Positions 1 to 64,000 of a stretch of DNA of 64,000 nucleotides are shown in pieces. Below the pieces are notes generated by a model, which was given only the letters and a program-made list of their open reading frames with translations, was not told where the DNA came from and searched no databases. Within the stretch, counting starts at the first letter, position 1. Every line of letters starts with the position of its first letter. The position numbers and the translations under genes are program-made. The DNA is from a virus, in IMG/VR virus record IMGVR_UViG_3300020392_000004, one strand, 5' to 3'.

Positions 1-788
1 ATTGTGTAAACTTCTTGTTCACAATCTTTCATGACTTTATTCATTATCTTATCATTCTCATGTTTCTGATAACATTTCAATATGTGTTGTGAAGTTGCAA
101 GGTGTTGTGCTTCGTCTCTTGCAATGAAAGATATAATCTTTGCAGAACCTTCCATTAATTTAAGTTCACCAAATGCAAAACTACATGCAAATGAAACAAA
201 GAATCTTATACCCTCTAATATATTTACAGATACCAGTGCAAGATATAGAGCTTTATATAACTCATAGTCGTCAACCTTTAATCCAAGAAGTCTTCGTCTT
301 CCAAGTTCGATAAACTTATCATATTTCTCTGTGACCATTTCAGCTCTCTTGATAATTGCTTCTTCGTCCAGTATAGTGTCGAATACATCACTTGGGTCTG
401 CATAAACATTTTTGATTATGTGAGTATAACTTCTAGAATGGATTGTTTCCATGAAGTCCCATGTGATAATACAAGATTCTAGTTCAGGGAGAGTCACAAA
501 CGGTAAAAATGCTATGGATGGAGCTCTGCCCTGAACAGAATCGAGTAAAGTTTGATACCTCAAGTTTGAGGTAAATATATGTTTTTGTGCATCGTTGAGT
601 TGTGCATAGTCGTTTCTATCTTTTTGTAGGGAAACTTCTTCGGGTCTCCAAAAGAAACTCAACTGTCTCTGTGTGAGTTTGTCAAATATAGGATATTTGA
701 ATTCGTCAAATCGTTGTGTGTTCAATTCGTCACCAAAGAATAATTTACCTTTAGTGAAATCGACTTTGTTCTTATTAAATACTGTCAT
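1..788 (-). CDS. nrdB: ribonucleotide reductase class Ia beta subunit (runs off window)
   Basis: Manual translation from ATG 788: MTVFNKNKVDF...KYPIFDKLTQRQLSFFWRPEEVSLQKDR...YQTLLDSVQGR; ATGA overlap with upstream gene. Confidence 0.96.
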   Translation of the reverse strand, partial: MTVFNKNKVDFTKGKLFFGDELNTQRFDEFKYPIFDKLTQRQLSFFWRPEEVSLQKDRNDYAQLNDAQKHIFTSNLRYQTLLDSVQGRAPSIAFLPFVTLPELESCIITWDFMETIHSRSYTHIIKNVYADPSDVFDTILDEEAIIKRAEMVTEKYDKFIELGRRRLLGLKVDDYELYKALYLALVSVNILEGIRFFVSFACSFAFGELKLMEGSAKIISFIARDEAQHLATSQHILKCYQKHENDKIMNKVMKDCEQEVYT

Positions 789-1771
789 TTTTGTTTTCTC
801 TGTGCTTTCTTCTTTTCTCTATGTGCCTTTCTATCAAAGTATTCATAACTATCAAAATTGTTTATAAAATCAGACTTTCTAGTATTTGTTTCTCCATATA
901 TGTCGTGTTCCCAACACCTCTTTGAGTATTCTTCAAAGAGTTCTCTTTCTAATATGGGTTCTATACCATGATATCTAGATTTTCTTCCGTCATATCTACA
1001 CGGGTGTCTTGTAAATCCTTCATGCTTGGGATAAAGTTCTCTGTATAATTCGTTATAGCCTGGAGTATCAATTACCCGTCCTTTCTTATTGTAAAAATGT
1101 AAGAATATGTGATAGGAATATTTACCTAAAAAATACTCTCTCCAGTGTGCAACATTTGGGCCCTGATACATTAACAAGTCGCCAGGTTCTAATAATACAG
1201 ATATGGATTCTTTCCTTCTCTTCTTAATCGGAACTGCTTGTGTGTTGTCATATATCTCGCCTGGTTTGTTTACCCAATCAGTTGAGTTGTCGACCCATAT
1301 TGGCCAAGGTCTTTCGTCATCTGACTGATAGTCCAAACATAGTGTTGCACTTATTTCACAACTTGGTCTATCTGCATGTGCTTTTAGATATGCACCTCTT
1401 TCATACTTTCTAGAATATGAATAGGTTTCACCTAAATCCATATCGATTACACCTTTGAGTTTATCCCAACAATATCTGTGTAATGCAACACCCCATGGTG
1501 CATTATAACAACCCATAGATTTTTGTAGTGAATCTTCGGGTGAGTTGTGTATAATATCGTCTTCTCGATATACTATATGACTGAACTGTTCTGTATGTTC
1601 TACAGTTTTCCATGTATCCAAAGTCATTTGTATAATATCCTTTGGTATGAAATCTTTTAGAACGACATAACCTTTCTTCCACAACTTCCAAGTTTCGGGA
1701 TTAGTTTTACCCCTCATTCCTGATTCTTTTACTTCGTATTCTATAGTTCTATCTTCAAATTGCACACGCAT
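785..1771 (-). CDS. 2OG-Fe(II) oxygenase (PKHD/prolyl hydroxylase-like)
   Basis: YSRKYERGAYLKAHADRPSCEISATL (HxD), LEPGDLLMYQG, HWRE; lies between nrdA and nrdB. Confidence 0.85.
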   Translation of the reverse strand: MRVQFEDRTIEYEVKESGMRGKTNPETWKLWKKGYVVLKDFIPKDIIQMTLDTWKTVEHTEQFSHIVYREDDIIHNSPEDSLQKSMGCYNAPWGVALHRYCWDKLKGVIDMDLGETYSYSRKYERGAYLKAHADRPSCEISATLCLDYQSDDERPWPIWVDNSTDWVNKPGEIYDNTQAVPIKKRRKESISVLLEPGDLLMYQGPNVAHWREYFLGKYSYHIFLHFYNKKGRVIDTPGYNELYRELYPKHEGFTRHPCRYDGRKSRYHGIEPILERELFEEYSKRCWEHDIYGETNTRKSDFINNFDSYEYFDRKAHREKKKAQRKQK

Positions 1772-4067
1772 CACAATCTTCCTCACTGTTTGGTGAATCT
1801 ATCAAGGGTGGTATATAATCATTCGACGCTGAATTAGGGTCTGTAATTACATCTTCAACCTTTCCGTCCATAGTATTCTGATAATAAGAAGTCTTCCAAC
1901 CATATTTGTATGTGTTGAGTAAGTCTCTTGCCATTACAGATACAGGGACTTCACCATTTTCATAGTTCTCGGGATTATAAGACCAGTTTCCACTGATTGC
2001 TTGGTCAAAAAACTTCTGCATAACTGCAACTACATTGATATAACCTGTGTTATCAGGCATATCCCATAATATAGTATATGCATTTTTGAGTAAAGAATAC
2101 TGTGGAACAACCTGTTTAAGTGTTCCTTTCTTACTCTTCTTAACCGATAGATGGTCTCTAGGTGGTTCTATACCATTCGTTGCATTAGAGACGACGCTAG
2201 AACTCTCTGACGGCATTTGTGCAGTGAGTGTAGAGTGTCGTAGACCAAACTCTGCAATGTCTTTCCTCAAGTCTTCCCAAGGCATAGTATATATGGGTTC
2301 AACAAGCTCGTCAACATCTTTTTTATATGTATCAATAGGTAATATACCTTTTGAATATTTTGTTCTGTCAAAGTATGCACATTGACCCTTTTCTTTTGCA
2401 ATTGTATTACTAGATTTTAGAAGGTAATATTGGAATCTCTCCGTCAAATCGTGAACCAGTTTCCATGCATTTGGGTCATCATACTTGACCTTGTTCTTTG
2501 CAAGGTAGTGTGCCAGTCCTATGTATCCGATACCAAGACTTCTTCTTGACTCTGTAGATACCTTCGCTGCATTCACTGGATACTCTTGAAAATCTATCAG
2601 TTCTTCAAGTCCTCTCACTGATAAATCACAAAGAGATTCCAACTCTTCATCTTTTACAATACCAACATTGATTGCAGATAATATACATAATGCAATCTCA
2701 CCCTGTCCTTCTATGTGTTGGATAGGGTCTGTTGGTAGTGTAATCTCTTGACATAAATTACTCATGTTTACTTTATCCAAGAACGAACTATGAGTATTAC
2801 TATGGTCTATATTCATGATATAGATTCTGCCAGTCTCTGCTCTTTCTTTCAATAAATCTGTAATTAGTTCTCTTGCATTTACTTTTTTCTTTGGTATGGA
2901 AGTTGCCCTTTCATACTTTTCATATAACTCATTGAACTCCTCTGTTCCAAATGCTTCATATAAGCCTGGAGCTTCATGTGGAGAGAAAAGAGTTATATCC
3001 TCATTTGCAAGAAATCTTTTGTAGAATAATTCACTAAACTGTATAGAGTAATCTAGTTTTCTTACACGGTTGTCCTCTGTTCCTTTGTTGTTCTTTAAGA
3101 CAATAATGTCTTCGATTTCTTGGTGCCATATTGGAAAGTGAACTGTTGCTGAACCCCCTCTGACTCCGTTTTGGGTGCAACACCTAACAGTTGATTCAAA
3201 TTTTTTAAGGAATGGGACGACTCCCGTATGCTGGACTTCGCCTCCTCTAATCCTAGAACCAAGTCCCCTAATTCTTCCTGCGTTAATACCGATTCCAGCT
3301 CGTTGTGCAACATATTTTCCAATGGCCATATCACTTGAGAATATACTGTCGAGAGTGTCGTCTGTGTCAACGAGCACACACGATGCAAATTGTCGTAAAG
3401 GAGTTCGAACTCCCGCCATGATAGGTGTTGGTATATTGATTTTGAATCCACTGATTGCGTCGTAGTATCTTTTGACATAGTCTAACCTTATTTCATTATC
3501 GTAGTTTTTGAAAAGTGTCATGGATATTAACATATACATGAACTGTGGTGTTTCATACACCGTTCCTGTTGACCTATCTTGAACCAAATACTTATCTACA
3601 ATCTGTTGTAGTCCAGCATAGGTAAAGTTTAGGTCTCTTGAGTGTTTGATAAATGTATCACACTTATCAATCTCCTCGTCTGTATACCATGATAGTATAT
3701 CTTTATCGTATACACCATAGTCTATATTTCTTTTTGTTATGTCTTTGAGTGGTGGATATATTTCTGCGTCTTTCCACTTTGTATTGAATACTTGTTTCTG
3801 AATTCCAAAGAGTAATAATCTTGCAGCCACAAACTGATAATTAGGATTCTCTAATGATATCAAATCACTTGCACTTTTGACAAGTATCTTTTGTATTTCT
3901 TTTGTAGTGATACCGTCAAAAAACTGTATACCACTGTTCATTTCTACTAATGATTCTGATACACCTGTAATTCTCTTACAAGCTTTATGAACCATTTTGT
4001 GTATTTTGTCTAGATTGATTTCAACTTTTGACCCGTCTGACTTGACGACTTTGATTTCCCCATTCAT
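1755..4067 (-). CDS. nrdA: ribonucleotide reductase class Ia alpha subunit
   Basis: N-terminal ATP cone (VVKSDG), PTPIMAG, SNLCQEI, C-terminal CDAC. Confidence 0.98.
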   Translation of the reverse strand: MNGEIKVVKSDGSKVEINLDKIHKMVHKACKRITGVSESLVEMNSGIQFFDGITTKEIQKILVKSASDLISLENPNYQFVAARLLLFGIQKQVFNTKWKDAEIYPPLKDITKRNIDYGVYDKDILSWYTDEEIDKCDTFIKHSRDLNFTYAGLQQIVDKYLVQDRSTGTVYETPQFMYMLISMTLFKNYDNEIRLDYVKRYYDAISGFKINIPTPIMAGVRTPLRQFASCVLVDTDDTLDSIFSSDMAIGKYVAQRAGIGINAGRIRGLGSRIRGGEVQHTGVVPFLKKFESTVRCCTQNGVRGGSATVHFPIWHQEIEDIIVLKNNKGTEDNRVRKLDYSIQFSELFYKRFLANEDITLFSPHEAPGLYEAFGTEEFNELYEKYERATSIPKKKVNARELITDLLKERAETGRIYIMNIDHSNTHSSFLDKVNMSNLCQEITLPTDPIQHIEGQGEIALCILSAINVGIVKDEELESLCDLSVRGLEELIDFQEYPVNAAKVSTESRRSLGIGYIGLAHYLAKNKVKYDDPNAWKLVHDLTERFQYYLLKSSNTIAKEKGQCAYFDRTKYSKGILPIDTYKKDVDELVEPIYTMPWEDLRKDIAEFGLRHSTLTAQMPSESSSVVSNATNGIEPPRDHLSVKKSKKGTLKQVVPQYSLLKNAYTILWDMPDNTGYINVVAVMQKFFDQAISGNWSYNPENYENGEVPVSVMARDLLNTYKYGWKTSYYQNTMDGKVEDVITDPNSASNDYIPPLIDSPNSEEDCDACAI

Positions 4068-5092
4068 GCTTTTGCATACTCCTTTAACTTAACTTTTGCA
4101 GAAAGGCCACTGTAAGTATTAGAAGTAATTATATCTACTATTTCATCTTGACTCAAACCATTCAGAACCATGTCATTGATATCTTTTATATCAGATACCC
4201 TTCTATCGTCCCAAATACATACAGACCACCCGAGGTCTATAACCTCATCAATCTTTTTTATTATCTCTGTATTTCTTGGTTCGTTGTCATAAATGAGTAT
4301 TGCATTCTCTTTTATACTATCATCTATCTTTTTGAAATCACTTCCACCAACACTAATTGCATTGGGAAGGAATAAACTATCTATCGGCCCTTCTGTGACA
4401 TAGATAGTTTTTGATTTGTCCACTTTATCAATGTTATAGATGAGTGGAACATCATCTAGGAACCTCATGGTCAAATATCGTAATGGTGAATCATTGATTG
4501 CACGACCACTGATACCGACTAGTTCCCCACTCTCACTAAAGAATGGTATAACAATTCGTGGGTCGTCTCCTAAAACTCTGTCCTTATACTTTTCTGATAA
4601 GATACCTAGAGTCTGTGCATGTGGGACAAACCACAAATCTTTAATCTTTGATTCGGGTATCTTTCTAGATTCTAGAAAGTCCCTTGCAACTATTTTCTCG
4701 TTTGCACGGAAACAGACTGCTGTCAAATCAATTCTCTTCATATTTAGAACTTCTTCACGCGGAGTAAACTTAAAATCGTTTGCACTCGGCATTTTTTTCT
4801 TTCTTCTTGGTGCCTTACCATTTTCTTTTAGCCATTCTTTTATGTATTCCTTATGTATCATAGGGAAATGGTCTTTGAGAAAGTTTACACTTGAAGTTGA
4901 CTTACCACAATTGTGACATTTATATACAAAATTCTGTTGCACTTGGAAATGATATCCTCGTGCTTTGTATGTGTTTTTTGCAGAATCCCCACAATAGGGA
5001 CACCTGTGATTTAGTGTGTTATCATTCTTCCATTTTGCCATATCCAAGAGAGATACGACTTGCGAAAGGTATTTTCTTTCCAACCATAGCAT
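4064..5092 (-). CDS. gp61: DNA primase (T4 gp61-like)
   Basis: Zn ribbon CPYCGDS...CHNC; TOPRIM motifs VTEGPIDSLF, YDNEPRN. Confidence 0.95.
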   Translation of the reverse strand: MLWLERKYLSQVVSLLDMAKWKNDNTLNHRCPYCGDSAKNTYKARGYHFQVQQNFVYKCHNCGKSTSSVNFLKDHFPMIHKEYIKEWLKENGKAPRRKKKMPSANDFKFTPREEVLNMKRIDLTAVCFRANEKIVARDFLESRKIPESKIKDLWFVPHAQTLGILSEKYKDRVLGDDPRIVIPFFSESGELVGISGRAINDSPLRYLTMRFLDDVPLIYNIDKVDKSKTIYVTEGPIDSLFLPNAISVGGSDFKKIDDSIKENAILIYDNEPRNTEIIKKIDEVIDLGWSVCIWDDRRVSDIKDINDMVLNGLSQDEIVDIITSNTYSGLSAKVKLKEYAKA

Positions 5093-5098
5093 ACATCT

Positions 5099-5127
5099 AT
5101 AATACTATAAATGTGGTATTTTTTCAA
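5099..5127 (-). promoter_or_regulatory. sigma70-type promoter of primase
   Basis: TTGAAA-N17-TATTAT, 6 nt before ATG. Confidence 0.65.
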
Positions 5128-5942
5128 GAGGGTTTTCTTACTTCTTCTAACTTCTTTTTGGGAACTTGTAAGACATATCTGTTCTCTACAACTGGTGGTG
5201 TGAGTTTACCTTTTGGTCTTGCAATTAATCCAGCTGAAGTTATCAATAATAGGATTGCCAGCGGGTCAAATACAAAAATCAAGGCAAAAATGACCCACCT
5301 TACAGCGTTGTCAAGATACTTGACAGATTCTTCTTGTCCGTATATAACCTCTGCAACATACTTAATTGGCCCTATTTCTCCCTCTTGTTCTAATTGTAAT
5401 CTCTGTAAAGGTAATTTATCCTCATTTAATTTTACTATATCATCTACTATTATGTCAATATCATTTGCAATTTCTATTCTCTCGTCCCTCTGTCTTCTAT
5501 CGATATAGTTTCTATCTTGTGGTCTTGCAGTGACAATAATATTATCAAGGTTTGCAACTCTATCCTCTAGTCTGTTTAGTTGAGCTTCTTTTGCACCTAT
5601 TCTCTTATCAATGATAGACATTTCTAGGGTGTAAGAGTCACCTACAAGTGTAGTTTCTATGTTTGCTTTGGATAGATAACCAAATATACCTAATGAAGTA
5701 ATTAACATGAGTATGAACACCGATAGGGTGAGATAGTATTTCATGTAGTTAAGTCTATCCCAAAATAGGTGTAGGTATGTTGCAGTGACTATCTTACCAA
5801 ACTCTAATGCAGTCATCATAACTACGGTTCCCATAAATGCTCCAGCAAATATGGTTGCCATACCTATGACTGAAAAGTATGCAGCGATACCAGCGATACC
5901 CAAAGATGTCGCAAGTGCAAGATAGTTTAAGAATCTTTCCAT
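5124..5942 (-). CDS. membrane protein with central coiled coil (conserved in marine T4-like phages)
   Basis: Three N-terminal hydrophobic helices, coiled coil, C-terminal TM (IFVFDPLAILLL). Confidence 0.8.
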   Translation of the reverse strand: MERFLNYLALATSLGIAGIAAYFSVIGMATIFAGAFMGTVVMMTALEFGKIVTATYLHLFWDRLNYMKYYLTLSVFILMLITSLGIFGYLSKANIETTLVGDSYTLEMSIIDKRIGAKEAQLNRLEDRVANLDNIIVTARPQDRNYIDRRQRDERIEIANDIDIIVDDIVKLNEDKLPLQRLQLEQEGEIGPIKYVAEVIYGQEESVKYLDNAVRWVIFALIFVFDPLAILLLITSAGLIARPKGKLTPPVVENRYVLQVPKKKLEEVRKPS

Positions 5943-5945
5943 AAT

Positions 5946-6683
5946 TTAACGGGTGTAGATATCAAATTTTTTCTTTTTCTTTTTTCTTCCTAGTGCTGTA
6001 GGAGCCATTGATATACCAGCTCCTGTTGAATTCACGGGTGCATCTTCTTTCATATCATAATCTATATACTCTCCTAATTCTTCTGCAAGTTTGACACCAG
6101 CGTCATAATCAGAAGGATAATGTAATCCTGCTAGAACTCTACCGAATCCACAAATTTTTGCACCTTTGAAGAGTCCTGCTCTGTGTTGTGGATATAGTCT
6201 ACTATAAATCTCTGCAACCACAAAAGGTTGAACTGTATGTCCACTAGGATATGAAGGTGATTTACTTGTTTCTGTTGAGAATTTATCTAAATCCATTTTC
6301 AATTTCTCTGCAACTTGATATGGTCTTGCACGATTGAAATGATTTTTATAGTGTCTTATGATAGGTGAACATTGTTCTTCGATATACTCTATGTTATCTT
6401 CATCGTAATCTAAATCATGTTCGTCCAAATATTCTTTTATGTAATATGAAGCGTCTTCGTCACAATTGATATATTGTTTTTTCTGTTCGTCTGTTGTGGT
6501 CTCTATGTATTCTACGACTTGTCTTATTTCTTTAACCACCGCTTGTCCTTTGGGTGGAGCTCCCAACATAATCTTTTGCCAACCGTCTTTGAATATTTCT
6601 ATCTTATTATACTTTACTTTTTTCAAATCCTCGATAGGTTTGAAAATCATGTTGTCTATATCTAATACTTCTTTAATATACAT
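5946..6683 (-). CDS. PAP2/haloperoxidase-superfamily phosphatase
   Basis: K-x6-RP (KNHFNRARP), PSYPSGH, R-x5-HYPSD motifs; start placed at MYIKE. Confidence 0.85.
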   Translation of the reverse strand: MYIKEVLDIDNMIFKPIEDLKKVKYNKIEIFKDGWQKIMLGAPPKGQAVVKEIRQVVEYIETTTDEQKKQYINCDEDASYYIKEYLDEHDLDYDEDNIEYIEEQCSPIIRHYKNHFNRARPYQVAEKLKMDLDKFSTETSKSPSYPSGHTVQPFVVAEIYSRLYPQHRAGLFKGAKICGFGRVLAGLHYPSDYDAGVKLAEELGEYIDYDMKEDAPVNSTGAGISMAPTALGRKKKKKKFDIYTR

Positions 6684-7260
6684 CGTCTGCACACACATAC
6701 ACTTTATCTGCATTAACATATCCTTCGTATATGTCAACACCATAGATTTTTGTTTTAAAACTCTTCACTAGACACTCTGTTTTTTCATTATATATTTCGT
6801 CATTTTGGTGGAGTTTTCTTCTTAATCTATATGTTGTGTTCTCCTGTAAGTCCATAAAATCGAGTGCCTCTGTTATATGGTCGGGGTTTAGTTTGTTATT
6901 ATCTTTTAGATATCGATAGAACTTCTCGTATAGTTCTTCTGCTTGTTCGTCACTTAAGTTTGTATGTTCTTTTAGTAATAGTAATGCAACTGCATATGAG
7001 GCAAATTGTGTTTTACCAAAAGGGACTTTCTCTATGATTCTCTTGAGATTAAATACCAGTCTATGTAGTAGAGTTATGGAAGACTTCTCCATTTTAGTTT
7101 TAGGATTGTTCTTGACCATTTTCCCATTCTCGTCCTCTATCTTTTTGATTCTTTTTCCGTCCTTGTCTATAAAACCAAACTTAAAGGCTTTATGTTTCTT
7201 AAACGGTGTGACCAACATTTTAAGTATGCGAAAAACTATAAGTGTATCTACGATTCTCAT
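6673..7260 (-). CDS. conserved hypothetical late protein
   Basis: Long ORF; FRILKMLVTPF...GFIDKDGK motif typical of marine T4-like phages; late promoter upstream. Confidence 0.8.
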   Translation of the reverse strand: MRIVDTLIVFRILKMLVTPFKKHKAFKFGFIDKDGKRIKKIEDENGKMVKNNPKTKMEKSSITLLHRLVFNLKRIIEKVPFGKTQFASYAVALLLLKEHTNLSDEQAEELYEKFYRYLKDNNKLNPDHITEALDFMDLQENTTYRLRRKLHQNDEIYNEKTECLVKSFKTKIYGVDIYEGYVNADKVYVCADDVY

Positions 7261-7265
7261 ACAAC

Positions 7266-7273
7266 TATTTAGG
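7266..7273 (-). promoter_or_regulatory. T4-type late promoter (CCTAAATA)
   Basis: TATAAATA variant 5 nt before ATG 7260. Confidence 0.7.
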
Positions 7274-7278
7274 TATTT

Positions 7279-7650
7279 TTAAAGTTCTCTTAAACGCTGT
7301 GCAAGGTTTAAGTCTATGTCTATATCTGTCTTCCATGTGTTCTCGACATAACCGAGGTATAATAACATGGTTTTTATTGAAGTCCAGTAATTATCGTCTT
7401 TGATTTTGAATTCTAACATTCTCATACATGCATGATAACCAAACACATTGAATAGACATATGATATGATTTAACATGAGTCTTTCTCTCAACTCACCATT
7501 CGTGTGGTATCTGTGTAGTAATCTTTTGAGGTATCTAAATCTTCGTAGGTCTTCTTGGAAGTCTTCCAAGTCCTGACACTGGGGGTCATCATAATGCTTT
7601 AATGCATATGCTTGAAAGTTTTTTGCTGTTATTTTATCAAATAGACTCAT
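7279..7650 (-). CDS. conserved hypothetical protein of T4-like phages
   Basis: YDDPQC...FQEDLRRFRYLKRLL...RLMLNHII motif. Confidence 0.85.
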   Translation of the reverse strand: MSLFDKITAKNFQAYALKHYDDPQCQDLEDFQEDLRRFRYLKRLLHRYHTNGELRERLMLNHIICLFNVFGYHACMRMLEFKIKDDNYWTSIKTMLLYLGYVENTWKTDIDIDLNLAQRLREL

Positions 7651-7735
7651 AATGTAATAGTATGTAGGTGACCCCGAAGGGTAAAGTTCACAGTTCTTCC
7701 AGTGAGATTAGTCACTGTAGATTGGACACGACTCC

Positions 7736-8149
7736 TTAATCTAATGAACCGTAAACTTTATAACAACCATTATCTAGTTGTTCATACTTCACATTAAGGT
7801 TAATAATCTTCTCTTCTTTTTCGAATTCGTCAATAGGTGTGTCAACAGACTTCCCTGTGATTTCTCCGAATTTAGAAAATGCAAGACTAAATTCACCTTC
7901 TTCTAATGTAAAGTCTAAATCCTCATCTGCAGCCTGGGGATTTAGTCCAATTTGTGAGAGTTTGGCTTTCATTTGTTCTACTGCAGCTTTTGGGTTTAAG
8001 TATTCTGATACTGCAACATGACCTAATAGTGCATTGACTCTATCTTTTACTTCAGCATCGTCAATTTCGTATGGAACAAAACCTGCTGTTCTTAAATCAA
8101 ATCCTTCTCGACCATGATTTTCTGTGATAAAATTTTTAAATGTTTTCAT
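7736..8149 (-). CDS. hypothetical protein with capsid-targeting-like N-terminus
   Basis: MKTFKNFITE resembles the T4 internal-protein capsid targeting sequence. Confidence 0.75.
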   Translation of the reverse strand: MKTFKNFITENHGREGFDLRTAGFVPYEIDDAEVKDRVNALLGHVAVSEYLNPKAAVEQMKAKLSQIGLNPQAADEDLDFTLEEGEFSLAFSKFGEITGKSVDTPIDEFEKEEKIINLNVKYEQLDNGCYKVYGSLD

Positions 8150-8412
8150 TATTGCTCCACTGCTATACCAACACCGAGGACTTCTGCATTTGCAGCGAAT
8201 ACCTCGTCACTTGGGTCTTTCACTATTATTTCACTTGCACCTCCACCTAGGGTAAATGTCCCTATAAGTGAATTTGCACTGGTTTCTACAGAAACTAATC
8301 TATTTGTAGTTCCTGAATTTACGACTCTAACATGTGTTGCACTTCCAAAGTTTGAACCATTTGTTGTGCTAGTTCCACATGCAGCTTCTGAACCTAATAC
8401 TTTAATTTTCAT
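8149..8412 (-). CDS. small putative virion structural protein
   Basis: Beta-rich 87 aa; AGAGGA SD; within late cluster. Confidence 0.7.
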   Translation of the reverse strand: MKIKVLGSEAACGTSTTNGSNFGSATHVRVVNSGTTNRLVSVETSANSLIGTFTLGGGASEIIVKDPSDEVFAANAEVLGVGIAVEQ

Positions 8413-8426
8413 AACTATCCTCTAAA

Positions 8427-8978
8427 TTATGCAGAAACAGTAATTGTTCCAGCAGCTGTTCCTATTGCACCACTGTTTGTGATAGTTGCGTTTCCACCAC
8501 CTACAGAGTCAACAATTGTTCCACCGTTTAATGAAACTGCATTTGCACCAATACTTAATACATCACCTGCGTCTGTAGCTGCATTGTTAGCACCTATTGC
8601 AAGTGAGAATACTAATTCGTTAGTTGTTGAACCACTAGCATATGATAATGTGTGGTTTGCATTGTTGTCATTAACGACAGTCAATTGAGGTGTTCCTGCT
8701 ACAGTGACATCTTCGTTGAATATAACTTTAACAGATAATGTTCCACCATCTGATTTATCAAATGCTGTTGAAACGAAATCAATGTTTGTTATATCAGCCT
8801 GTCCGATACCTGTAGATAGGTCAGCTCCAGTTGCAACTAAAATCTCTGTAAGGTTTCTTGAACCTACAGCCTTTTTTAGAACCCAACCTTCTGATTTAGC
8901 GACACAGTTTTTCTTATCTGCATCCGAAAGCCATTTTGGTTTACTTTCGTCTGCGTCTGATACTCCCCATAATGCCAT
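8427..8978 (-). CDS. putative head decoration / virion protein with Ig-like domain
   Basis: MALWG N-terminus; VIFNEDVTVAGTPQL...YASGSTTNELVF Ig-like segment; Ala/Gly/Thr rich. Confidence 0.65.
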   Translation of the reverse strand: MALWGVSDADESKPKWLSDADKKNCVAKSEGWVLKKAVGSRNLTEILVATGADLSTGIGQADITNIDFVSTAFDKSDGGTLSVKVIFNEDVTVAGTPQLTVVNDNNANHTLSYASGSTTNELVFSLAIGANNAATDAGDVLSIGANAVSLNGGTIVDSVGGGNATITNSGAIGTAAGTITVSA

Positions 8979-8993
8979 ATTTCTATCCTCTCT

Positions 8994-9566
8994 TTATTTT
9001 GCAACCTTTAAAATAGCCTTAAAGGTCTTTTTAAATGTTTTTACATCTTTTTGTAAAAGTCTCAAGTATTTATCTCTTACGGGGGCTCGAACCTTCATTA
9101 AAGTGTCATGAACTTTGATTGCATCGTCTGCTTTCACCTTCATGTCTTTCATGTCGTCTGTTCTGACCTTACCGTTTTTATTGGTGTCCTTGAACTTCCT
9201 TAATTGCACTAACATATTTGCATCAGGTCTCAATTGAGTCCCTCTTGCCTGTGAATTTAGTGCGTCTATTGCTCTATCTATGACTTCATCTTCTTGAGCT
9301 TCAGAGTATTTACCTCCACTCATTGTAGATATTTTCTCCAGTTTTTGTCGAAGTTCTTTTTCGTTCTTCGATTTTGCAACTGCACGAGCAACTTTTTTAT
9401 TACCACCGTCTGACATCATTCCAAAGTCTCCGACTTTTTCGAGGACTTTCCTTGTCTCAACGGTATCTTGTTTTACATATCCTAACTTTCTTAATTTCTC
9501 TTTGAAGAGTTTAGTTCTTCCGTCTGTTGTTAGAATCTTTTCTATTGCCTTCTCGACCTTGTTCAT
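8994..9566 (-). CDS. Lys-rich hypothetical, putative internal head protein
   Basis: Highly charged ORF, translationally coupled in late cluster. Confidence 0.7.
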   Translation of the reverse strand: MNKVEKAIEKILTTDGRTKLFKEKLRKLGYVKQDTVETRKVLEKVGDFGMMSDGGNKKVARAVAKSKNEKELRQKLEKISTMSGGKYSEAQEDEVIDRAIDALNSQARGTQLRPDANMLVQLRKFKDTNKNGKVRTDDMKDMKVKADDAIKVHDTLMKVRAPVRDKYLRLLQKDVKTFKKTFKAILKVAK

Positions 9567-11149
9567 TACAATGCACCATATACATCACTATGATTTGCAA
9601 ATTTACTTTTTGATTGTCTCATTAAATTATCAAAAACTTTGTTTCTTAAATCTATCAATTCTTTAGGCATGTGACCATATACTTTATGCATATCTTTGAT
9701 ATTACCTAGTAGTTTGACAGCTTCTCTATCTTTCAATTCCTTTGCAAGTAATAATAATGATTCGTTGTGGTCGTTTCTATCTGTTAACTTTGCAATCTTT
9801 TCGATTACTTTTGGATTCATTTCTTTCTTTTCTACAATCATATTTCTATATGAGTCCATAACAGATTCATAAGCTTTTCTGTTGTTTCTTTTATTCATGT
9901 AGTAATCTTTCAAGAAATCTTTAGCTGCACTTAAAGGTATTTTATAATCTTTTGCAATTTCTTTTGCAGTTGCCCCTTGTTGGATATCCATGAGTAGTTG
10001 ACCCATTTTACCTTCGTCTAAATCTAGGTCTTCTTTTTTATCTTTCTTACCTTTCTTACCTTTTGCTTTGTATCCACTTGCAAATGCAGCTCGTCTTTGG
10101 GCGTCACTTGCAAATCCTTCATTTAGAATTGCGTCTATGAAATCTTCTACTTCGTCCTTTTGACTAATCTCACCATTTTCTAGTGCCCAATCGATTAATT
10201 CGTCTTCGACTTTTCTAGGTAAATCTTTTTGTTTTGACATACTTCTAAATGCATCTATATGTCTTCTATGTTTTGTAATGAGTTTTTTCCAGTCTCTATC
10301 TCTAGGATACATTTTAATTACATCTTTGTAATTCTCTTCTATCTCTTCGGACTTACCTTGAACCTTTGCAGCCAAGTCTTTATCTGCACCACCCCATGTT
10401 CCTTTTGATTTAGTGACAAAGGAATTAACGCGTGCATGTCCCCATTGAACTGCGTTTGTTCCAGGCCTATGACCTGATTGCCATGCTTTGACTCCTCTTT
10501 GGAATACTTGTTTTAGAATACCGAATGGCATTCCTGTTTTTTCTGCTTTCTTCTTGAGAGCTTTATCGGGTGATTCTTCTAGATTTTTTTTTTCTTCTTT
10601 GAGTGGGTCGTTTTCTGCTTTTCTCATCATTCTCATTGCAAGGTCAACAAGAGTATGGATATTTGCTTTTTCCATTTTCTTTTTGTTGTTATCGTTTACC
10701 TTGTCATAGATTTGAGAAATCATAGATGCAGTAAACATATCTACTGTGACTCCACCAACCTTTTTATGTTGTTTTTTACTCACAATATCATTGATATCAG
10801 GCATAAGGTTTCTACCTTCTATCATTAATGATTCGTCTAAAAGACCAACTAATCTATTAGATTCAAATGATTCGTTTGCAAACTTAAGTGCATGTTTTAC
10901 TTCTCTTGAGTTTAGAATCTTACTACCATAGAATTTTTTGATTTCTTTTTGTGCAACTGACATTGCACCACCAAGGTCTAATGCAACCTCGACTGCTTTC
11001 TTAATTTTTGCATCTTTTACTTTGTTCTTTTTAAAGTATGCAGATACTTCTCGACCTGTAAGTTTCTGTCTTCCATAAGGCCCTAGTGCATCGACTTTAC
11101 CGTCTTTGTCTAGAACTTTCTTTTCTTTTAACTCTTGGAATATATTCAT
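9566..11149 (-). CDS. modular Lys/Glu-rich protein with DUF5824-like module, putative internal head protein
   Basis: ALKKKAEKTG...RGVKAWQSGHRPG...QWGHARVNSF module; modules separated by (I/L)xE motifs. Confidence 0.7.
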   Translation of the reverse strand: MNIFQELKEKKVLDKDGKVDALGPYGRQKLTGREVSAYFKKNKVKDAKIKKAVEVALDLGGAMSVAQKEIKKFYGSKILNSREVKHALKFANESFESNRLVGLLDESLMIEGRNLMPDINDIVSKKQHKKVGGVTVDMFTASMISQIYDKVNDNNKKKMEKANIHTLVDLAMRMMRKAENDPLKEEKKNLEESPDKALKKKAEKTGMPFGILKQVFQRGVKAWQSGHRPGTNAVQWGHARVNSFVTKSKGTWGGADKDLAAKVQGKSEEIEENYKDVIKMYPRDRDWKKLITKHRRHIDAFRSMSKQKDLPRKVEDELIDWALENGEISQKDEVEDFIDAILNEGFASDAQRRAAFASGYKAKGKKGKKDKKEDLDLDEGKMGQLLMDIQQGATAKEIAKDYKIPLSAAKDFLKDYYMNKRNNRKAYESVMDSYRNMIVEKKEMNPKVIEKIAKLTDRNDHNESLLLLAKELKDREAVKLLGNIKDMHKVYGHMPKELIDLRNKVFDNLMRQSKSKFANHSDVYGAL

Positions 11150-11152
11150 TTG

Positions 11153-11890
11153 TTAGAATCCAAATATCATATCATATAAATCGGGGTCATGTTTGTCTAA
11201 TATAGCTGCAATCTCGTCTCTTGGTTGAGATTCCATATCACTAAAGATTTTATCTAATGATTTAAGACTTCTTTTAGTTAGTATTTCCATGTCGTCATAC
11301 ATTTCAGTCTCTAGTCCTGATTTGAACATTTTCATGAATGAGTTGATTCCTTTGACTACATCATCATATCCACCCTTCTTTTCTCTCTTAAGGATTTTGT
11401 TGATTTCAGATGTAATCTTACTGGACTTTTTTGATTTGTATTTCCCCTTCTTTGCCTCTCCTAGAGGTTCTATTTCCTCTGACATTTTGATTGCAATGTC
11501 TGTTGCTCTTTTAAGGTCTTTCTTTTCACCTTTAACCATTACATTGAAATGGCCTGCAACACTTCTCTCCATTTCTACTGAATCTACAAATGGTTCGATT
11601 TTTTTCTTAAATTTATTTGCTTCTGCTTTGTCAAAGTAGACATAGTTTAGTGAACCTTCGTCTAATAGATATCCTCTATAAAATTCTTTGACACTTTCTT
11701 CTGATTTACCTTTGAAGTTTTTATCTACATAGTCGAAAAACTTTTTCTTTTCTTCGTCTGATTTGAAATCTGCTGGAGAGTTCACACCAAATTTCTTTAG
11801 TGCTTTCTTAAAGAACTCTTCGTAATCTGCTCCTTGTTGTAGAAGTTTTCTTGAATCTTCTACTAGTGATTTTGGTAGGTCGTGTATCAT
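11153..11890 (-). CDS. modular charged hypothetical protein
   Basis: YEEFFKKALKKFGVNSPAD...KKFFDYVDKN module. Confidence 0.7.
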   Translation of the reverse strand: MIHDLPKSLVEDSRKLLQQGADYEEFFKKALKKFGVNSPADFKSDEEKKKFFDYVDKNFKGKSEESVKEFYRGYLLDEGSLNYVYFDKAEANKFKKKIEPFVDSVEMERSVAGHFNVMVKGEKKDLKRATDIAIKMSEEIEPLGEAKKGKYKSKKSSKITSEINKILKREKKGGYDDVVKGINSFMKMFKSGLETEMYDDMEILTKRSLKSLDKIFSDMESQPRDEIAAILDKHDPDLYDMIFGF

Positions 11891-12675
11891 TGGTTTAATT
11901 CTCCTTTTTCAAAGTATGCAAACATTTTTTGTTTACCTTCTTCGTTGAGTTTTAACTGCTTTGCAAGACGACCCAACATATTTCTTTCTACGAGTTTTTC
12001 TGTAGTCTTTTCAACTGATTCTTCTGATTCTTCGGGTAAAGGTTTTACTCCTTGTTGTTTGAACATTTTCATTAATGCATTGTTTGTTGCAAGTTTGATT
12101 TTTTTATCCTTACCCATTGCTTTCATGGTGTTTTCAAATCCTTTTGGATTTTGTTTCTGCATTGACATTGCAACTTTAACACCAGTCATGTTAAGGAGTT
12201 TTGCAATACCATACTGGAACATTTTATCACCACCAGTTTTAAATAGATTGTCTATCATTGCACCAGCTGAAGCTTCTACTAATGGTTCTACTTCTTCATC
12301 GACTTCTTCTTTTTGTAAGATTTTTGCAGTTTGAAGTTCACCAATTAATGAAAGAATCTCTTGTTGAGCTTTTAGGATAGACTCATATTTCTCGTTGAAC
12401 TTGGTATCTTTGAGTGTTTTATCACCCATTTTTGCAATCTTGAAGTAATCTTTCTTTGCTTTTTCGATAAGTTTAGAGAGTTTCTTGACTGCATTAATCT
12501 CTTTATCGGTGACTTCTTGTATATCTACTACATCTTCTTCTATAGAATTAAGTGATTCTTCGATTTGTTCGTTGAGAATGTCGTCTGCACTCTTTTCTAC
12601 ACTACCTTCTTTTAAAGCAATGTGATTACGGACTTGTTCAAGCTTCTCTTTCCAGTTTTCTGACTTATAACTCAT
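11887..12675 (-). CDS. Lys/Glu-rich hypothetical protein
   Basis: Long ORF directly after a late promoter. Confidence 0.7.
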   Translation of the reverse strand: MSYKSENWKEKLEQVRNHIALKEGSVEKSADDILNEQIEESLNSIEEDVVDIQEVTDKEINAVKKLSKLIEKAKKDYFKIAKMGDKTLKDTKFNEKYESILKAQQEILSLIGELQTAKILQKEEVDEEVEPLVEASAGAMIDNLFKTGGDKMFQYGIAKLLNMTGVKVAMSMQKQNPKGFENTMKAMGKDKKIKLATNNALMKMFKQQGVKPLPEESEESVEKTTEKLVERNMLGRLAKQLKLNEEGKQKMFAYFEKGELNQ

Positions 12676-12683
12676 AACAGTAT

Positions 12684-12691
12684 TATTTATA
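12684..12691 (-). promoter_or_regulatory. late promoter TATAAATA
   Basis: Exact T4 late consensus. Confidence 0.75.
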
Positions 12692-12974
12692 TATTCTCTA
12701 TCCTTACAATAAGATTTCCCTCACCTTTTATGACTCGGTGATATTTCATTTTAGGGATTGCATAGTTTTTCCCTACCTTTAATGGTTTAGGCAACTCGTC
12801 ATCAAGTTGTAATTCCCAACCAATCCCTGCTAAAACCGTGACCCGTCTAGTATCTTCGTCCCTATGCCAGATAAGTTCTCTATCTTCTAGGTCTTCACCA
12901 AAGGTTCTTACTCTGTATTCCTCTTTGGTTCCGTGTTTTTGTAAAATTTCTTCTGTATATGGTCTTGACACCAT
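12687..12974 (-). CDS. small cupin-like protein
   Basis: LIWHRD...WELQLDDELP...IPKMKYHRVIKG. Confidence 0.7.
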   Translation of the reverse strand: MVSRPYTEEILQKHGTKEEYRVRTFGEDLEDRELIWHRDEDTRRVTVLAGIGWELQLDDELPKPLKVGKNYAIPKMKYHRVIKGEGNLIVRIENI

Positions 12975-12984
12975 AATATTTAGT

Positions 12985-13527
12985 CTACCAAAAAAAGTTC
13001 CCACCGTCTGAAAGACCTAACTGTTTTGCATAATGAGGTAAACGACATGCCCAGTATCGAGCAGTTGTTTTATCATTTGCAGTTTCACATTTATGTCTTG
13101 CAGCGAAGGACTTTCGTGCTTTTTCGTTCCCCAATTTAACTTTTAAACCTGTTGTGTCACCCCATGTAATCTTCTTTACTTTCTCTGTTTTAGGGTCTTT
13201 TACATAGACATAGTATTTTTTTGGCCCACCTTTTTTAGGTTTATTGAGTTCTACCTTTTCTTCTTCGTTGATATACTGGTATTGAGGTAAATCTAAAGGA
13301 ACTAGTTCACCTTCGTATACTTCGAACTCACCTATGTCTGTTTCTATAATTTGTTTATCAACTTCTGTGAGAGTATATTTTCCCTCATTCATGAGTTTCT
13401 TTGCATGATTTATCGTCTCAAAAAACATTTGAGAACCTAATCTGAATGGATTGTCTAAAAGATTGATACCCTCGGCTTGCATGGCCTCAAGGGTTTCACT
13501 GATTGCTTGCTCTTTCAGTGTTTTCAT
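12985..13527 (-). CDS. hypothetical protein with DUF6321-like C-terminal domain
   Basis: KKYYVYVKDPK...ARKSFAARHKC...ARYWAC; MKTLKEQAISE leader. Confidence 0.7.
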   Translation of the reverse strand: MKTLKEQAISETLEAMQAEGINLLDNPFRLGSQMFFETINHAKKLMNEGKYTLTEVDKQIIETDIGEFEVYEGELVPLDLPQYQYINEEEKVELNKPKKGGPKKYYVYVKDPKTEKVKKITWGDTTGLKVKLGNEKARKSFAARHKCETANDKTTARYWACRLPHYAKQLGLSDGGNFFW

Positions 13528-13757
13528 TATGTAATTTCTTCAACTTTAAATTCTTCGTTTGCTGGATAACCCTTTAAAGGATTACCGAATACTTGAGAGA
13601 AATGTTTCTTGACTTTATTTTTTTGTTCGTGAAACGATTTTTCCTTTTCTTTGATATATTTCTCCACACTCTGGCCTGGTGTGTCCTCTTGATAAGACAT
13701 TCTTATCTCGTCTGTTCCCTGTTCTAATACTCCGTTGTCTGTCTTGTTGCCTGGCAT
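13527..13757 (-). CDS. hypothetical protein
   Basis: TAATG coupling at both ends; LEQGTD...DTPGQ motif. Confidence 0.7.
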   Translation of the reverse strand: MPGNKTDNGVLEQGTDEIRMSYQEDTPGQSVEKYIKEKEKSFHEQKNKVKKHFSQVFGNPLKGYPANEEFKVEEIT

Positions 13758-15145
13758 TACTTTCCTTCCTTATCTTTGAGATAGGCTGCAACAGCCATCT
13801 TCCTGATTTTCTTATCTGTTTTACCCTTAAATTGGGGTGCATCAGACTTTCTAAAGTCATCGATATAATCTCCTGCGTCGTCTTTTTTGGGGTCAAGTTT
13901 CTCATACTTGGGTGATTTTTTCTTCGTTCCGTCTGAACGAGGAATGAGTCCTTTTGCTTTTAAATGTGTTTTATCACCGAATCCAGCTTTACCTGCTTTA
14001 TATCGTTTCATTGCATCTTCTGTATCAGGTGCTTTTTCCTGAATGGATTCGTTTGTTGCTCTCTTTCTCGCTGCTTCTCTCTCTGCGTCTATCTGTTTGT
14101 TTGCAGTTTCTTTTTCTTTCTGTAGGTCTATTGCTCTCATTTCTCTTTCGTGTCTATCTTTGAGTGCCTCGACTTCACCTTCATGTTTTTGTTTGAGTCT
14201 CTCGATTTCTTCTGCCTGTCTTGCCTTGAGATTTGCAGCGTCAACAGCAGCGTCTTCCTGTATATTATCTCCGAATTTCAGGAATAACTTATTTTTCTGT
14301 TGTGCTTTATCTGTGACTTTATGACCTACAAATGCACCTAATGTATTAATCAGTGCAATACCTTTCTCTTTATTCTTTGATAATTCTTTTTCGACCTTTA
14401 AGTAGATATCGTTTAATATCTTTTTTACTATATCTCTATTGGCTGCAACTAGCTTACCTTCTTCTATTTCTTCTTGAGCTCTTTTTATTTGGTCATCAGT
14501 TGGAGCTCCTTTTGCACCTTTGGGTCTCATTTTCTCACCACGAGCTTTCTTTGCACGAATGTTATCCCAAAGACCAGCTTCTTTTAAGTCTTCTTCAAAC
14601 ATAGGCATTAGAGCTTTGACTACTTTACCTAATACTGCTGGGTCTATACTTGCAATGAACTCCGATTCTTTTCTCTTTAGATTTCTAATCTTCTTGATTT
14701 TGTTGTGAATGTTTGTGTAGACTCTTTCGTCTAGTGGTATGTCACCTGCTACAATCATACCTATCTGATTAATTAGAGAAGTGACTACTGGTGTAGGTAG
14801 TGTAGATAATTGTTGCACCATATCTCTCGATATACCTTTCACATTCTTTAGTTTCTTCTTCCAAGAAGAGATTGCAGTCATATCTTTCTTCTTCTCTCCA
14901 AACATTTTTTGGAATTTTTTAGTATGTTTAGAAGGTTTAGTTTCTGCACCTTTGTCGCCTGGAGCTGGTTCTTTACTACCTTTTGCAAAATGAGCAGCTC
15001 TTTTATCCTTTGTATCCTGTGACATTTCGTCACCGTCAGCGTCTTTTGCATAGTATTTTTTAGGCTGTGTTCCCTTCTTATCCTCAACATCTTTATCTTG
15101 TTGAGTTTTTCGAAGTTTCTCTACTATTGTATCTAATTCTGGCAT
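13757..15145 (-). CDS. modular Lys/Glu-rich protein, putative internal head protein
   Basis: Short modules (GTQPKKYY; GLWDNIRAKKARG; DFRKSDAPQFKGK...MAVAA) bounded by xxE motifs. Confidence 0.75.
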   Translation of the reverse strand: MPELDTIVEKLRKTQQDKDVEDKKGTQPKKYYAKDADGDEMSQDTKDKRAAHFAKGSKEPAPGDKGAETKPSKHTKKFQKMFGEKKKDMTAISSWKKKLKNVKGISRDMVQQLSTLPTPVVTSLINQIGMIVAGDIPLDERVYTNIHNKIKKIRNLKRKESEFIASIDPAVLGKVVKALMPMFEEDLKEAGLWDNIRAKKARGEKMRPKGAKGAPTDDQIKRAQEEIEEGKLVAANRDIVKKILNDIYLKVEKELSKNKEKGIALINTLGAFVGHKVTDKAQQKNKLFLKFGDNIQEDAAVDAANLKARQAEEIERLKQKHEGEVEALKDRHEREMRAIDLQKEKETANKQIDAEREAARKRATNESIQEKAPDTEDAMKRYKAGKAGFGDKTHLKAKGLIPRSDGTKKKSPKYEKLDPKKDDAGDYIDDFRKSDAPQFKGKTDKKIRKMAVAAYLKDKEGK

Positions 15146-15150
15146 AATAC

Positions 15151-15158
15151 TATTTATA
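15151..15158 (-). promoter_or_regulatory. late promoter TATAAATA
   Basis: Exact consensus, 5 nt before ATG 15145. Confidence 0.75.
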
Positions 15159-15162
15159 ATTT

Positions 15163-16452
15163 TTAACGAGCTCTTCCAGCCTTCTTCTCTAACTCGTTAG
15201 TTCTCCATTGTTGAGCTATTTTGTTTTTAGGAAAAGAGGTTGACCAAGACATCATTTTTGTGAATAAAGCTTTTGTTTTACTTTTTAGAGTTGCCAAGTC
15301 ATCGTCATTTGACAATGATACAAAGTCTCTTTTAAATAAAGATTTTAGTTTACTTGCATTCTTTTCTACAGCTTCCCAGTCCTTTTCTACAACTTGAGGT
15401 GGGAGTTTTCTAGGTCTCATTTCATTTCTCTTTTGTGCATTATCTAAACTTGTTCTTACATATATCATTTTAGATTCATAACCTAATACATCTAACATTT
15501 TCTTATAGTTTTGTATTTTACTTATTTTTGCAGAAGTTGTATCAAATACTAAACCTAGTCTTCCACCTATGTATCGGTCTAGTTGATTACCTGTAATTTT
15601 CTTTGCTTTAGTTCGAATCGGGTCTCTGACATCAGCAGGTAATTTTCGTAAGTCTAGAGATAATCCAGCTTTCTTTAGTCCAGTCTCAAAAGCTTTATCT
15701 GAATTGATTAACTTAAGACCTAATGCCTTAAATCCTAAATCATCTACAACTGTAGATTTACCACTGCCTGGGCCACCCATAAGGAATACTGCTTTGAAGG
15801 TGCCTGGGTCATAAACACCTTCGGCAATCAAATCTTCCATCATATAATGTGGTAGTGTTCCCTCTGTAATACCCATTCCTTTTCTGACTGCTTTATATAA
15901 CTGTTTTTTTGCACCACTATTAGAAGAAGGGACACCTTTTGCAAACTCTTCGAAGTTTCCGTCCTCTGCATACTGTCTCATTTTACTTGCAGACATTCCT
16001 GATACATCGTCTGCATCGGGGTCTCTCTCACCAGCTGATACAATATTAATCTCTTTAAATTTGTAGTATCCGTGTCTTGCTTTGACTCCGTTGTATTTGG
16101 TCAAAAGGTTCTCAAACTCTTTAACTCTATCAGAACCTACAACCATATTGATATGTGTATATCCTTGTTTGTGTAATTCATTTGCAATCTCAAATACAGT
16201 TCTGACATTTGCATCTACAATAATCCTTCCAAAGAATTTACGAAGAAATTTTACCTTATCTCTGTGATTTAGTGGGTTTTTTCTTTTGTCATTAGAATGA
16301 GAAGAGAAAATCATAGTATCTGTTCCCGAACCTAATGATTTTAATTTCTTAACTAGTAATGCATGACCTGTGGTAGGTGGATTGAATCGACCAAAAGAGA
16401 ATGTTGCCTCTTTGTCTTTTTTCTCTGTTAAAAAGGTTTGTAATGTTTTCAT
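15163..16452 (-). CDS. cytidyltransferase-like (HIGH) nucleotidyltransferase fused to P-loop kinase
   Basis: FSFGRFNPPTTGH, VVGSDR, MSASKMR; second domain MGGPGSGKS; MKTLQTFLTE leader. Confidence 0.85.
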   Translation of the reverse strand: MKTLQTFLTEKKDKEATFSFGRFNPPTTGHALLVKKLKSLGSGTDTMIFSSHSNDKRKNPLNHRDKVKFLRKFFGRIIVDANVRTVFEIANELHKQGYTHINMVVGSDRVKEFENLLTKYNGVKARHGYYKFKEINIVSAGERDPDADDVSGMSASKMRQYAEDGNFEEFAKGVPSSNSGAKKQLYKAVRKGMGITEGTLPHYMMEDLIAEGVYDPGTFKAVFLMGGPGSGKSTVVDDLGFKALGLKLINSDKAFETGLKKAGLSLDLRKLPADVRDPIRTKAKKITGNQLDRYIGGRLGLVFDTTSAKISKIQNYKKMLDVLGYESKMIYVRTSLDNAQKRNEMRPRKLPPQVVEKDWEAVEKNASKLKSLFKRDFVSLSNDDDLATLKSKTKALFTKMMSWSTSFPKNKIAQQWRTNELEKKAGRAR

Positions 16453-17654
16453 TATTTGTCCCAATTCTTCTGTGCAGTGAAGTTATTGAATGCAAACTCC
16501 ATTCTATCTACGAGTTTTACTGCACTTCCTTTTTTGTCTATTGCAACATAACCTTCGGGATTCACTGCTTCGAATCCGTTATCTGTCTTTTTGAAGGTTC
16601 CTATACTCTTTACTCTATTTAGGACATTTATAATCATTTGTTTGGCCTCTACTAAATGACCCATAAATTTTGTTAGATTATCTATTAGTTTTTTTAGAGA
16701 CCTCATTTCGTTGTAAATCTGTTCACCAATTTCTCTTTTGATTTGTTTGGTCTTCTCTGTTTTTACTTTACCTACAACTTTGTCTCTCCAGTATATTTCG
16801 AAGTATTTCATATAATCCACATACGAAGGATTATATTTTCCTGCCCTTATGAGTGAATTACAATATGTTTTATAACTTGCACCAGCTCCTTTTTTACCAA
16901 TTGCACCTTGTAATTCCATGAACTTCTGTAAATCATTTCTTTTGATTCCGTGAAATGCTTTACCTGCCTTTGATAAAGCTCCAGTCAATGCAAGAGTTTC
17001 TTTTGCAGTCATAGAACCTTTACCACTTACATCTTTATAACTTGCATCGTCAATCCATACATCTGAACTACTTCCTAGTTTAGATATGTTTGCACCAAAA
17101 CTTGCAGATAGACCCTCTATATCTGAACCTGTATATGTTGTATGAAAAACAATACCCATTTTAGACCTTGCAATCTCTTTTCCTAAATCTGAATCTACTT
17201 GAACTGCATATAAAATTGTATTTGGTTGAAATGTTATGAAAGACTCATTACCTATCTTTGTCATTTTTGTATCGTCTGTATACATTAAATCACCTTGCAT
17301 GATTGTATTCCAAGATAATTTAGATAGGTATTTGTATGCAGTCAGAAACTTACTTTTTAATTCACCCGATAGTTCCTCTGCATTTTTGATTTCTGATTCG
17401 GAAGTATAATATAGGGGGGTCTTGTTAAATAATGATTTCTTTGCAACAAAGAATTGACCAGTCTCGGGGTGTTGACCACAAAAAATAGCAGGAGCTCCGT
17501 CCCACTTTACTGTCATATTTACACCCGAGGTTGCATTACCTTTTAACATATCACGAAGACCTTGCATAAAGTTTATTGCACCACGACCACCGTCAATTCC
17601 TTGATTGATGATTTCGTCCTCTATATGTTCTAGATGTAAATTCTTTGCAGCCAT
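16452..17654 (-). CDS. DUF6267-like protein, possible ligase-fold nucleotidyltransferase
   Basis: NLHLEHIED, TVKWDGAPA (KxDG), QGD, EGYV, VKLVDR. Confidence 0.7.
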   Translation of the reverse strand: MAAKNLHLEHIEDEIINQGIDGGRGAINFMQGLRDMLKGNATSGVNMTVKWDGAPAIFCGQHPETGQFFVAKKSLFNKTPLYYTSESEIKNAEELSGELKSKFLTAYKYLSKLSWNTIMQGDLMYTDDTKMTKIGNESFITFQPNTILYAVQVDSDLGKEIARSKMGIVFHTTYTGSDIEGLSASFGANISKLGSSSDVWIDDASYKDVSGKGSMTAKETLALTGALSKAGKAFHGIKRNDLQKFMELQGAIGKKGAGASYKTYCNSLIRAGKYNPSYVDYMKYFEIYWRDKVVGKVKTEKTKQIKREIGEQIYNEMRSLKKLIDNLTKFMGHLVEAKQMIINVLNRVKSIGTFKKTDNGFEAVNPEGYVAIDKKGSAVKLVDRMEFAFNNFTAQKNWDK

Positions 17655-17669
17655 AATTTATTCTCGGAA

Positions 17670-18095
17670 TTATGTGCCTGCAGCTTCTGCTATTGCTTGT
17701 GCCTCTTCAGCTGTCTCGTCACCTGTATATCCTGCGTCAATTTTTGCTTGGACATTTGACTTCTCTGTATCAAAATTTTCAACTTGTGACTTTAAATCAG
17801 CTAATCCTGATGATTCAATCGAAGATAAATTAGACCCATTATCTGACCAATGTTTCCATTGATTGTAAACTTCTAATTCGTATCCTGTAGAACTCTCACT
17901 TGCAGAAGGGTTTGCAGTTCTCCATTGACTATAAAATGCGTCACCACCAGCACCCGTGAAAGACTCTTGTAGTGCTAGAGGGTCACCATAATATATGTCC
18001 CAAGTGTTTGAATTGCCTTCAATCCAATCAATTTGTTTTTGTGATTCTGCTTTAAACGCATCTAATTGCGTTATTCGGTCTGAATGTGCGCCCAT
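17670..18095 (-). CDS. acidic hypothetical protein
   Basis: ORF with GGGAG SD downstream of late promoter. Confidence 0.7.
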   Translation of the reverse strand: MGAHSDRITQLDAFKAESQKQIDWIEGNSNTWDIYYGDPLALQESFTGAGGDAFYSQWRTANPSASESSTGYELEVYNQWKHWSDNGSNLSSIESSGLADLKSQVENFDTEKSNVQAKIDAGYTGDETAEEAQAIAEAAGT

Positions 18096-18122
18096 ATTTT
18101 CTCCCTTTTGAGTTATATGAAC

Positions 18123-18130
18123 TATTTATA
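18123..18130 (-). promoter_or_regulatory. late promoter TATAAATA
   Basis: Exact consensus. Confidence 0.75.
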
Positions 18131-18302
18131 TTTTTGAAAGGGGTGAGGAATGAAGTTTATCCTCTAGTTGGTCTATTTTGAGTTGCACGATTTGTGCTTT
18201 TTTGAGGTCACCTTGTCTTTTTAATTCACGAAGTTCCTTCTTAAGTTCTATCTTAAGACTGATAGTATCAATAACTGTAGAAGGTTTTAGTGTTTTACTC
18301 AT
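18126..18302 (-). CDS. small coiled-coil hypothetical protein (58 aa, not in ORF track)
   Basis: Manual translation MSKTLKPSTVIDTISLKIELKKELRELK...; CATAAATA upstream. Confidence 0.65.
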   Translation of the reverse strand: MSKTLKPSTVIDTISLKIELKKELRELKRQGDLKKAQIVQLKIDQLEDKLHSSPLSKI

Positions 18303-18314
18303 AATAATTAGTAT

Positions 18315-18533
18315 TTATGCAACAAGAATACAATCATCACTTAACGGGTCTTTGCAGTTATTTGTATAATCTTCATGGTCTTCATGTTTAATTGGGTCTT
18401 GTCGATAATCATGTATTGGTTCAAGACCAGCACACCCAAGTAAAAATACCAAAGGTATAAGAATATATAATCCATATATGAGTCTTACGACTCTACGATA
18501 CTGTTTCTCACCTTTTTCAGTTATATCATACAT
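18315..18533 (-). CDS. putative small lipoprotein
   Basis: Hydrophobic stretch ending in lipobox LLGC; TAATG overlap. Confidence 0.6.
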   Translation of the reverse strand: MYDITEKGEKQYRRVVRLIYGLYILIPLVFLLGCAGLEPIHDYRQDPIKHEDHEDYTNNCKDPLSDDCILVA

Positions 18534-18988
18534 TAAAAATCTCCGTCTGCAACTTGAACAACAGTGGTTCCTCTTTGTCTCCACATATCAACAACCTTGT
18601 TTCTGTCGTCAAAAACCAAGTCAATTTTACCACCTAACTCTTCAAACTTGTCTGCAAGTTCAGATTTGAATTCTTCATCGGGTCTGAAATCACCATTAGG
18701 TCTTAAGAAAACACCTTTGTGTCCGTCACCAATCCATTCAGAAATCTGTTTTTCAGTAATCTTTCTTTCTGATTCGTTCCTAGCAGAAAAGAATGCAACT
18801 TCATCACCTTGTGCAATGTGTCTTTTTGCAATATCACAAACCCATTGAACAGGAGTATCATTAACAGTTGCTTTTCTAAATGCAGTCCAGTCGGGTTTAA
18901 ACCCTTTATCACCATTTACAAGATGTCTTCTATGTTCAACATCTGCAATTGTTCCGTCTACATCAAAAATTATTACTTTATTCATCAT
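18533..18988 (-). CDS. HAD-family phosphatase (PseT 3'-phosphatase-like domain)
   Basis: FDVDGT motif I, FSAR, K, FDDR. Confidence 0.88.
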   Translation of the reverse strand: MMNKVIIFDVDGTIADVEHRRHLVNGDKGFKPDWTAFRKATVNDTPVQWVCDIAKRHIAQGDEVAFFSARNESERKITEKQISEWIGDGHKGVFLRPNGDFRPDEEFKSELADKFEELGGKIDLVFDDRNKVVDMWRQRGTTVVQVADGDF

Positions 18989-18992
18989 GTAT

Positions 18993-19025
18993 ATTATACG
19001 AAAAAAATGGGCCTATTGTCAAGGC
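18993..19025 (-). promoter_or_regulatory. early sigma70-type promoter
   Basis: GCCTTGACA...TATAAT. Confidence 0.75.
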
Positions 19026-20404
19026 TATATTTTAAAATCTGAATAATCTCTACCCCTATCTGCAACTGGTATATCGTCTGATATAAGGTTTTCTGCATTT
19101 TCTATTAGTTCTTCCTGTGCTTCTTGTTCACAATCATAGAGTTTCATACGACTTCTATCAATACCAATTACAAATCTCTTGAATATTGTAGGGTCATTAT
19201 ATCGATTCTTCAACTGTTTTACAACTAACTGGTCAAGGTCTTCAAGTTCGTCACTGGTAATCAATGCAAACATTAGGTCGGCTGTAGCTGGAAGTCCAAA
19301 GGATTCCGAAGTGTCTTCGAGTCCAATATCTGTGGAACCATAACCACTTCGGGTTGTTTGGGTTGCAGAGACCATAGGAACATCATACTCAACGGCAAGT
19401 CCACGAAGTTCCTCTGCAATACTTTTGACTAGGGTGTAAGAGTTTGCACCTGCGCCTGGTCTAATTCTATGACTTGCACATATATTCAGATAGTCAATAA
19501 AAATTATATCGGGTTGAAAATCTTTTTTGATATCCAACTCCTGTAGTAAGTGTCTAAAATGTCCAACATGAGCAGCTGCAGTTGGATACTCTTTGATAAT
19601 AAGTTTACCTTTTGTTTTGTTCTTGAGTTTCTCAACCTTTTTATCATACATTTTCTTTGATAGGTCGGGAATATCTTTCATAGGAACATTCATGATATTT
19701 GCATCTATCCTTTCTGCAATCCTTTCTTCTGACATTTCCAAAGTAATGTATAATACATTCTTGTTCATCATAAGACAACTTGCAGCTTGGTGACACATAA
19801 ACAATGATTTACCAACACCAGTTCCAGCAAGAACAATATTCAAAGTCTTGTTTGGTAAACCACCCTTGGTAATCTTGTTGAAATATTCTAGGTCAAATGG
19901 AATCTTCTCTTCTTCTGTATGATAGAATTCAAATCTATTATCTGAATCTTCCAACTGGTCGTGTCCAATGTGTGTATCAAAGGACACGGAAAGTGCATCT
20001 TTCAAAAGCTCTGGTATTTCACCCGTAGACCTTTGTGATTTCTTATCAATCACTTCGATAGAATCCATTACTGCAATATAGATTGCTCTATCTTTGCACC
20101 ATGATTCTGTCTCGTCTACTAACCAATCTTGAGGAGTTTCCTCACTCTCGAATTTACCAACTATTGATTTTGCATCTTGAACAACCTTTTCATTGATTGA
20201 GTTTGCGTTGTCAAGATTTATGAGAAGTGCTTCTTTCGTTGGTGGTTTTGTATACTTCTGAAAGTATGTATGAATTTCTTCAAATACAGTTCTTTCAGTT
20301 GTATCAGTGAAATACTCTGGCTTCAGAAATGGGATACACTTCCGTGTAAACTGTTCATTCTGAATCAGATTCTTGAGTATCGTCTGTTCTATTCGTGTTT
20401 CCAT
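19025..20404 (-). CDS. gp41: replicative DNA helicase (T4 gp41-like)
   Basis: AGTGVGKS Walker [22 protein letters not shown]. Confidence 0.96.
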
Positions 20405-21407
20405 ACTTAAAATATTGTTCTACTACTGTTTCGAGTCTTTCCATTACTTCTTCTGTAAAGTATTTCTCGGGGTTGTTGTTAATGGTCTTACCAAATTCTG
20501 TTTTACCATTTGGTAATTCAATTCTTGTTGAAGCTTTCTTGAATATTCCACTTGCAAGTGCAAGGTCAAGTAAACCATAGTATCTATCTAGACCCGTTTC
20601 ATAATTGAGTCTGACATCAACCATTCTGTTTTCAACGGTCAATCTTGATTTTGCATTCTTACAATGTATAATATTACCGACAACTTCTGTTCCCTCTTTC
20701 TCTTTTTTCTTGGATAGATAAATGATAGACGAAGCTGCATACTTCAATCCACTTCCACCACCCATTTCTTTTTGTGGGAACATTGAACCAATTACATCAT
20801 AAGTGTGATTAGTCACAATCATAGGGACACCTGCCCTACCAAGTTTTAGAGTCAATACTCTAAATGCACCTTTAACAACTTGAGCTCGAGTCATGTCTCG
20901 GGTTTCTTTACCCTCGGCAGTATCTTCGATTTCTTTCGTAGTTGATAACATACCAAGTGAATCAAGACACATTGCCATAGGCGGTCTCTTGTCCTCGGGT
21001 GTTTCCAAATACTTATCAAGTATGTTGATTGCCTGATTTCTGAATTCTTGAACTGTCACTACAGGCACGATAACAATTCTGTTTGAATCGATTCCTCTAT
21101 CTTCAATCATTTCTTTACTGATTGCAGATTCGGATTCGAAATAGATTACTGCAGCTTCGGGATTATCGTCAAGGAACTGTTTACACATTCCCAGTGCAAA
21201 GTAAGTTTTACCTGTTGCTGATTCTCCTGCGATTGCAGTGATTTTGTTTTTAGGAAGTCCACCATATAGTGAACCACTTAATAATGCATTGAAGATATAA
21301 CTCCCTGTATCTACGAAGGAATCAACATCTCCAGCTGCAACACCGTCTGAAACGACATTTGCATATTCGTTTCCCGATGCTTTAACTAGGTCTTTAATAA
21401 ATGACAT
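20355..21407 (-). CDS. uvsX: RecA-like recombinase UvsX
   Basis: [24 protein letters not shown]. Confidence 0.95.
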
Positions 21408-21459
21408 ATACACCTCTCATAATGAATAATATCAGTATAGTATATATGGTGGGATTTGT

Positions 21460-21627
21460 CTAGTGGGTTTTATCGTTATTTGATAATTCTTTTAGTTTAT
21501 CTTCACACTTAACCATTTCTTGCAACATGGTTTTTACCACTGACATTTGTGCTTCCAAATGAATGATAAAACCAAAGATTGCAGCTATCATTAAGATATA
21601 GAAAATGTCCATTCCCGAGACTATCAT
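21460..21627 (-). CDS. small membrane protein (55 aa, not in ORF track)
   Basis: Manual translation MIVSGMDIFYILMIAAIFGFIIHLE...; ATGA overlap. Confidence 0.6.
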   Translation of the reverse strand: MIVSGMDIFYILMIAAIFGFIIHLEAQMSVVKTMLQEMVKCEDKLKELSNNDKTH

Positions 21628-22064
21628 AGTTCTACTATACCTTTCTCAATTAGAATCTCCCTGTTTGCAAGGTGACCCTTTTCAATCTCTTCTTTGTTTC
21701 CGCCACTGTATGGGACTGCATGACTATCTTCTATCATTTGTTTATTGATATCTACTTTAAGTTCGAACTGTGGGTGTCCCTCTGCATGGTGACCATATAA
21801 GGTTCCTAGGATTCTTCCAAACTTTCCTTTGTCATGTGAAACTAGTGATATACTATCACACTCTTCTAATAATCTTTTTAAATGTTTCTTCGAAGCTTTT
21901 CCAAACTTCTTTTCTACTAAATCTCTTGTTCGGCTTTCTGGCGTATCAATTCCAACCATTCTAACTCTTTGTTTTTTGTAAGTCATACCGAAACCTAAAT
22001 CGATATCGACATCTACTGTATCGCCGTCTACGACTTTTACTAATGATACTTTATATTCATACAT
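21624..22064 (-). CDS. staphylococcal nuclease (thermonuclease)-like protein
   Basis: VVDGDTVD...RVRMVGIDTPES...GKFGRILG. Confidence 0.88.
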   Translation of the reverse strand: MYEYKVSLVKVVDGDTVDVDIDLGFGMTYKKQRVRMVGIDTPESRTRDLVEKKFGKASKKHLKRLLEECDSISLVSHDKGKFGRILGTLYGHHAEGHPQFELKVDINKQMIEDSHAVPYSGGNKEEIEKGHLANREILIEKGIVEL

Positions 22065-22479
22065 GTTGATTGTGTTTCCTATGTTCAGACTTTTCTTCCC
22101 AGTGTTCGATTGCTTTCTTGATACAATCTTCTGCAAGAACTGAACAGTGTAATTTGATTGGTGGTAATTCTAATACTTCTGCAATATCCTTATCTTTAAT
22201 TAGTTTTGCCTCTTCAATAGTTTTACCTATTAACATATCAACAAATAAACTAGAAGAAGCGATTGCACTACCACAACCATAAGTTTTGAATTTGACATCT
22301 TCGATTCTTTCGTCAATATCTAATTTTAAATCTAACTTCATGACATCACCACAAGCAGGAGCTCCAGTCATACCAGTTGCAACATTTGGGTCTTTAGGGT
22401 CGAACCTTCCAACTGAATGTTTTTGTGGATTATTTAAGACTGACTCGAATCTTTCAACTACTTGTTTTGAATATGCCAT
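22057..22479 (-). CDS. iscU: Fe-S cluster scaffold IscU (auxiliary metabolic gene)
   Basis: GAPACGDVM, FKTYGCGSAIASSS, LPPIKLHCS. Confidence 0.95.
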   Translation of the reverse strand: MAYSKQVVERFESVLNNPQKHSVGRFDPKDPNVATGMTGAPACGDVMKLDLKLDIDERIEDVKFKTYGCGSAIASSSLFVDMLIGKTIEEAKLIKDKDIAEVLELPPIKLHCSVLAEDCIKKAIEHWEEKSEHRKHNQHV

Positions 22480-22487
22480 ACAACTAT

Positions 22488-25004
22488 TTATCCAAAGAAG
22501 GAGTCCAAACTTGCAACTGGTTCTACATTCCAGTTGATTAAATTTACTACGACTTTCAATGGTTCAACAAATGCTTTGTCAAACTGCATGTCATAATCTA
22601 CAAACCTATGTAAGTCAAACTCTCTAGGTAATACATTCATAAACGAAATAACATTCTCATTGATAGGATTCGGTGTTGTAAGATATGTAAAATGTATCTT
22701 CTCACCATTCTTAATCTTCTCGTATCTCATATCCACATTCTTTTTACCAAGGTGGTGATTGTATAGTAATGCACCTCTAGTATGGATAGGAGTTCCTTTA
22801 CCATATATGTGTGTTGGGTCTGAATATTGTGCAAGATTCTTACAACCTCTAGGGAATGCAGCCTCTTCGGGTGGTAGATTACGAAACTCTTTTCGTGCAT
22901 TCTCTACGAACTCCCAAAGGTCTTGTTCAGTCCCACTCATAACAACTTTGAAAGCTTCTGTGAGTTTGGTTCTGACCCATTGTGGTGTAGAAGACTTTGC
23001 AGTCTCGATACCCATCATCTTGAGTTTCGGTTCTGCAAGTCTTACACCTTCGTTGTCGTGGACATTTAGAATGTATCTTTTCTTTGCAGTCCAAATACCA
23101 CGGTCAGCGATTACCTCTCTCCCCATTTCCATTTTGTTTTGGAATGCATTTGTATATTCTGCAAGTTCGTTGAATCCGTCAGCGAGAACTTTCTCAAACA
23201 TACCTTCGGACTTGTTCAAGAAATCAATAATCTTACCCTTGTCTGTTTCTTCGGGAAGAACCTGTTTAACAAGTTTATCCATAGTGATATACACTGAATC
23301 TGTATCCATTGCAATCACAAAGTCTTCACCCTCTGTTCCAAGAGTCTTGTTCATAAATTCATTGATAGTTCTTTCTGACCACTGAATAATCAACTGACCA
23401 CTGGTAGTGATTGCCTCTGCAAGGTCAATAGAAAAGAATGCAAAGTATTGATTTGCCAATGCACCGTAAGCTGAATTCAGTGCAATCTTACGAACCATTT
23501 GATTGTTGTATGCACGCTTGATTAGGGTATCAAGTTGTCTTCGCCGTTTTGCATCTTTGCACGACTCTCGTTCAACTTGATACTCAATCATTTTCTTCTT
23601 CCACATTTTCCTTTCGTCATAGAACTTTTCCATGAGTTCGGGAAGGAAACCTTGACGGTTCCTAGTGAACTTTGTTCCGTTAGGACATACAGTATTGTTC
23701 TGTTGTTTTAGATATGATAGGTCACACTGTTTGTTTAGAAGTTTATCAATCGATACATCTTCTTTATATCCCTTCACCATTTTCTCGGGAGAGATATTGT
23801 ATTGCATAATGATATGGGGATATAGTGAGTTCAAGTCAAATGATACAACCCAGTTGTGACCACCCACCAAGGGTTCTTTGACATATGCACCTATGATAGG
23901 TTTGTTTTTGTCATTACCCGTCTTGAGTCTTTGAGGTGGAGTCTGAATATTTTGGTCTTTGAGGAAGTTGTATATAATAGTTTCCCAATACTTCACCATA
24001 CCAAATGTATCATTGTAATTACATTTTGCATTGTAAGACATTGCTTGAACCAACTCAATAAGTCCAAGTTTCTCTTCTAGTTCCTCAACCAATACAGCGT
24101 CTTGAACATTGTATTCAAGAAACTTTGCATAGTCTTGTCGGTAAAGGGTGTGTAGATTTCCATACTCTGAATAGTCGAGTTTCCCTTTACCGAGTTCGAC
24201 ATTTGCAATATGGTCTAGTCTGTATGATTCTTGATTTACAAAAGTATGTTTGCGGTAGAGTTCGAGATAATCAAGAACATTAATACCGTAAAGGTTATAA
24301 ACCATTTGTTTTTGATAACCCTGTGCAACAAATTCCCTAACATCTGATTGATTCCATGGTGATAATTTTTTATGTTCGTCTTCTCCTAGTATCCTATCGA
24401 TACGATTACAAAGATATGTGATATCAAAACTGTTTACATTCCAACCTGTGATAATATCAAAAGATTCCTTTCTCCAGTATTTAATAAACTCTATTAGAAG
24501 TGCAGCCTCATTCTTACAATTGTGATAGATTACATCTGTTCTGTTGTGTTCCCATGGGCCGATACCGAATACTACAGTTTCTTTACCAAAGGGTTTGATT
24601 GATATTGCATTGACCTTTTCATTTGCAAGTATGGGTTCGGGGAATCCGTCTTCACACTCACACTCGATATCAAGAGAAGCAGTCTTGATTAGTTTTTGAT
24701 TGTATTCTATGTCACCCTTGAATCTGTCTGCAATATAAGTGTAGATATATCTGTCATATCCATGAATTTCAAATCCGTCAACTCCAGCATATCTCTCTCT
24801 GAACTTTCTTGCACCACCCATGGAGTTTAGATTTACTGCTTCAAGGTGTCTTCCGTCCAATGAACGGAATGCTGTTTCTCCTTTCTTTGAGGGGATATAA
24901 TGATTAGGTCGATAAGAAACTGCAAGTTTTTCTTGTTTGTTTCCTTTATAACCTTTTACGAGAATCTTGTCTCTCGTGCGACAAACACTTGTATAGAAAT
25001 CCAT
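22488..25004 (-). CDS. gp43: family B DNA polymerase (T4 gp43-like)
   Basis: DIEC exonuclease motif, SFDLNSLYP, KIALNSAYG, MDTDS. Confidence 0.98.
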   Translation of the reverse strand: MDFYTSVCRTRDKILVKGYKGNKQEKLAVSYRPNHYIPSKKGETAFRSLDGRHLEAVNLNSMGGARKFRERYAGVDGFEIHGYDRYIYTYIADRFKGDIEYNQKLIKTASLDIECECEDGFPEPILANEKVNAISIKPFGKETVVFGIGPWEHNRTDVIYHNCKNEAALLIEFIKYWRKESFDIITGWNVNSFDITYLCNRIDRILGEDEHKKLSPWNQSDVREFVAQGYQKQMVYNLYGINVLDYLELYRKHTFVNQESYRLDHIANVELGKGKLDYSEYGNLHTLYRQDYAKFLEYNVQDAVLVEELEEKLGLIELVQAMSYNAKCNYNDTFGMVKYWETIIYNFLKDQNIQTPPQRLKTGNDKNKPIIGAYVKEPLVGGHNWVVSFDLNSLYPHIIMQYNISPEKMVKGYKEDVSIDKLLNKQCDLSYLKQQNNTVCPNGTKFTRNRQGFLPELMEKFYDERKMWKKKMIEYQVERESCKDAKRRRQLDTLIKRAYNNQMVRKIALNSAYGALANQYFAFFSIDLAEAITTSGQLIIQWSERTINEFMNKTLGTEGEDFVIAMDTDSVYITMDKLVKQVLPEETDKGKIIDFLNKSEGMFEKVLADGFNELAEYTNAFQNKMEMGREVIADRGIWTAKKRYILNVHDNEGVRLAEPKLKMMGIETAKSSTPQWVRTKLTEAFKVVMSGTEQDLWEFVENARKEFRNLPPEEAAFPRGCKNLAQYSDPTHIYGKGTPIHTRGALLYNHHLGKKNVDMRYEKIKNGEKIHFTYLTTPNPINENVISFMNVLPREFDLHRFVDYDMQFDKAFVEPLKVVVNLINWNVEPVASLDSFFG

Positions 25005-25010
25005 AATGTA

Positions 25011-25039
25011 ATTATACTAGAGAAAGACTATTCTGTCAA
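25011..25039 (-). promoter_or_regulatory. consensus sigma70 promoter of DNA polymerase
   Basis: TTGACA-N17-TATAAT, 6 nt before ATG. Confidence 0.85.
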
Positions 25040-25264
25040 TGTTCTTTTGCCTTCAAAATCAAAATGTTTTTTGATTACAGACTTGATTTCTTCCCAATGA
25101 CCTATCTTGTTGAGTTCATCTTCAACTGTCTTCATTATATCGGGGTGGTCTGCAACACCCGATGAATTTTTTGTTAAGACTTCAATGTTGATTTTATGTT
25201 TCTCAATCATTGCATCTGCTTGTTGCAGCTGCGCCATTAGTATTCTGTTTTCAAAATCTTTCAT
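25028..25264 (-). CDS. conserved hypothetical protein
   Basis: HKINIEVL...GVADHPDI motif. Confidence 0.75.
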   Translation of the reverse strand: MKDFENRILMAQLQQADAMIEKHKINIEVLTKNSSGVADHPDIMKTVEDELNKIGHWEEIKSVIKKHFDFEGKRTLTE

Positions 25265-25590
25265 TCTTCTTTATTTTCCTCTTTTATAAATTCTACTAAA
25301 TCACCTCTAGGTTGATTACCCGTCACACTCTTGAAGTTTTGAGCAAGAGTTGGATTTGGGTCAAACACTGTTTGTATTTGTTGGTCTAAAACTTTGAAAT
25401 GAAAATCTCTTGCATAAGGTATCCATGGTGCAAAGTTGACTTCCATTTGATTATTGTCTGCAACTGTTAATATGATTTGAGGTTCTATGATTGTAAAACC
25501 ATTTTTTTCGGGTTTTACAAAACCCATGATTACCTCACCAGTATTGAGACGGATACATTTAACTTTGTATCCTTTTATTGGTTCATACAT
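25261..25590 (-). CDS. hypothetical protein (Sm-like fold, T4-like conserved)
   Basis: IRLNTGEVIMG...FAPWIPY. Confidence 0.7.
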   Translation of the reverse strand: MYEPIKGYKVKCIRLNTGEVIMGFVKPEKNGFTIIEPQIILTVADNNQMEVNFAPWIPYARDFHFKVLDQQIQTVFDPNPTLAQNFKSVTGNQPRGDLVEFIKEENKEE

Positions 25591-26029
25591 TTCTCACAAT
25601 TTCTTGCAACTCAACAGACCTTCTACCGACCTGTCTGAACCAACGACTATCTTCCATCTCCACTGCCATTCTTTCCCAATCGTGGTCTTCTACTGCATTC
25701 AACATATTTTTGAATTTACCCAGTCTAGTCCCACCTAGGTTGAAACACATATTAACTAAAACCTCTTGTATCTCGCCTGGAAGACCTTCAAAAACATCAT
25801 GTCCTATAACATGTTTTGTTTCTTCTAAATGTTTTTCGAAATCGATTTCGTAGTATCTGTCTACTACTTCTTGACTTACTGGAGTTCCAGCTGGTTGCCC
25901 ATGTTCGGGGTCATTGTCTTGTATGAGATGTCCAACACCCAGTGTAAGATAGCCCAAAGAATCTGCGTATACTTCCAATACTTCACCTTCATGTCGCTTT
26001 ATTTGTTCCTTCAATTTTTCTATGTTCAT
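25583..26029 (-). CDS. lysozyme (GH24, T4 e-like)
   Basis: HEG...YADSLGYLTLGVGHL catalytic E/D/T; MCFNLG; DSRWFRQVGRR. Confidence 0.9.
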   Translation of the reverse strand: MNIEKLKEQIKRHEGEVLEVYADSLGYLTLGVGHLIQDNDPEHGQPAGTPVSQEVVDRYYEIDFEKHLEETKHVIGHDVFEGLPGEIQEVLVNMCFNLGGTRLGKFKNMLNAVEDHDWERMAVEMEDSRWFRQVGRRSVELQEIVRNV

Positions 26030-26306
26030 GCTTATCCCTCTCGATTTGTTCTTGCATAAGTTCAACAAGTATGTCTCCCATAAGATTGTTGAGTTCGATA
26101 TTATTTAGGAGTTCATCAAGGTCACCACCTTCGGGTATCCTTCGTATTGTTCTTTGAAAGTTTAAATGATTCTTATTCTCAACGAACTCTACTTTACCAT
26201 ATTGATATACTAATCCTTTCCATTCACCGTCAATAATTTCTATTGCAGCGTCTTTCTCATGTGGATTTTCTACAACTATGTATGTTTTACTGAATAATTT
26301 TTCCAT
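25989..26306 (-). CDS. conserved hypothetical protein
   Basis: GEWKGLVYQYGKV...MGDILVEL. Confidence 0.75.
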   Translation of the reverse strand: MEKLFSKTYIVVENPHEKDAAIEIIDGEWKGLVYQYGKVEFVENKNHLNFQRTIRRIPEGGDLDELLNNIELNNLMGDILVELMQEQIERDKHEHRKIEGTNKAT

Positions 26307-26826
26307 ATATGTAGTCTTCCATTTTCATAGATTGTTGTATATCATAATTATCATGTATGATTAATCTATCCATGAGATTAAAGTTCTTTCTAATATTATC
26401 TATTTGAGTTCTTCTACCTTGCAACCATACTTCTGATTGAGTATCTCCTCTTGAATGGTGTCTCTCATGTTCTATCCCTATGGGAACAGTTAATATAATA
26501 ACTTTTGCTTCATGATTATCTAACAACCATTCTATATCTTCATTACGAAAATATCTATCACCCTCTATAAGTGTATGTTTATATCTAGTTGTGACCTCTT
26601 CAATAAACTCTCTGAAATGAGGTATAGAACCATGTGATAATTTATCTGTTCCACCAAAAGTTTCACCTTCGGGATATTGACCTACAACTAATATATCTCC
26701 GTGTTCTTGACACTTGAATAATTTTTTAGGTTCAATAAGATTTGGTTCCTCGGGTAAACGAGAAAGTAAATTTCTCATTAATGTTGATTTACCACTACAG
26801 GGAATACCACCAATCAAAAATATCAC
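26287..26826 (-). CDS. P-loop nucleotide kinase of the type linked to DNA base-modification clusters
   Basis: GGIPCSGKST, GQY...FGGTDKLS, IEGDR, R...RG lid. Confidence 0.8.
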   Translation of the reverse strand: MIFLIGGIPCSGKSTLMRNLLSRLPEEPNLIEPKKLFKCQEHGDILVVGQYPEGETFGGTDKLSHGSIPHFREFIEEVTTRYKHTLIEGDRYFRNEDIEWLLDNHEAKVIILTVPIGIEHERHHSRGDTQSEVWLQGRRTQIDNIRKNFNLMDRLIIHDNYDIQQSMKMEDYIYGKIIQ

Positions 26827-27392
26827 GATATATTCCTTATATGATTACCCAGTAAATCTAATGCATTTTTATCTAAAGGGTCTAATGTTGTAGCGACACT
26901 TTGACCTTTCCTTCTGAATTTATTAGTATTGAGAACAAACACCTCAAAAGGAACTCCAAGTTCTTTTGCAAGTTCACTATGATAGTTTAATGTTTCTTCT
27001 CTGATTGAAAGTTGTCCTGTAGATATTATTCTAGGACAGTCTCCTAAAACTTTCTTGACTTCTAAAAAGTCCATGATTGCTCTCTTTAACATACTTGAAT
27101 CTAGATATGATTTACATTCAACTACAAATTTTGCTTCATCCTTATCATAAACATGTAAGTCAACCTGTATACCACCATTAGTATATCCACCAACTTCTGC
27201 AATTAGATAATCGTTTTGTTTTACAACCAAGTGAGGACTGACTTCATTGATTATCATTGTTGTTATTTCTTCGTATAATCTACCACAACCACCCCTTACT
27301 GCACCACCTTCGGGATATGTTCCGTCTAGTCCAGCAGTGTTTAATCCTCTCAATGTTGTATCGTAATGATTTAGTGTGTTAGAAAAATCCAT
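26823..27392 (-). CDS. PD-(D/E)XK restriction-endonuclease-like protein
   Basis: GRLYEE helix, QVDLHV...VVECKSYLD. Confidence 0.65.
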   Translation of the reverse strand: MDFSNTLNHYDTTLRGLNTAGLDGTYPEGGAVRGGCGRLYEEITTMIINEVSPHLVVKQNDYLIAEVGGYTNGGIQVDLHVYDKDEAKFVVECKSYLDSSMLKRAIMDFLEVKKVLGDCPRIISTGQLSIREETLNYHSELAKELGVPFEVFVLNTNKFRRKGQSVATTLDPLDKNALDLLGNHIRNIS

Positions 27393-28377
27393 CTAAACTC
27401 CCGTGTTTGTCTTTGTTATGTGGCCCAATCGGATTCTCTGATTTACCACCGATACCCATTGTTGCAACATGTTCATCACAATATGCAACACATGAAAGTC
27501 TTACTCCGTTTCCACGAATAGGTGTGACCCCATGTAATTCATTTGAATCTGCAATCAATACATCACCATCGTCAGCTTCGATTGCAAGACCGTATCTAGG
27601 AAAACATAAATTTGCACCTTTAAAATCTCCAATTCTAAAAACACACATTGTTGTCATTCCAAATTCTAAATCTTTACCGTCTACATGTGCAGACATTTTT
27701 GCAGTCCCTTCACTAGAATATCTGTTTGCAGATAAAGCTGTGATAGGTGCGCCCCCGATATGATACTTACTTTCAATATAGTTATCGGCAAAGGCTCTCT
27801 GCCTTCTCCATATATCGGGAGCTGCGACTTTTAATGCACCTTCATTGATAGGTGCAATGTTCTGTAATACTTCCATCTTCGGAATGTTCCCTTTCTTTTC
27901 CATCCAACCACTTGGTTTTATCATTCCAGTAAATCTTCCTCTCTTGTATCCAATCAATACAGAATGTATTGCATTTGATTCTGCAATACGATTGAACTTA
28001 CCATTCTTTTTAAGTGGATAGTAAGAGTTAGGTGTTCTTAATTTGTAATGGACTCCTTCAATCAATCCTTTCTTTTTCATTTCTTCGGGGTCGATTGGCC
28101 CAGCTGCATTTGCTCTCATTGTCGATACATCATCTATGGAGAACAAAGTGTCTTTTATATTCTGATACATGTCTCCAGTATACTCACCTTTTACAATATA
28201 TGCAAGTGGTGGTCTATCTCCGTCTATAGAAGCAACTGGTTTAGATACTTTTATTACCTTCTCATTTACTCCTATTGAAGATACTAAAGTATCATAGTCC
28301 GATTCGTCTAACCATTTACCGTTAAACTGTTCGTGTGTTTCTTTATATCCTAAATCTTTTTCTGCAACGAATTCCAT
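27379..28377 (-). CDS. TET/JBP-family 2OG-Fe(II) dioxygenase (5-methylpyrimidine oxidase)
   Basis: AHVDGKD (HxD), LCFPRY, DVLIAD..ELHGVTP, RLSCVAY (RxS); directly downstream of a C5-MTase. Confidence 0.85.
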   Translation of the reverse strand: MEFVAEKDLGYKETHEQFNGKWLDESDYDTLVSSIGVNEKVIKVSKPVASIDGDRPPLAYIVKGEYTGDMYQNIKDTLFSIDDVSTMRANAAGPIDPEEMKKKGLIEGVHYKLRTPNSYYPLKKNGKFNRIAESNAIHSVLIGYKRGRFTGMIKPSGWMEKKGNIPKMEVLQNIAPINEGALKVAAPDIWRRQRAFADNYIESKYHIGGAPITALSANRYSSEGTAKMSAHVDGKDLEFGMTTMCVFRIGDFKGANLCFPRYGLAIEADDGDVLIADSNELHGVTPIRGNGVRLSCVAYCDEHVATMGIGGKSENPIGPHNKDKHGSLDGFF

Positions 28378-29609
28378 GGTTCTAATATTTGTTTTTTCAC
28401 CTCTTCTACTAGGTAATATAGACATAGTGGTGCAACCATAAGTCCTATCCTTGCACCTTTGTCATTATAATCACCTGTCATTTTATAATCATTTGGTAAA
28501 GACATAAGTCTCACCATCTCCTTTGGAGTATATATTCTCTTCCCACTATAATGAAAATGATTACCACCCATAAACTTTGGTTGACAACCTTGTTCTGTTA
28601 GTGAATGAGCTGGAAGATTTTTTGGAACAATCCTTGACATATAATAAGAATGTTTTTCATTCTCGGGTGGAATGTTTCCTAGTCTTATATTCTCTTGATA
28701 CCATGGTTTTACAATATGGTCTCCTATAGAAATATAAGACATGTTATCTCCGTTTACTCCGTCAATCCCTTTACAGGGAGTGCAGTGTGATAGTTCGGGG
28801 TCGGGGTGCTTTTCAAATCCATGCACCCAATGACCTTTTGAACTATCAATCATTGCCTGTTCTAGATATTTTGCATCTTCGATATTTTCGGGGTCGTCCT
28901 GTAAATCGTCAATGGCTTCACCTATACTTGTTCTTTCTTCACTTGGTTGTGGAAACAATCCACTCAAACACATGAATGGCATTCCTATTGCATCTAATAC
29001 ATCGTCTCTGACACCAACCATGAATACTCTTTCTCTTTTTTGTGGAACTCCATGTTCATGTCCTTTCATAACTTTCCATGTGACTGAATAACCTAATGCT
29101 TCAAAATCGTTTACCATTTTGTTTAGGTGGTCTCTTGCATAATCCATGGATAGACCTTTTACATTCTCACATATAATAACTTTAGGCATTAAGTCTTTTG
29201 TGATTCTAATTTGTTCCCATGTCAAGTCTTCGATATTTTGTTGTTTCATACCGTATGCAATTTTCTCTTGTTCCCAACCTTCTCTTTTAGTTCCAGCCAT
29301 ACTGAATGGTGGACAAGGTGGAGAACCGTCAAGAATATCTAACTCAAACTTTTTGAGTCCAGTAAGTTCCATGATATTTTCACCAGTGACTTGTTTGATA
29401 TCTTTACACTCATGAACTGTATTTGGAAAATTCTTAAGATAGGTGTCTACATGAATCTGTTGAAACTCATTCATGTATCTTACATCACCACCTGCGAGTT
29501 TATATGCACACGATGAACCACCACCGCCTGCAAAAAATGTTATATAAGAAAATTTCTTTTCGGAACTGCGTTCCTGTAGGTCTTTTAAACTGTATTGAAA
29601 GTAAGTCAT
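28350..29609 (-). CDS. DNA (cytosine-5) methyltransferase
   Basis: FAGGGG (I), GSPPC (IV), ENV (VI), QKRERVF (VIII), RLMSLP (IX), IGLMVAP (X). Confidence 0.95.
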   Translation of the reverse strand: MTYFQYSLKDLQERSSEKKFSYITFFAGGGGSSCAYKLAGGDVRYMNEFQQIHVDTYLKNFPNTVHECKDIKQVTGENIMELTGLKKFELDILDGSPPCPPFSMAGTKREGWEQEKIAYGMKQQNIEDLTWEQIRITKDLMPKVIICENVKGLSMDYARDHLNKMVNDFEALGYSVTWKVMKGHEHGVPQKRERVFMVGVRDDVLDAIGMPFMCLSGLFPQPSEERTSIGEAIDDLQDDPENIEDAKYLEQAMIDSSKGHWVHGFEKHPDPELSHCTPCKGIDGVNGDNMSYISIGDHIVKPWYQENIRLGNIPPENEKHSYYMSRIVPKNLPAHSLTEQGCQPKFMGGNHFHYSGKRIYTPKEMVRLMSLPNDYKMTGDYNDKGARIGLMVAPLCLYYLVEEVKKQILEPWNSLQKKI

Positions 29610-29615
29610 ATGACT

Positions 29616-29645
29616 ATATTAACATAAACATAGTCATATTGACAA
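29616..29645 (-). promoter_or_regulatory. sigma70-type promoter of the modification cassette
   Basis: TTGTCA...TGT-TAATAT, 6 nt before ATG. Confidence 0.65.
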
Positions 29646-29654
29646 GTGGGTTTT

Positions 29655-30155
29655 TTATATATTTGCCAAAACATTTTCGGGAGTAGAAACTTCGTATGGG
29701 TCTGACTCTATATTATCCCCATATCCTTCTTCCCAAAATACTTTTTCCATAGTAGTATCGTTTACTACCATTGCATATCTCCATGACCTAATTCCAAAAC
29801 CTAGATTTTCTTTTTGGACATGAGCTCCAACAGCTCTAGTAAATTTACAATTACCATCAGGTAATGCTTTTACCTTTTCGATACCCTGTGCAGTAAACCA
29901 TGAATTCATAACGAAAGTATCATTTACTGACAAACAATAAATTTCGTCTATACCTTTCTCTTGGAACGCAGAATATTGTTCCTCGAAGCCAGGCAATTGG
30001 AAAGTCGAACATGTTGGAGTGTAAGCTCCAGGCAATGCAAAGATAATAATTCTTTTACCTTTAGACATCTCGTGTGTGTTTATGTTCGTCCAATCTCCGT
30101 CAACTCTGACAGGAAGATTAACTTTAGGAATAACTCTTCCAACCATATTTTCCAT
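29655..30155 (-). CDS. peroxiredoxin (Prx5-like)
   Basis: LPGAYTPTCS, SVNDTFVM, DGN, RSWRYAM. Confidence 0.93.
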   Translation of the reverse strand: MENMVGRVIPKVNLPVRVDGDWTNINTHEMSKGKRIIIFALPGAYTPTCSTFQLPGFEEQYSAFQEKGIDEIYCLSVNDTFVMNSWFTAQGIEKVKALPDGNCKFTRAVGAHVQKENLGFGIRSWRYAMVVNDTTMEKVFWEEGYGDNIESDPYEVSTPENVLANI

Positions 30156-30177
30156 AATTAAATACCTCTCTTAAATA

Positions 30178-30214
30178 AGAATAGACTTCCATTATAACAA
30201 TAGAAGTCTATTCT
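30178..30214. repeat. 12-bp perfect inverted repeat between hsp20 and peroxiredoxin
   Basis: AGAATAGACTTC-N13-GAAGTCTATTCT. Confidence 0.85.
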
Positions 30215-30227
30215 GTATATAGGGTTT

Positions 30228-30638
30228 TTAAGAAATTTTTATAGAGACTGGTTTATCCTCATCGGGGATAATTCTCTCTAAACTAACTTTCAAGATACCG
30301 TCTTTTAGACTTGCACCACTGATTTCTACATCATCTGCAAGTGTAAAACTTCTCTTGAATCCTCTAGAAGCTAATCCCTTGTGGACAAAGTCCTTGGATT
30401 CGTCTTCTATCTTACCCTCAATAACAAGGACATTTTTCTCTTTAGTGATAGAAACATCTTTCTTACTGAACCCAGCCACTGCAAGTTCAACGGTGAAGTG
30501 TTCATCGTCTTCCTTTACAACATTGTAAGGTGGGTAGTTAGTTTGTGTAATATTTGACATTCTTTCGAGGTCTTCGAAATACCTATCAAATCCTATTGCG
30601 AACGGTCTGAATTGACCAAATATATCTAAATGCGTCAT
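30228..30638 (-). CDS. small heat shock protein Hsp20 (IbpA-like)
   Basis: NYPPYNV, ELAVAGF, HKGLASRGFKRSFTL, LKDGIL. Confidence 0.95.
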   Translation of the reverse strand: MTHLDIFGQFRPFAIGFDRYFEDLERMSNITQTNYPPYNVVKEDDEHFTVELAVAGFSKKDVSITKEKNVLVIEGKIEDESKDFVHKGLASRGFKRSFTLADDVEISGASLKDGILKVSLERIIPDEDKPVSIKIS

Positions 30639-30644
30639 ATTTTT

Positions 30645-30696
30645 CTCCTTTAATTAAGCAAGTTAATATAATGTAATCCTCTTTTGAGCAATTACA
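30645..30696 (-). promoter_or_regulatory. ROSE-like structured 5' UTR of hsp20
   Basis: CUU(G)CUU pairs with AAGGAG SD; upstream hairpin UGUAAUU(G)CUC-AAAA-GAGGAUUACA. Confidence 0.6.
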
Positions 30697-30700
30697 ATAG

Positions 30701-30742
30701 TATTTATATATTATATGGGGTCAAACTATAAAAAGTCAAGGC
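30701..30742 (-). promoter_or_regulatory. overlapping early (GCCTTGACT-N18-TATAAT) and late (TATAAATA) promoters of hsp20
   Basis: Both motifs seen in sequence. Confidence 0.65.
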
Positions 30743-31350
30743 AGTTTTTGGCAATTTTTTTTTGCACGATTCAAAACTATATTATTGTTTACTATGACTA
30801 ACATCATCATTTTGTTAACACCACTCATAGTTTGTTTGGTAAGAGAGTTATTTTTTGTATCATATTGAATAGTTGGTGTAAGAACTATAGTTTTCCATGC
30901 AAACATTTTTGGAACTGTAGGTCTATCTCCTAGGAAAGGATTCATTTCTTTTACACACCTGTATTTGATTCCACGGTGTGTAGTATAGATATCTACAAGT
31001 TGTAAAGCTGCAAAGGTATAGAGTTGTCCGTCAGTGTATTGTTCAACAAGTGTATATTGTGACTTTCTCTGACTTTCCCTTAACATGTATTGAGTCGACT
31101 TCCACGAATTCTCTTGTTGGACAGCATTGATAAGTTCTTTCCGATAACAACAAGTCCACCCCATCATAATTCCTTGTTTGGCCTTCGAGTCTAGCACCCA
31201 AGTTGACGGCGTCTCCAATGACGGAATAGTCAAATCTAACTTCTGACCCCATGTTTCCGACAATACATTCTCCTGTGCTGATACCAATGCCGACATTGAT
31301 AGGAGGAAGATTGAGAGGAGCGAGTTCCTTATTAAGTTCTTTAGTTGCAT
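30736..31350 (-). CDS. hypothetical exported/membrane protein; 5' part overlaps cyclase gene, start uncertain
   Basis: C-terminal LQLVDIYTT...EMNP motif fills the intergenic gap; N-terminal signal-peptide-like segment. Confidence 0.6.
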   Translation of the reverse strand: MQLKNLIRNSLLSIFLLSMSALVSAQENVLSETWGQKLDLTIPSLETPSTWVLDSKAKQGIMMGWTCCYRKELINAVQQENSWKSTQYMLRESQRKSQYTLVEQYTDGQLYTFAALQLVDIYTTHRGIKYRCVKEMNPFLGDRPTVPKMFAWKTIVLTPTIQYDTKNNSLTKQTMSGVNKMMMLVIVNNNIVLNRAKKNCQKLP

Positions 31351-32881
31351 CTAACACCTCCAGTGCAGATTTTACAGCGAGTTCAGCATGGTCTTCACAA
31401 TCCAAGGGAGCATTCCAAAAACTCATGATACAATCGCCCATATATTTGTCTATGGTTCCTTTATTATTTATTATTATTTTAGTTTGGACATCTAGGAACT
31501 TGTTTATCAAGTCTACTAATCCTTCGGGGTCGTCTTTATTTTTATAAGCTTCGCTTATAGGTGTGAACCCACAGATATCCATGAACATGAATGTCATTTC
31601 CTTTCTTTCTCCACCAAGTCTCAATTTTTCAGGATTCTTGGCCAGTTCGTCAACCATGTCGGGAGATAAATATTTTTGGAACTGTTTCTTAATTTGTTCT
31701 TTGAGTTGATAGGTTCTATAGTATTTGTTGAAAGAAGCATGTCCGAAAACAACTATGGAGGCTATCGATGAGTAGAAAATATCGAAAAGAACGAGAGATG
31801 AAGACCACAAATAGAGACCCCCACCCACCTGAAATCCTACGACACCTAGACTCACTATCCCCGAGTAAATTGTGGGAAGTTTGTAGACCACTCCCAATAT
31901 TCCTAGAAGGACTATCAGAAGAAGAACGAGAGATAGAAATTCAAGATAGTAGGATTGTTGTATTTGAACTCCTGTGGAGACGGAGTGGAGGATATTCCCT
32001 TGAACTTCGTGGGGATACATTACACCCACTGGGGTTGAAACTGGATTATTCAGACCCTCCGCGGTCAGACCCCAAACAAGAATCTTACCCTGAATATTTG
32101 AATTAGATAAATCGGCTGCTGATATTCTGTCAAAATCATTCCAATATGAAATCATAACATCAGCAGTCGGAGTTGTTTCTATAGGTGGATTCCTTCCTAT
32201 ACGAATCCACTCTATTCCAACTTCGGGAGTCACTCTAGTTTGATAATTCTTTTGGTCAAACATTGCACGCATAACCTCTAGTGCAACCGAAGGATATACA
32301 ACTTCATTTGCAGAAACTATCAAAGGTGCAGAACGAACAGTCCCGTCAAAGTTTGGAGTTCCGCTTACAGCTGGTGTGGTGACCGTCACACCAACTCCAT
32401 ATGTGTTTTGTTTCAGGATATCAACTGGACTTGCAATACCCGAGAAGTTCCATATGTGTTCTGATATATCTCCACCTCCAAATACAGATGTCCTGACATA
32501 TGGTGCAGAACCAGTATCTTTTTGAATTGTAGGTGCAGCTGAAAGTATTGTTAAACGATTTACTAATCCTTCTGCAAATGACTCGTCACCCTGAAACCTA
32601 TCAGGTTCTTTGAATAATTGTGTGAATACATGTGTATTAGAATAATGAGTTTCAAAAAGTATATCTGAATATATGTTTCTAGGCCAAGGATATTGACCAT
32701 ATTTTTCTAGAGATTTTTCGTCTATATCAACAAGAACTATATTGTCTACTTGTTCTATTTCGTGTTGTTGGTGTAGAAAGTCAAACCATGACCATGTGAT
32801 ATTTTCTACTAGATATGGATTCCAAACTTTAAGACCGAAGAGCAACCCTATAGTCACTAGGACTGTCTTCCAAGAATACAT
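31043..32881 (-). CDS. CHASE2-domain adenylate/guanylate cyclase
   Basis: IVLVDIDEKSL..YGQYPWPR (CHASE2), 3 TM, FMDICGFT, IDKYMGDCIM, DYSVIGDAVNLGARLE. Confidence 0.95.
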   Translation of the reverse strand: MYSWKTVLVTIGLLFGLKVWNPYLVENITWSWFDFLHQQHEIEQVDNIVLVDIDEKSLEKYGQYPWPRNIYSDILFETHYSNTHVFTQLFKEPDRFQGDESFAEGLVNRLTILSAAPTIQKDTGSAPYVRTSVFGGGDISEHIWNFSGIASPVDILKQNTYGVGVTVTTPAVSGTPNFDGTVRSAPLIVSANEVVYPSVALEVMRAMFDQKNYQTRVTPEVGIEWIRIGRNPPIETTPTADVMISYWNDFDRISAADLSNSNIQGKILVWGLTAEGLNNPVSTPVGVMYPHEVQGNILHSVSTGVQIQQSYYLEFLSLVLLLIVLLGILGVVYKLPTIYSGIVSLGVVGFQVGGGLYLWSSSLVLFDIFYSSIASIVVFGHASFNKYYRTYQLKEQIKKQFQKYLSPDMVDELAKNPEKLRLGGERKEMTFMFMDICGFTPISEAYKNKDDPEGLVDLINKFLDVQTKIIINNKGTIDKYMGDCIMSFWNAPLDCEDHAELAVKSALEVLDATKELNKELAPLNLPPINVGIGISTGECIVGNMGSEVRFDYSVIGDAVNLGARLEGQTRNYDGVDLLLSERTYQCCPTREFVEVDSIHVKGKSEKVTIYTC

Positions 32882-33603
32882 TAGTTCCCTTGAGATACAC
32901 TAACTGAACAACCACCAACTGTATAACAATTTTGAGTTATACTATATGATTTATTATTCCAACCATTTTGATATACAGTGATATCAGTTGGTTGTGTTCC
33001 ATTTAGTATGACACTCATATAATGGTCGCCTGAATTTGTTTGTCGAAGGTCGACTTCATTGTTGTCGTTATAGATATCTAAATTAATATATTGACTTCCA
33101 CCTTCTCTTTGAACTGTGTAGATATCGTTATTATCTCCTTCTAGGTGCAACCAATATTGGTGGCCAGAAGAAGAACTGTTTGTTCTTTGTGTCATAAGAA
33201 CATCATTATAATCACCTGTAATGTTTATGTGTGCAAATGTATTTCCGTATTCTGAATTATCTATAGTAAAGTTTCCGTTAGTTCCAACTTGATATCCTTG
33301 ACCAAGTTTTAAAGTATTTCCGTCTCCCCAAACTCTACGAAGTTCTATGATATTTTGACCTGTTCCATTACCTCTATCTCTAGCTTGTTTTATAATAACA
33401 GTATTGTCGATACCGTCTATTCCTTCTGAAGCAGTCCACTGTTTAACAACATTACGGTATCCTATTTGAGTTATATCGAGTTCGAAGTTATTACCTTCTT
33501 GTTTGATTGTTATTTCGTTGTCGTCTGCGAAAACCATAGGGAGTGACAATGTCACTCCCGTTATAATTCCTAATATTAATAATAATCTTTTTAAAATATC
33601 CAT
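32881..33603 (-). CDS. secreted curlin-like repeat protein
   Basis: Signal peptide; repeats of N-x-I-x-I-x-Q-x-G-x-N type; Asn/Gln/Gly rich. Confidence 0.75.
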   Translation of the reverse strand: MDILKRLLLILGIITGVTLSLPMVFADDNEITIKQEGNNFELDITQIGYRNVVKQWTASEGIDGIDNTVIIKQARDRGNGTGQNIIELRRVWGDGNTLKLGQGYQVGTNGNFTIDNSEYGNTFAHINITGDYNDVLMTQRTNSSSSGHQYWLHLEGDNNDIYTVQREGGSQYINLDIYNDNNEVDLRQTNSGDHYMSVILNGTQPTDITVYQNGWNNKSYSITQNCYTVGGCSVSVSQGN

Positions 33604-33737
33604 GACAATAAAAACACAACTACAATACCTTTAACAAAGGCAAACCACATTGCTTGATACTCTGTTATTTGTAGTCTTTCTATCCACTTATAAGTCAAAT
33701 CTTCATGCCAGTCCCAAATTTTTCTTAATAAGTCCAT
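33591..33737 (-). CDS. small membrane protein (48 aa, not in ORF track)
   Basis: AGGAG SD; MDLLRKIWDWHE...WFAFVKGIVVVFLLSWIF. Confidence 0.65.
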   Translation of the reverse strand: MDLLRKIWDWHEDLTYKWIERLQITEYQAMWFAFVKGIVVVFLLSWIF

Positions 33738-33757
33738 ATATTTCTCCTGTAAATAAG

Positions 33758-33765
33758 TATTTAGT
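33758..33765 (-). promoter_or_regulatory. late promoter (ACTAAATA)
   Basis: Variant of late consensus in intergenic position. Confidence 0.6.
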
Positions 33766-34915
33766 TAGATTGATTAATGAAGATTTGTATTGCGGGGTCT
33801 CCATTCCCAAATTCAATGATACCTTCATATCCTTCAACTCTAGTATCTATGAATCCTGAATTACCATTTTGTATGATAATCTCAATGACTCCATTTACTT
33901 CTCTAAAGAATACTAAATTCCCGTCTTCCTCAAATACATTATATTGTGAATCTTTGTTGAATCCAAAGATTGCACCCTGTAAATTTACTCCTCCAGTTGT
34001 TGCCTGTTTATCTGCAAGAGAAGCTGTTGTCCTAGTTAATTCTTCCACAACATCTAAAACATCTGTTAAGAAGTCTACATCTAAAAAATCTATATCTAAT
34101 CTACTACCCCTTGCATCATAATCGGGGTCATTTGCATAGTCGTCATAGTCTTTTTCTAGTTCATTGAACTCTAAAAAGTCCACATCTAACACCCCTTGGT
34201 CATCATTCATATCTTCTCTAGCCTGCTCTTCTACGGCCTCCTGAACCTCCGTAGGCGGTGCTACAATGAACATATTGTCTATCATAGAGGTTGTTAGGTT
34301 GTTGATTACTACTGACCCTGTAGGTGGTGTTTCTATGGTTGACACCATGGTTGCCTGATACGCTTGATTGAGAGTGACACTTCCACCCTCATTTGATACA
34401 ACTATCTCTCCCGAAGGTGTGACTCCGTCTTCATCAGGAAGCAGAATTACCAATGTTCTTCCGAGTTCGTCTATAGTTGTTGTAAAATCTGTGCCGTTGA
34501 TAGCAATTTGTGCTGTTGGTGTGCTGATATCTATATTTGCTTTCTTTATTTTTTGACCTTGGCCCGAAGCAAAACGGGCGGTTCCTTGAACCATTCTCAA
34601 GGACATTTTTGATAGTGAAGGATTTGGGTCGTAATAGACCTCGTCTATAAAAACTAATGTGTGTTCTATTAAGTCTAGGAATTCTTTGTCAAGGAATTGT
34701 ATTTTCATTCTTCCATTGACTGTTTCAGCAGAGTCGTATAACTCTACACCATATCCAACTGAATGTGGTATGGTTTCATTGTTTCGAACTATCTGTCCGA
34801 TACCTGTGGATTCAACGATGTCTCCAATGGGGTCAGCAAACCCGACCCCACTGATGAACAATAAAAAACTAACTATCGTTAGCTGCGTCTTTCTGATTGA
34901 TTTGAATAACTGCAT
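33761..34915 (-). CDS. FecR-domain exported protein
   Basis: Signal peptide; IQFLD..., LRMVQGTARF, ISTPTAQIAINGTDF; acidic C-terminus. Confidence 0.85.
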   Translation of the reverse strand: MQLFKSIRKTQLTIVSFLLFISGVGFADPIGDIVESTGIGQIVRNNETIPHSVGYGVELYDSAETVNGRMKIQFLDKEFLDLIEHTLVFIDEVYYDPNPSLSKMSLRMVQGTARFASGQGQKIKKANIDISTPTAQIAINGTDFTTTIDELGRTLVILLPDEDGVTPSGEIVVSNEGGSVTLNQAYQATMVSTIETPPTGSVVINNLTTSMIDNMFIVAPPTEVQEAVEEQAREDMNDDQGVLDVDFLEFNELEKDYDDYANDPDYDARGSRLDIDFLDVDFLTDVLDVVEELTRTTASLADKQATTGGVNLQGAIFGFNKDSQYNVFEEDGNLVFFREVNGVIEIIIQNGNSGFIDTRVEGYEGIIEFGNGDPAIQIFINQSN

Positions 34916-35609
34916 TATCACTTTCTATATCTAATACAATAGTTGCATCAGGTGAGGAACAAGTATTACCTGCTCCACTCACACATGTTCCTGATAACTG
35001 GTTGATATCTACATCTGCACTATCTCCAACCAAAGTGAAGTCCAATGTTTGTTCTCCATCTTTTTGAAGTGTGTTAATGTTATTAGAATCACCTGTTATT
35101 TCAAAGTCCCATGTCAAATCATCTGATTCCCAATCAACATCAAAAATGTTTGAGCTTCCGATTAATATTAAGTCGGCATTTAATCTTTCAGCTGATAAAG
35201 CATAACCTTGGTCTAGGTCAAACTGGTTGCTTGAACCTGTGACATCAAAGTTAATGTTTGAATCATCTGTGCTACCTATATAACCGATATTCCAATCTAT
35301 CTTGTTTGAGTCTCCAGTAAAATCTAATTTATAATAACTATCATCAGATATGACTGGCCCAAATAAAATATTTGAATTACCTGCGAAATCTAAATCAAAT
35401 TCTAAACCTGAACCAGTGATTGTCATTGCTGACAGTGAACCACCACTTGCATCATCTCCACCGACTTTGTTTCCAAAACCGATTTGGTCGATGTAAAGTT
35501 TTAGTGTATCACCTTCTTGTGTGATTTTGATTTCGTTATCATCAGTGGCTTGTGCGAAAAGATTTGTCGACAGTAATGCAATTACGCATAAACTAATTAA
35601 TTTATTCAT
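34869..35609 (-). CDS. secreted curlin-like beta-solenoid protein
   Basis: Signal peptide; DDNEIKITQEGD...QIGFGN; GxSN repeats about every 23 aa. Confidence 0.75.
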   Translation of the reverse strand: MNKLISLCVIALLSTNLFAQATDDNEIKITQEGDTLKLYIDQIGFGNKVGGDDASGGSLSAMTITGSGLEFDLDFAGNSNILFGPVISDDSYYKLDFTGDSNKIDWNIGYIGSTDDSNINFDVTGSSNQFDLDQGYALSAERLNADLILIGSSNIFDVDWESDDLTWDFEITGDSNNINTLQKDGEQTLDFTLVGDSADVDINQLSGTCVSGAGNTCSSPDATIVLDIESDNAVIQINQKDAANDS

Positions 35610-36495
35610 TTTCGTTATACCCCTCTATTTCCCAAAAACCTCTATCGTGTCCTTGGTATACTAATTCCAACACTGCAGCTTCAATTGCTGACCGTGTTGC
35701 ATATGTCACTGATTCATTATTACCCACTCCGTCCTCGATTTCTACGAGTTGAGTTCCTTCTTCGATGAATCTAAAAACATCGCCTCCTGAACCATAACTC
35801 AAAATAGTCTTTCGAGATTGGACATTCAATAAAACTTCTCCAGTAAGAACTGATACAGCTCTCATGGAAACTGTGACAGCGTCTTGTCGATACTGTCTAC
35901 TAAAACCAATACCTAGGGTTCGTGCGCCTCGTCCCCCAGTCTTGATATTAGAATCATAACCAATCAAACCACCCTCTATAATAATTCCTGCGAAGAGCAG
36001 TGGCTGAATTCCTTCATCGTCCTGTTCCATTTTCTTTGCATAATCTGACCTTGCAGAACGAATGATTTGTCTTTCACGGACTAAATGGTCTATACCGTTT
36101 CTTTCAACGACTCTGAACCATGTCCCACCTCCAGCAGTCTTTAGTGCGTCTATAACCATTTCTGTTGCACCTTGGGTGACTGCTGTAGAGAAACTTGCAA
36201 TGTTGGTCACTGACTTTCTCTGTCCTGTTTTGTCCATAAAATTATAGACTGCAACTATAGGTTTTTCTTTTGCTGGTGGTAAATTTAATAATTCAACATA
36301 GGCTGGTAGGCTTACAACTTCGGGATTTTCGACACAAATATATTTCCTCGATAGTTGTTTCTTAACTGCACTGTAGACATCTTTCTTGATTCCTTCGTCC
36401 CAACGACTACAGTCCTGTGGTTTTTCAGACCACTGCGGAAAACTTGCACAACCTGACAATGCAATAACCATTGCAAGTAAACCTACTCTTAACAT
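35602..36495 (-). CDS. csgG: curli secretion channel CsgG
   Basis: Lipobox LSGC; VAVYNFMDKTGQRK, STAVTQG, WFRVVER, RERQIIR. Confidence 0.93.
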   Translation of the reverse strand: MLRVGLLAMVIALSGCASFPQWSEKPQDCSRWDEGIKKDVYSAVKKQLSRKYICVENPEVVSLPAYVELLNLPPAKEKPIVAVYNFMDKTGQRKSVTNIASFSTAVTQGATEMVIDALKTAGGGTWFRVVERNGIDHLVRERQIIRSARSDYAKKMEQDDEGIQPLLFAGIIIEGGLIGYDSNIKTGGRGARTLGIGFSRQYRQDAVTVSMRAVSVLTGEVLLNVQSRKTILSYGSGGDVFRFIEEGTQLVEIEDGVGNNESVTYATRSAIEAAVLELVYQGHDRGFWEIEGYNENE

Positions 36496-36989
36496 TAACC
36501 GCCTCCTGTATCAGGGTCTTGACCAAAGTTTCCAGTTCCTACTGGAATCTCTACTATGGTTTCAGAACCGTCCTCTGCTATAATTGTTAACCTAATAAAC
36601 TCTGCACCTGATTCGTCTGTAATAACTTCCCATGTAATAGTATTACCTTCTAGTATGAAGGAACCAAAACCTACAGGATTATCGTTTGCAAACATAGATT
36701 CAACTAATTGTTTTGCAAATTGAGCATAGATTCGCGATTCTAAATTCCTGATAAATTTAGCAAGCGTGGTGTTATCTGCCTCTCTTTCTGCAGCTTTTCT
36801 CGCTGCCTCCAGTGCATCTTCGATTGATTTTTTTCTGCTATGTTCTTGGTTCTCAATCGTAAGATAATGTGCGCCTGTCCCTATTCCACTAAAGCTAGGG
36901 TTCTTAAACTTATGAACTATTTCGTCTGATATTACTGGACTTGATAATCCCAGTAATATTATAAATGTTAAAATATTATTTCTCTTCAT
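36495..36989 (-). CDS. csgF: curli assembly protein CsgF-like
   Basis: Signal peptide then EIVHKFKNPSFSG; F..NLESRIYAQ; adjacent to csgG. Confidence 0.85.
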   Translation of the reverse strand: MKRNNILTFIILLGLSSPVISDEIVHKFKNPSFSGIGTGAHYLTIENQEHSRKKSIEDALEAARKAAEREADNTTLAKFIRNLESRIYAQFAKQLVESMFANDNPVGFGSFILEGNTITWEVITDESGAEFIRLTIIAEDGSETIVEIPVGTGNFGQDPDTGGG

Positions 36990-37272
36990 TCTTTTCCTCT
37001 AAAGCTTTCTTCTCTTCTGCGTCTTCTAATAATTCCTCTTTTTCACGATATTCTAATACCGTGTTCACTTTCGACTGTAATCTAATTAAGTCGTTGTCTA
37101 ACATTCTGATTTGGTCTATGAGTCTAACTAACTCTACTTGGGATTTAGATAGTTTGGGTTTTAACTCTGTAGTTATAAACTTCCAAACGAAGTATATGAA
37201 ATAACCCATGCCCAATGCAAGAACCACGGGGAACCCGAATTCTGCAATCAGTTGAGCTAACTTGTCCATCAA
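36976..37272 (-). CDS. single-pass membrane protein with coiled coil
   Basis: EFGFPVVLALGMGYFIYFVW; paralog of upstream ORF. Confidence 0.75.
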   Translation of the reverse strand: MMDKLAQLIAEFGFPVVLALGMGYFIYFVWKFITTELKPKLSKSQVELVRLIDQIRMLDNDLIRLQSKVNTVLEYREKEELLEDAEEKKALEEKNEEK

Positions 37273-37562
37273 TCTCTACGGGAATCTATCTTCTCGTCTT
37301 CAAGAAAATTCTCAGCTCTTGCAATCCTGTCTATGTCGGGTTTCAATTCTAATGCTGATGATATAAGTAAGTCTATTTTTATCATGTCATTGTTCATCAT
37401 TCGAACTCTTGACTCTAGACTTCCTATGATATTTGCTAATCCAGTGACTTGTCCAACCACTGATTCCAAGATATACTTCAAAGTTAGGAATATAAAGAAC
37501 GCCATTATCACAGCACTTCCTATAGGGATTCCGACTTCACTCAAAAATGTTAACATATTCAT
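37269..37562 (-). CDS. single-pass membrane protein with coiled coil
   Basis: EVGIPIGSAVIMAFFIFLTL; start 5 nt after TATAAATA. Confidence 0.75.
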   Translation of the reverse strand: MNMLTFLSEVGIPIGSAVIMAFFIFLTLKYILESVVGQVTGLANIIGSLESRVRMMNNDMIKIDLLISSALELKPDIDRIARAENFLEDEKIDSRRD

Positions 37563-37567
37563 ACCAT

Positions 37568-37575
37568 TATTTATA
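37568..37575 (-). promoter_or_regulatory. late promoter TATAAATA heading the curli-like operon
   Basis: Exact consensus just downstream of a terminator. Confidence 0.75.
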
Positions 37576-37597
37576 CTTTTGAGTTTACTGTAGGCGT

Positions 37598-37625
37598 AAA
37601 AAAACACGACCCGAAGGTCGTGTTT
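37598..37625 (-). terminator. rho-independent terminator
   Basis: AAACACGACC-UUCG-GGUCGUGUUUUUUU. Confidence 0.9.
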
Positions 37626-37637
37626 AGTATTCTCTTG

Positions 37638-37901
37638 TTATTTTATTTGAGAATGGATTGAATTAACAACTGAAGCCTTTTTTGCAGACCTTTTAATTGA
37701 GAGATTTCTCTTATCTGCAAATTCTATTAGTTGTGCTTTTGTGAGTCTATTCAACTCTGCCTTTGAAGTAATTCCATTATCGTTTGCATCTGCAACGACT
37801 TCACTCGGAGTATCAACTACTACGGGTGAAGATGAGGTATCTCTCCAAAAGTAAACACCAACGGCTAGCAATACTAACAATCCTATCGCTAAATATTCCA
37901 T
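37638..37901 (-). CDS. membrane-anchored protein with small C-terminal helical (SAP/Rho-N-like) domain
   Basis: N-terminal TM; LNRLTKAQLIEFA. Confidence 0.65.
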   Translation of the reverse strand: MEYLAIGLLVLLAVGVYFWRDTSSSPVVVDTPSEVVADANDNGITSKAELNRLTKAQLIEFADKRNLSIKRSAKKASVVNSIHSQIK

Positions 37902-37937
37902 AATATTTCCTCATAATTAATTAATTATCATAGGTAT

Positions 37938-38114
37938 TTATTTGTCCTTTGCCTTACCGATATTGAGCGCAAACCAATCAATTACTTTATAATATTTGGC
38001 TACCCACTCATCATCTTTAGGTGTAGGTGTTAAGGCTGCAACTGCTGAAGCACCCATAACTAACCACGGGACAATTTTAACCAATACTAAAATCATCTGA
38101 ATGAATTCTAACAT
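37938..38114 (-). CDS. small membrane protein
   Basis: GGAGGAG SD; ASAVAALTPTPKDD...ALNIGKAK. Confidence 0.7.
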   Translation of the reverse strand: MLEFIQMILVLVKIVPWLVMGASAVAALTPTPKDDEWVAKYYKVIDWFALNIGKAKDK

Positions 38115-38161
38115 TGTATCTCCTCCCGAAACCATTTATGATTCCGTAAGGTTATTTAGGA

Positions 38162-38566
38162 CTAATTACCACCTATACTGTATTTAGTCGTCAATTTCCA
38201 GTCGTTTTTTTCCTTAAAAGGAATGATTTTGATTTGTGATAACGGTGCTTTTGGTTCCTCAATTTGTGATTTATTGACTACAGATACTAGGTTCCATTGT
38301 TCTAAAAGACCAACAATAGTGTTCCTTCTACCTATATCTGACTCGTCAATATTTGTAGGTTTACCGTCTAATTTGAATAGTTCTTTGAAATGGGTAATGT
38401 AATACTTACCCCTTTTGTGTAGTATATGACATGATTGGAAGAGTTCTTGCTCCCTTCTAGAGGCCACTCCTATGCGTGATAAGGTTTCTCTTATCTTTAA
38501 GAAATCGTCTCTTTCGGGAAATGTGACCTCGACTAGGTCTTTTACTATATCTTCTTGGTTATCCAT
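38162..38566 (-). CDS. regA: translational repressor RegA
   Basis: DDFLKIRETLSRIG, LFQSCHILHKRGKYYITHFKELF. Confidence 0.96.
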   Translation of the reverse strand: MDNQEDIVKDLVEVTFPERDDFLKIRETLSRIGVASRREQELFQSCHILHKRGKYYITHFKELFKLDGKPTNIDESDIGRRNTIVGLLEQWNLVSVVNKSQIEEPKAPLSQIKIIPFKEKNDWKLTTKYSIGGN

Positions 38567-38951
38567 TATCCTTACCACCAGTTTTCATACTGTTTTTCAA
38601 TTCTCGAATCTGTTTATCAGATAAGATTTCAACATAATCTTTTGCCTCTCTAGTTGATATCTGATAATATTCCTTTACAGTATCGAGTTTTTTACTAACA
38701 TATGGCTTTTGCCATTTGGAAAATCTTTGTCTTTTCCTTAAGGTATTTAGGAAAAACATGTATTGAAGACGGTTGTCTACTCCATGTCTGACATTCATTT
38801 CGTTAGTAAGAAAAACAGAATCTTGGTGATAAGATAATGCTTTGTTAATAAGGAATGGTTGATATGCTTTCTCTTCGACCTCATCAACCATGAGGTCTTT
38901 TTTGTCGTAAGAGACCGACTTTACAAAATCAAATGGATTTCTTTTACCCAA
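38559..38951 (-). CDS. gp62: clamp loader small subunit (gp62-like); start uncertain
   Basis: YQPFLINKALS, NEMN, LRKRQRFSKW; position before regA. Confidence 0.9.
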   Translation of the reverse strand: MGKRNPFDFVKSVSYDKKDLMVDEVEEKAYQPFLINKALSYHQDSVFLTNEMNVRHGVDNRLQYMFFLNTLRKRQRFSKWQKPYVSKKLDTVKEYYQISTREAKDYVEILSDKQIRELKNSMKTGGKDNG

Positions 38952-39237
38952 GTTGCTTACCCGAATCTGCAAGCTGTCTAGTGACTTCTTGGACTAAATC
39001 TGCACCTGTTTTACCTTCAACAAGGATATATTTTTTACCGTTCTTGAGAGTTCTTTCAACTCTTCCGTCCATGTATTGTATATCCATAACACCGTCTGCA
39101 ACATCTTTTACAGTATCTTCTGTTTCATACCACATAGATGGTAGACTGTGTGCATGTATCGATGTAGGTCTATTCACATAGTCTTCTGCTTTTAGTATTT
39201 GTCTTTGTAGTTCTACTTTGTCGTTATATTCTGTCAT
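38944..39237 (-). CDS. hypothetical protein
   Basis: Coupled ORF between gp44 and gp62. Confidence 0.7.
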   Translation of the reverse strand: MTEYNDKVELQRQILKAEDYVNRPTSIHAHSLPSMWYETEDTVKDVADGVMDIQYMDGRVERTLKNGKKYILVEGKTGADLVQEVTRQLADSGKQLG

Positions 39238-39506
39238 AATAAATTATATCTGCACTCCAATTCAAATTTTGCTTTTTCCCAATATAGAGAACCTTCGTCA
39301 AAATTATCCAAGACCCAACTCAAATAATATTCAGGCAAGTCCATCAGTTTATATTTTCCACAATATTTACCTTTACACTCCCAAACTTCGTTTCTCCACT
39401 TTGTTCTGATTTCTTCATGAGTATATTGATTTTCAATATCATTACTGTAATCTTTATTGTAATGATTTACATTTCTGTTATGTTTTTCGTGATTGATTTT
39501 ACCCAT
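39234..39506 (-). CDS. hypothetical protein (DUF3820-like GKY...LPxxYLxW motif)
   Basis: GKYCGKYKLMDLPEYYLSWV. Confidence 0.6.
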   Translation of the reverse strand: MGKINHEKHNRNVNHYNKDYSNDIENQYTHEEIRTKWRNEVWECKGKYCGKYKLMDLPEYYLSWVLDNFDEGSLYWEKAKFELECRYNLL

Positions 39507-40446
39507 CTTTAAATTTACACTCTGACATAATCTCTGTCATACATGCAGTAAAATTAATTTCAGAATCCATTGCAAATGCAGCTTTGTATTGATAATCTGC
39601 AATAAACAAAACTGCAGCTGGAATACTGGAAGGTTCTAGTCTTTTCTCAAGTGCATTAAACACTTTTCTATATAGGGCATTGAAATCATTATCAGAGTTC
39701 TGACCGACCCATTTTCTCATTCCACCCCAGTTTTTGTTTGCCAACATATCAATCAAGGGTGTAAGTTTCTCTTCTGATAGTGTAGATAATAACCCACTAT
39801 CAATTACACCACTTGCACCATATCTTTGAACTTCATTGATACACCTTCTGAAATCGGGAAAGAACTTGATAACTAATTCAACTAGAACCTTTTGGTCATA
39901 CTTGATACTTTCCTTATCACATATCTCCATAAGTCTTGCAAGGAAAACCGAGGCAAGTCTTTGTTTTTCATTTGGTGTCATTGTAAAGTCAATGACAGTT
40001 GTTCTTGAATGTAAAGGTGGTATGATTCTATTCTTGTAATTACATGTGAATATAAATCTACAGTTTGAAGAGAACTCTTCGATAAAGTTTCTCAAAGCTG
40101 GTTGAACAGAGTCAGCTGAAATATAATCTGCCTCGTCTAGGATTACAACCTTTGGTGCGTCTGATAATGAAACAGTGGACGCAAAGTTTTTGATTTTAGT
40201 TCTCAAAGTATCAATCAATCTTCCTTCGTCTGAACCATTGATTACAATAAAGTCTGCACCCAGTTCATTACATAGTGCTTTTGCAATCGTAGTCTTACCA
40301 ACACCAGCAGAACCACACAACATGAGATTAGGAATCTCACCTTGTTTTACAAATTCTTCAAATGTTGATTTTAGTCCAGCAGGAAGTATCGTGTCCTCAA
40401 TTGTTTGAGGACGATACTTTTCTACAAATAGAAATTCTTGATTCAT
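39499..40446 (-). CDS. gp44: clamp loader large subunit (gp44-like)
   Basis: VEKYRP, GSAGVGKTT, ILDEAD. Confidence 0.96.
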   Translation of the reverse strand: MNQEFLFVEKYRPQTIEDTILPAGLKSTFEEFVKQGEIPNLMLCGSAGVGKTTIAKALCNELGADFIVINGSDEGRLIDTLRTKIKNFASTVSLSDAPKVVILDEADYISADSVQPALRNFIEEFSSNCRFIFTCNYKNRIIPPLHSRTTVIDFTMTPNEKQRLASVFLARLMEICDKESIKYDQKVLVELVIKFFPDFRRCINEVQRYGASGVIDSGLLSTLSEEKLTPLIDMLANKNWGGMRKWVGQNSDNDFNALYRKVFNALEKRLEPSSIPAAVLFIADYQYKAAFAMDSEINFTACMTEIMSECKFKDG

Positions 40447-40560
40447 AAGAGTAAACCCCCCGCCGAGTTTACAGTGTTATTCACCCTTGAAGATTGATGA
40501 GATTGAATAACTCCCGTATGCATTGCAGAGACTGGCACAATACTTACACTAATATATAGG
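40447..40560 (-). ncRNA. candidate structured cis-regulatory RNA in gp45-gp44 spacer
   Basis: Three consecutive stems; the last hides a G-rich SD. Confidence 0.5.
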
Positions 40561-41229
40561 TTAGGCATTGTATTTTGAATCTGGCTCTAATGCAATAAAA
40601 TACTCCAAATCAATATCTGTATTGTTGAAGTGTGAAATACCTTTACTTGACACAGAAACCTCATAATTTCCGTCAAGGACTTTCAAGTTTTCAATCTTGA
40701 AGTTCATTGTATAAGATACTCCGTTTCCTTCACCCACGATTCTTGAGAATGTGTTTGAAGTAGGATTCTTTTTATCAGTCACTTCCAGTCTGATAACTGT
40801 TCCGTCACTGGATAACACCATGTCGTTTACTCCTAACACACTTGCAGCTTTCTGTAGTTCACTTAAGAGTGAAGAAGAAAGATTAATTACAATCTCTGCG
40901 TCAGGCATGGTTATCATTTTATCGGGTGCTGTGACCATTCCTTCACTTGCATAGAAATATGCAAGACTTGAGTTATCATCTGCAACCGTCAAACTTGTAT
41001 CTCCGAATTCAAATTCGGGGTCTGACAACAATGAAGTTGCACCCAAGAATTCAGGCAAGTTGTATATACTAAAATCTTGAGGGAACGATTCGTTTACCGT
41101 TGCCACTGCAAGAATGTTTTTCATATTTGAAATGGTCTCAAGTTTGTTCCCACTCTTAACTCTTATACCCGAGTTAATAGTAGAAAAGTTTTTAAGAACA
41201 CTCCTCGTATCATTACTAATTTTCATCAC
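40561..41229 (-). CDS. gp45: sliding clamp (gp45-like)
   Basis: VLKNFSTINSG, IYNLPEFL, YFIALE. Confidence 0.95.
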   Translation of the reverse strand: MMKISNDTRSVLKNFSTINSGIRVKSGNKLETISNMKNILAVATVNESFPQDFSIYNLPEFLGATSLLSDPEFEFGDTSLTVADDNSSLAYFYASEGMVTAPDKMITMPDAEIVINLSSSLLSELQKAASVLGVNDMVLSSDGTVIRLEVTDKKNPTSNTFSRIVGEGNGVSYTMNFKIENLKVLDGNYEVSVSSKGISHFNNTDIDLEYFIALEPDSKYNA

Positions 41230-41521
41230 TTTTAGCCTCCTTTATATGCGTGTCGTGATTATATAAAGCAAGGAACCCATAATGTATGACTTTCAACAAG
41301 TCAGCACGATTGTATCCGTCCTTCTTACCGTATCTTTGTGCATACTTTAAGATATTACCGATACAGAATCCCTCTCCGTGACCACCGTCCATGATAAATT
41401 CAGTTGCCTGAAACTTATCCTTGGAGTAATGCTGGTCGTAAGTTTTATCTACATAGAGAGAGAACTCCTTGAGGAGTTCTTTCTCGTTGTATTTGTAGTC
41501 AACTTTGTTTTTTCCAAACAT
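41216..41521 (-). CDS. DUF3310-like protein
   Basis: HY...GFCIGNILKYAQRYGKK..DLLKVIHY; TTGACG-N17-TATAAT promoter upstream. Confidence 0.8.
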   Translation of the reverse strand: MFGKNKVDYKYNEKELLKEFSLYVDKTYDQHYSKDKFQATEFIMDGGHGEGFCIGNILKYAQRYGKKDGYNRADLLKVIHYGFLALYNHDTHIKEAKSDEN

Positions 41522-41534
41522 TGAAACCATTATA

Positions 41535-42791
41535 CTACTCGTAGTCTGATTCGTCAACTGGGTTTTCTTCTGAATCTGAAACTTCTGCTTCTTCGTTCAG
41601 ATTAACCCCAGCGTCAATCTTGGAATAAAGGTCAAGGATAGAGTTTCTAGTCTCGATATCGAATCTAGAAATACACATCTCAATTGACTTGAGTCTATCT
41701 TTGAACATTCTGAAAGCATTCACAATGTGAACAAGTCTTCTTGTTGTAATCACATCGTCAATACCACCTTCGTAGTAAGTTTTTCTGATTATGTCAGCCC
41801 AGTCAACCAACTTCTTGGTAAACTCTGAATCAACATCACCAGTCAACTCCATTTCTTTTTCAAGAATTTTCAATTCAGTTTTCACTGGTGGATATTCTTG
41901 TTGCATTGTGATTGCAAATCTTTCCAACATAGCTTCGTTCATGATTTGAGTTCCAATGAACTTTCCATCTTCGGAACCTTGTCCTTTAGTATTTGCAGTT
42001 GCAAGGATTGTGAACCCAGCTTTTGGAGTCACCCACTCACCAGTTTTCTTGATTAGGTATCCTTTACCTTCAAGAACTGATTGTAAACACATGAGTTTGT
42101 TAGAACCCAAGTCAACTTCGTCAAGAAGAAGAACAGCTCCTTTTCTCATGGCTTTGATAACAGGGCCTTCTCTGAAAACAATGTTTCCATTGACTAGAGT
42201 GTGACCACCCATTAAGTCATCTTCATCAGTTTCGATAGTAATGTTGACCCTGTAAAGTTCTCTCTTCAACTGGGCACACACTTGTTCAATCATAAGTGTT
42301 TTACCATTACCACTCAATCCAGTGACAAACACTGGGAAGAATATTTTAGACTTGATTATGTTCTTGACATCTTTGAAGTGTCCAAAAGGAACATAGTTAG
42401 ACATTTTCTCGGGAATGATTTTGACATTGTCGTCAAGAACATTCACGGACTCTGTTGCAGCTGCAACTGGCATGTTTGAAGGAACTGCCTTCGAAGGAAC
42501 AGCCACTGGTTGTGGTGCAACTGGAGTCTCACCACCGTGAGAATATCCACCGTTGTATCCACTGATTACAGCTTCAAGGTTGAAGAGAACAGAACCATCG
42601 GGTTGTTTCTCTTTGAATGGGAACCTAGACGACTTCACCCAATAAGGGAGATAACCATCGGTTGCCTCTTTGATTTCAGCCCTCGAGAACGAGGTCTGAT
42701 TAGGATAAGCAGAACATAGAGTATCTATGACCTCTGTCTTATCGGGGGTAAGAGTAAAGTCCTTACCATTCACTTTTATTGATTTCTTCAT
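41535..42791 (-). CDS. cobS: CobS/MoxR-like AAA+ ATPase
   Basis: GLSGNGKT, ETDEDDL, LLLDEVD, ATANTKG. Confidence 0.9.
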   Translation of the reverse strand: MKKSIKVNGKDFTLTPDKTEVIDTLCSAYPNQTSFSRAEIKEATDGYLPYWVKSSRFPFKEKQPDGSVLFNLEAVISGYNGGYSHGGETPVAPQPVAVPSKAVPSNMPVAAATESVNVLDDNVKIIPEKMSNYVPFGHFKDVKNIIKSKIFFPVFVTGLSGNGKTLMIEQVCAQLKRELYRVNITIETDEDDLMGGHTLVNGNIVFREGPVIKAMRKGAVLLLDEVDLGSNKLMCLQSVLEGKGYLIKKTGEWVTPKAGFTILATANTKGQGSEDGKFIGTQIMNEAMLERFAITMQQEYPPVKTELKILEKEMELTGDVDSEFTKKLVDWADIIRKTYYEGGIDDVITTRRLVHIVNAFRMFKDRLKSIEMCISRFDIETRNSILDLYSKIDAGVNLNEEAEVSDSEENPVDESDYE

Positions 42792-42819
42792 ATAGTCTCC
42801 TTTTCTCATCAATACATAT

Positions 42820-42852
42820 ATGCTAACAGAAAGCTGGGGTCATTGTCAAGGC
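42820..42852 (-). promoter_or_regulatory. early promoter
   Basis: GCCTTGACA...TGT-TAGCAT. Confidence 0.7.
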
Positions 42853-42853
42853 C

Positions 42854-43126
42854 CTATTTGATAGGTTCAAGGTTCCTTCCCATTTTCTCAATACATTTAA
42901 TCTTATCACCTTTCTTATTTTTTTCAGTAAGATAAGGTTCACCATTATTCACCCAAGTCCTAAATGCAAAACATTCAACCTTCTCATCTCTACATTGGTT
43001 GTAATTATCACAGTTATGGAAAACACAGGGACTTGGCCCAACTTCCATTACAGCGTCAGCGAACTTTGAAACATTCTCCACTGTTGGAATGTAATAACTT
43101 GGGTCTACTCTTAACGGTTCTCTCAT
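42854..43126 (-). CDS. Cys-rich hypothetical protein
   Basis: PC..HNC.....C.....EC.AF. Confidence 0.7.
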   Translation of the reverse strand: MREPLRVDPSYYIPTVENVSKFADAVMEVGPSPCVFHNCDNYNQCRDEKVECFAFRTWVNNGEPYLTEKNKKGDKIKCIEKMGRNLEPIK

Positions 43127-43303
43127 TTAGTCACTCCCAGTAATATCATCTAATAAATCCAAGTCTACTTTTTCCAATAGTGTGACCTTGAACTTTTCAC
43201 CTACTGTTTCTACTATGTGAGGAACTTCTACACCCTTTGAACTTGCAATGTCCACTCTTTGTGTGAATTCCCTATAGTCGTCTTTATTCAGAATTGCTTC
43301 CAT
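43127..43303 (-). CDS. hypothetical protein (58 aa, not in ORF track)
   Basis: Manual translation MEAILNKDDYREFTQRVD...; TAATG overlap with the upstream gene, stop abuts next ATG. Confidence 0.65.
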   Translation of the reverse strand: MEAILNKDDYREFTQRVDIASSKGVEVPHIVETVGEKFKVTLLEKVDLDLLDDITGSD

Positions 43304-45702
43304 TATGCTATCTCCTTGATAAATTCATTAGTCAAAAACCTAGATGTTGTCTTTGACTTTTGGTTTTTCTTGAAAGCAGCCAACACTTTAGTTTTTTTAG
43401 CGTCGACCAACTCGTCATCTAGTTCGTCTGAACCTTCCACTCCAAGATTTGAAGCAGCGGTTATGAATAGTTTGTTGTATCCGTGGGAGTCCATTACGAA
43501 TCCACCTTTTCTTGCTTGTCTCCAAGCACTGTCTGTATCTGTTTCCCAATGAACAAGTTCTGCCTCTCTGATAACTTGAACTGCCTCATGTTTCTTTCCA
43601 CAAACAAAGTATCCAGTGATTATACTTCCTGTTTCTTTACTCAACCAGTGTAGAAGGTTTTGAGTAGTTTTGAAACTAGAACCACCACTGTATCTTTCAG
43701 CGTCTTGTAAAGGGTAAACTTTTCTTGAATATGGGTCAATGATTTCTCTGATATGTTTTGTATCCCATCTGTCAGTTTCACCTCTTTGTTCTCTCTCACT
43801 TGCATACTCGTCATCTTTTTTCTCAAGACTTCTTGCAGAGTGTGAATACCCGTCTGTAATAACTGTTAGGATTGACTTTTCAATTCCGTAGTTCTTGATA
43901 AAGTTTCTCAATAGAGTTCTTGAAGCAACAAGTGCTTGGTCTAGAGGAGTTCCACCTAGCTGCATTTCTCTAGGAATATATTCTCTAGGAATATCAATGT
44001 ATCCACCCATGTGATTACCATAACCGTCATCTTTGAAAAATGGTTCTTGATATCCTCTATACCACTCATCATACTTTTGAACTTTCTTTTCCCAACCTCT
44101 TCCCCAAGCATAACCAAGTTTCTCATAGAAATACTCATTGTAGATTGAAGAGAACCAAACACAAGCTTTCTTGAAATCTTTTCCACTCATTTCATTTGAG
44201 AACAATTCAATCAATGTAGAGTTGTCACTTCTCCATTCACTGTCAGCGTCTCTTCTGTAAGCGTCACTGAATAAGTAAACTCTGTGAGGAATGTTAACTT
44301 TTCTACAGAACATTGTAAGAATATATGCTTGTTCTAGAATGTCCATGACCTCACCACAAATAGAACCACTCCAGTCAACTAGAATATTGACACCATGGTT
44401 TTTACCGTCAGGCATGTAAGTCACTCTTTTGAAAACATCATCAACAATCTGATATTTTGCAAGTCTGTTCATATCCAACTTACCAGTTTTACCACTGAAT
44501 GAATGAACAGCTCTTTGTGCAGTTTGTCTCATTTCAAACTCTTTTGCCATGTGCATGACAATTGCTTTGTTCTTCTGTTCCATTTTCTTTGCAGTCCACT
44601 TTGCTCTTCCAAGAGACTGTTCTTTGTATTTGAAACCGTATTCTTCTTTACCACCTTCGTGGAATGTTTCGAATAGTTTGTGGAGTTCTTTGTAAGAAGT
44701 CACATAGTCTTTGAAGTAATCTGCATTCTTGAATCTTTCACCAAGGTCAATTTGATACTTGGTATGGTTTGAATCTGAAATGAACATTTCTTCATTGTTG
44801 TGTGCATTGTGTTCTGTGATAGATTCTCTTGCACCGTCTTTGTCATCGAAGTCTGAAGCTTCAGCAGGATTACCTTTACTTGCAATACTTCCAGTAGGTT
44901 TTTCTTCTTCTGTTTCTTCTTCACCTTCGTCTGATTCTTCTTCACCACTTCCTGTAGTTTCTTGTTCTACTTCGGGAAGATTGTCCTCTTCCTCTTCTTC
45001 TGAATCTGAATAACTGTCACTGTAAGATTCTTCACCTTCGTTCTCTTCGAAGTCTTCGAAGTCATCTTCACCTTCTTCTTCGTCACCAACATCAAACATT
45101 TGAGGAACTAACGATTCATCAACTTCTGTTCTTACTTCGTTTTCTTTTGACCACTCATAGATTGCAGTTGCACATTCTTCAACCTCTTCCCATGTTTGAC
45201 ATTTCATTGACCAGTCAAGGAAGAATTTTTCTTCTTTAGAAAGATTGATATTTACTCTAGAACCACACTTTGTAATCAAGTTGATTTTGTCAATCAATGA
45301 ACATTCTTTGTCTAGGTCTCTTCCCTTGACTCCAAAGAAATCCATTTCCATAAGTTCATTGTATGCTTTGAAGAATGACTTTCTTAAGCCTGGATATTTG
45401 TCTTTGATAAATCTCTCGATTCTGACATCTTCAACAACATTGAGATATCCTTTGAGAGTTCTGTTTTTAGTGACAGCAGAATGAACACCTTCAAATGGTG
45501 TATGTAATGCATGAGAAACTTCGTGACCCATGAACAAGTCATAAAGTTCGGAAGATATATCTTCTTTAAGAATAGGACAACAAAGTAATCTATTCTTTAA
45601 GTCGAAGTATGCAGTAGGAACCTTCCTATGAACAATAGTAAGATTCTCTGTTGCCATTAGTCTGGCAAGGTTGTCTTTTTGGTTTGTTAGTCTCTCATTC
45701 AT
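43303..45702 (-). CDS. CobT-like protein: metallopeptidase motif + acidic linker + VWA domain
   Basis: HEVSH, NVVEDVRIE, GKLD, LVDWSGS (MIDAS), GGTPL, ITDG. Confidence 0.85.
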   Translation of the reverse strand: MNERLTNQKDNLARLMATENLTIVHRKVPTAYFDLKNRLLCCPILKEDISSELYDLFMGHEVSHALHTPFEGVHSAVTKNRTLKGYLNVVEDVRIERFIKDKYPGLRKSFFKAYNELMEMDFFGVKGRDLDKECSLIDKINLITKCGSRVNINLSKEEKFFLDWSMKCQTWEEVEECATAIYEWSKENEVRTEVDESLVPQMFDVGDEEEGEDDFEDFEENEGEESYSDSYSDSEEEEEDNLPEVEQETTGSGEEESDEGEEETEEEKPTGSIASKGNPAEASDFDDKDGARESITEHNAHNNEEMFISDSNHTKYQIDLGERFKNADYFKDYVTSYKELHKLFETFHEGGKEEYGFKYKEQSLGRAKWTAKKMEQKNKAIVMHMAKEFEMRQTAQRAVHSFSGKTGKLDMNRLAKYQIVDDVFKRVTYMPDGKNHGVNILVDWSGSICGEVMDILEQAYILTMFCRKVNIPHRVYLFSDAYRRDADSEWRSDNSTLIELFSNEMSGKDFKKACVWFSSIYNEYFYEKLGYAWGRGWEKKVQKYDEWYRGYQEPFFKDDGYGNHMGGYIDIPREYIPREMQLGGTPLDQALVASRTLLRNFIKNYGIEKSILTVITDGYSHSARSLEKKDDEYASEREQRGETDRWDTKHIREIIDPYSRKVYPLQDAERYSGGSSFKTTQNLLHWLSKETGSIITGYFVCGKKHEAVQVIREAELVHWETDTDSAWRQARKGGFVMDSHGYNKLFITAASNLGVEGSDELDDELVDAKKTKVLAAFKKNQKSKTTSRFLTNEFIKEIA

Positions 45703-45708
45703 ATGTAT

Positions 45709-45741
45709 ATGCTACCATAAAGCCTGACACATAGTCAAGGC
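45709..45741 (-). promoter_or_regulatory. early promoter
   Basis: GCCTTGACT...TGG-TAGCAT, 6 nt before ATG. Confidence 0.75.
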
Positions 45742-45746
45742 TTAAT

Positions 45747-45866
45747 TTACTCACTGTTTTCAAGGGCTTCCAGTGCATACGCAACTGCTTGGTCTTCATT
45801 TAGACCTTTTTCAAGTCCCTCTTCGAACATGTTTTCTAAAAATATTTCTGTATATTCACAACTCAT
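45747..45866 (-). CDS. small acidic early protein (39 aa, not in ORF track)
   Basis: MSCEYTEIFLENMFEEGLEKGLNEDQAVAYALEALENSE with its own promoter. Confidence 0.65.
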   Translation of the reverse strand: MSCEYTEIFLENMFEEGLEKGLNEDQAVAYALEALENSE

Positions 45867-45872
45867 ACTACT

Positions 45873-45905
45873 ATGCTACCAAAAAAGCATAGTCACTGTC
45901 AAGGC
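45873..45905 (-). promoter_or_regulatory. early promoter
   Basis: GCCTTGACA...TGG-TAGCAT, 6 nt before ATG. Confidence 0.75.
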
Positions 45906-45910
45906 TTGAG

Positions 45911-46696
45911 TTAGAATTTTTTGGCGTAATTCAGATATTCATGCCAGAGTTCTTTATTTCTGTGCATTTCAGTCTGTTTTGTGAATAGGGTATCACCCAA
46001 ATCAAAAGGTAGGTGGTGTTTAATAGAAGATTCATCTTGGTCTAAATCTTGGACATAATTTTGAGTTGCACATTTTTCAATGTCATCTGTAAACCATATT
46101 GCCATTGTGTGTCTAGACTTTCTTCTGACTTTAAAAACACCATGAGAATGATAGATTCCTTGGAATAATAATCCGTCACCAGCTTTTCTGTCTTCACCCA
46201 TGTTTGCAGATTGCCAACCAAAAGGGTAATAATCAGAAGGTGGAAAATATGTTTCACCACCACTGTGGTCATCATTTAGATATAAGATACAAGTCCATTC
46301 TCTTGAAGGGCCTCGTTCTCCTCTCTGTATCTTCCCCTCATACTCGGGGTCTATTGCCATTTCTTGATTAGAATATGTATCTAGGTGAGGATTTTGGACA
46401 CCACCAATTGGCCACTCTGTGACTGTTGCCATTTCTGTGTGGTAAACTCTGTTTGTTGCTTTATATATCTCTGCAATGCAATGATTTTCTACTTGCTGAA
46501 AGATTCTACGAATCGTTTCATTTCGTATATGCATTTTACGGATTCCCCAATAGTCGGAACCGTCACCAACTCTACGAAGATGTTTGTGACTCAAGTGCCA
46601 CCGAATCATCGTTTGGCACTGTTCCTCCGTTAGTATCGGAATCAGCTTGTGATTGTATACTTTGGAGTTGTCTAGCAATTTCCATTCTGCGCTCAT
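45911..46696 (-). CDS. 2OG-Fe(II) oxygenase (prolyl 4-hydroxylase-like)
   Basis: PHLD, CILYLNDDHSGGETYF, HGV..V....RHT. Confidence 0.88.
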   Translation of the reverse strand: MSAEWKLLDNSKVYNHKLIPILTEEQCQTMIRWHLSHKHLRRVGDGSDYWGIRKMHIRNETIRRIFQQVENHCIAEIYKATNRVYHTEMATVTEWPIGGVQNPHLDTYSNQEMAIDPEYEGKIQRGERGPSREWTCILYLNDDHSGGETYFPPSDYYPFGWQSANMGEDRKAGDGLLFQGIYHSHGVFKVRRKSRHTMAIWFTDDIEKCATQNYVQDLDQDESSIKHHLPFDLGDTLFTKQTEMHRNKELWHEYLNYAKKF

Positions 46697-47198
46697 AATC
46701 TAATCTCTTTCTTCTCTCTTTTGGTCGAGCCTGTAATGCTCTTTCTATTTTCAATCGAGAAGCTCTTTGTAGGAATATAATACCGTTTAGGTGGTCTAAT
46801 TCATGTTGAACACACCTTGAACCTATTCCATCTAATTGTAAGGTTCTTCTCTCTCCGTCTGAATCTGTATAATCAAACTCTATAACTTTTGACCTCTTTA
46901 TCATTAAGTATATATCGGGGAAAGAAAGGCAACCTTCTTTCATTAATTCTGTTTCTTGGGATAACTTTGTAATCTCGGGATTGAAGAATGCTTTGGTTCC
47001 ACTATCTGCTGTTTTCATAACAAAAACTCTATAATCTAAACCTAATTGATTTGCAGATAAACCTATACCTCCAAATCTATCCATGGCTTCTCCAAGATTT
47101 TTTTCTATTTCTTTTGGGTCTTCGGGTGGATTTTCGAAATCGAACTCTGTTGTAGGGTTGCGTAAAACCTTCGAAGCTTCTTCTACTAAATCATACAT
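46572..47198 (-). CDS. def: peptide deformylase
   Basis: GIGLSANQ, EGCLSFP, QHELDHLNG. Confidence 0.96.
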   Translation of the reverse strand: MYDLVEEASKVLRNPTTEFDFENPPEDPKEIEKNLGEAMDRFGGIGLSANQLGLDYRVFVMKTADSGTKAFFNPEITKLSQETELMKEGCLSFPDIYLMIKRSKVIEFDYTDSDGERRTLQLDGIGSRCVQHELDHLNGIIFLQRASRLKIERALQARPKERRKRLDYERRMEIARQLQSIQSQADSDTNGGTVPNDDSVALESQTSS

Positions 47199-47200
47199 AA

Positions 47201-48484
47201 TTAAAATTTTACTGTTGGATTCACTTTCACATTTACATCTAATTCAAACACTCTTATTGATTCATGAATCCCTTTATTTATAAGGTCTTTAACACCCTTA
47301 ACTAATTCTTGTATTTTTTCTTTGAACCAATTGAAGGCTGCTTTAAGTTTCTGAAATATCCAACTTATTATAGATTTTATTTTATCTAAAAATTTTCCCT
47401 CGTCTATAACCCCTTCGGTTAACATATTATTTGCAAGTTCTATCTGTTCGTTTGCACCTGTCTCTATCTCACCAGTCTTATCTAAAAGAACTTTTGCTGA
47501 AACTCTAACTGCTTGGTAAAAATTATATCCTGCTTTTTGGCCACTAACTTTATATGAACCCGATTTTAAATCTGCACGAATTCCCATTTTTGCAGCTGTC
47601 TTACTTGCAAAATTTTTATCTATTGGAAGCATTTTGATTCTATCCATTTTATAATCCCATATAACCATATGAGTTGCTTCTGCAAGTGGGTCACCTTTCC
47701 CTTTATTAAATGCTTTACCACCAAACTTTTCAAACCCAGTCATGGCTTCATATGCAAATGCAGTTCCTACTTCGGGGTCTTTGAATGCTTTTTCGAATAG
47801 TTTATTGACATCGTCTTTAGTTTTATCTTGTTCGTCAATTATTTTCTTTGCAGCTTCATTTCCAGTTTTGATTGCTTCTTCGGGTGTCATTTTTTTAAGA
47901 ACACCAGCATTAACCTCTTCACCAATAGTTCGTGTATTATCAACAAAACTATCTACTGCATTTATTAAATCTGTTCTTAAAGGTTCACTTACCTTTGCCA
48001 TTTCTACAGCTGCCAATACGGTTGCTTTTGATTCACCTTTTTTACCCGACATTAATTGTGCAACTGGGCCCTTAACAGAACACTTCTGTCCAGCTAATAA
48101 TATATCAGTTTTAGATGTATCTTTACCTGTTTTACCACTCAATTCACTCCATATGGGTGACATATTTCTTTTTGATTGACCAAAACCTGCGTCATGTTTA
48201 CCACTTGGAATTTTTCTTTTACAAACTTTTGCAAAATTATATAAAATTTTATATTTTTCTTCTTTGTCTTTTGTTTTTGCAACTGCCCAATTACCTTTTG
48301 CAACTCGAAGAAAACCTTGAACATAATCATCTTTTTGCATTTCTACTTTAAACTTTTCGAAAGGTAGTTTTGCATGTTGTGTGCAAGCAACTATGACTCC
48401 TTCAAAGTAAGTAGAAGCATCAGCAGAAGCCTCCATTAGATTCTCTTTTCTTTCTTTTATAAGTCTGTAGACTGTTTCTGACAT
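47201..48484 (-). CDS. hypothetical late protein, possible degenerate PD-(D/E)XK fold
   Basis: FE...SKTDI...SVK..AQLMSG; amphipathic C-terminus; ACAAATA 5 nt before ATG. Confidence 0.6.
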   Translation of the reverse strand: MSETVYRLIKERKENLMEASADASTYFEGVIVACTQHAKLPFEKFKVEMQKDDYVQGFLRVAKGNWAVAKTKDKEEKYKILYNFAKVCKRKIPSGKHDAGFGQSKRNMSPIWSELSGKTGKDTSKTDILLAGQKCSVKGPVAQLMSGKKGESKATVLAAVEMAKVSEPLRTDLINAVDSFVDNTRTIGEEVNAGVLKKMTPEEAIKTGNEAAKKIIDEQDKTKDDVNKLFEKAFKDPEVGTAFAYEAMTGFEKFGGKAFNKGKGDPLAEATHMVIWDYKMDRIKMLPIDKNFASKTAAKMGIRADLKSGSYKVSGQKAGYNFYQAVRVSAKVLLDKTGEIETGANEQIELANNMLTEGVIDEGKFLDKIKSIISWIFQKLKAAFNWFKEKIQELVKGVKDLINKGIHESIRVFELDVNVKVNPTVKF

Positions 48485-48488
48485 GATA

Positions 48489-49208
48489 CTATTTGTTTCT
48501 TTGATTACCGATTGCGTCTGTATAAGATAATGTTAAAGGTAATAATTCTCTGATAGGTAAATCAATTGCAATTGTATTAACAGATATATTAGGGTCAATC
48601 AACATTGCAGTCAAAAATCTATGGTGACCGTCAATAATTGCATTGTCATTAGATATAATGAATATGTTTTTGTCACTTTTTAAAAACTTCAAACTATCTT
48701 TTAAATCATAGTCTGCAATATTCTTAAATGACTTGTCGAAATATATTTGTTTTTGTATGGGTTTCAAATTTTTTACTGCAACCTTTTTTGCACTTACAGT
48801 GACAATATCGTCCTTTGCATTACCGTCAAATCTAGGTAGACCACTTTTAACCCATGTCTTACCTGTATTCCTATCTAACCCCTGTGGGAAAGGTTCATCG
48901 GGAAGGTCGTTCTTTGCAAATGGAGCTCTTATATCTATAAGTCCATTTGATAATCTCTTTTGAAAATTCTTAACATCTGTATTATCAATTACGGGCATAT
49001 CTTTTCTTTTTGCAAACCCTTTTGCAGCTAGTTTTTTTGCCATTTCAAAATTCTTTTTGAATGACGGTATCATCTCTTCTATCTTTACACCCTTTGATTT
49101 TGCATGTTCTAAAGCCTTTTCATAGCTAGTTTTAACCAACTCTAGGGTTCCCGCAGCTGCACCACCACCCTCCATAACTGTTCTTATGTCTTTGATTAAT
49201 TTATCCAT
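48489..49208 (-). CDS. ParB/Srx-like domain protein
   Basis: LKPIQKQI, IIDGHHRF. Confidence 0.75.
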   Translation of the reverse strand: MDKLIKDIRTVMEGGGAAAGTLELVKTSYEKALEHAKSKGVKIEEMIPSFKKNFEMAKKLAAKGFAKRKDMPVIDNTDVKNFQKRLSNGLIDIRAPFAKNDLPDEPFPQGLDRNTGKTWVKSGLPRFDGNAKDDIVTVSAKKVAVKNLKPIQKQIYFDKSFKNIADYDLKDSLKFLKSDKNIFIISNDNAIIDGHHRFLTAMLIDPNISVNTIAIDLPIRELLPLTLSYTDAIGNQRNK

Positions 49209-49213
49209 AGAAC

Positions 49214-49221
49214 TATTTATA
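49214..49221 (-). promoter_or_regulatory. late promoter TATAAATA
   Basis: Exact consensus 5 nt before ATG. Confidence 0.75.
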
Positions 49222-50937
49222 TTATTCTGCTATTCTTGAGAAATTTTTGTATTTTTCAAACTTAATTACATTCTCAAATTTATCATATAAGATATCACCT
49301 TTATGAGATATAACAAATGCATTTGTATTCTCTGTAAGTGTGTTCAACATTTTCATGAACTCATCTGTTCCAGCAGCGTCTAATGAAGAATCAAACACCT
49401 CGTCTAGTATCAGTAGATTAGTATTTACAGAGTTCTTCATTCTTGCAACTGCTCTCCATGTGAATAGTAATGCAAGGTCAATCCTCATTTTCTCACCTTG
49501 AGAGAAGTTCTCATATTTGAATACATCTCTGAATCTAGATTTGATTGTTTCATCAAAACTTTCGTCTAGTTCAAACCCAACATAAAATTCTAATTGTGCA
49601 AGATACTTGTTAATTAGTTTATTCATGATAGGAACATATTGTTTTATTATCTTCTCTTTTACACCTTGGTCTCTTAATAGAAGAGTTGCAATTTCTAAAT
49701 AATGACCGTGTTCAGACAAGTGTTCTTTCTTTTTAACAAGTATTGATAAGTCGTCCTCTGCTTTTGTTAGGTCTTCATGTGTATCAGTATTACCTTCTTG
49801 TTCCTTTTCTAATGAATCTATTTCACCTTGTAGTTTCTTAATATACTTTTGATTAGATACAACCTCTGTCTGTAGTAAACCAATCTCTCTTTGTATTTCA
49901 GAAATCTCGTCTTGGATTATATTGATTCCTTGAATTCTTTCGTGGAGTTCTTTGATTTGTTGGTCGAGAGTTGACAACGCCTCCTTGACTTCTGCAACCT
50001 TCTGATTCTTTTCTTGAATGCATTTTTCTTTGTGTTCATGGTCTAGACCCTGTTTACATGTTGGACAGTTGTCGTGGTTTTCATAAAACTCAATGTCTGC
50101 AATTGCTTTCTTTCGAGCTCCTTCCAATTGTTTCTCCACCTCAATTGTTTGTTGCAATCTATCTTCCGTAGAAACTTTATCCTCGATACTGGATTTTTTC
50201 TCCACCACATTTTTCGTCTTTTCATCAACTTCTCCTAAAATTTTTGTTATATTGTTTTGGGTTTGCTCTATCGTTGATTCGAATTTAGAGATTTTTTCTT
50301 CTCTATTTTCACGGAGTGCATTAAGTTGAGAATTCAAACCATTGATTCTTTCTTCAAGTATTGCAATTTCATGTTGATTTTCTTTTATATCTAATGCATG
50401 ATTAGATTTCTTTTTTCTCAACAATTGCATCATGGTTGTAAATATGGTAATATCCAAAAGGTCTTCTACTAACTTTCTTCTATCTTTTGCTCTTAACTGC
50501 ATGAATGGAGTAAAGTTTGCAGAACCTAGGATTGCCACCTGTGTAAAAGAACGATAACTCATTTTGAGTATGTTAGATTCTAGGTGGTCTTGATAGTCAC
50601 GGACACTGGCGTCTTGGTTTACCATAATACCATTACACCATAACTCAAACTTATTAGGTTTGGTTCCACGGACTATCTTATAGTCTTTTTTCCCGATTGT
50701 AAAATCAAGTTCGACTAATAAATCTTTTTGATTAATAGAGTTTACAAGAAGGTCTTTCTTGAGGTTTCTGAATCCACGACCATACAATGCATAACATAAT
50801 GCATCTAATAGTGTGGATTTACCAGCACCATTCTCTCCCAATATAAGTGTAGTTTGGTGAGTGTTGAGTGGTATAGTTGTAAATCGGTTTCCCGAAGATA
50901 ACAAATTTTTGTATCTTACTTCTGTAAATTTTATCAT
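49222..50937 (-). CDS. gp46: recombination endonuclease ATPase subunit (gp46, SbcC/Rad50-like)
   Basis: GENGAGKST, CPTC hook, FSQGE, LDEVFD. Confidence 0.96.
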   Translation of the reverse strand: MIKFTEVRYKNLLSSGNRFTTIPLNTHQTTLILGENGAGKSTLLDALCYALYGRGFRNLKKDLLVNSINQKDLLVELDFTIGKKDYKIVRGTKPNKFELWCNGIMVNQDASVRDYQDHLESNILKMSYRSFTQVAILGSANFTPFMQLRAKDRRKLVEDLLDITIFTTMMQLLRKKKSNHALDIKENQHEIAILEERINGLNSQLNALRENREEKISKFESTIEQTQNNITKILGEVDEKTKNVVEKKSSIEDKVSTEDRLQQTIEVEKQLEGARKKAIADIEFYENHDNCPTCKQGLDHEHKEKCIQEKNQKVAEVKEALSTLDQQIKELHERIQGINIIQDEISEIQREIGLLQTEVVSNQKYIKKLQGEIDSLEKEQEGNTDTHEDLTKAEDDLSILVKKKEHLSEHGHYLEIATLLLRDQGVKEKIIKQYVPIMNKLINKYLAQLEFYVGFELDESFDETIKSRFRDVFKYENFSQGEKMRIDLALLFTWRAVARMKNSVNTNLLILDEVFDSSLDAAGTDEFMKMLNTLTENTNAFVISHKGDILYDKFENVIKFEKYKNFSRIAE

Positions 50938-52001
50938 AAAAATGTATGTTCGTCTAATGCTTCATTATACAATGTAGTCATTAAATCTGTAAGGGGTTTT
51001 TTCCTTCCCTGTATATCCATTTCTTCTACATATTTGTTTAGTATTGTTAAAGTGTCTTCCACATTTTCCACATCTGTATCGTCCATTAAGTCCATGTGTT
51101 TATGGTCGTCTACTACATTTAAGTGTAGAGGACTTGCAGAATGAATCTTATCTAAAAATGAATCGAACCAATATGGGTTGTCTTTATTAACTACTATAAC
51201 TTTTGTAAACTTTCCTGTGACATTACTATAATCTTTGTTTACTATAGTCTCAAAAGTTTCTTTTGTATCGTCATAGAATATTTTTTCAAAGATAGTAAGT
51301 GGATTTGGAACTGGAAGCATTTCTCTAGTGTCGGTATCAAAGATATGGAAGTATTTGTTATCTCCATAATCTGACCAAGTAAACTGCATTTGAGAACCTA
51401 GGTATTTGATATTTGCAAACTCTGACTTCTGATGAAAATGACCACTGTAAACCTTTTCATACCTACTAACATATGAATGGTCAAGACCATGTTGACATGT
51501 CATGCCTGGCAACATAAGAGCTCCCTCAAATTCAAAGTGACCCATACATATGGGTGCATTTGCAGACATAAGAAACTCAACTGAATCTGCATAGTTTTCT
51601 GAATTAATCCATGGGACAAGTGCAATATCTAAACCGTCATACTGTATCACTTCGGGTTCTTGTATGACATTTATATTATCTGATTCAAATAATAAAAGGT
51701 CGGGAGAGTTTACTTCATTTGTATTCTTAAAATAAGTATCATGATTACCTATAATCAAGTCCATGGATATACCATATTCTAACATAGGTTTGATAAAATG
51801 TTCTCTGTTTAATTTAAGAGTAGAAAAATTTATGTATTTTCTTCTATCAAAGTAATCACCCAAATGTAATATGTGTTTGATATTATGTTCATTTAGATAT
51901 GGAAAAAATATTTCATTATAAAAACGCCCTGCATAATCGGACATTGCTACCATATCACCACGGACACCTGCGTGTGTGTCGTTAAGTATTGCTATCTTCA
52001 T
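50934..52001 (-). CDS. gp47: recombination endonuclease nuclease subunit (gp47, SbcD/Mre11-like)
   Basis: DTH, GDYFD, GNHD, SGHFH. Confidence 0.95.
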   Translation of the reverse strand: MKIAILNDTHAGVRGDMVAMSDYAGRFYNEIFFPYLNEHNIKHILHLGDYFDRRKYINFSTLKLNREHFIKPMLEYGISMDLIIGNHDTYFKNTNEVNSPDLLLFESDNINVIQEPEVIQYDGLDIALVPWINSENYADSVEFLMSANAPICMGHFEFEGALMLPGMTCQHGLDHSYVSRYEKVYSGHFHQKSEFANIKYLGSQMQFTWSDYGDNKYFHIFDTDTREMLPVPNPLTIFEKIFYDDTKETFETIVNKDYSNVTGKFTKVIVVNKDNPYWFDSFLDKIHSASPLHLNVVDDHKHMDLMDDTDVENVEDTLTILNKYVEEMDIQGRKKPLTDLMTTLYNEALDEHTFL

Positions 52002-52549
52002 TCAGTAAATTTTTCTAAATTAGTCGATTCTTTTACCTTTTTAGTTCTCTTGGATTTCCTTGGTTCATATTCAACCCGATTCATGTTCTCTTGCATCCAT
52101 TCTACATTTGTATTGGTAAGAGTTGGGTCATGTTCACCGTCTATGGTTGTATATGCGTCCATAGTAATATTAGCTTCCTCTATAGATTTTTGTTTTATAA
52201 AAACCTGTTTCTTCTCCTTTTGAATTCTTCGAAGGAATGCATAATAGCATATCTGTGTGATATATGCAAACGCGTTATTTGATTTTTCTTGATTGAAATT
52301 ACCGATATATTGTATACAATTCTCGATTGCATCACATATCATTTCATCTCTGTATGTGTAATTAATAAAATTAGGTCTAGTCGATAATCGAGTAGCAATT
52401 TTATAGATACATTCACCAATGTATTCTGGCATTCTAGGTGGGGTTTTATCCTTTGATTCTGCGAGTTTACATGCTTGATTAAACTCGGAGACTGCTTGAG
52501 TGAACTCTTTGTTATTTACATAGTGTTCATTTTGTTTTTTAGTAGTCAT
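51998..52549 (-). CDS. gp55: late sigma factor (gp55-like)
   Basis: HYVNNKEF, NFINYTY, NAFAYITQI..AFLRRIQKEK. Confidence 0.96.
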   Translation of the reverse strand: MTTKKQNEHYVNNKEFTQAVSEFNQACKLAESKDKTPPRMPEYIGECIYKIATRLSTRPNFINYTYRDEMICDAIENCIQYIGNFNQEKSNNAFAYITQICYYAFLRRIQKEKKQVFIKQKSIEEANITMDAYTTIDGEHDPTLTNTNVEWMQENMNRVEYEPRKSKRTKKVKESTNLEKFTE

Positions 52550-52555
52550 GTATAC

Positions 52556-52584
52556 ATTATACCTAAAAAATCCAGTATTGTAAG
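52556..52584 (-). promoter_or_regulatory. sigma70-type promoter of gp55
   Basis: CTTACA-N17-TATAAT, 6 nt before ATG. Confidence 0.7.
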
Positions 52585-52598
52585 GGGGTTTTTAGTAT

Positions 52599-53174
52599 TT
52601 ATTTTTCGGAGTATTTTAAGTTGATTTTACTATGGTGTTGTTCGTCTGCACGAACTTTTTTGATTAGGTCTGATAATTTTGCTGTCTTTTTCATTTTATA
52701 GTAGTCAATTGCAATCTGTGGTGCTGGGACATTCTCTACTTCTCCAGTTTCCACCATGTGAAGGTATTCTGTATATGACTTTACTGCTTCTTCTTCAAAG
52801 TAATGAATCATTCTATGTGCAGTCTTGGGGAAGAACACATATAATATAAAGTAAAATATCCAAAAGATTCCTTGAGAAAATAAGACCAACCACCTTTCTA
52901 ATAGATTGGGTTTTGTGATTTCTATAAAGAACATGAGGTGCATTCTCTCATTCTCTGCCTCTGCAAGTAGTTCTCTTATCATTGGGCCGTATCCTGTCTC
53001 CATTTGACGAAGACTTTTTAAGTGAACCCACATACCAGCAACCATGCCTGGCACACCTGCGATAGTCTCTAGGACAACTGCTCTGTGTCCATATCTATGT
53101 GCAAAAAATGTATCTGCTATGAATCTGAAAAACTTTGTCATAAACAAAGCAAAAAAGTTTGAAATTTTTTTCAT
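52599..53174 (-). CDS. aox: alternative oxidase (ubiquinol oxidase)
   Basis: LETIAGVPGMV, EAENERMHL, FEEEAVKSY, RADEQHH di-iron motifs. Confidence 0.93.
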   Translation of the reverse strand: MKKISNFFALFMTKFFRFIADTFFAHRYGHRAVVLETIAGVPGMVAGMWVHLKSLRQMETGYGPMIRELLAEAENERMHLMFFIEITKPNLLERWLVLFSQGIFWIFYFILYVFFPKTAHRMIHYFEEEAVKSYTEYLHMVETGEVENVPAPQIAIDYYKMKKTAKLSDLIKKVRADEQHHSKINLKYSEK

Positions 53175-53231
53175 AAAGCCTCTTGTCAAATAGAAAATAT
53201 GTGATAAGATGAATATGTTCCCGAGAGGGTA

Positions 53232-53363
53232 TTAGCTATAAAGGGATTGATTCCTTATTATTGCAGATTTGATTTCTACACCCCGTCCCATTCTTTCTAT
53301 ATCTCCCGTAATCATATATGTAAACGACATTCCTATCATTCCATATAATATATATTGTTTCAT
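53232..53363 (-). CDS. small membrane peptide (43 aa)
   Basis: Manual translation; ATGA overlap with upstream ORF. Confidence 0.55.
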   Translation of the reverse strand: MKQYILYGMIGMSFTYMITGDIERMGRGVEIKSAIIRNQSLYS

Positions 53364-53434
53364 ACAAGACTCAATAGGAATATGAGTCCTATCTCCCAAG
53401 GTATAAGTATTGCAGCGTATATTATGTATTTCAT
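53360..53434 (-). CDS. hydrophobic micropeptide (24 aa)
   Basis: MKYIIYAAILIPWEIGLIFLLSLV; ATGA overlaps at both ends. Confidence 0.55.
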   Translation of the reverse strand: MKYIIYAAILIPWEIGLIFLLSLV

Positions 53435-53715
53435 GAGAAATATGATTGATTGAATAACATGACTGCAGCCATAAAACCTAATGCAGACATCTGAACGATA
53501 ACTGCAATCGTGACAAACATTAGTTGTCTTTCACCCCACCAGTGTAGTTCTTTCTCTTGCCATTCGTTGAACTCTTCGGGTGTTGCGTCTCGTGGTTTGA
53601 AATGGAGTTCTAATTGTTGCTCATATCCTCTCCCCGACATTACATCAGCTGCATCGTCTACGGCAGAGGGAACTGTTTTCCATCTTTTCCAAACTTGGTC
53701 ATATTCTTGTTTCAT
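53431..53715 (-). CDS. small membrane protein (94 aa)
   Basis: C-terminal TM; ATGA overlaps at both ends. Confidence 0.7.
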   Translation of the reverse strand: MKQEYDQVWKRWKTVPSAVDDAADVMSGRGYEQQLELHFKPRDATPEEFNEWQEKELHWWGERQLMFVTIAVIVQMSALGFMAAVMLFNQSYFS

Positions 53716-53813
53716 ACTTGTGGTGTTATTGCAAATAGAGAAAGACAAAAGATAGCAACCAACGCTGTGAGTTCGAGGCTATCTCTTATCTTTGTTCTAT
53801 CCTTATCGGACAT
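53712..53813 (-). CDS. membrane micropeptide (33 aa)
   Basis: MSDKDRTKIRDSLELTALVAIFCLSLFAITPQV; TAATG and ATGA overlaps. Confidence 0.6.
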   Translation of the reverse strand: MSDKDRTKIRDSLELTALVAIFCLSLFAITPQV

Positions 53814-53983
53814 TAAATACTCCAGCCTGACAGTATCATAATGCCAAAAGGTAATAATATGGGAAGAGTCAACAGTGTTAGAAATTCTACTGCTTCTATC
53901 AACATTGATATTATCTTTGTATCAATAATGTTTTCGATTCTCACCACCATGCTCTTCACAATCTCTAAAATTGTTGCGGTCAT
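53813..53983 (-). CDS. small membrane protein (56 aa)
   Basis: AGGA SD; MTATILE...VEFLTLLTLPILLPFGIMIL. Confidence 0.6.
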   Translation of the reverse strand: MTATILEIVKSMVVRIENIIDTKIISMLIEAVEFLTLLTLPILLPFGIMILSGWSI

Positions 53984-54081
53984 GGTTTTCCTAAAATTAG
54001 TTATAAAGAAGACTTATGATGTATTATAATCATAAATTATCCGTAGTATATATATGATTCAAAAGTCTAACAAAAATATTT

Positions 54082-54606
54082 CTAATGAATTTTTTTCTTG
54101 TCTGTTGGGACAACCGAAGATTCGAAATCTGCAAAAGCTTCATCGTCTATATTCCATTCTTCTTCTTCAATTCTCTTCAACATTCTTTCTTCTCTTTCAG
54201 TGATTGGGCCACCCGTTGCATTCATGAGTTCGTCTATGACTCTTCTCACATAATCTTTATGAGCTGTTTTTGGATTCGTCACCAAAGGTATCTTTTTATT
54301 CTCAACCATGTCAAACCATTTTGAACTTGCCTCGTCATAGTGTTCTACAAACTGTGTGTTCATAGCATTTCTATGTGCAATTAAATCTTTTGGTATTATG
54401 ACTGTTGGGTCTGAACTCAAAGGTGAGTAGGGGTAAAAAGTAGCAAGAGTTGCACTTCTGTCGGGAACAACTTCTAATTGACATATCATAGGTAAAGTTA
54501 TCTCAACACCATCGTGGGTGTCTCTAACCATTCCTACTATTTCGGAACCAGTTCTTAATTTAAGAACTTCGTATCTTTGTGGTATTAAATCTTTAGGTGC
54601 TGTCAT
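54082..54606 (-). CDS. conserved hypothetical protein downstream of uvsW (Sm-like)
   Basis: VLKLRTGSEIVG motif; ends KKKIH. Confidence 0.75.
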   Translation of the reverse strand: MTAPKDLIPQRYEVLKLRTGSEIVGMVRDTHDGVEITLPMICQLEVVPDRSATLATFYPYSPLSSDPTVIIPKDLIAHRNAMNTQFVEHYDEASSKWFDMVENKKIPLVTNPKTAHKDYVRRVIDELMNATGGPITEREERMLKRIEEEEWNIDDEAFADFESSVVPTDKKKIH

Positions 54607-56008
54607 TTAAGTCGAATTGTTTTATTTCGTATGGAAATCTTTCCTCGTTGTATATATTTATACGGTCTTTGAGGTGACGCAGAGTGTAATTATCACATTG
54701 TAAATCATCTGCAATATCAAATAACCTCATAGAATCTTTTCCTTCTGTCTTTCGAAGACCTCGACCTATTGATTGTAAGTTTCTTATTTTAGATTTAGAC
54801 GGACTTGCAAATACAATATTATCTATTCTCTTTATATTTACACCTGTAGAAAATGTTCCGTAAGAAGCCAATATAACATTATCATCTGACTTCTCTACTA
54901 ATTCTCTAACCTTCTCTCTATCTTCTGTATCTGTTCCACCATAAACATAATGCAAATCTTTTACTCTGCCGTCTAACAAGGGATATAAGACCTCTCCATG
55001 TTTCTCTACATATTGAAACAATACTAATGAATTACCTTTAAGACTTGCAACTAAATTAGTTATAAACATATTTCTATGTTCACTGGAAACAAGATAGTCC
55101 ATTTCTTCTTGGTATGACATAGTATGACACTTTTTATGTTTTAATATTATGCAGTGTATGTCTATGTCTGCAATAGTTCCTTCGTCCATAAGTTGTTTCG
55201 AAGATATAACTTTTTTGACTGGGCCAAACATTCCTTCAAGTTGCAATCTATGACATTCAGAACCGTCTAGTGTTCCTGTAGTTCCAAATCTGATTGCAGT
55301 CTTCTTCATTTTTTCGAGGATTCCTTTGAGGACATTTGCTTTGAAGAGGTGGGCTTCGTCTCCGAAGACAACATCGAAACTTTCCAAGACATTTTTAGGA
55401 GCCTTACTAAATGACTGCCATGTCGTAATCGTAATATCTGCATCAAATACAGGCTGACCCGAATAAATTTTACAAATCTTTTTATCATATCCATATTCTT
55501 CAAAATCCTTTGCCATTTGTTCCACCAGTGAAGTTGTAGGAACTATAATAACAGTTTTCTTGTTGTAATATCTTGCAAGTAAATAAATGATTAGTGACTT
55601 ACCACTTGCAGTTGGTGAGAGTAATAGTTGTCTACCATATTGCACGGCAGTTCTAAATGCATCTAATTGATAGTCTCTAGGTTCAAAAGGTAATCCTAGT
55701 TCTTGTATGAAGTTCTCATCAGGTTGTCTTTCTTTCTCTCCTATAATATCATTTATACCTATGATATCATATCCTCTTTCTCTACAGAACTCGTCTACAT
55801 ATGGAAGTAATCCAATGTATATTTTATTTGTTTTGATAGAAAAGAGTCTAACTTTACCGTCCCAATATCTATGTTTTACCGAAGGCATGAATTTTGCATT
55901 TGGAACTGTAAACGAAAAGAAATCATGAAGGTCTTTTGCCAGACCGTCATCACATTGAACTTGCATGAAGACTTCGTCAATCTTCTTGAGAATTATTTCA
56001 GAGGCCAT
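54593..56008 (-). CDS. uvsW: RNA-DNA/DNA-DNA helicase UvsW
   Basis: WDGKVRLF, SPTASGKS, DEAH, QSIGRGLR. Confidence 0.96.
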   Translation of the reverse strand: MASEIILKKIDEVFMQVQCDDGLAKDLHDFFSFTVPNAKFMPSVKHRYWDGKVRLFSIKTNKIYIGLLPYVDEFCRERGYDIIGINDIIGEKERQPDENFIQELGLPFEPRDYQLDAFRTAVQYGRQLLLSPTASGKSLIIYLLARYYNKKTVIIVPTTSLVEQMAKDFEEYGYDKKICKIYSGQPVFDADITITTWQSFSKAPKNVLESFDVVFGDEAHLFKANVLKGILEKMKKTAIRFGTTGTLDGSECHRLQLEGMFGPVKKVISSKQLMDEGTIADIDIHCIILKHKKCHTMSYQEEMDYLVSSEHRNMFITNLVASLKGNSLVLFQYVEKHGEVLYPLLDGRVKDLHYVYGGTDTEDREKVRELVEKSDDNVILASYGTFSTGVNIKRIDNIVFASPSKSKIRNLQSIGRGLRKTEGKDSMRLFDIADDLQCDNYTLRHLKDRINIYNEERFPYEIKQFDLNDST

Positions 56009-56673
56009 CCTGTATTCCATATCACTAGAGATTGTCTAACTCCTCTAGTCACGGGTGTCACTTGGTGGTGCAACCATGAAGGAAACACCAAGAGAGAACC
56101 AATCTCTTTTCCACTGAAAGGTGCAGTCTGAACAAGGTCGTCTGCACTTATGTTTTGTGATTGAAACTTTAAATTATCAAAAGGTTTACAATGTTCTATC
56201 CATTGAAAATGTCCACCTTCATAATCGTTTGGGTCTGATAATTGAATTGAAGCAGATAGTTTTCTTATCTGACCATTTGGATATGGTTCTGCACCTGCGT
56301 CTGTATGCCATGTATAGAAATCACCTGTAGGTAAATCGGGTTGGTGTTTATAATATGTGTATTGCCATGTCTCCATATCATTTACATCATAGTTCCAACC
56401 TGACATTTTATTTGCAGCCATCATACCGTCAAAAATTTTCTTTTTGAGTTCTTGATTAAACTCGGGGTCGTTATGGTCTAACCATTTGTTTGTTGATTGT
56501 CTTATCTTATTATCTGTATTACCGTCTGTATTACCAGCTGCGTCTTGGTCTTTAGACTTGAATCCTATTCTTGCGTCTATTGTTTCAAGTCTACTTGCAT
56601 ATCCATGAATGTAATCTATATCTTCTCTTGATAGGAAGTTTGGTGTTATACTACAGTAAGTATTATAAAGCAT
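55993..56673 (-). CDS. 2OG-Fe(II) oxygenase (PKHD-type hydroxylase)
   Basis: YTWHTD, RKLS, YEGG, FPSWLHHQVTPVTRGVRQSLV. Confidence 0.9.
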   Translation of the reverse strand: MLYNTYCSITPNFLSREDIDYIHGYASRLETIDARIGFKSKDQDAAGNTDGNTDNKIRQSTNKWLDHNDPEFNQELKKKIFDGMMAANKMSGWNYDVNDMETWQYTYYKHQPDLPTGDFYTWHTDAGAEPYPNGQIRKLSASIQLSDPNDYEGGHFQWIEHCKPFDNLKFQSQNISADDLVQTAPFSGKEIGSLLVFPSWLHHQVTPVTRGVRQSLVIWNTGWPLK

Positions 56674-57116
56674 TATGAACCCGCCATGAACTTTCTCCAA
56701 TCGATTGTATTCTTAATCGTTTGGTGTCTCCAAGTGATATTTTGCATACACTCTTTTAGAAAATTAATTTTAATATTCACAAGTTCTAATGACGCAGAAA
56801 CTTTTTGTAAATCTATATCTGCATTGAAAAATATTTGCATATCATTCTTCATAATTTTTAGACCGTCAAAAGGGTCGGGATTCCACCCTTTCTCTTTAAT
56901 TGTATCATCGTCCATTTTACCATTGAAATATAACCACTTGTCTTTGAGTAAAGTGTTATATTGAAATTGTAGATTTTTCTGTGCGATTACAGCGTCTGTT
57001 AGGTATTCTGAATATTTTGCATGAAGTTTTGGAACCTCAAGTGAAGATTTATCTAGTTCGATATCGTCAATTTCACAATCAACTTTCCATTCTGCTTTCA
57101 AATCATCTAATGTCAT
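56673..57116 (-). CDS. uvsY: recombination mediator UvsY
   Basis: D.EID..ELD..SL..PKLHAKY; IKNTIDWRKF; position. Confidence 0.9.
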   Translation of the reverse strand: MTLDDLKAEWKVDCEIDDIELDKSSLEVPKLHAKYSEYLTDAVIAQKNLQFQYNTLLKDKWLYFNGKMDDDTIKEKGWNPDPFDGLKIMKNDMQIFFNADIDLQKVSASLELVNIKINFLKECMQNITWRHQTIKNTIDWRKFMAGS

Positions 57117-57144
57117 AATATAATTATATCACAAAATGTGATAT

Positions 57145-57681
57145 TTAACTAGTGGATTCTATGTCGTAATATGTAAATCTAAACTCCACAGTTGCAACAA
57201 CGGTTTCACCGTCTGCACCTGATTCTAATTCTATACCACTTAAGGATATAGGGAATGCATCGTGGAATCTAAAGTATTTATTTGCAATATTTTTATTAGT
57301 GTTTGTCACCAATGTTATATCTGAATACTGAACCAAGTCATTATCAATGGAACTTGATACATTTGTTTCAGTCTTTTTTGCACTTACATAATTTGCAAAA
57401 CTTTGTGGGTCTGAAACTGGAACAATAGAATCCATCCAGTCAAATATCTCTTTGAAGTTTTGTAAATCTTCGTCAACTAAAAATGATACATTCAATGTTT
57501 CAAACGAAACTTTGTCGCCTGGAAAGAATGCATCTAAACCAATACCAGCAGCTGCAACAGTTTCAGAAAACTGAAGGCCTGGAATGTTTACAGTCTTCAC
57601 AAAGAACTCAACATTTGGAACTTTGTCTATAAGAAGTCTGAAATTATTCTTACTTAATAGTGATTTATTAATAGTTGTCAT
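57145..57681 (-). CDS. gp3: tail completion / sheath stabilizer (gp3-like)
   Basis: NVEFF...NIPG, PGDKVSF, FLVDEDL, FPISLS. Confidence 0.88.
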   Translation of the reverse strand: MTTINKSLLSKNNFRLLIDKVPNVEFFVKTVNIPGLQFSETVAAAGIGLDAFFPGDKVSFETLNVSFLVDEDLQNFKEIFDWMDSIVPVSDPQSFANYVSAKKTETNVSSSIDNDLVQYSDITLVTNTNKNIANKYFRFHDAFPISLSGIELESGADGETVVATVEFRFTYYDIESTS

Positions 57682-57694
57682 ATAACTATTTAGG

Positions 57695-57910
57695 TTATTT
57701 CTCGTTTACAAATTCATTGAGTTGTCTTGCAACTGCAATTACTTCTTCGGTTGACACAAATTGGTCACCATAAGGTTTTCTATCATTTGGGAAGTTATTG
57801 TTGTGTTCAACAACTGCCTCGTTATTACGATAGATATTACCTTCTAGTAATCCTTGTGCTTGGTTTAGTAATTCGGCTCTGATTTCGAACCCTGATTTTC
57901 CGTTTGACAT
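57695..57910 (-). CDS. conserved hypothetical protein
   Basis: GFEIRAELL..A...; EEVIAVARQLNEFV; GGAGG SD. Confidence 0.8.
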   Translation of the reverse strand: MSNGKSGFEIRAELLNQAQGLLEGNIYRNNEAVVEHNNNFPNDRKPYGDQFVSTEEVIAVARQLNEFVNEK

Positions 57911-57957
57911 AATTTCCTCCTGTGTGTTTGTGTGTTAATGTCCTTATATTTATAGCT

Positions 57958-57986
57958 AAAAAAAACCCTCCGATTGGAGGGTTTTT
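57958..57986 (-). terminator. rho-independent terminator after major capsid gene
   Basis: AAAAACCCUCC-AAUC-GGAGGGUUUUUUUU. Confidence 0.9.
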
Positions 57987-58005
57987 CTTTCGAAACTTAA
58001 TTCGA

Positions 58006-59310
58006 TTACAGAATATTGCTAACAGCCATTTTTCTGTAGTATTGGTTAGTTCCAGCACTTGCTAAACCGTCAGAAGGTGTTGAACCTACGAATGGATTAG
58101 AAACCATACCATATCTAGTTTTGAAACCGATTTTTGGTTGGAAAGTGTTTTCGCCAACTGCTCTCACCATTTGTAGTGGAACATATGGGCAATAGAACAT
58201 ACCAGCGTCATAAGGATTACTTCCTCTATAACCAACAGTCATGTAATCAACACCAGCATATGGGTCGATGTAGACTTTAACTCTTCCGTTTAGGACACCA
58301 GCAAATGTATTACCTGTGTCGTCAACATTGATGTTAGTGTTAAGAGCTGGAGTGTAATCTAATACACCAGCCATTGAAAGTGCAGATGCAACATCAGAAG
58401 AACAAAGAATAAAGTTTCCTTTACCCCTTCTTGTTTCTTTTGCAATTACATTTGATTCTCTTTCAATTTGGAATAATAAACCTTTAAACTTCTCTACAGA
58501 CCATCTTCCGTTTGCATCAACATCAAGGTTAAATGTTCCAGCAGAAGCAGTTGCTGACGCACCTGTTTTTGCTTGTAAGTTAACATTTCTTACAACTTCT
58601 CTGTTGATTTCAGCAAGAATTTCTGATGATAGAATGTTTGCTAGTTCTGATTCTGCATCAAGACCGTGGATTGCTTTGAGGTCTTGTGCTAATTCTAATG
58701 TATACTCTGCTTTGAGTGCTCTTGACTTTGCTGTCACAGTCGCTTTCTCAATAGTGAAAGACATCTGTGCAAAGTGGTTCCCAGCTGCATCACCTAAACT
58801 CTCTGCATTTGCAGTAGACATACCACTACCTGTAGTAGATGAGTATGAAGGTGAAGATGTATCAAATGGGTCACCGATTGGGTCTGAACCCGCAGGGCCT
58901 GCTGTTGGGTCTGCACTACCTGAATAGTCTGAACGAGCTTCATTAAATAAAGCTTCTGAATTGTTCAGTCTTGTTTCTGTTGGGTAGTCATTGTATCTTG
59001 CTTTCATAGCAAAGATAAGACCTGTTGGGCCTGTCATTGGTTGAACACCGCAAATGTCGTATGCAACGAGATTTGGCATAGCTCTTCGAACTAGGGATAT
59101 TAATATTGGATCCCAGTTAGATATTGAGCTACCAGTAGAGTTTAAAGGTGCAGCTTCCTCAAGAGTTGCTCTATCTTCGTTAAGAGCTTTTTCTTGGTTT
59201 TCAAGTATAACTGCTGTGACTGCCTTCTTGTAGTTGTCTTCGATTTTTGGTAAATCGGAGTGTTCTAGAATAGGCTCCCACTTCTCTTGTAAGTTTTCTG
59301 ATAAAAACAT
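58006..59310 (-). CDS. gp23: major capsid protein (gp23-like)
   Basis: LISLVRR, GVQPMTGPTGLIFA, ELAQDLKAIHGLDAE, FQPKIGFKTRYG. Confidence 0.99.
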   Translation of the reverse strand: MFLSENLQEKWEPILEHSDLPKIEDNYKKAVTAVILENQEKALNEDRATLEEAAPLNSTGSSISNWDPILISLVRRAMPNLVAYDICGVQPMTGPTGLIFAMKARYNDYPTETRLNNSEALFNEARSDYSGSADPTAGPAGSDPIGDPFDTSSPSYSSTTGSGMSTANAESLGDAAGNHFAQMSFTIEKATVTAKSRALKAEYTLELAQDLKAIHGLDAESELANILSSEILAEINREVVRNVNLQAKTGASATASAGTFNLDVDANGRWSVEKFKGLLFQIERESNVIAKETRRGKGNFILCSSDVASALSMAGVLDYTPALNTNINVDDTGNTFAGVLNGRVKVYIDPYAGVDYMTVGYRGSNPYDAGMFYCPYVPLQMVRAVGENTFQPKIGFKTRYGMVSNPFVGSTPSDGLASAGTNQYYRKMAVSNIL

Positions 59311-59329
59311 TTTACAGTTCCCCTTTAAA

Positions 59330-60703
59330 TTAACCTAATGGTTTTAGTTTAGTTAAAGCTTCGGAATACCTAGCAATTGAAGGGTCTAAAACCTTCTCTT
59401 CGTCAGAAGAAAATTCTCCAGTTCCTTCTTCTTGCTTGGTTTCCTCGGCAATAGACTCACCGTCTACAGAGAAATAAGCTTCTTTAATTTCTGCAACTTT
59501 CTCTTCGAAATCTGCTTCGTCTGTGAAGTCTATCCCTTTAGATAGTGAAATCAATTTTTCTCGTTGTGATTCAGTTAGGTCTTCACCTGCTTGTTTCACA
59601 ACATTGTCTCTCTTTAATGAACCTAACTCTTCTGTGATGTCCATATTTTTTTGAACTTCACCGTCAAGTTTTGCTTCCATTTCTTCGAGACGATTTGCGA
59701 GTTCGTCAACGACATTATACTTATCTTCGGGGACTTCAACATAATGTTCTACGAACAATGTTTTTAATCCTTCGATAAAGTTTTCTGTCATTTCAGACCT
59801 CAAACCTCTTTCTATTGCAAGTTCGTTTTCTTTCGACCACTCTTCAGCAACATAAGATAGATATTTGTCAACGGCTTCTGATAAGTCACCTTTAACTTTT
59901 TCTATCGAGGTTTTTAATTCTTCTGAATATTGAGATTCCAGTTGTTCTTTAATCTCTTCAACTTTGCTTGTGACAGCAGCTTTGAAGATTGTTTTTGCTT
60001 TTTCTGAATTCTCTTCTGATAATTCTAGTGCTTCTGAAATTTTTGATAGGTCGTCATCTATTTCAATTTCAACTAATGAAGATTCGAGTTCAGCAGAAGT
60101 TTCTTCGTCAACGGCTTCAGATTTGACTGACTCTTCCTTTTCGTCATCGTCATCGTCATCATCTTCTTCTTCGTCTTCCATTCCGTATCCTTCTACGAAT
60201 TTTGCAACATCTTCTTGAGACATTGCCTTCAAACTTTCTACTACTTTTCTTGCGACTTCTGCTTTAGTCAAGGATTCATCGACCTCTTCGTCCTCTTCTG
60301 ACAATGAAGCGAGCATTTCTTTAATACTTGCTTTGTCTAGACCTTTCATCTTGTCGACTACTGCCTTGATATTTTCCATCTTGGAAGTTGTTGATTCATC
60401 TACTTTAGACTCTTCTTCACCTTCTTTGAGTTTCCCACCTTTTTCAGCAGGTGCTGCACCTTTCTTCTGCGCGTCCCCTTCGTTAGAAGGAGCTTTCTCT
60501 GCAGCTTTAACAGATGCTACGGCTTTGTCAACAGGATTTTCTTCAGGCTTGACGACTTCAGCCTTGCCAGATTCAATTTTCTCGGCATCGGATGAACCTT
60601 GTTTAACAGCAGATTTATCGCCCTGTTCTGCACCGTCATGTGGTTGCTTAACTTCAGCAACAACTTCTTCGGTGTTTTCCACTTGGTTTTCTAAATCTGA
60701 CAT
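59330..60703 (-). CDS. gp22: prohead core scaffold protein (gp22-like)
   Basis: KAKTIFKAAV, VDKYLSYVAEEW, acidic; between gp21 and gp23. Confidence 0.93.
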   Translation of the reverse strand: MSDLENQVENTEEVVAEVKQPHDGAEQGDKSAVKQGSSDAEKIESGKAEVVKPEENPVDKAVASVKAAEKAPSNEGDAQKKGAAPAEKGGKLKEGEEESKVDESTTSKMENIKAVVDKMKGLDKASIKEMLASLSEEDEEVDESLTKAEVARKVVESLKAMSQEDVAKFVEGYGMEDEEEDDDDDDDEKEESVKSEAVDEETSAELESSLVEIEIDDDLSKISEALELSEENSEKAKTIFKAAVTSKVEEIKEQLESQYSEELKTSIEKVKGDLSEAVDKYLSYVAEEWSKENELAIERGLRSEMTENFIEGLKTLFVEHYVEVPEDKYNVVDELANRLEEMEAKLDGEVQKNMDITEELGSLKRDNVVKQAGEDLTESQREKLISLSKGIDFTDEADFEEKVAEIKEAYFSVDGESIAEETKQEEGTGEFSSDEEKVLDPSIARYSEALTKLKPLG

Positions 60704-60750
60704 AAATTTCTCCTGTTTATGTAATTATTGATTACTTTTTTATTTATATG

Positions 60751-61404
60751 TTAAAGGCTTTCAACAAACCTTTTCCATAGGTTCAATTTGGTTTCTTGAA
60801 GTTTATTTAACCTTGCAGACTTTAATTCTTTCTGCATTTGGTCAATATCATAAGCTTTCAATCTACCGTTTTCATAAATCCATTCTACACCTTCCATAAT
60901 ACCTTCTACGAAAGCTTCGGGTGCAGACGGGTCTGCAACGATATCACCTGCTGTTGCAAGTTGAAAATCGTCTTTTACATACTGTGCATTTCCTTTAGAT
61001 TCTAGTGAACCTAGACCTCTAGAAGAAACACCCAGTTTTGCACCATCATCTATCAAATTTTTTACTATTTGACCGTTTGGTGTTGATAAAATCTTTGCTC
61101 TCCCAACGAAATTGTTTCCATCTTCTTCTAATTTCGTAATTAAATGGGATACTTTGTCTAAATTGATTGTTGGCCCTTCGGGGTGTCCTAACTCTCCGAA
61201 TGCTCTATCTTTGTTTACGAACTCTTTGTTATACCTTTTTACTTCGTTCTGTATAACTTCTTTAGGGTATATACGACCATTTCGATTTTTAATCTCTGAT
61301 TGCATAAAGATACCCTCGATAAAATAATCTTTTTTACCGTCTTTGTTTTCCTCGACTATTACGGGACTTACCCCGTAGTCATTAAATTCAGAAATTAATT
61401 TCAT
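60751..61404 (-). CDS. gp21: prohead protease (gp21-like)
   Basis: NRNGRIYP, GELGHP, GVSSRGLGS, DIVADPSAP. Confidence 0.97.
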   Translation of the reverse strand: MKLISEFNDYGVSPVIVEENKDGKKDYFIEGIFMQSEIKNRNGRIYPKEVIQNEVKRYNKEFVNKDRAFGELGHPEGPTINLDKVSHLITKLEEDGNNFVGRAKILSTPNGQIVKNLIDDGAKLGVSSRGLGSLESKGNAQYVKDDFQLATAGDIVADPSAPEAFVEGIMEGVEWIYENGRLKAYDIDQMQKELKSARLNKLQETKLNLWKRFVESL

Positions 61405-61681
61405 TTGTTATTTCCTCTATCGATATTCCTTCTTCGGACATGTCTACTAACATATTCTTCACTGCTTTCATACCGACTTTTAAGGACTCTGTGTCCTCGA
61501 AGGTTTCTTGTATCTCTTGTCCGTTTAGAAATACTGTGATACCTTCATCACATTCTGTGTATACAATATTTATACTTTCTTCACCTATTTTGAAGATTTC
61601 TCTTTTGAGTTCTATATGTCCCTCGGGAACCATGAATCTAGATTCATGCAACTCTTGAGATATTTCAGAAAAGGTTCTCAC
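61388..61681 (-). CDS. putative prohead core protein (gp68 position)
   Basis: GTG start overlapping upstream stop; synteny only. Confidence 0.55.
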   Translation of the reverse strand: MRTFSEISQELHESRFMVPEGHIELKREIFKIGEESINIVYTECDEGITVFLNGQEIQETFEDTESLKVGMKAVKNMLVDMSEEGISIEEITNEINF

Positions 61682-61857
61682 TTTTCTACTTCACCTGTTG
61701 AAGTATTATTATCCATCCAGTTAACACTCTTTTCTACTCTTTTCATGTCAACCACTTCTGCAGCTTTCTGTTTGATACCGTCAAAGATTTCACTCTTTGC
61801 TTGTTCTAACTTTCCTGCCTCAATACTATCAACTATTTTATCTGATATTTCACTCAT
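61678..61857 (-). CDS. putative prohead core protein (gp67-like, 59 aa, not in ORF track)
   Basis: MSEISDKIVDSIEAGKLEQAKSEIF...; immediately after portal. Confidence 0.7.
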   Translation of the reverse strand: MSEISDKIVDSIEAGKLEQAKSEIFDGIKQKAAEVVDMKRVEKSVNWMDNNTSTGEVEK

Positions 61858-61859
61858 TT

Positions 61860-63407
61860 CTAAAAGCCTCCAAAGCTATTTCCATCGTCTTCTTCTCCAC
61901 CTTCCTCATTGTCACCCTCTCCTTCTTTAGAGATTTGTTTGTCAATGAGTTTGATTTCGTCTTCCGACTGGTGTAGGACATACTTTCTAACATATTCGTT
62001 TGAATAGTATTTACCTACATAATCACCTATTGCACCAAGAGTATCTAATCTCTCTCTCAATATCTCTGCTTCCTTCAACTCTGTAAAGTGGTTGTCGGTT
62101 GCAAAATCAAAATAGAAGAAGTCCTTTATCTTATCGAACTCTTCTCCATTTACAATATTCTTAAGAACTAATTGTGTCTTAAGGATATCTATAAATGTTC
62201 TTGCAAACTTTGCCTGTAATCTTTGAGTGAACTTATTAAATTTAAGTTCGTCTCTTGAGATTTCTGAAGCACGACCCATGTTAAATCCATTGTCAGCTTC
62301 TAATCTCGTTGCAGGCACATTTAATGACTGATATAACTTCTTCTTGAAGTATTCTATATCGTCAATATCTGCAAGGTTCTGTCCGCCTGGAAGTGTAGTA
62401 ATCTCTGTTCCACGACCACCTTCTCTTCTAGGCAACCAAAAATCTTCAAGCATAGACATGTGTTTTCTATCATCTTTGATTTCACCTGTCTGTGCATTAT
62501 AAACAAGTTTATTTCTATACTTGTTCATTACATCTGCAAGATATTGTTCTGCTTTTGCTTTTGGCAAGTTTCCAACATCAATATAGAAGATTCTTCTTTC
62601 AGGAGCTCTTGATATCCTGTAGATAACAAGTGCATCTTCCATCATCGATAACTGGTTTGCAGTCTTCAATGCCTTATGCAGATATCCAACTACTACATTC
62701 TTTGTGTAGTCTAGAAGGCCACTAGTAGTGTATGAGACGGCTTCAGGTGCAATTCTTACGGTATTACCGTCTGTTGCACTAGATTTGTCAAATCCTTTGT
62801 CATTGAAGACATAGAACTCTTCAATCTTCTCAACTCGTTCTATCTTTGTCTTTGGGTCTTTACCCTTTTCGACATTTCTAACCTTCTTAATTTTAAGTGG
62901 GTCTATGATTCTTAAATCAACCACACCTAAATTAGGTCGTTTGCTATCAACGACCTTATGGAAGTATATCCTTCCATCTACATACCACTTTCTGAATATT
63001 TCATGAGAGTTCTGATTGAACTTCATTAAAGATAAGATATGATTGAACTCGGTGTGTATCTTTTTCTTGATTTTATCAGAGAGATTCACATCTCTCAAAT
63101 CGAGTGTCACAATCTTATCGGAAACATCAGCAGTGATACACTCATTCACGATATCTTCTATCGCAGAGTCACATTCGGGGACTAATGATATCTCACGGTA
63201 TCTACGAATGAGTTCTGCCTCATTCTTGATACCACCTTCCATATCAACATACGCACCATATGCTCCGCCAGATATATACCCAGCTTGTTGTTGAATGACG
63301 GGAGTGCCATCATCGTCAACAGGAGGCACAAACGACTTTGCAGTCTGTGTCTCCTTGACTCTTAACTCGTCTTTCTTACGAGTTATTTCAAACCCAAATA
63401 TTTCCAT
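61860..63407 (-). CDS. gp20: portal protein (gp20-like)
   Basis: WYVDGR, YRISRAPERRIFYIDVG, EDFWLPRREGGRGTEI. Confidence 0.98.
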   Translation of the reverse strand: MEIFGFEITRKKDELRVKETQTAKSFVPPVDDDGTPVIQQQAGYISGGAYGAYVDMEGGIKNEAELIRRYREISLVPECDSAIEDIVNECITADVSDKIVTLDLRDVNLSDKIKKKIHTEFNHILSLMKFNQNSHEIFRKWYVDGRIYFHKVVDSKRPNLGVVDLRIIDPLKIKKVRNVEKGKDPKTKIERVEKIEEFYVFNDKGFDKSSATDGNTVRIAPEAVSYTTSGLLDYTKNVVVGYLHKALKTANQLSMMEDALVIYRISRAPERRIFYIDVGNLPKAKAEQYLADVMNKYRNKLVYNAQTGEIKDDRKHMSMLEDFWLPRREGGRGTEITTLPGGQNLADIDDIEYFKKKLYQSLNVPATRLEADNGFNMGRASEISRDELKFNKFTQRLQAKFARTFIDILKTQLVLKNIVNGEEFDKIKDFFYFDFATDNHFTELKEAEILRERLDTLGAIGDYVGKYYSNEYVRKYVLHQSEDEIKLIDKQISKEGEGDNEEGGEEDDGNSFGGF

Positions 63408-63412
63408 AATAT

Positions 63413-63420
63413 TATTTAGT
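63413..63420 (-). promoter_or_regulatory. late promoter (ACTAAATA)
   Basis: 5 nt before portal ATG. Confidence 0.7.
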
Positions 63421-63449
63421 CTCCCCTAAAGGAGTCTTTTTCACTCGGG

Positions 63450-63947
63450 TTAAACGACTCTTTCCCAGTGAGAATATGTGAAGTCAACTGTAAACTCCTC
63501 TAATGCATCTACTGTTTCGTAATTTAAGTCGATAGCAGCGATGTTTTTAGGGAACATGTTGAAGAATTCATATCTCGCTAGAACTGCGTCATCTTTACCC
63601 AGTTGTTCTACAAAAGCTCTAGATAGTAAGTAATCATTACTTGCCATACCTACACCTGAATCAAGCTCTTGAATATCCTGTTGCCAAGCCTCTAATGCTG
63701 ACCTCGCAGAAAATTCTGAATCATTGATTATGGTCACTGACCAATCTTCAAATGTTCTATCTCCTGCTAATTTAAGATTGTGTCCTCTGAAAGGAACGAT
63801 AATCTCACCTAGGGTTGCAGCTGGAACCTGTGCAGCTTTACAAAGGAACTCAATCCTTTGACCACTACGAGGAATGAAAACTTTAAATCGGTTAGGTCTT
63901 GGGCCTCCTCCGATTAATTGTGCTTTAAATTCATCTATTGTTGCCAT
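63450..63947 (-). CDS. gp19: tail tube protein (gp19-like)
   Basis: GGPRPNRF, AGDRTFEDW, FP...IDL. Confidence 0.95.
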   Translation of the reverse strand: MATIDEFKAQLIGGGPRPNRFKVFIPRSGQRIEFLCKAAQVPAATLGEIIVPFRGHNLKLAGDRTFEDWSVTIINDSEFSARSALEAWQQDIQELDSGVGMASNDYLLSRAFVEQLGKDDAVLARYEFFNMFPKNIAAIDLNYETVDALEEFTVDFTYSHWERVV

Positions 63948-63957
63948 TCTTTACTCC

Positions 63958-64000
63958 TTAAACTGCTCCGTAGATTTCTTCAAACTCGACTCCTGACCTT
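63958..64000 (-). CDS. gp18: tail sheath protein C-terminus (gp18-like, partial)
   Basis: ...RSGVEFEEIYGAV* directly upstream of tail tube. Confidence 0.8.
   Translation of the reverse strand, partial: RSGVEFEEIYGAV

Follow-up and report, generated by a model that had tools for sequence, protein, structure and literature searches.

Restriction-type sites that survive in a marine T4-like phage mostly overlap GCC, the probable target of the phage's own DNA modification

Short restriction-type words are purged from the DNA of a marine T4-like myovirus, and sites overlapped by G-C, almost always as GCC, are exempt from this purge. The best explanation, which we consider probable, is that host restriction sites have been removed unless they are covered by a predicted phage-made modification at GCC. 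The stretch analyzed, 64,000 nucleotides long and called the window below, is part of a phage related to OM43 phage Melnitz and to the pelagimyophages (Table 1).

Word counts were compared with 100–300 synonymous-codon shuffles, in which the protein sequence and the codon usage are kept. In the window, GATC occurs once for 186 expected, CTNAG once (157 expected), GCAGCA once (40), GGATG nine times (68) and CGWCG five times (46), each time as GCGWCG. GTAC (139 expected), ACGT (113), GTWAC (92), GGWCC (37.3), CCGG (32.5) and GTGCAC (7) are absent. Such depletion, far below a codon-preserving null and on both strands, characterizes restriction-site avoidance. The first-pass annotation of this DNA had noted the absence of GTAC, ACGT and CCGG, which exact counting bears out, and had proposed a codon-preserving shuffle, by which the purge is real and stronger than first reported. 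Its list of motifs was incomplete, as GATC, CTNAG, GTWAC, GGATG, CGWCG, GCAGCA and GTGCAC had been missed. The tolerance that it described for GC-containing palindromes holds for TGCA (575 observed, 328 expected), GGCC (43 and 25), AGCT, GCGC and CGCG, but the GC-containing words GTGCAC and GCAGCA are purged all the same, and no exemption exists for GCATCC or GCTNAG. Generic context biases (GCTA, AAAAAA, TpA) are present in the window as well.

The surviving sites share a context. Exactly 21 CCWGG sites are found, where about 21 had been estimated, and all are GCCWGG or CCWGGC. The unflanked form (HCCWGGD) is absent against 26.1 expected, with a minimum of 15 in the shuffles. Given the flanked share of 21% in shuffles, the probability of finding 21 of 21 flanked is ~4e-15. 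For CCAGA/TCTGG, about a dozen GC-overlapping sites with a single exception had been described, and 13 of 14 are indeed flanked. With a 5' G, this motif stands near its expectation (GCCAGA, 13 for 11.0); without it, HCCAGA occurs once for 88.9. HCGWCGD is absent against 36.8 expected, and GCGWCG has five sites for 9.9. GGSCC lies above its expectation (26 for 8.7), and neither unflanked CCWGG nor GGWCC is left in the window; the GGWCC and GGSCC counts alone are no proof of an exemption, because an AvaII-type enzyme recognizing GGWCC would give the same result. The exemption holds on both strands alike and therefore acts at the DNA level.

Table 1. Coordinates of the cassette genes, purged words and surviving sites in the window.
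Feature	Position	Strand	Remarks
Purge of short restriction-type words	1..64000	.	both orientations depleted on the single coding strand
21 CCWGG sites	1059..62390	.	all GCCWGG or CCWGGC; 20 in-frame Pro-Gly, mostly CCA-GGC; starts 1059, 1182, 1260, 2965, 7933, 10461, 13675, 13750, 14958, 15767, 15803, 19455, 25776, 29989, 30028, 45389, 51505, 53047, 57518, 57578, 62386
26 GGSCC sites	1158..63905	.	Gly-Pro as GGS-CCN; GGWCC absent
Five CGWCG sites	1824..43405	.	starts 1824, 2192, 3458, 13876, 43401; all GCGWCG/CGWCGC
14 CCAGA/TCTGG sites	12867..63272	.	13/14 are GCCAGA/TCTGGC
Sole unflanked CCAGA	20010..20015	.	ACCAGA on the coding strand, inside DnaB-like helicase gene
P-loop nucleotide kinase-like protein	26287..26826	-	PF18751 Ploopntkinase3, 4.8e-5, below family cut-off
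189-aa protein, variable third cassette gene	26823..27392	-	phrog_10849, unknown function
TET/JBP-type 5-methylcytosine dioxygenase	27379..28425	-	PF12851, 2.1e-13, above family cut-off
C5 cytosine DNA methyltransferase	28350..29609	-	PF00145, 2.9e-50; probable GCC/GpC modifier
Sole CTNAG	37311..37315	.	GCTGAG
Sole GATC	59109..59112	.	GGGATCC within gp23; same place in relative G007

The coding of two dipeptides follows the same pattern. Pro-Gly is necessarily CCNGG and Gly-Pro necessarily GGNCC, with no escape by synonymous change. Because such change cannot help, the pairs would be written CCW-GGC and GGS-CCN, which places GCC or GGC in every site. The earlier remark that Pro-Gly is mostly CCA-GGC in spite of the rarity of GGC is confirmed: this codon follows Pro in 18 of 20 pairs and makes up 68 of 1326 Gly codons overall (5%; Fisher 1e-22). 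In every one of the 21 Gly-Pro pairs, Gly is encoded by GGS (GGC or GGG; 2e-20), in agreement with the roughly 20 pairs first seen as GGGCC or GGCCC and never GGWCC.

The exemption is confined almost wholly to GCC, plus GCG at the five CGWCG sites. It is absent at GCA and GCT, and 'any overlapping GC' is therefore too broad. In the window, GCTNAG (1 for 40 expected), GCATCC (2 for 11) and GCCGG (0 for 7) are not spared, and in Melnitz GCGCG is not exempt and GCTTAAG occurs 3 times for 10 expected; this lack of generality for GC speaks against the explanation preferred here. Of the first-pass idea that sites are purged unless an overlapping GC or GCC is modified, the purge, the exemption and the adjacent methyltransferase and TET genes stand, and the proposed target appears to narrow from GC in general to GCC.

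A modification cassette, encoding a C5-methyltransferase, a TET protein, a nuclease-like protein and a P-loop kinase, spans positions 26287-29609. The methyltransferase matches PF00145 with 172 bits (cut-off 22) over profile positions 2-324 of 324. Motifs IV (GSPPCPPFS) and VI (ICENVKG) are identical in this enzyme, Melnitz and SpCmoX. The best solved relative is the GC-specific SpCmoX (8YF3, 5e-73), with an identity of 42% in a MAFFT alignment and 36% by tblastn, and a scan of bacterial genomes gave distant relatives only. From its sequence, the enzyme is a probable modifier of GCC/GpC. The TET gene overlaps the methyltransferase gene, both on the minus strand, and its product has H247-x-D249 and a distal His in ELHGV, the profile alignment being taken as a whole rather than residue by residue. 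The kinase-like gene adjoining this pair is kept in G007, G006 and Melnitz, and its product is likely a kinase for the hydroxymethyl group.

In this composition, the cassette resembles the phage C5-MT/TET (5mYOX) clusters, in which a C5-methyltransferase lies beside a co-oriented TET/JBP gene together with a P-loop kinase, although this cassette has no glycosyltransferase. TET-linked phage methyltransferases methylate GpC[C/T] or GpC[C/T/G] (PMC8256090), targets that match the exemption at GCC, and published homologues of the window enzyme are GpC- or GpC[C/T]-specific (PMC8256090; PMC12783734). These specificities come from expression in E. coli, and the biological role was left open (Burke et al. 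2021, PMC8256090; bioRxiv 10.1101/2023.12.21.572611), the latter work regarding GpC-limited, post-replicative hypermodification as unlikely genome protection. Unlike in those reports, a complementary purge of sites can be read here in the phage's own genome.

GC-specific cytosine modification has been shown experimentally in Synechococcus phage S-B43 (PMC12783734), whose CmoX/CmoA/CmoY system makes 5-carboxymethylcytosine (PMC12783734; PDB 8YF3). Used as a positive control, S-B43 has 5 CCGG sites for 80 expected, and all five survivors are GC-flanked, like CCWGG in the window. Its purge is limited to CCGG; CCWGG and GGWCC are not purged. CmoX is the closest solved homologue of the window methyltransferase; the SPPC motif is common to both, and the CmoX modification is GC-specific. 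The window enzyme has Leu in place of the carboxymethyl-binding Arg350 (IGLMVAP in the window and Melnitz, VGRMVPP in SpCmoX) and is therefore not filed as a CmoX. No CmoA-like ORF was seen among ~50 scanned of the 88 called ORFs, and, judged by annotation alone, the annotated genes of the window include neither CmoA nor CmoY; TET and the kinase flank the methyltransferase.

Near-total loss of short palindromic restriction sites is a trait of classical phage site avoidance, as in T7 and the GGCC-free Bacillus phages, and Staphylococcus phage K is reportedly free of GATC and GGNCC sites. In contrast to these cases, avoidance here would be combined with a context-limited modification, the survivors would reveal the specificity of the modifier, and the depletion of Pro-Gly reaches the amino acids. 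Phage orphan and multispecific methyltransferases, like those of SPbeta/phi3T (GGCC and GCNGC) or M.CviPI of the chlorella viruses (GpC), are also short-target cytosine methylases guarding overlapping restriction sites. Those enzymes methylate the whole site, whereas here a trinucleotide target would guard an overlapping subset, and the remainder is purged.

According to the preferred explanation, selection would have stripped the phage DNA of sites recognized by many host restriction enzymes. Once the DNA is replicated, the C5-methyltransferase would mark GCC at its first C, and possibly GCG as well; TET would oxidize the methyl group to 5hmC, which the adjacent kinase would probably elaborate further. 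Where the first C of a site lies in GCC, the restriction enzyme would meet a bulky base within its recognition sequence and fail to cut, so that selection would not remove the site.

The same footprint of purge and exemption is found in Melnitz, in whole relative genomes and in 80 methyltransferase-bearing IMG/VR loci (956 kb); the adjacent MT/TET pair is also present in Melnitz, G006, G007 and the IMG/VR loci. Melnitz has 68 CCWGG sites, none of them unflanked, 15 CCGG sites, all flanked, and 60 GGSCC sites. In the 80 loci, 3 of 131 CCWGG and 2 of 40 CCGG sites are unflanked, with 7 GGWCC sites against 409 GGSCC. Exemption was read motif by motif from an unbiased scan of whole genomes, where strongly purged CC-initial motifs are generally at or near expectation after a 5' G. 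This concerns CCAGA in the window and G007, CCTGCA in G007, G006 and Melnitz, CCTGA in G006 and Melnitz, and CCCGT, CCTCC and CCGGT in Melnitz; CCGG is an exception in the window and G003 and is only partially spared in G007. About eight unrelated motifs therefore fall under one GCC rule, and the exemption of G-C-overlapped sites, recurring for many unrelated motifs across several genomes, is supported as real. Every module-bearing lineage has purged GGWCC and the unflanked forms of CCWGG and CCGG, although the other purged motifs vary from lineage to lineage. Uniformity of this kind is odd for purely host-driven selection and counts against the preferred explanation.

The cassette occupies a slot that has the peroxiredoxin/Hsp20 genes on one side and the DNA polymerase gene on the other, and that in other footprint relatives holds an SPPY N4-type methylase, a 7-deazaguanine set or a 444-aa protein of unknown function paired with a TET-associated glycosyltransferase. 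In the methylase type (G003), the slot gene matches PF01555 (N4-cytosine/N6-adenine DNA methyltransferase) with 27.2 bits (cut-off 26.7) over 70 of 221 profile positions and has TSPPY at residue 336; a search for a relative of solved structure found none. In relative L274, QueD/QueE/QueC/FolE stand in the slot, and the footprint is present. A GGC motif has reportedly been found for 7-deazaguanine modification in phage CAjan, and the L274 module may target GGC in these phages. The 7-deazaguanine (preQ0/dG+) system with DpdA (Hutinet et al. 2019, cited in PMC12783734) modifies G rather than C and is absent from the window.

Among polymerase-anchored loci, those with a slot module contain 1 unprotected versus 190 GC-overlapped sites, and those without one 124 versus 30. 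The association of module and footprint is carried by at least three independent contrasts on the polymerase tree, and where the slot is empty or holds a DruA-like gene only, the footprint is absent. A comparison of relatives with and without the MT/TET cassette had been suggested at the outset, and the bias is indeed missing from those with nothing in the slot. The tie to the MT/TET cassette itself has to be loosened. The same bias in relatives without the cassette had been named as a refutation, and taken literally it is there: G003-type relatives lack C5-MT/TET and show the bias. Their slot is filled by another modification module, and the footprint therefore tracks 'a modification module' rather than MT/TET specifically. 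This also weighs against the preferred explanation, as three non-homologous modules would have to protect GCC/GGC. A tentative proposal, which we hold with some doubt, is that four or more chemically unrelated modification modules replace one another in this slot and have all converged on protecting GCC/GGC, the context that can be written into Pro-Gly and Gly-Pro; modification specificity would then have evolved to cover the blind spots of site avoidance that stem from the genetic code.

Modification of every GpC, with the GCC preference reflecting which enzymes are blocked by one modified C at position 1 of the site, seems rather unlikely. CmoX, the closest solved relative, needs GC only (PMC12783734), and some TET-linked methyltransferases accept GCN (PMC8256090); the GCG flanks of all five CGWCG survivors and the lone CTNAG, a GCTGAG, would fit. 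The exemptions, however, are nearly always at GCC and never at GCA or GCT, as GCATCC, GCTNAG and the GCTTAAG of Melnitz illustrate. Enrichment of GCA and depletion of GCC, GCT and GCG relative to controls speak weakly against it as well, a pattern that could arise if modified GCB were costly or decayed.

It is improbable that no phage modification is involved, either because the selecting agents ignore G-preceded sites or because a shared factor unrelated to the slot protects GCC. One footprint under four chemically different slot modules would be explained in this way. Module-less HTVC008M, with no recognized modifier, writes CCGA mostly as GCCGA (13/16), an exemption-like pattern that fits here and disagrees with protection by a phage modification. 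But about eight unrelated motifs, palindromic and asymmetric, would need one flank rule, and we know of no restriction enzyme with an H...D flank requirement. The slot contrasts and the S-B43 control also argue for a modifier, and no other gene was found that is common to all module genomes and missing from the module-less ones.

Chlorella viruses and T4 degrade host DNA by their own nucleases, and phage-encoded nucleases of this sort could have their sites avoided or modified in the phage genome. The candidate is the 189-aa cassette protein, possibly a PD-(D/E)XK nuclease from its invariant D78...E92-x-K94, with language-model scores of 0.88-0.89 to restriction enzyme families, which are leads only. 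In the window, in L007 and in L283-L290 except for the mosaic L285, this gene and the CTNAG purge are found together, and every module-bearing lineage has purged CCNGG/GGWCC. We nevertheless judge this very unlikely. The clade-wide purge is present in G007, G006, Melnitz and G003, which do not have the gene (unrelated genes take its place in G007 and Melnitz), and L292 has it with CTNAG sites immediately adjacent. No candidate nuclease gene is common to all footprint genomes, at least ten purged motifs would demand many nucleases, and the structure model of the protein (pLDDT 41) is unusable. That the pattern arose without restriction, as a side effect of biases in codons, dipeptides or mutation, is strongly disfavoured and has a negligible probability: whatever the generic context biases, shuffles that preserve protein and codon usage in no case come near the zeros of the window, the missing words are classic restriction sites depleted symmetrically on both strands, the rare GGC appears exactly after Pro, and the purged word sets differ sharply between sublineages, with abrupt boundaries in mosaic contigs.

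The footprint hints at a way in which a genome could be protected by a modification that reaches few of its sites. It suggests an answer to the open role of MT/TET, in which the phage purges what synonymous change allows and uses modification for the remainder, the surviving sites revealing the in vivo target (GCC) of the modifier. Because Melnitz, which obeys the rule, is in culture on OM43, its DNA is already accessible to digestion and methylome experiments. The finding also offers a sequence-only route to predicting what phage modification enzymes recognize and which restriction repertoire uncultured marine hosts have, together with a hot-spot for the exchange of unrelated modification modules. 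Restriction pressure would reach even amino-acid usage: controls have an observed-to-expected ratio of 0.65-1.08 for Pro-Gly and footprint genomes one of 0.39-0.58, and this deficit, a roughly two-fold loss, is the amino-acid cost of the footprint.

The window encodes a T4-like myovirus, with Pfam matches to the gp23 capsid, gp20 portal, prohead protease, gp43 polymerase, gp44/45 clamp loader and clamp, UvsX, UvsW, gp46/47 and RNR. All 88 called ORFs lie on the minus strand, and the G+C content is 35.9%. In protein searches, the closest cultured relative is the OM43 phage Melnitz (67% for gp23, 55% for the MTase), along with the pelagimyophages HTVC008M and Mosig. The IMG/VR contig G007 is 88% identical across ~60 kb, and megablast against phage records returned only a 44-base polymerase match. 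Pfam matches also include a peptide deformylase, an alternative/plastoquinol-type oxidase (PF01786) and a NifU-like Fe-S scaffold, as well as a curli-type secretion cluster (CsgG, a CsgF-like protein, two curlin-repeat proteins and a FecR-domain protein). This cluster adjoins a CHASE2-adenylate/guanylate cyclase and is kept in Melnitz, HTVC008M and the contigs G002 and G003.

Restriction-type words are strongly purged from this DNA. Expected counts come from a shuffle that exchanges synonymous codons between sites coding for one and the same residue type, so that the proteins and the codon usage are preserved; the purge proposed by the first-pass annotation is upheld by this comparison. The counts of that annotation were exact on recount: GTAC, ACGT and CCGG are absent, all 21 CCWGG sites are GCCWGG or CCWGGC, there is no GGWCC versus 26 GGSCC, and 13 of the 14 CCAGA/TCTGG sites have a G in front, the exception being at 20010.

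Words purged from the window (unflanked CCWGG = HCCWGGD, where H is not G and D is not C)
Word	Observed	Expected
GATC	1	186
GTAC	0	139
ACGT	0	113
CCGG	0	32.5
GGWCC	0	37
Unflanked CCWGG	0	26 (shuffle minimum 15)
Unflanked CCAGA	1	89
GCCAGA	13	11

Further purges, not listed in the earlier annotation, concern CTNAG (1/157, observed/expected), GTWAC (0/92, in contrast to GTSAC at 113/79), GGATG (9/68), CGWCG (5/46), GTGCAC (0/7) and GCAGCA (1/40, whereas GCAGCB is over-represented). As both orientations of the words are depleted on a single coding strand, the purge operates at the level of DNA rather than mRNA. The GCAGCA skew was considered as a sign of unmodified GCA and dropped, since G002, a relative without a modification module, has the same skew (13 vs 77). 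The sole GATC lies in a GGGATCC within gp23; its Ile codon could change synonymously, yet the site is retained, and G007 has a GATC at the matching position, its only one in 130 kb.

The surviving CCWGG sites are explained by the genetic code. Pro-Gly (CCN-GGN) always creates CCWGG or CCSGG, the latter including CCGG, and Gly-Pro (GGN-CCN) always creates GGNCC; in other frames these words are synonymously removable, so that the surviving CCWGG are exactly the unavoidable sites. Twenty of the 21 are in-frame Pro-Gly. GGC, which makes up 5.1% of Gly codons, is used in 18 of 20 Pro-Gly pairs (Fisher 1e-22), and all 21 Gly-Pro pairs carry GGC or GGG (2e-20). The phage spells its unavoidable CCWGG sites with an overlapping G-C step. 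Pro-Gly itself is about two-fold depleted in genomes with this footprint of purged words and surviving GC-flanked sites (O/E 0.39-0.58, versus 0.65-1.08 in controls), which suggests a cost even for sites that are protected. The contrast between GGWCC and GGSCC, taken initially as proof of an exemption, proves nothing alone, as an enzyme cutting only GGWCC explains it equally; it was set aside as proof and is kept as consistent evidence.

The window carries a cassette of a C5-MTase, a TET/JBP dioxygenase, a 189-aa protein and, last, a P-loop nucleotide-kinase-like protein. Among proteins of solved structure, the MTase has its best relative in 8YF3 (5e-73), which is SpCmoX, the C5-carboxymethyltransferase of Synechococcus phage S-B43, which needs a GC motif in nanopore and oligonucleotide assays (PMC12783734). 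Both share an SPPC motif, but the carboxymethyl-binding Arg350 of SpCmoX is replaced by Leu, and the window MTase is therefore read from its sequence as an ordinary SAM methylase, in keeping with its TET partner. According to Burke et al. (PMC8256090), phage MTases linked to TET act on GpC[C/T], with one clade accepting GpC[C/T/G] and not GpCA and another any GpC; a GCC exemption fits this range. An attempt to trace the host through bacterial relatives of the MTase gave only hits of 25-45% identity, from scattered MAGs.

The 189-aa protein was considered as a possible phage-borne CTNAG nuclease. It has an invariant D78...E92-x-K94, and language-model searches gave weak leads to restriction-enzyme families; the AlphaFold model (pLDDT 41) is too poor for use, and an IMG/VR scan found no relatives. 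L007 and all but one of the eight P0002 loci L283-L290 show both its gene and the CTNAG purge, the one left over being the mosaic L285. L292 has the gene with CTNAG sites beside it, and L291 is a mosaic too. An unrelated 331-aa gene takes its place in G007, and a 427-aa gene in Melnitz.

The same footprint is found in relatives with a C5-MTase. Melnitz, whose cassette consists of MT, TET, an uncharacterised gene and the kinase, has 68 CCWGG (none unflanked), no GGWCC versus 60 GGSCC, and 15 CCGG, all flanked. Across 80 IMG/VR loci with the MTase (956 kb), 3 of 131 CCWGG and 2 of 40 CCGG are unflanked, with 7 GGWCC versus 409 GGSCC; excluding L040 and L083, GTGCAC is absent where 169 are expected. 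GATC, GTAC, ACGT, CTNAG, GTWAC, GGATG, CCAGA and CGWCG are purged or normal depending on the sublineage, whereas every module-bearing lineage purges unflanked CCWGG, GGWCC and unflanked CCGG. These sublineage differences, and mosaic contigs with sharp borders between scrubbed and unscrubbed DNA, define two classes of purged words, clade-wide and lineage-specific. The experimentally GC-modified S-B43 differs in purging CCGG only (5 vs 80), all five survivors being GC-flanked. Without the MTase, HTVC008M has 112 unflanked CCWGG and 73 GGWCC, and G002 has 62 and 46.

The annotation had tied the footprint to MT/TET, and module-less relatives do lack the bias, but G003 does not follow. This 151-kb contig, syntenic with the window, has the full footprint (52 CCWGG, none unflanked; no GGWCC; 15 GCCAGA versus 2 HCCAGA), and searches with the proteins and with Pfam families for the MTase found neither C5-MT nor TET. 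This true absence of C5-MT led to the discovery of an alternative module: in the slot lies a protein of 482 aa that matches N6/N4-methylases weakly and contains TSPPY, a motif typical of N4-cytosine methylases. We then fetched 80 loci with the polymerase as anchor and classified them only when the slot was fully contained.

Sites by slot content (unprotected = HCCWGGD + GGWCC)
Slot content	Loci	Unprotected	GC-overlapped
C5-MT/TET	7	0	67
SPPY-methylase type	12	0	100
QueD/QueE/QueC/FolE + uncharacterised 430-aa protein	1	0	9
Uncharacterised 423-446-aa protein, 2/3 with TET-associated glycosyltransferase	3	1	14
DruA-like gene only	13	100	26
Empty	3	24	4

Module-bearing loci total 1 unprotected versus 190 GC-overlapped sites and module-less loci 124 versus 30 (Fisher ~3e-63, although the loci are mutually related). 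In a quick polymerase tree, module-less loci form separate groups, with G002 inside a module-less clade; together with the further contrast between Melnitz and HTVC008M, this gives at least three independent transitions, at each of which the footprint tracks the module. No other gene, nuclease or else, was present in all footprint genomes and missing elsewhere; only cassette genes were. The original idea stands in outline, but the footprint goes with a modification module in the slot and not with MT/TET alone. The slot, at which unrelated DNA-modification modules replace one another, lies between peroxiredoxin/Hsp20 genes and an ORF of 105 aa upstream of the DNA polymerase. In footprint-less phages it is empty or is filled only by the DruA-like gene (374 aa in G002; Druantia DruA PF14236, 2.6e-9), an unexpected occurrence of a defence-system family in a phage polymerase neighbourhood.

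As for the target, the annotation's "GC or GCC" seems to narrow to GCC. In the window, some forms with G in front are still purged: GCTNAG (1/40), GCATCC (2/11) and GCCGG (0/7). An unbiased whole-genome scan considered motifs starting with C that are purged at least 20-fold when A, C or T precedes. In module genomes, most CC-starting motifs are at or near expectation when G precedes: CCAGA in the window, G007 and G003; CCTGCA in G007, G006 and Melnitz; CCTGA in G006 and Melnitz; CCCGT, CCTCC and CCGGT in Melnitz; and CCCG in G003, where its purge is lineage-specific. CCGG is the exception (GCCGG 0/7.5 in the window, 0/6.0 in G003, partly spared at 5/16.7 in G007). CT-starters (CTNAG, CTTAAG), CA-starters and, in Melnitz, CGCG are not spared, and GCT and GCA contexts protect in no case. 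The bases ahead of the G and following the CC vary freely. The protected context is most simply described as the trinucleotide GCC, possibly with GCG in the window's own lineage, where the five CGWCG survivors are all GCGWCG (unflanked 0/37).

The best reading of these sequence patterns is a restriction purge combined with a GCC modification that protects overlapped sites. Restriction enzymes of the host population would select against their own sites, and a modification that the phage places at GCC (GGC on the opposite strand) would hide those it overlaps. Protection of GCC/GGC by all four of the different chemistries is our inference. It could reflect a constraint, a replacement module being viable only if it covers the retained sites of the genome, or some unseen factor. 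Three of the elements had been described before, each by itself: MT/TET clusters, the GpC[C/T] preference of these clusters and the avoidance of restriction sites. Our literature search found no report of the sharp exemption footprint, of its readout of in vivo specificity and function, or of a swap site for modules. In the Melnitz paper, protection from restriction is raised only as a possibility for the methylase (PMC9004378), and the footprint bears on a 2023 preprint that explicitly doubts genome protection by GpC-limited modification (bioRxiv 10.1101/2023.12.21.572611).

Coordinates of features in the window and related loci
Feature	Sequence	Position	Strand	Remark
C5-MTase	window	28350-29609	-	overlaps TET gene
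TET/JBP dioxygenase	window	27379-28425	-	overlaps MTase gene
189-aa protein	window	26823-27392	-	third cassette gene, no assigned family
Swap site	window	26287-29650		C5-MT + TET + kinase
Swap site	L182	10386-11834		G003-type SPPY methylase-like gene
Swap site	L274	1703-5860		deazaguanine module
Swap site	L256	5815-7955		
Swap site	L263	4316-6386		
Swap site	L241	3501-4841		
DruA-like gene	L186 (G002)	4213-5337		
Scrubbed-to-rich switch	L285	10200-15467		
Scrubbed-to-rich switch	L291	4700-6192		
Curli-type cluster	window	30736-37600		
Oxidase (PF01786)	window	52599-53189		
Peptide deformylase	window	46572-47198		
NifU-like scaffold	window	22057-22479		
GATC	window	59109-59112		
GATC	G007	58283		

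The glycosyltransferase swapped in with a ~444-aa protein belongs to PF20691. GCA makes up 56-60% of GCN in MT/TET genomes versus 44-49% in HTVC008M and S-B43, and 69-73% versus 53% of Ala codons; this excess may, on weak evidence, be a footprint of the cost or decay of modified GCB. In L285 and L291, DNA free of CTNAG, GTAC and GTWAC turns into DNA rich in them within or just past the polymerase gene. An assembly chimera could explain this, as could recombination between lineages scrubbed in different ways. L285 has a Mom-like gene past the polymerase. HTVC008M (L004-L006), in which no DNA methylase is recognised, purges TCGA (2 vs 95), GGCC, CACTG/CAGTG and CCGA. Downstream of its polymerase it has a homologue of the slot's DruA-like gene. 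Thirteen of its 16 CCGA are GCCGA; six of these thirteen are TGGCCGA, which may instead be a conserved element.
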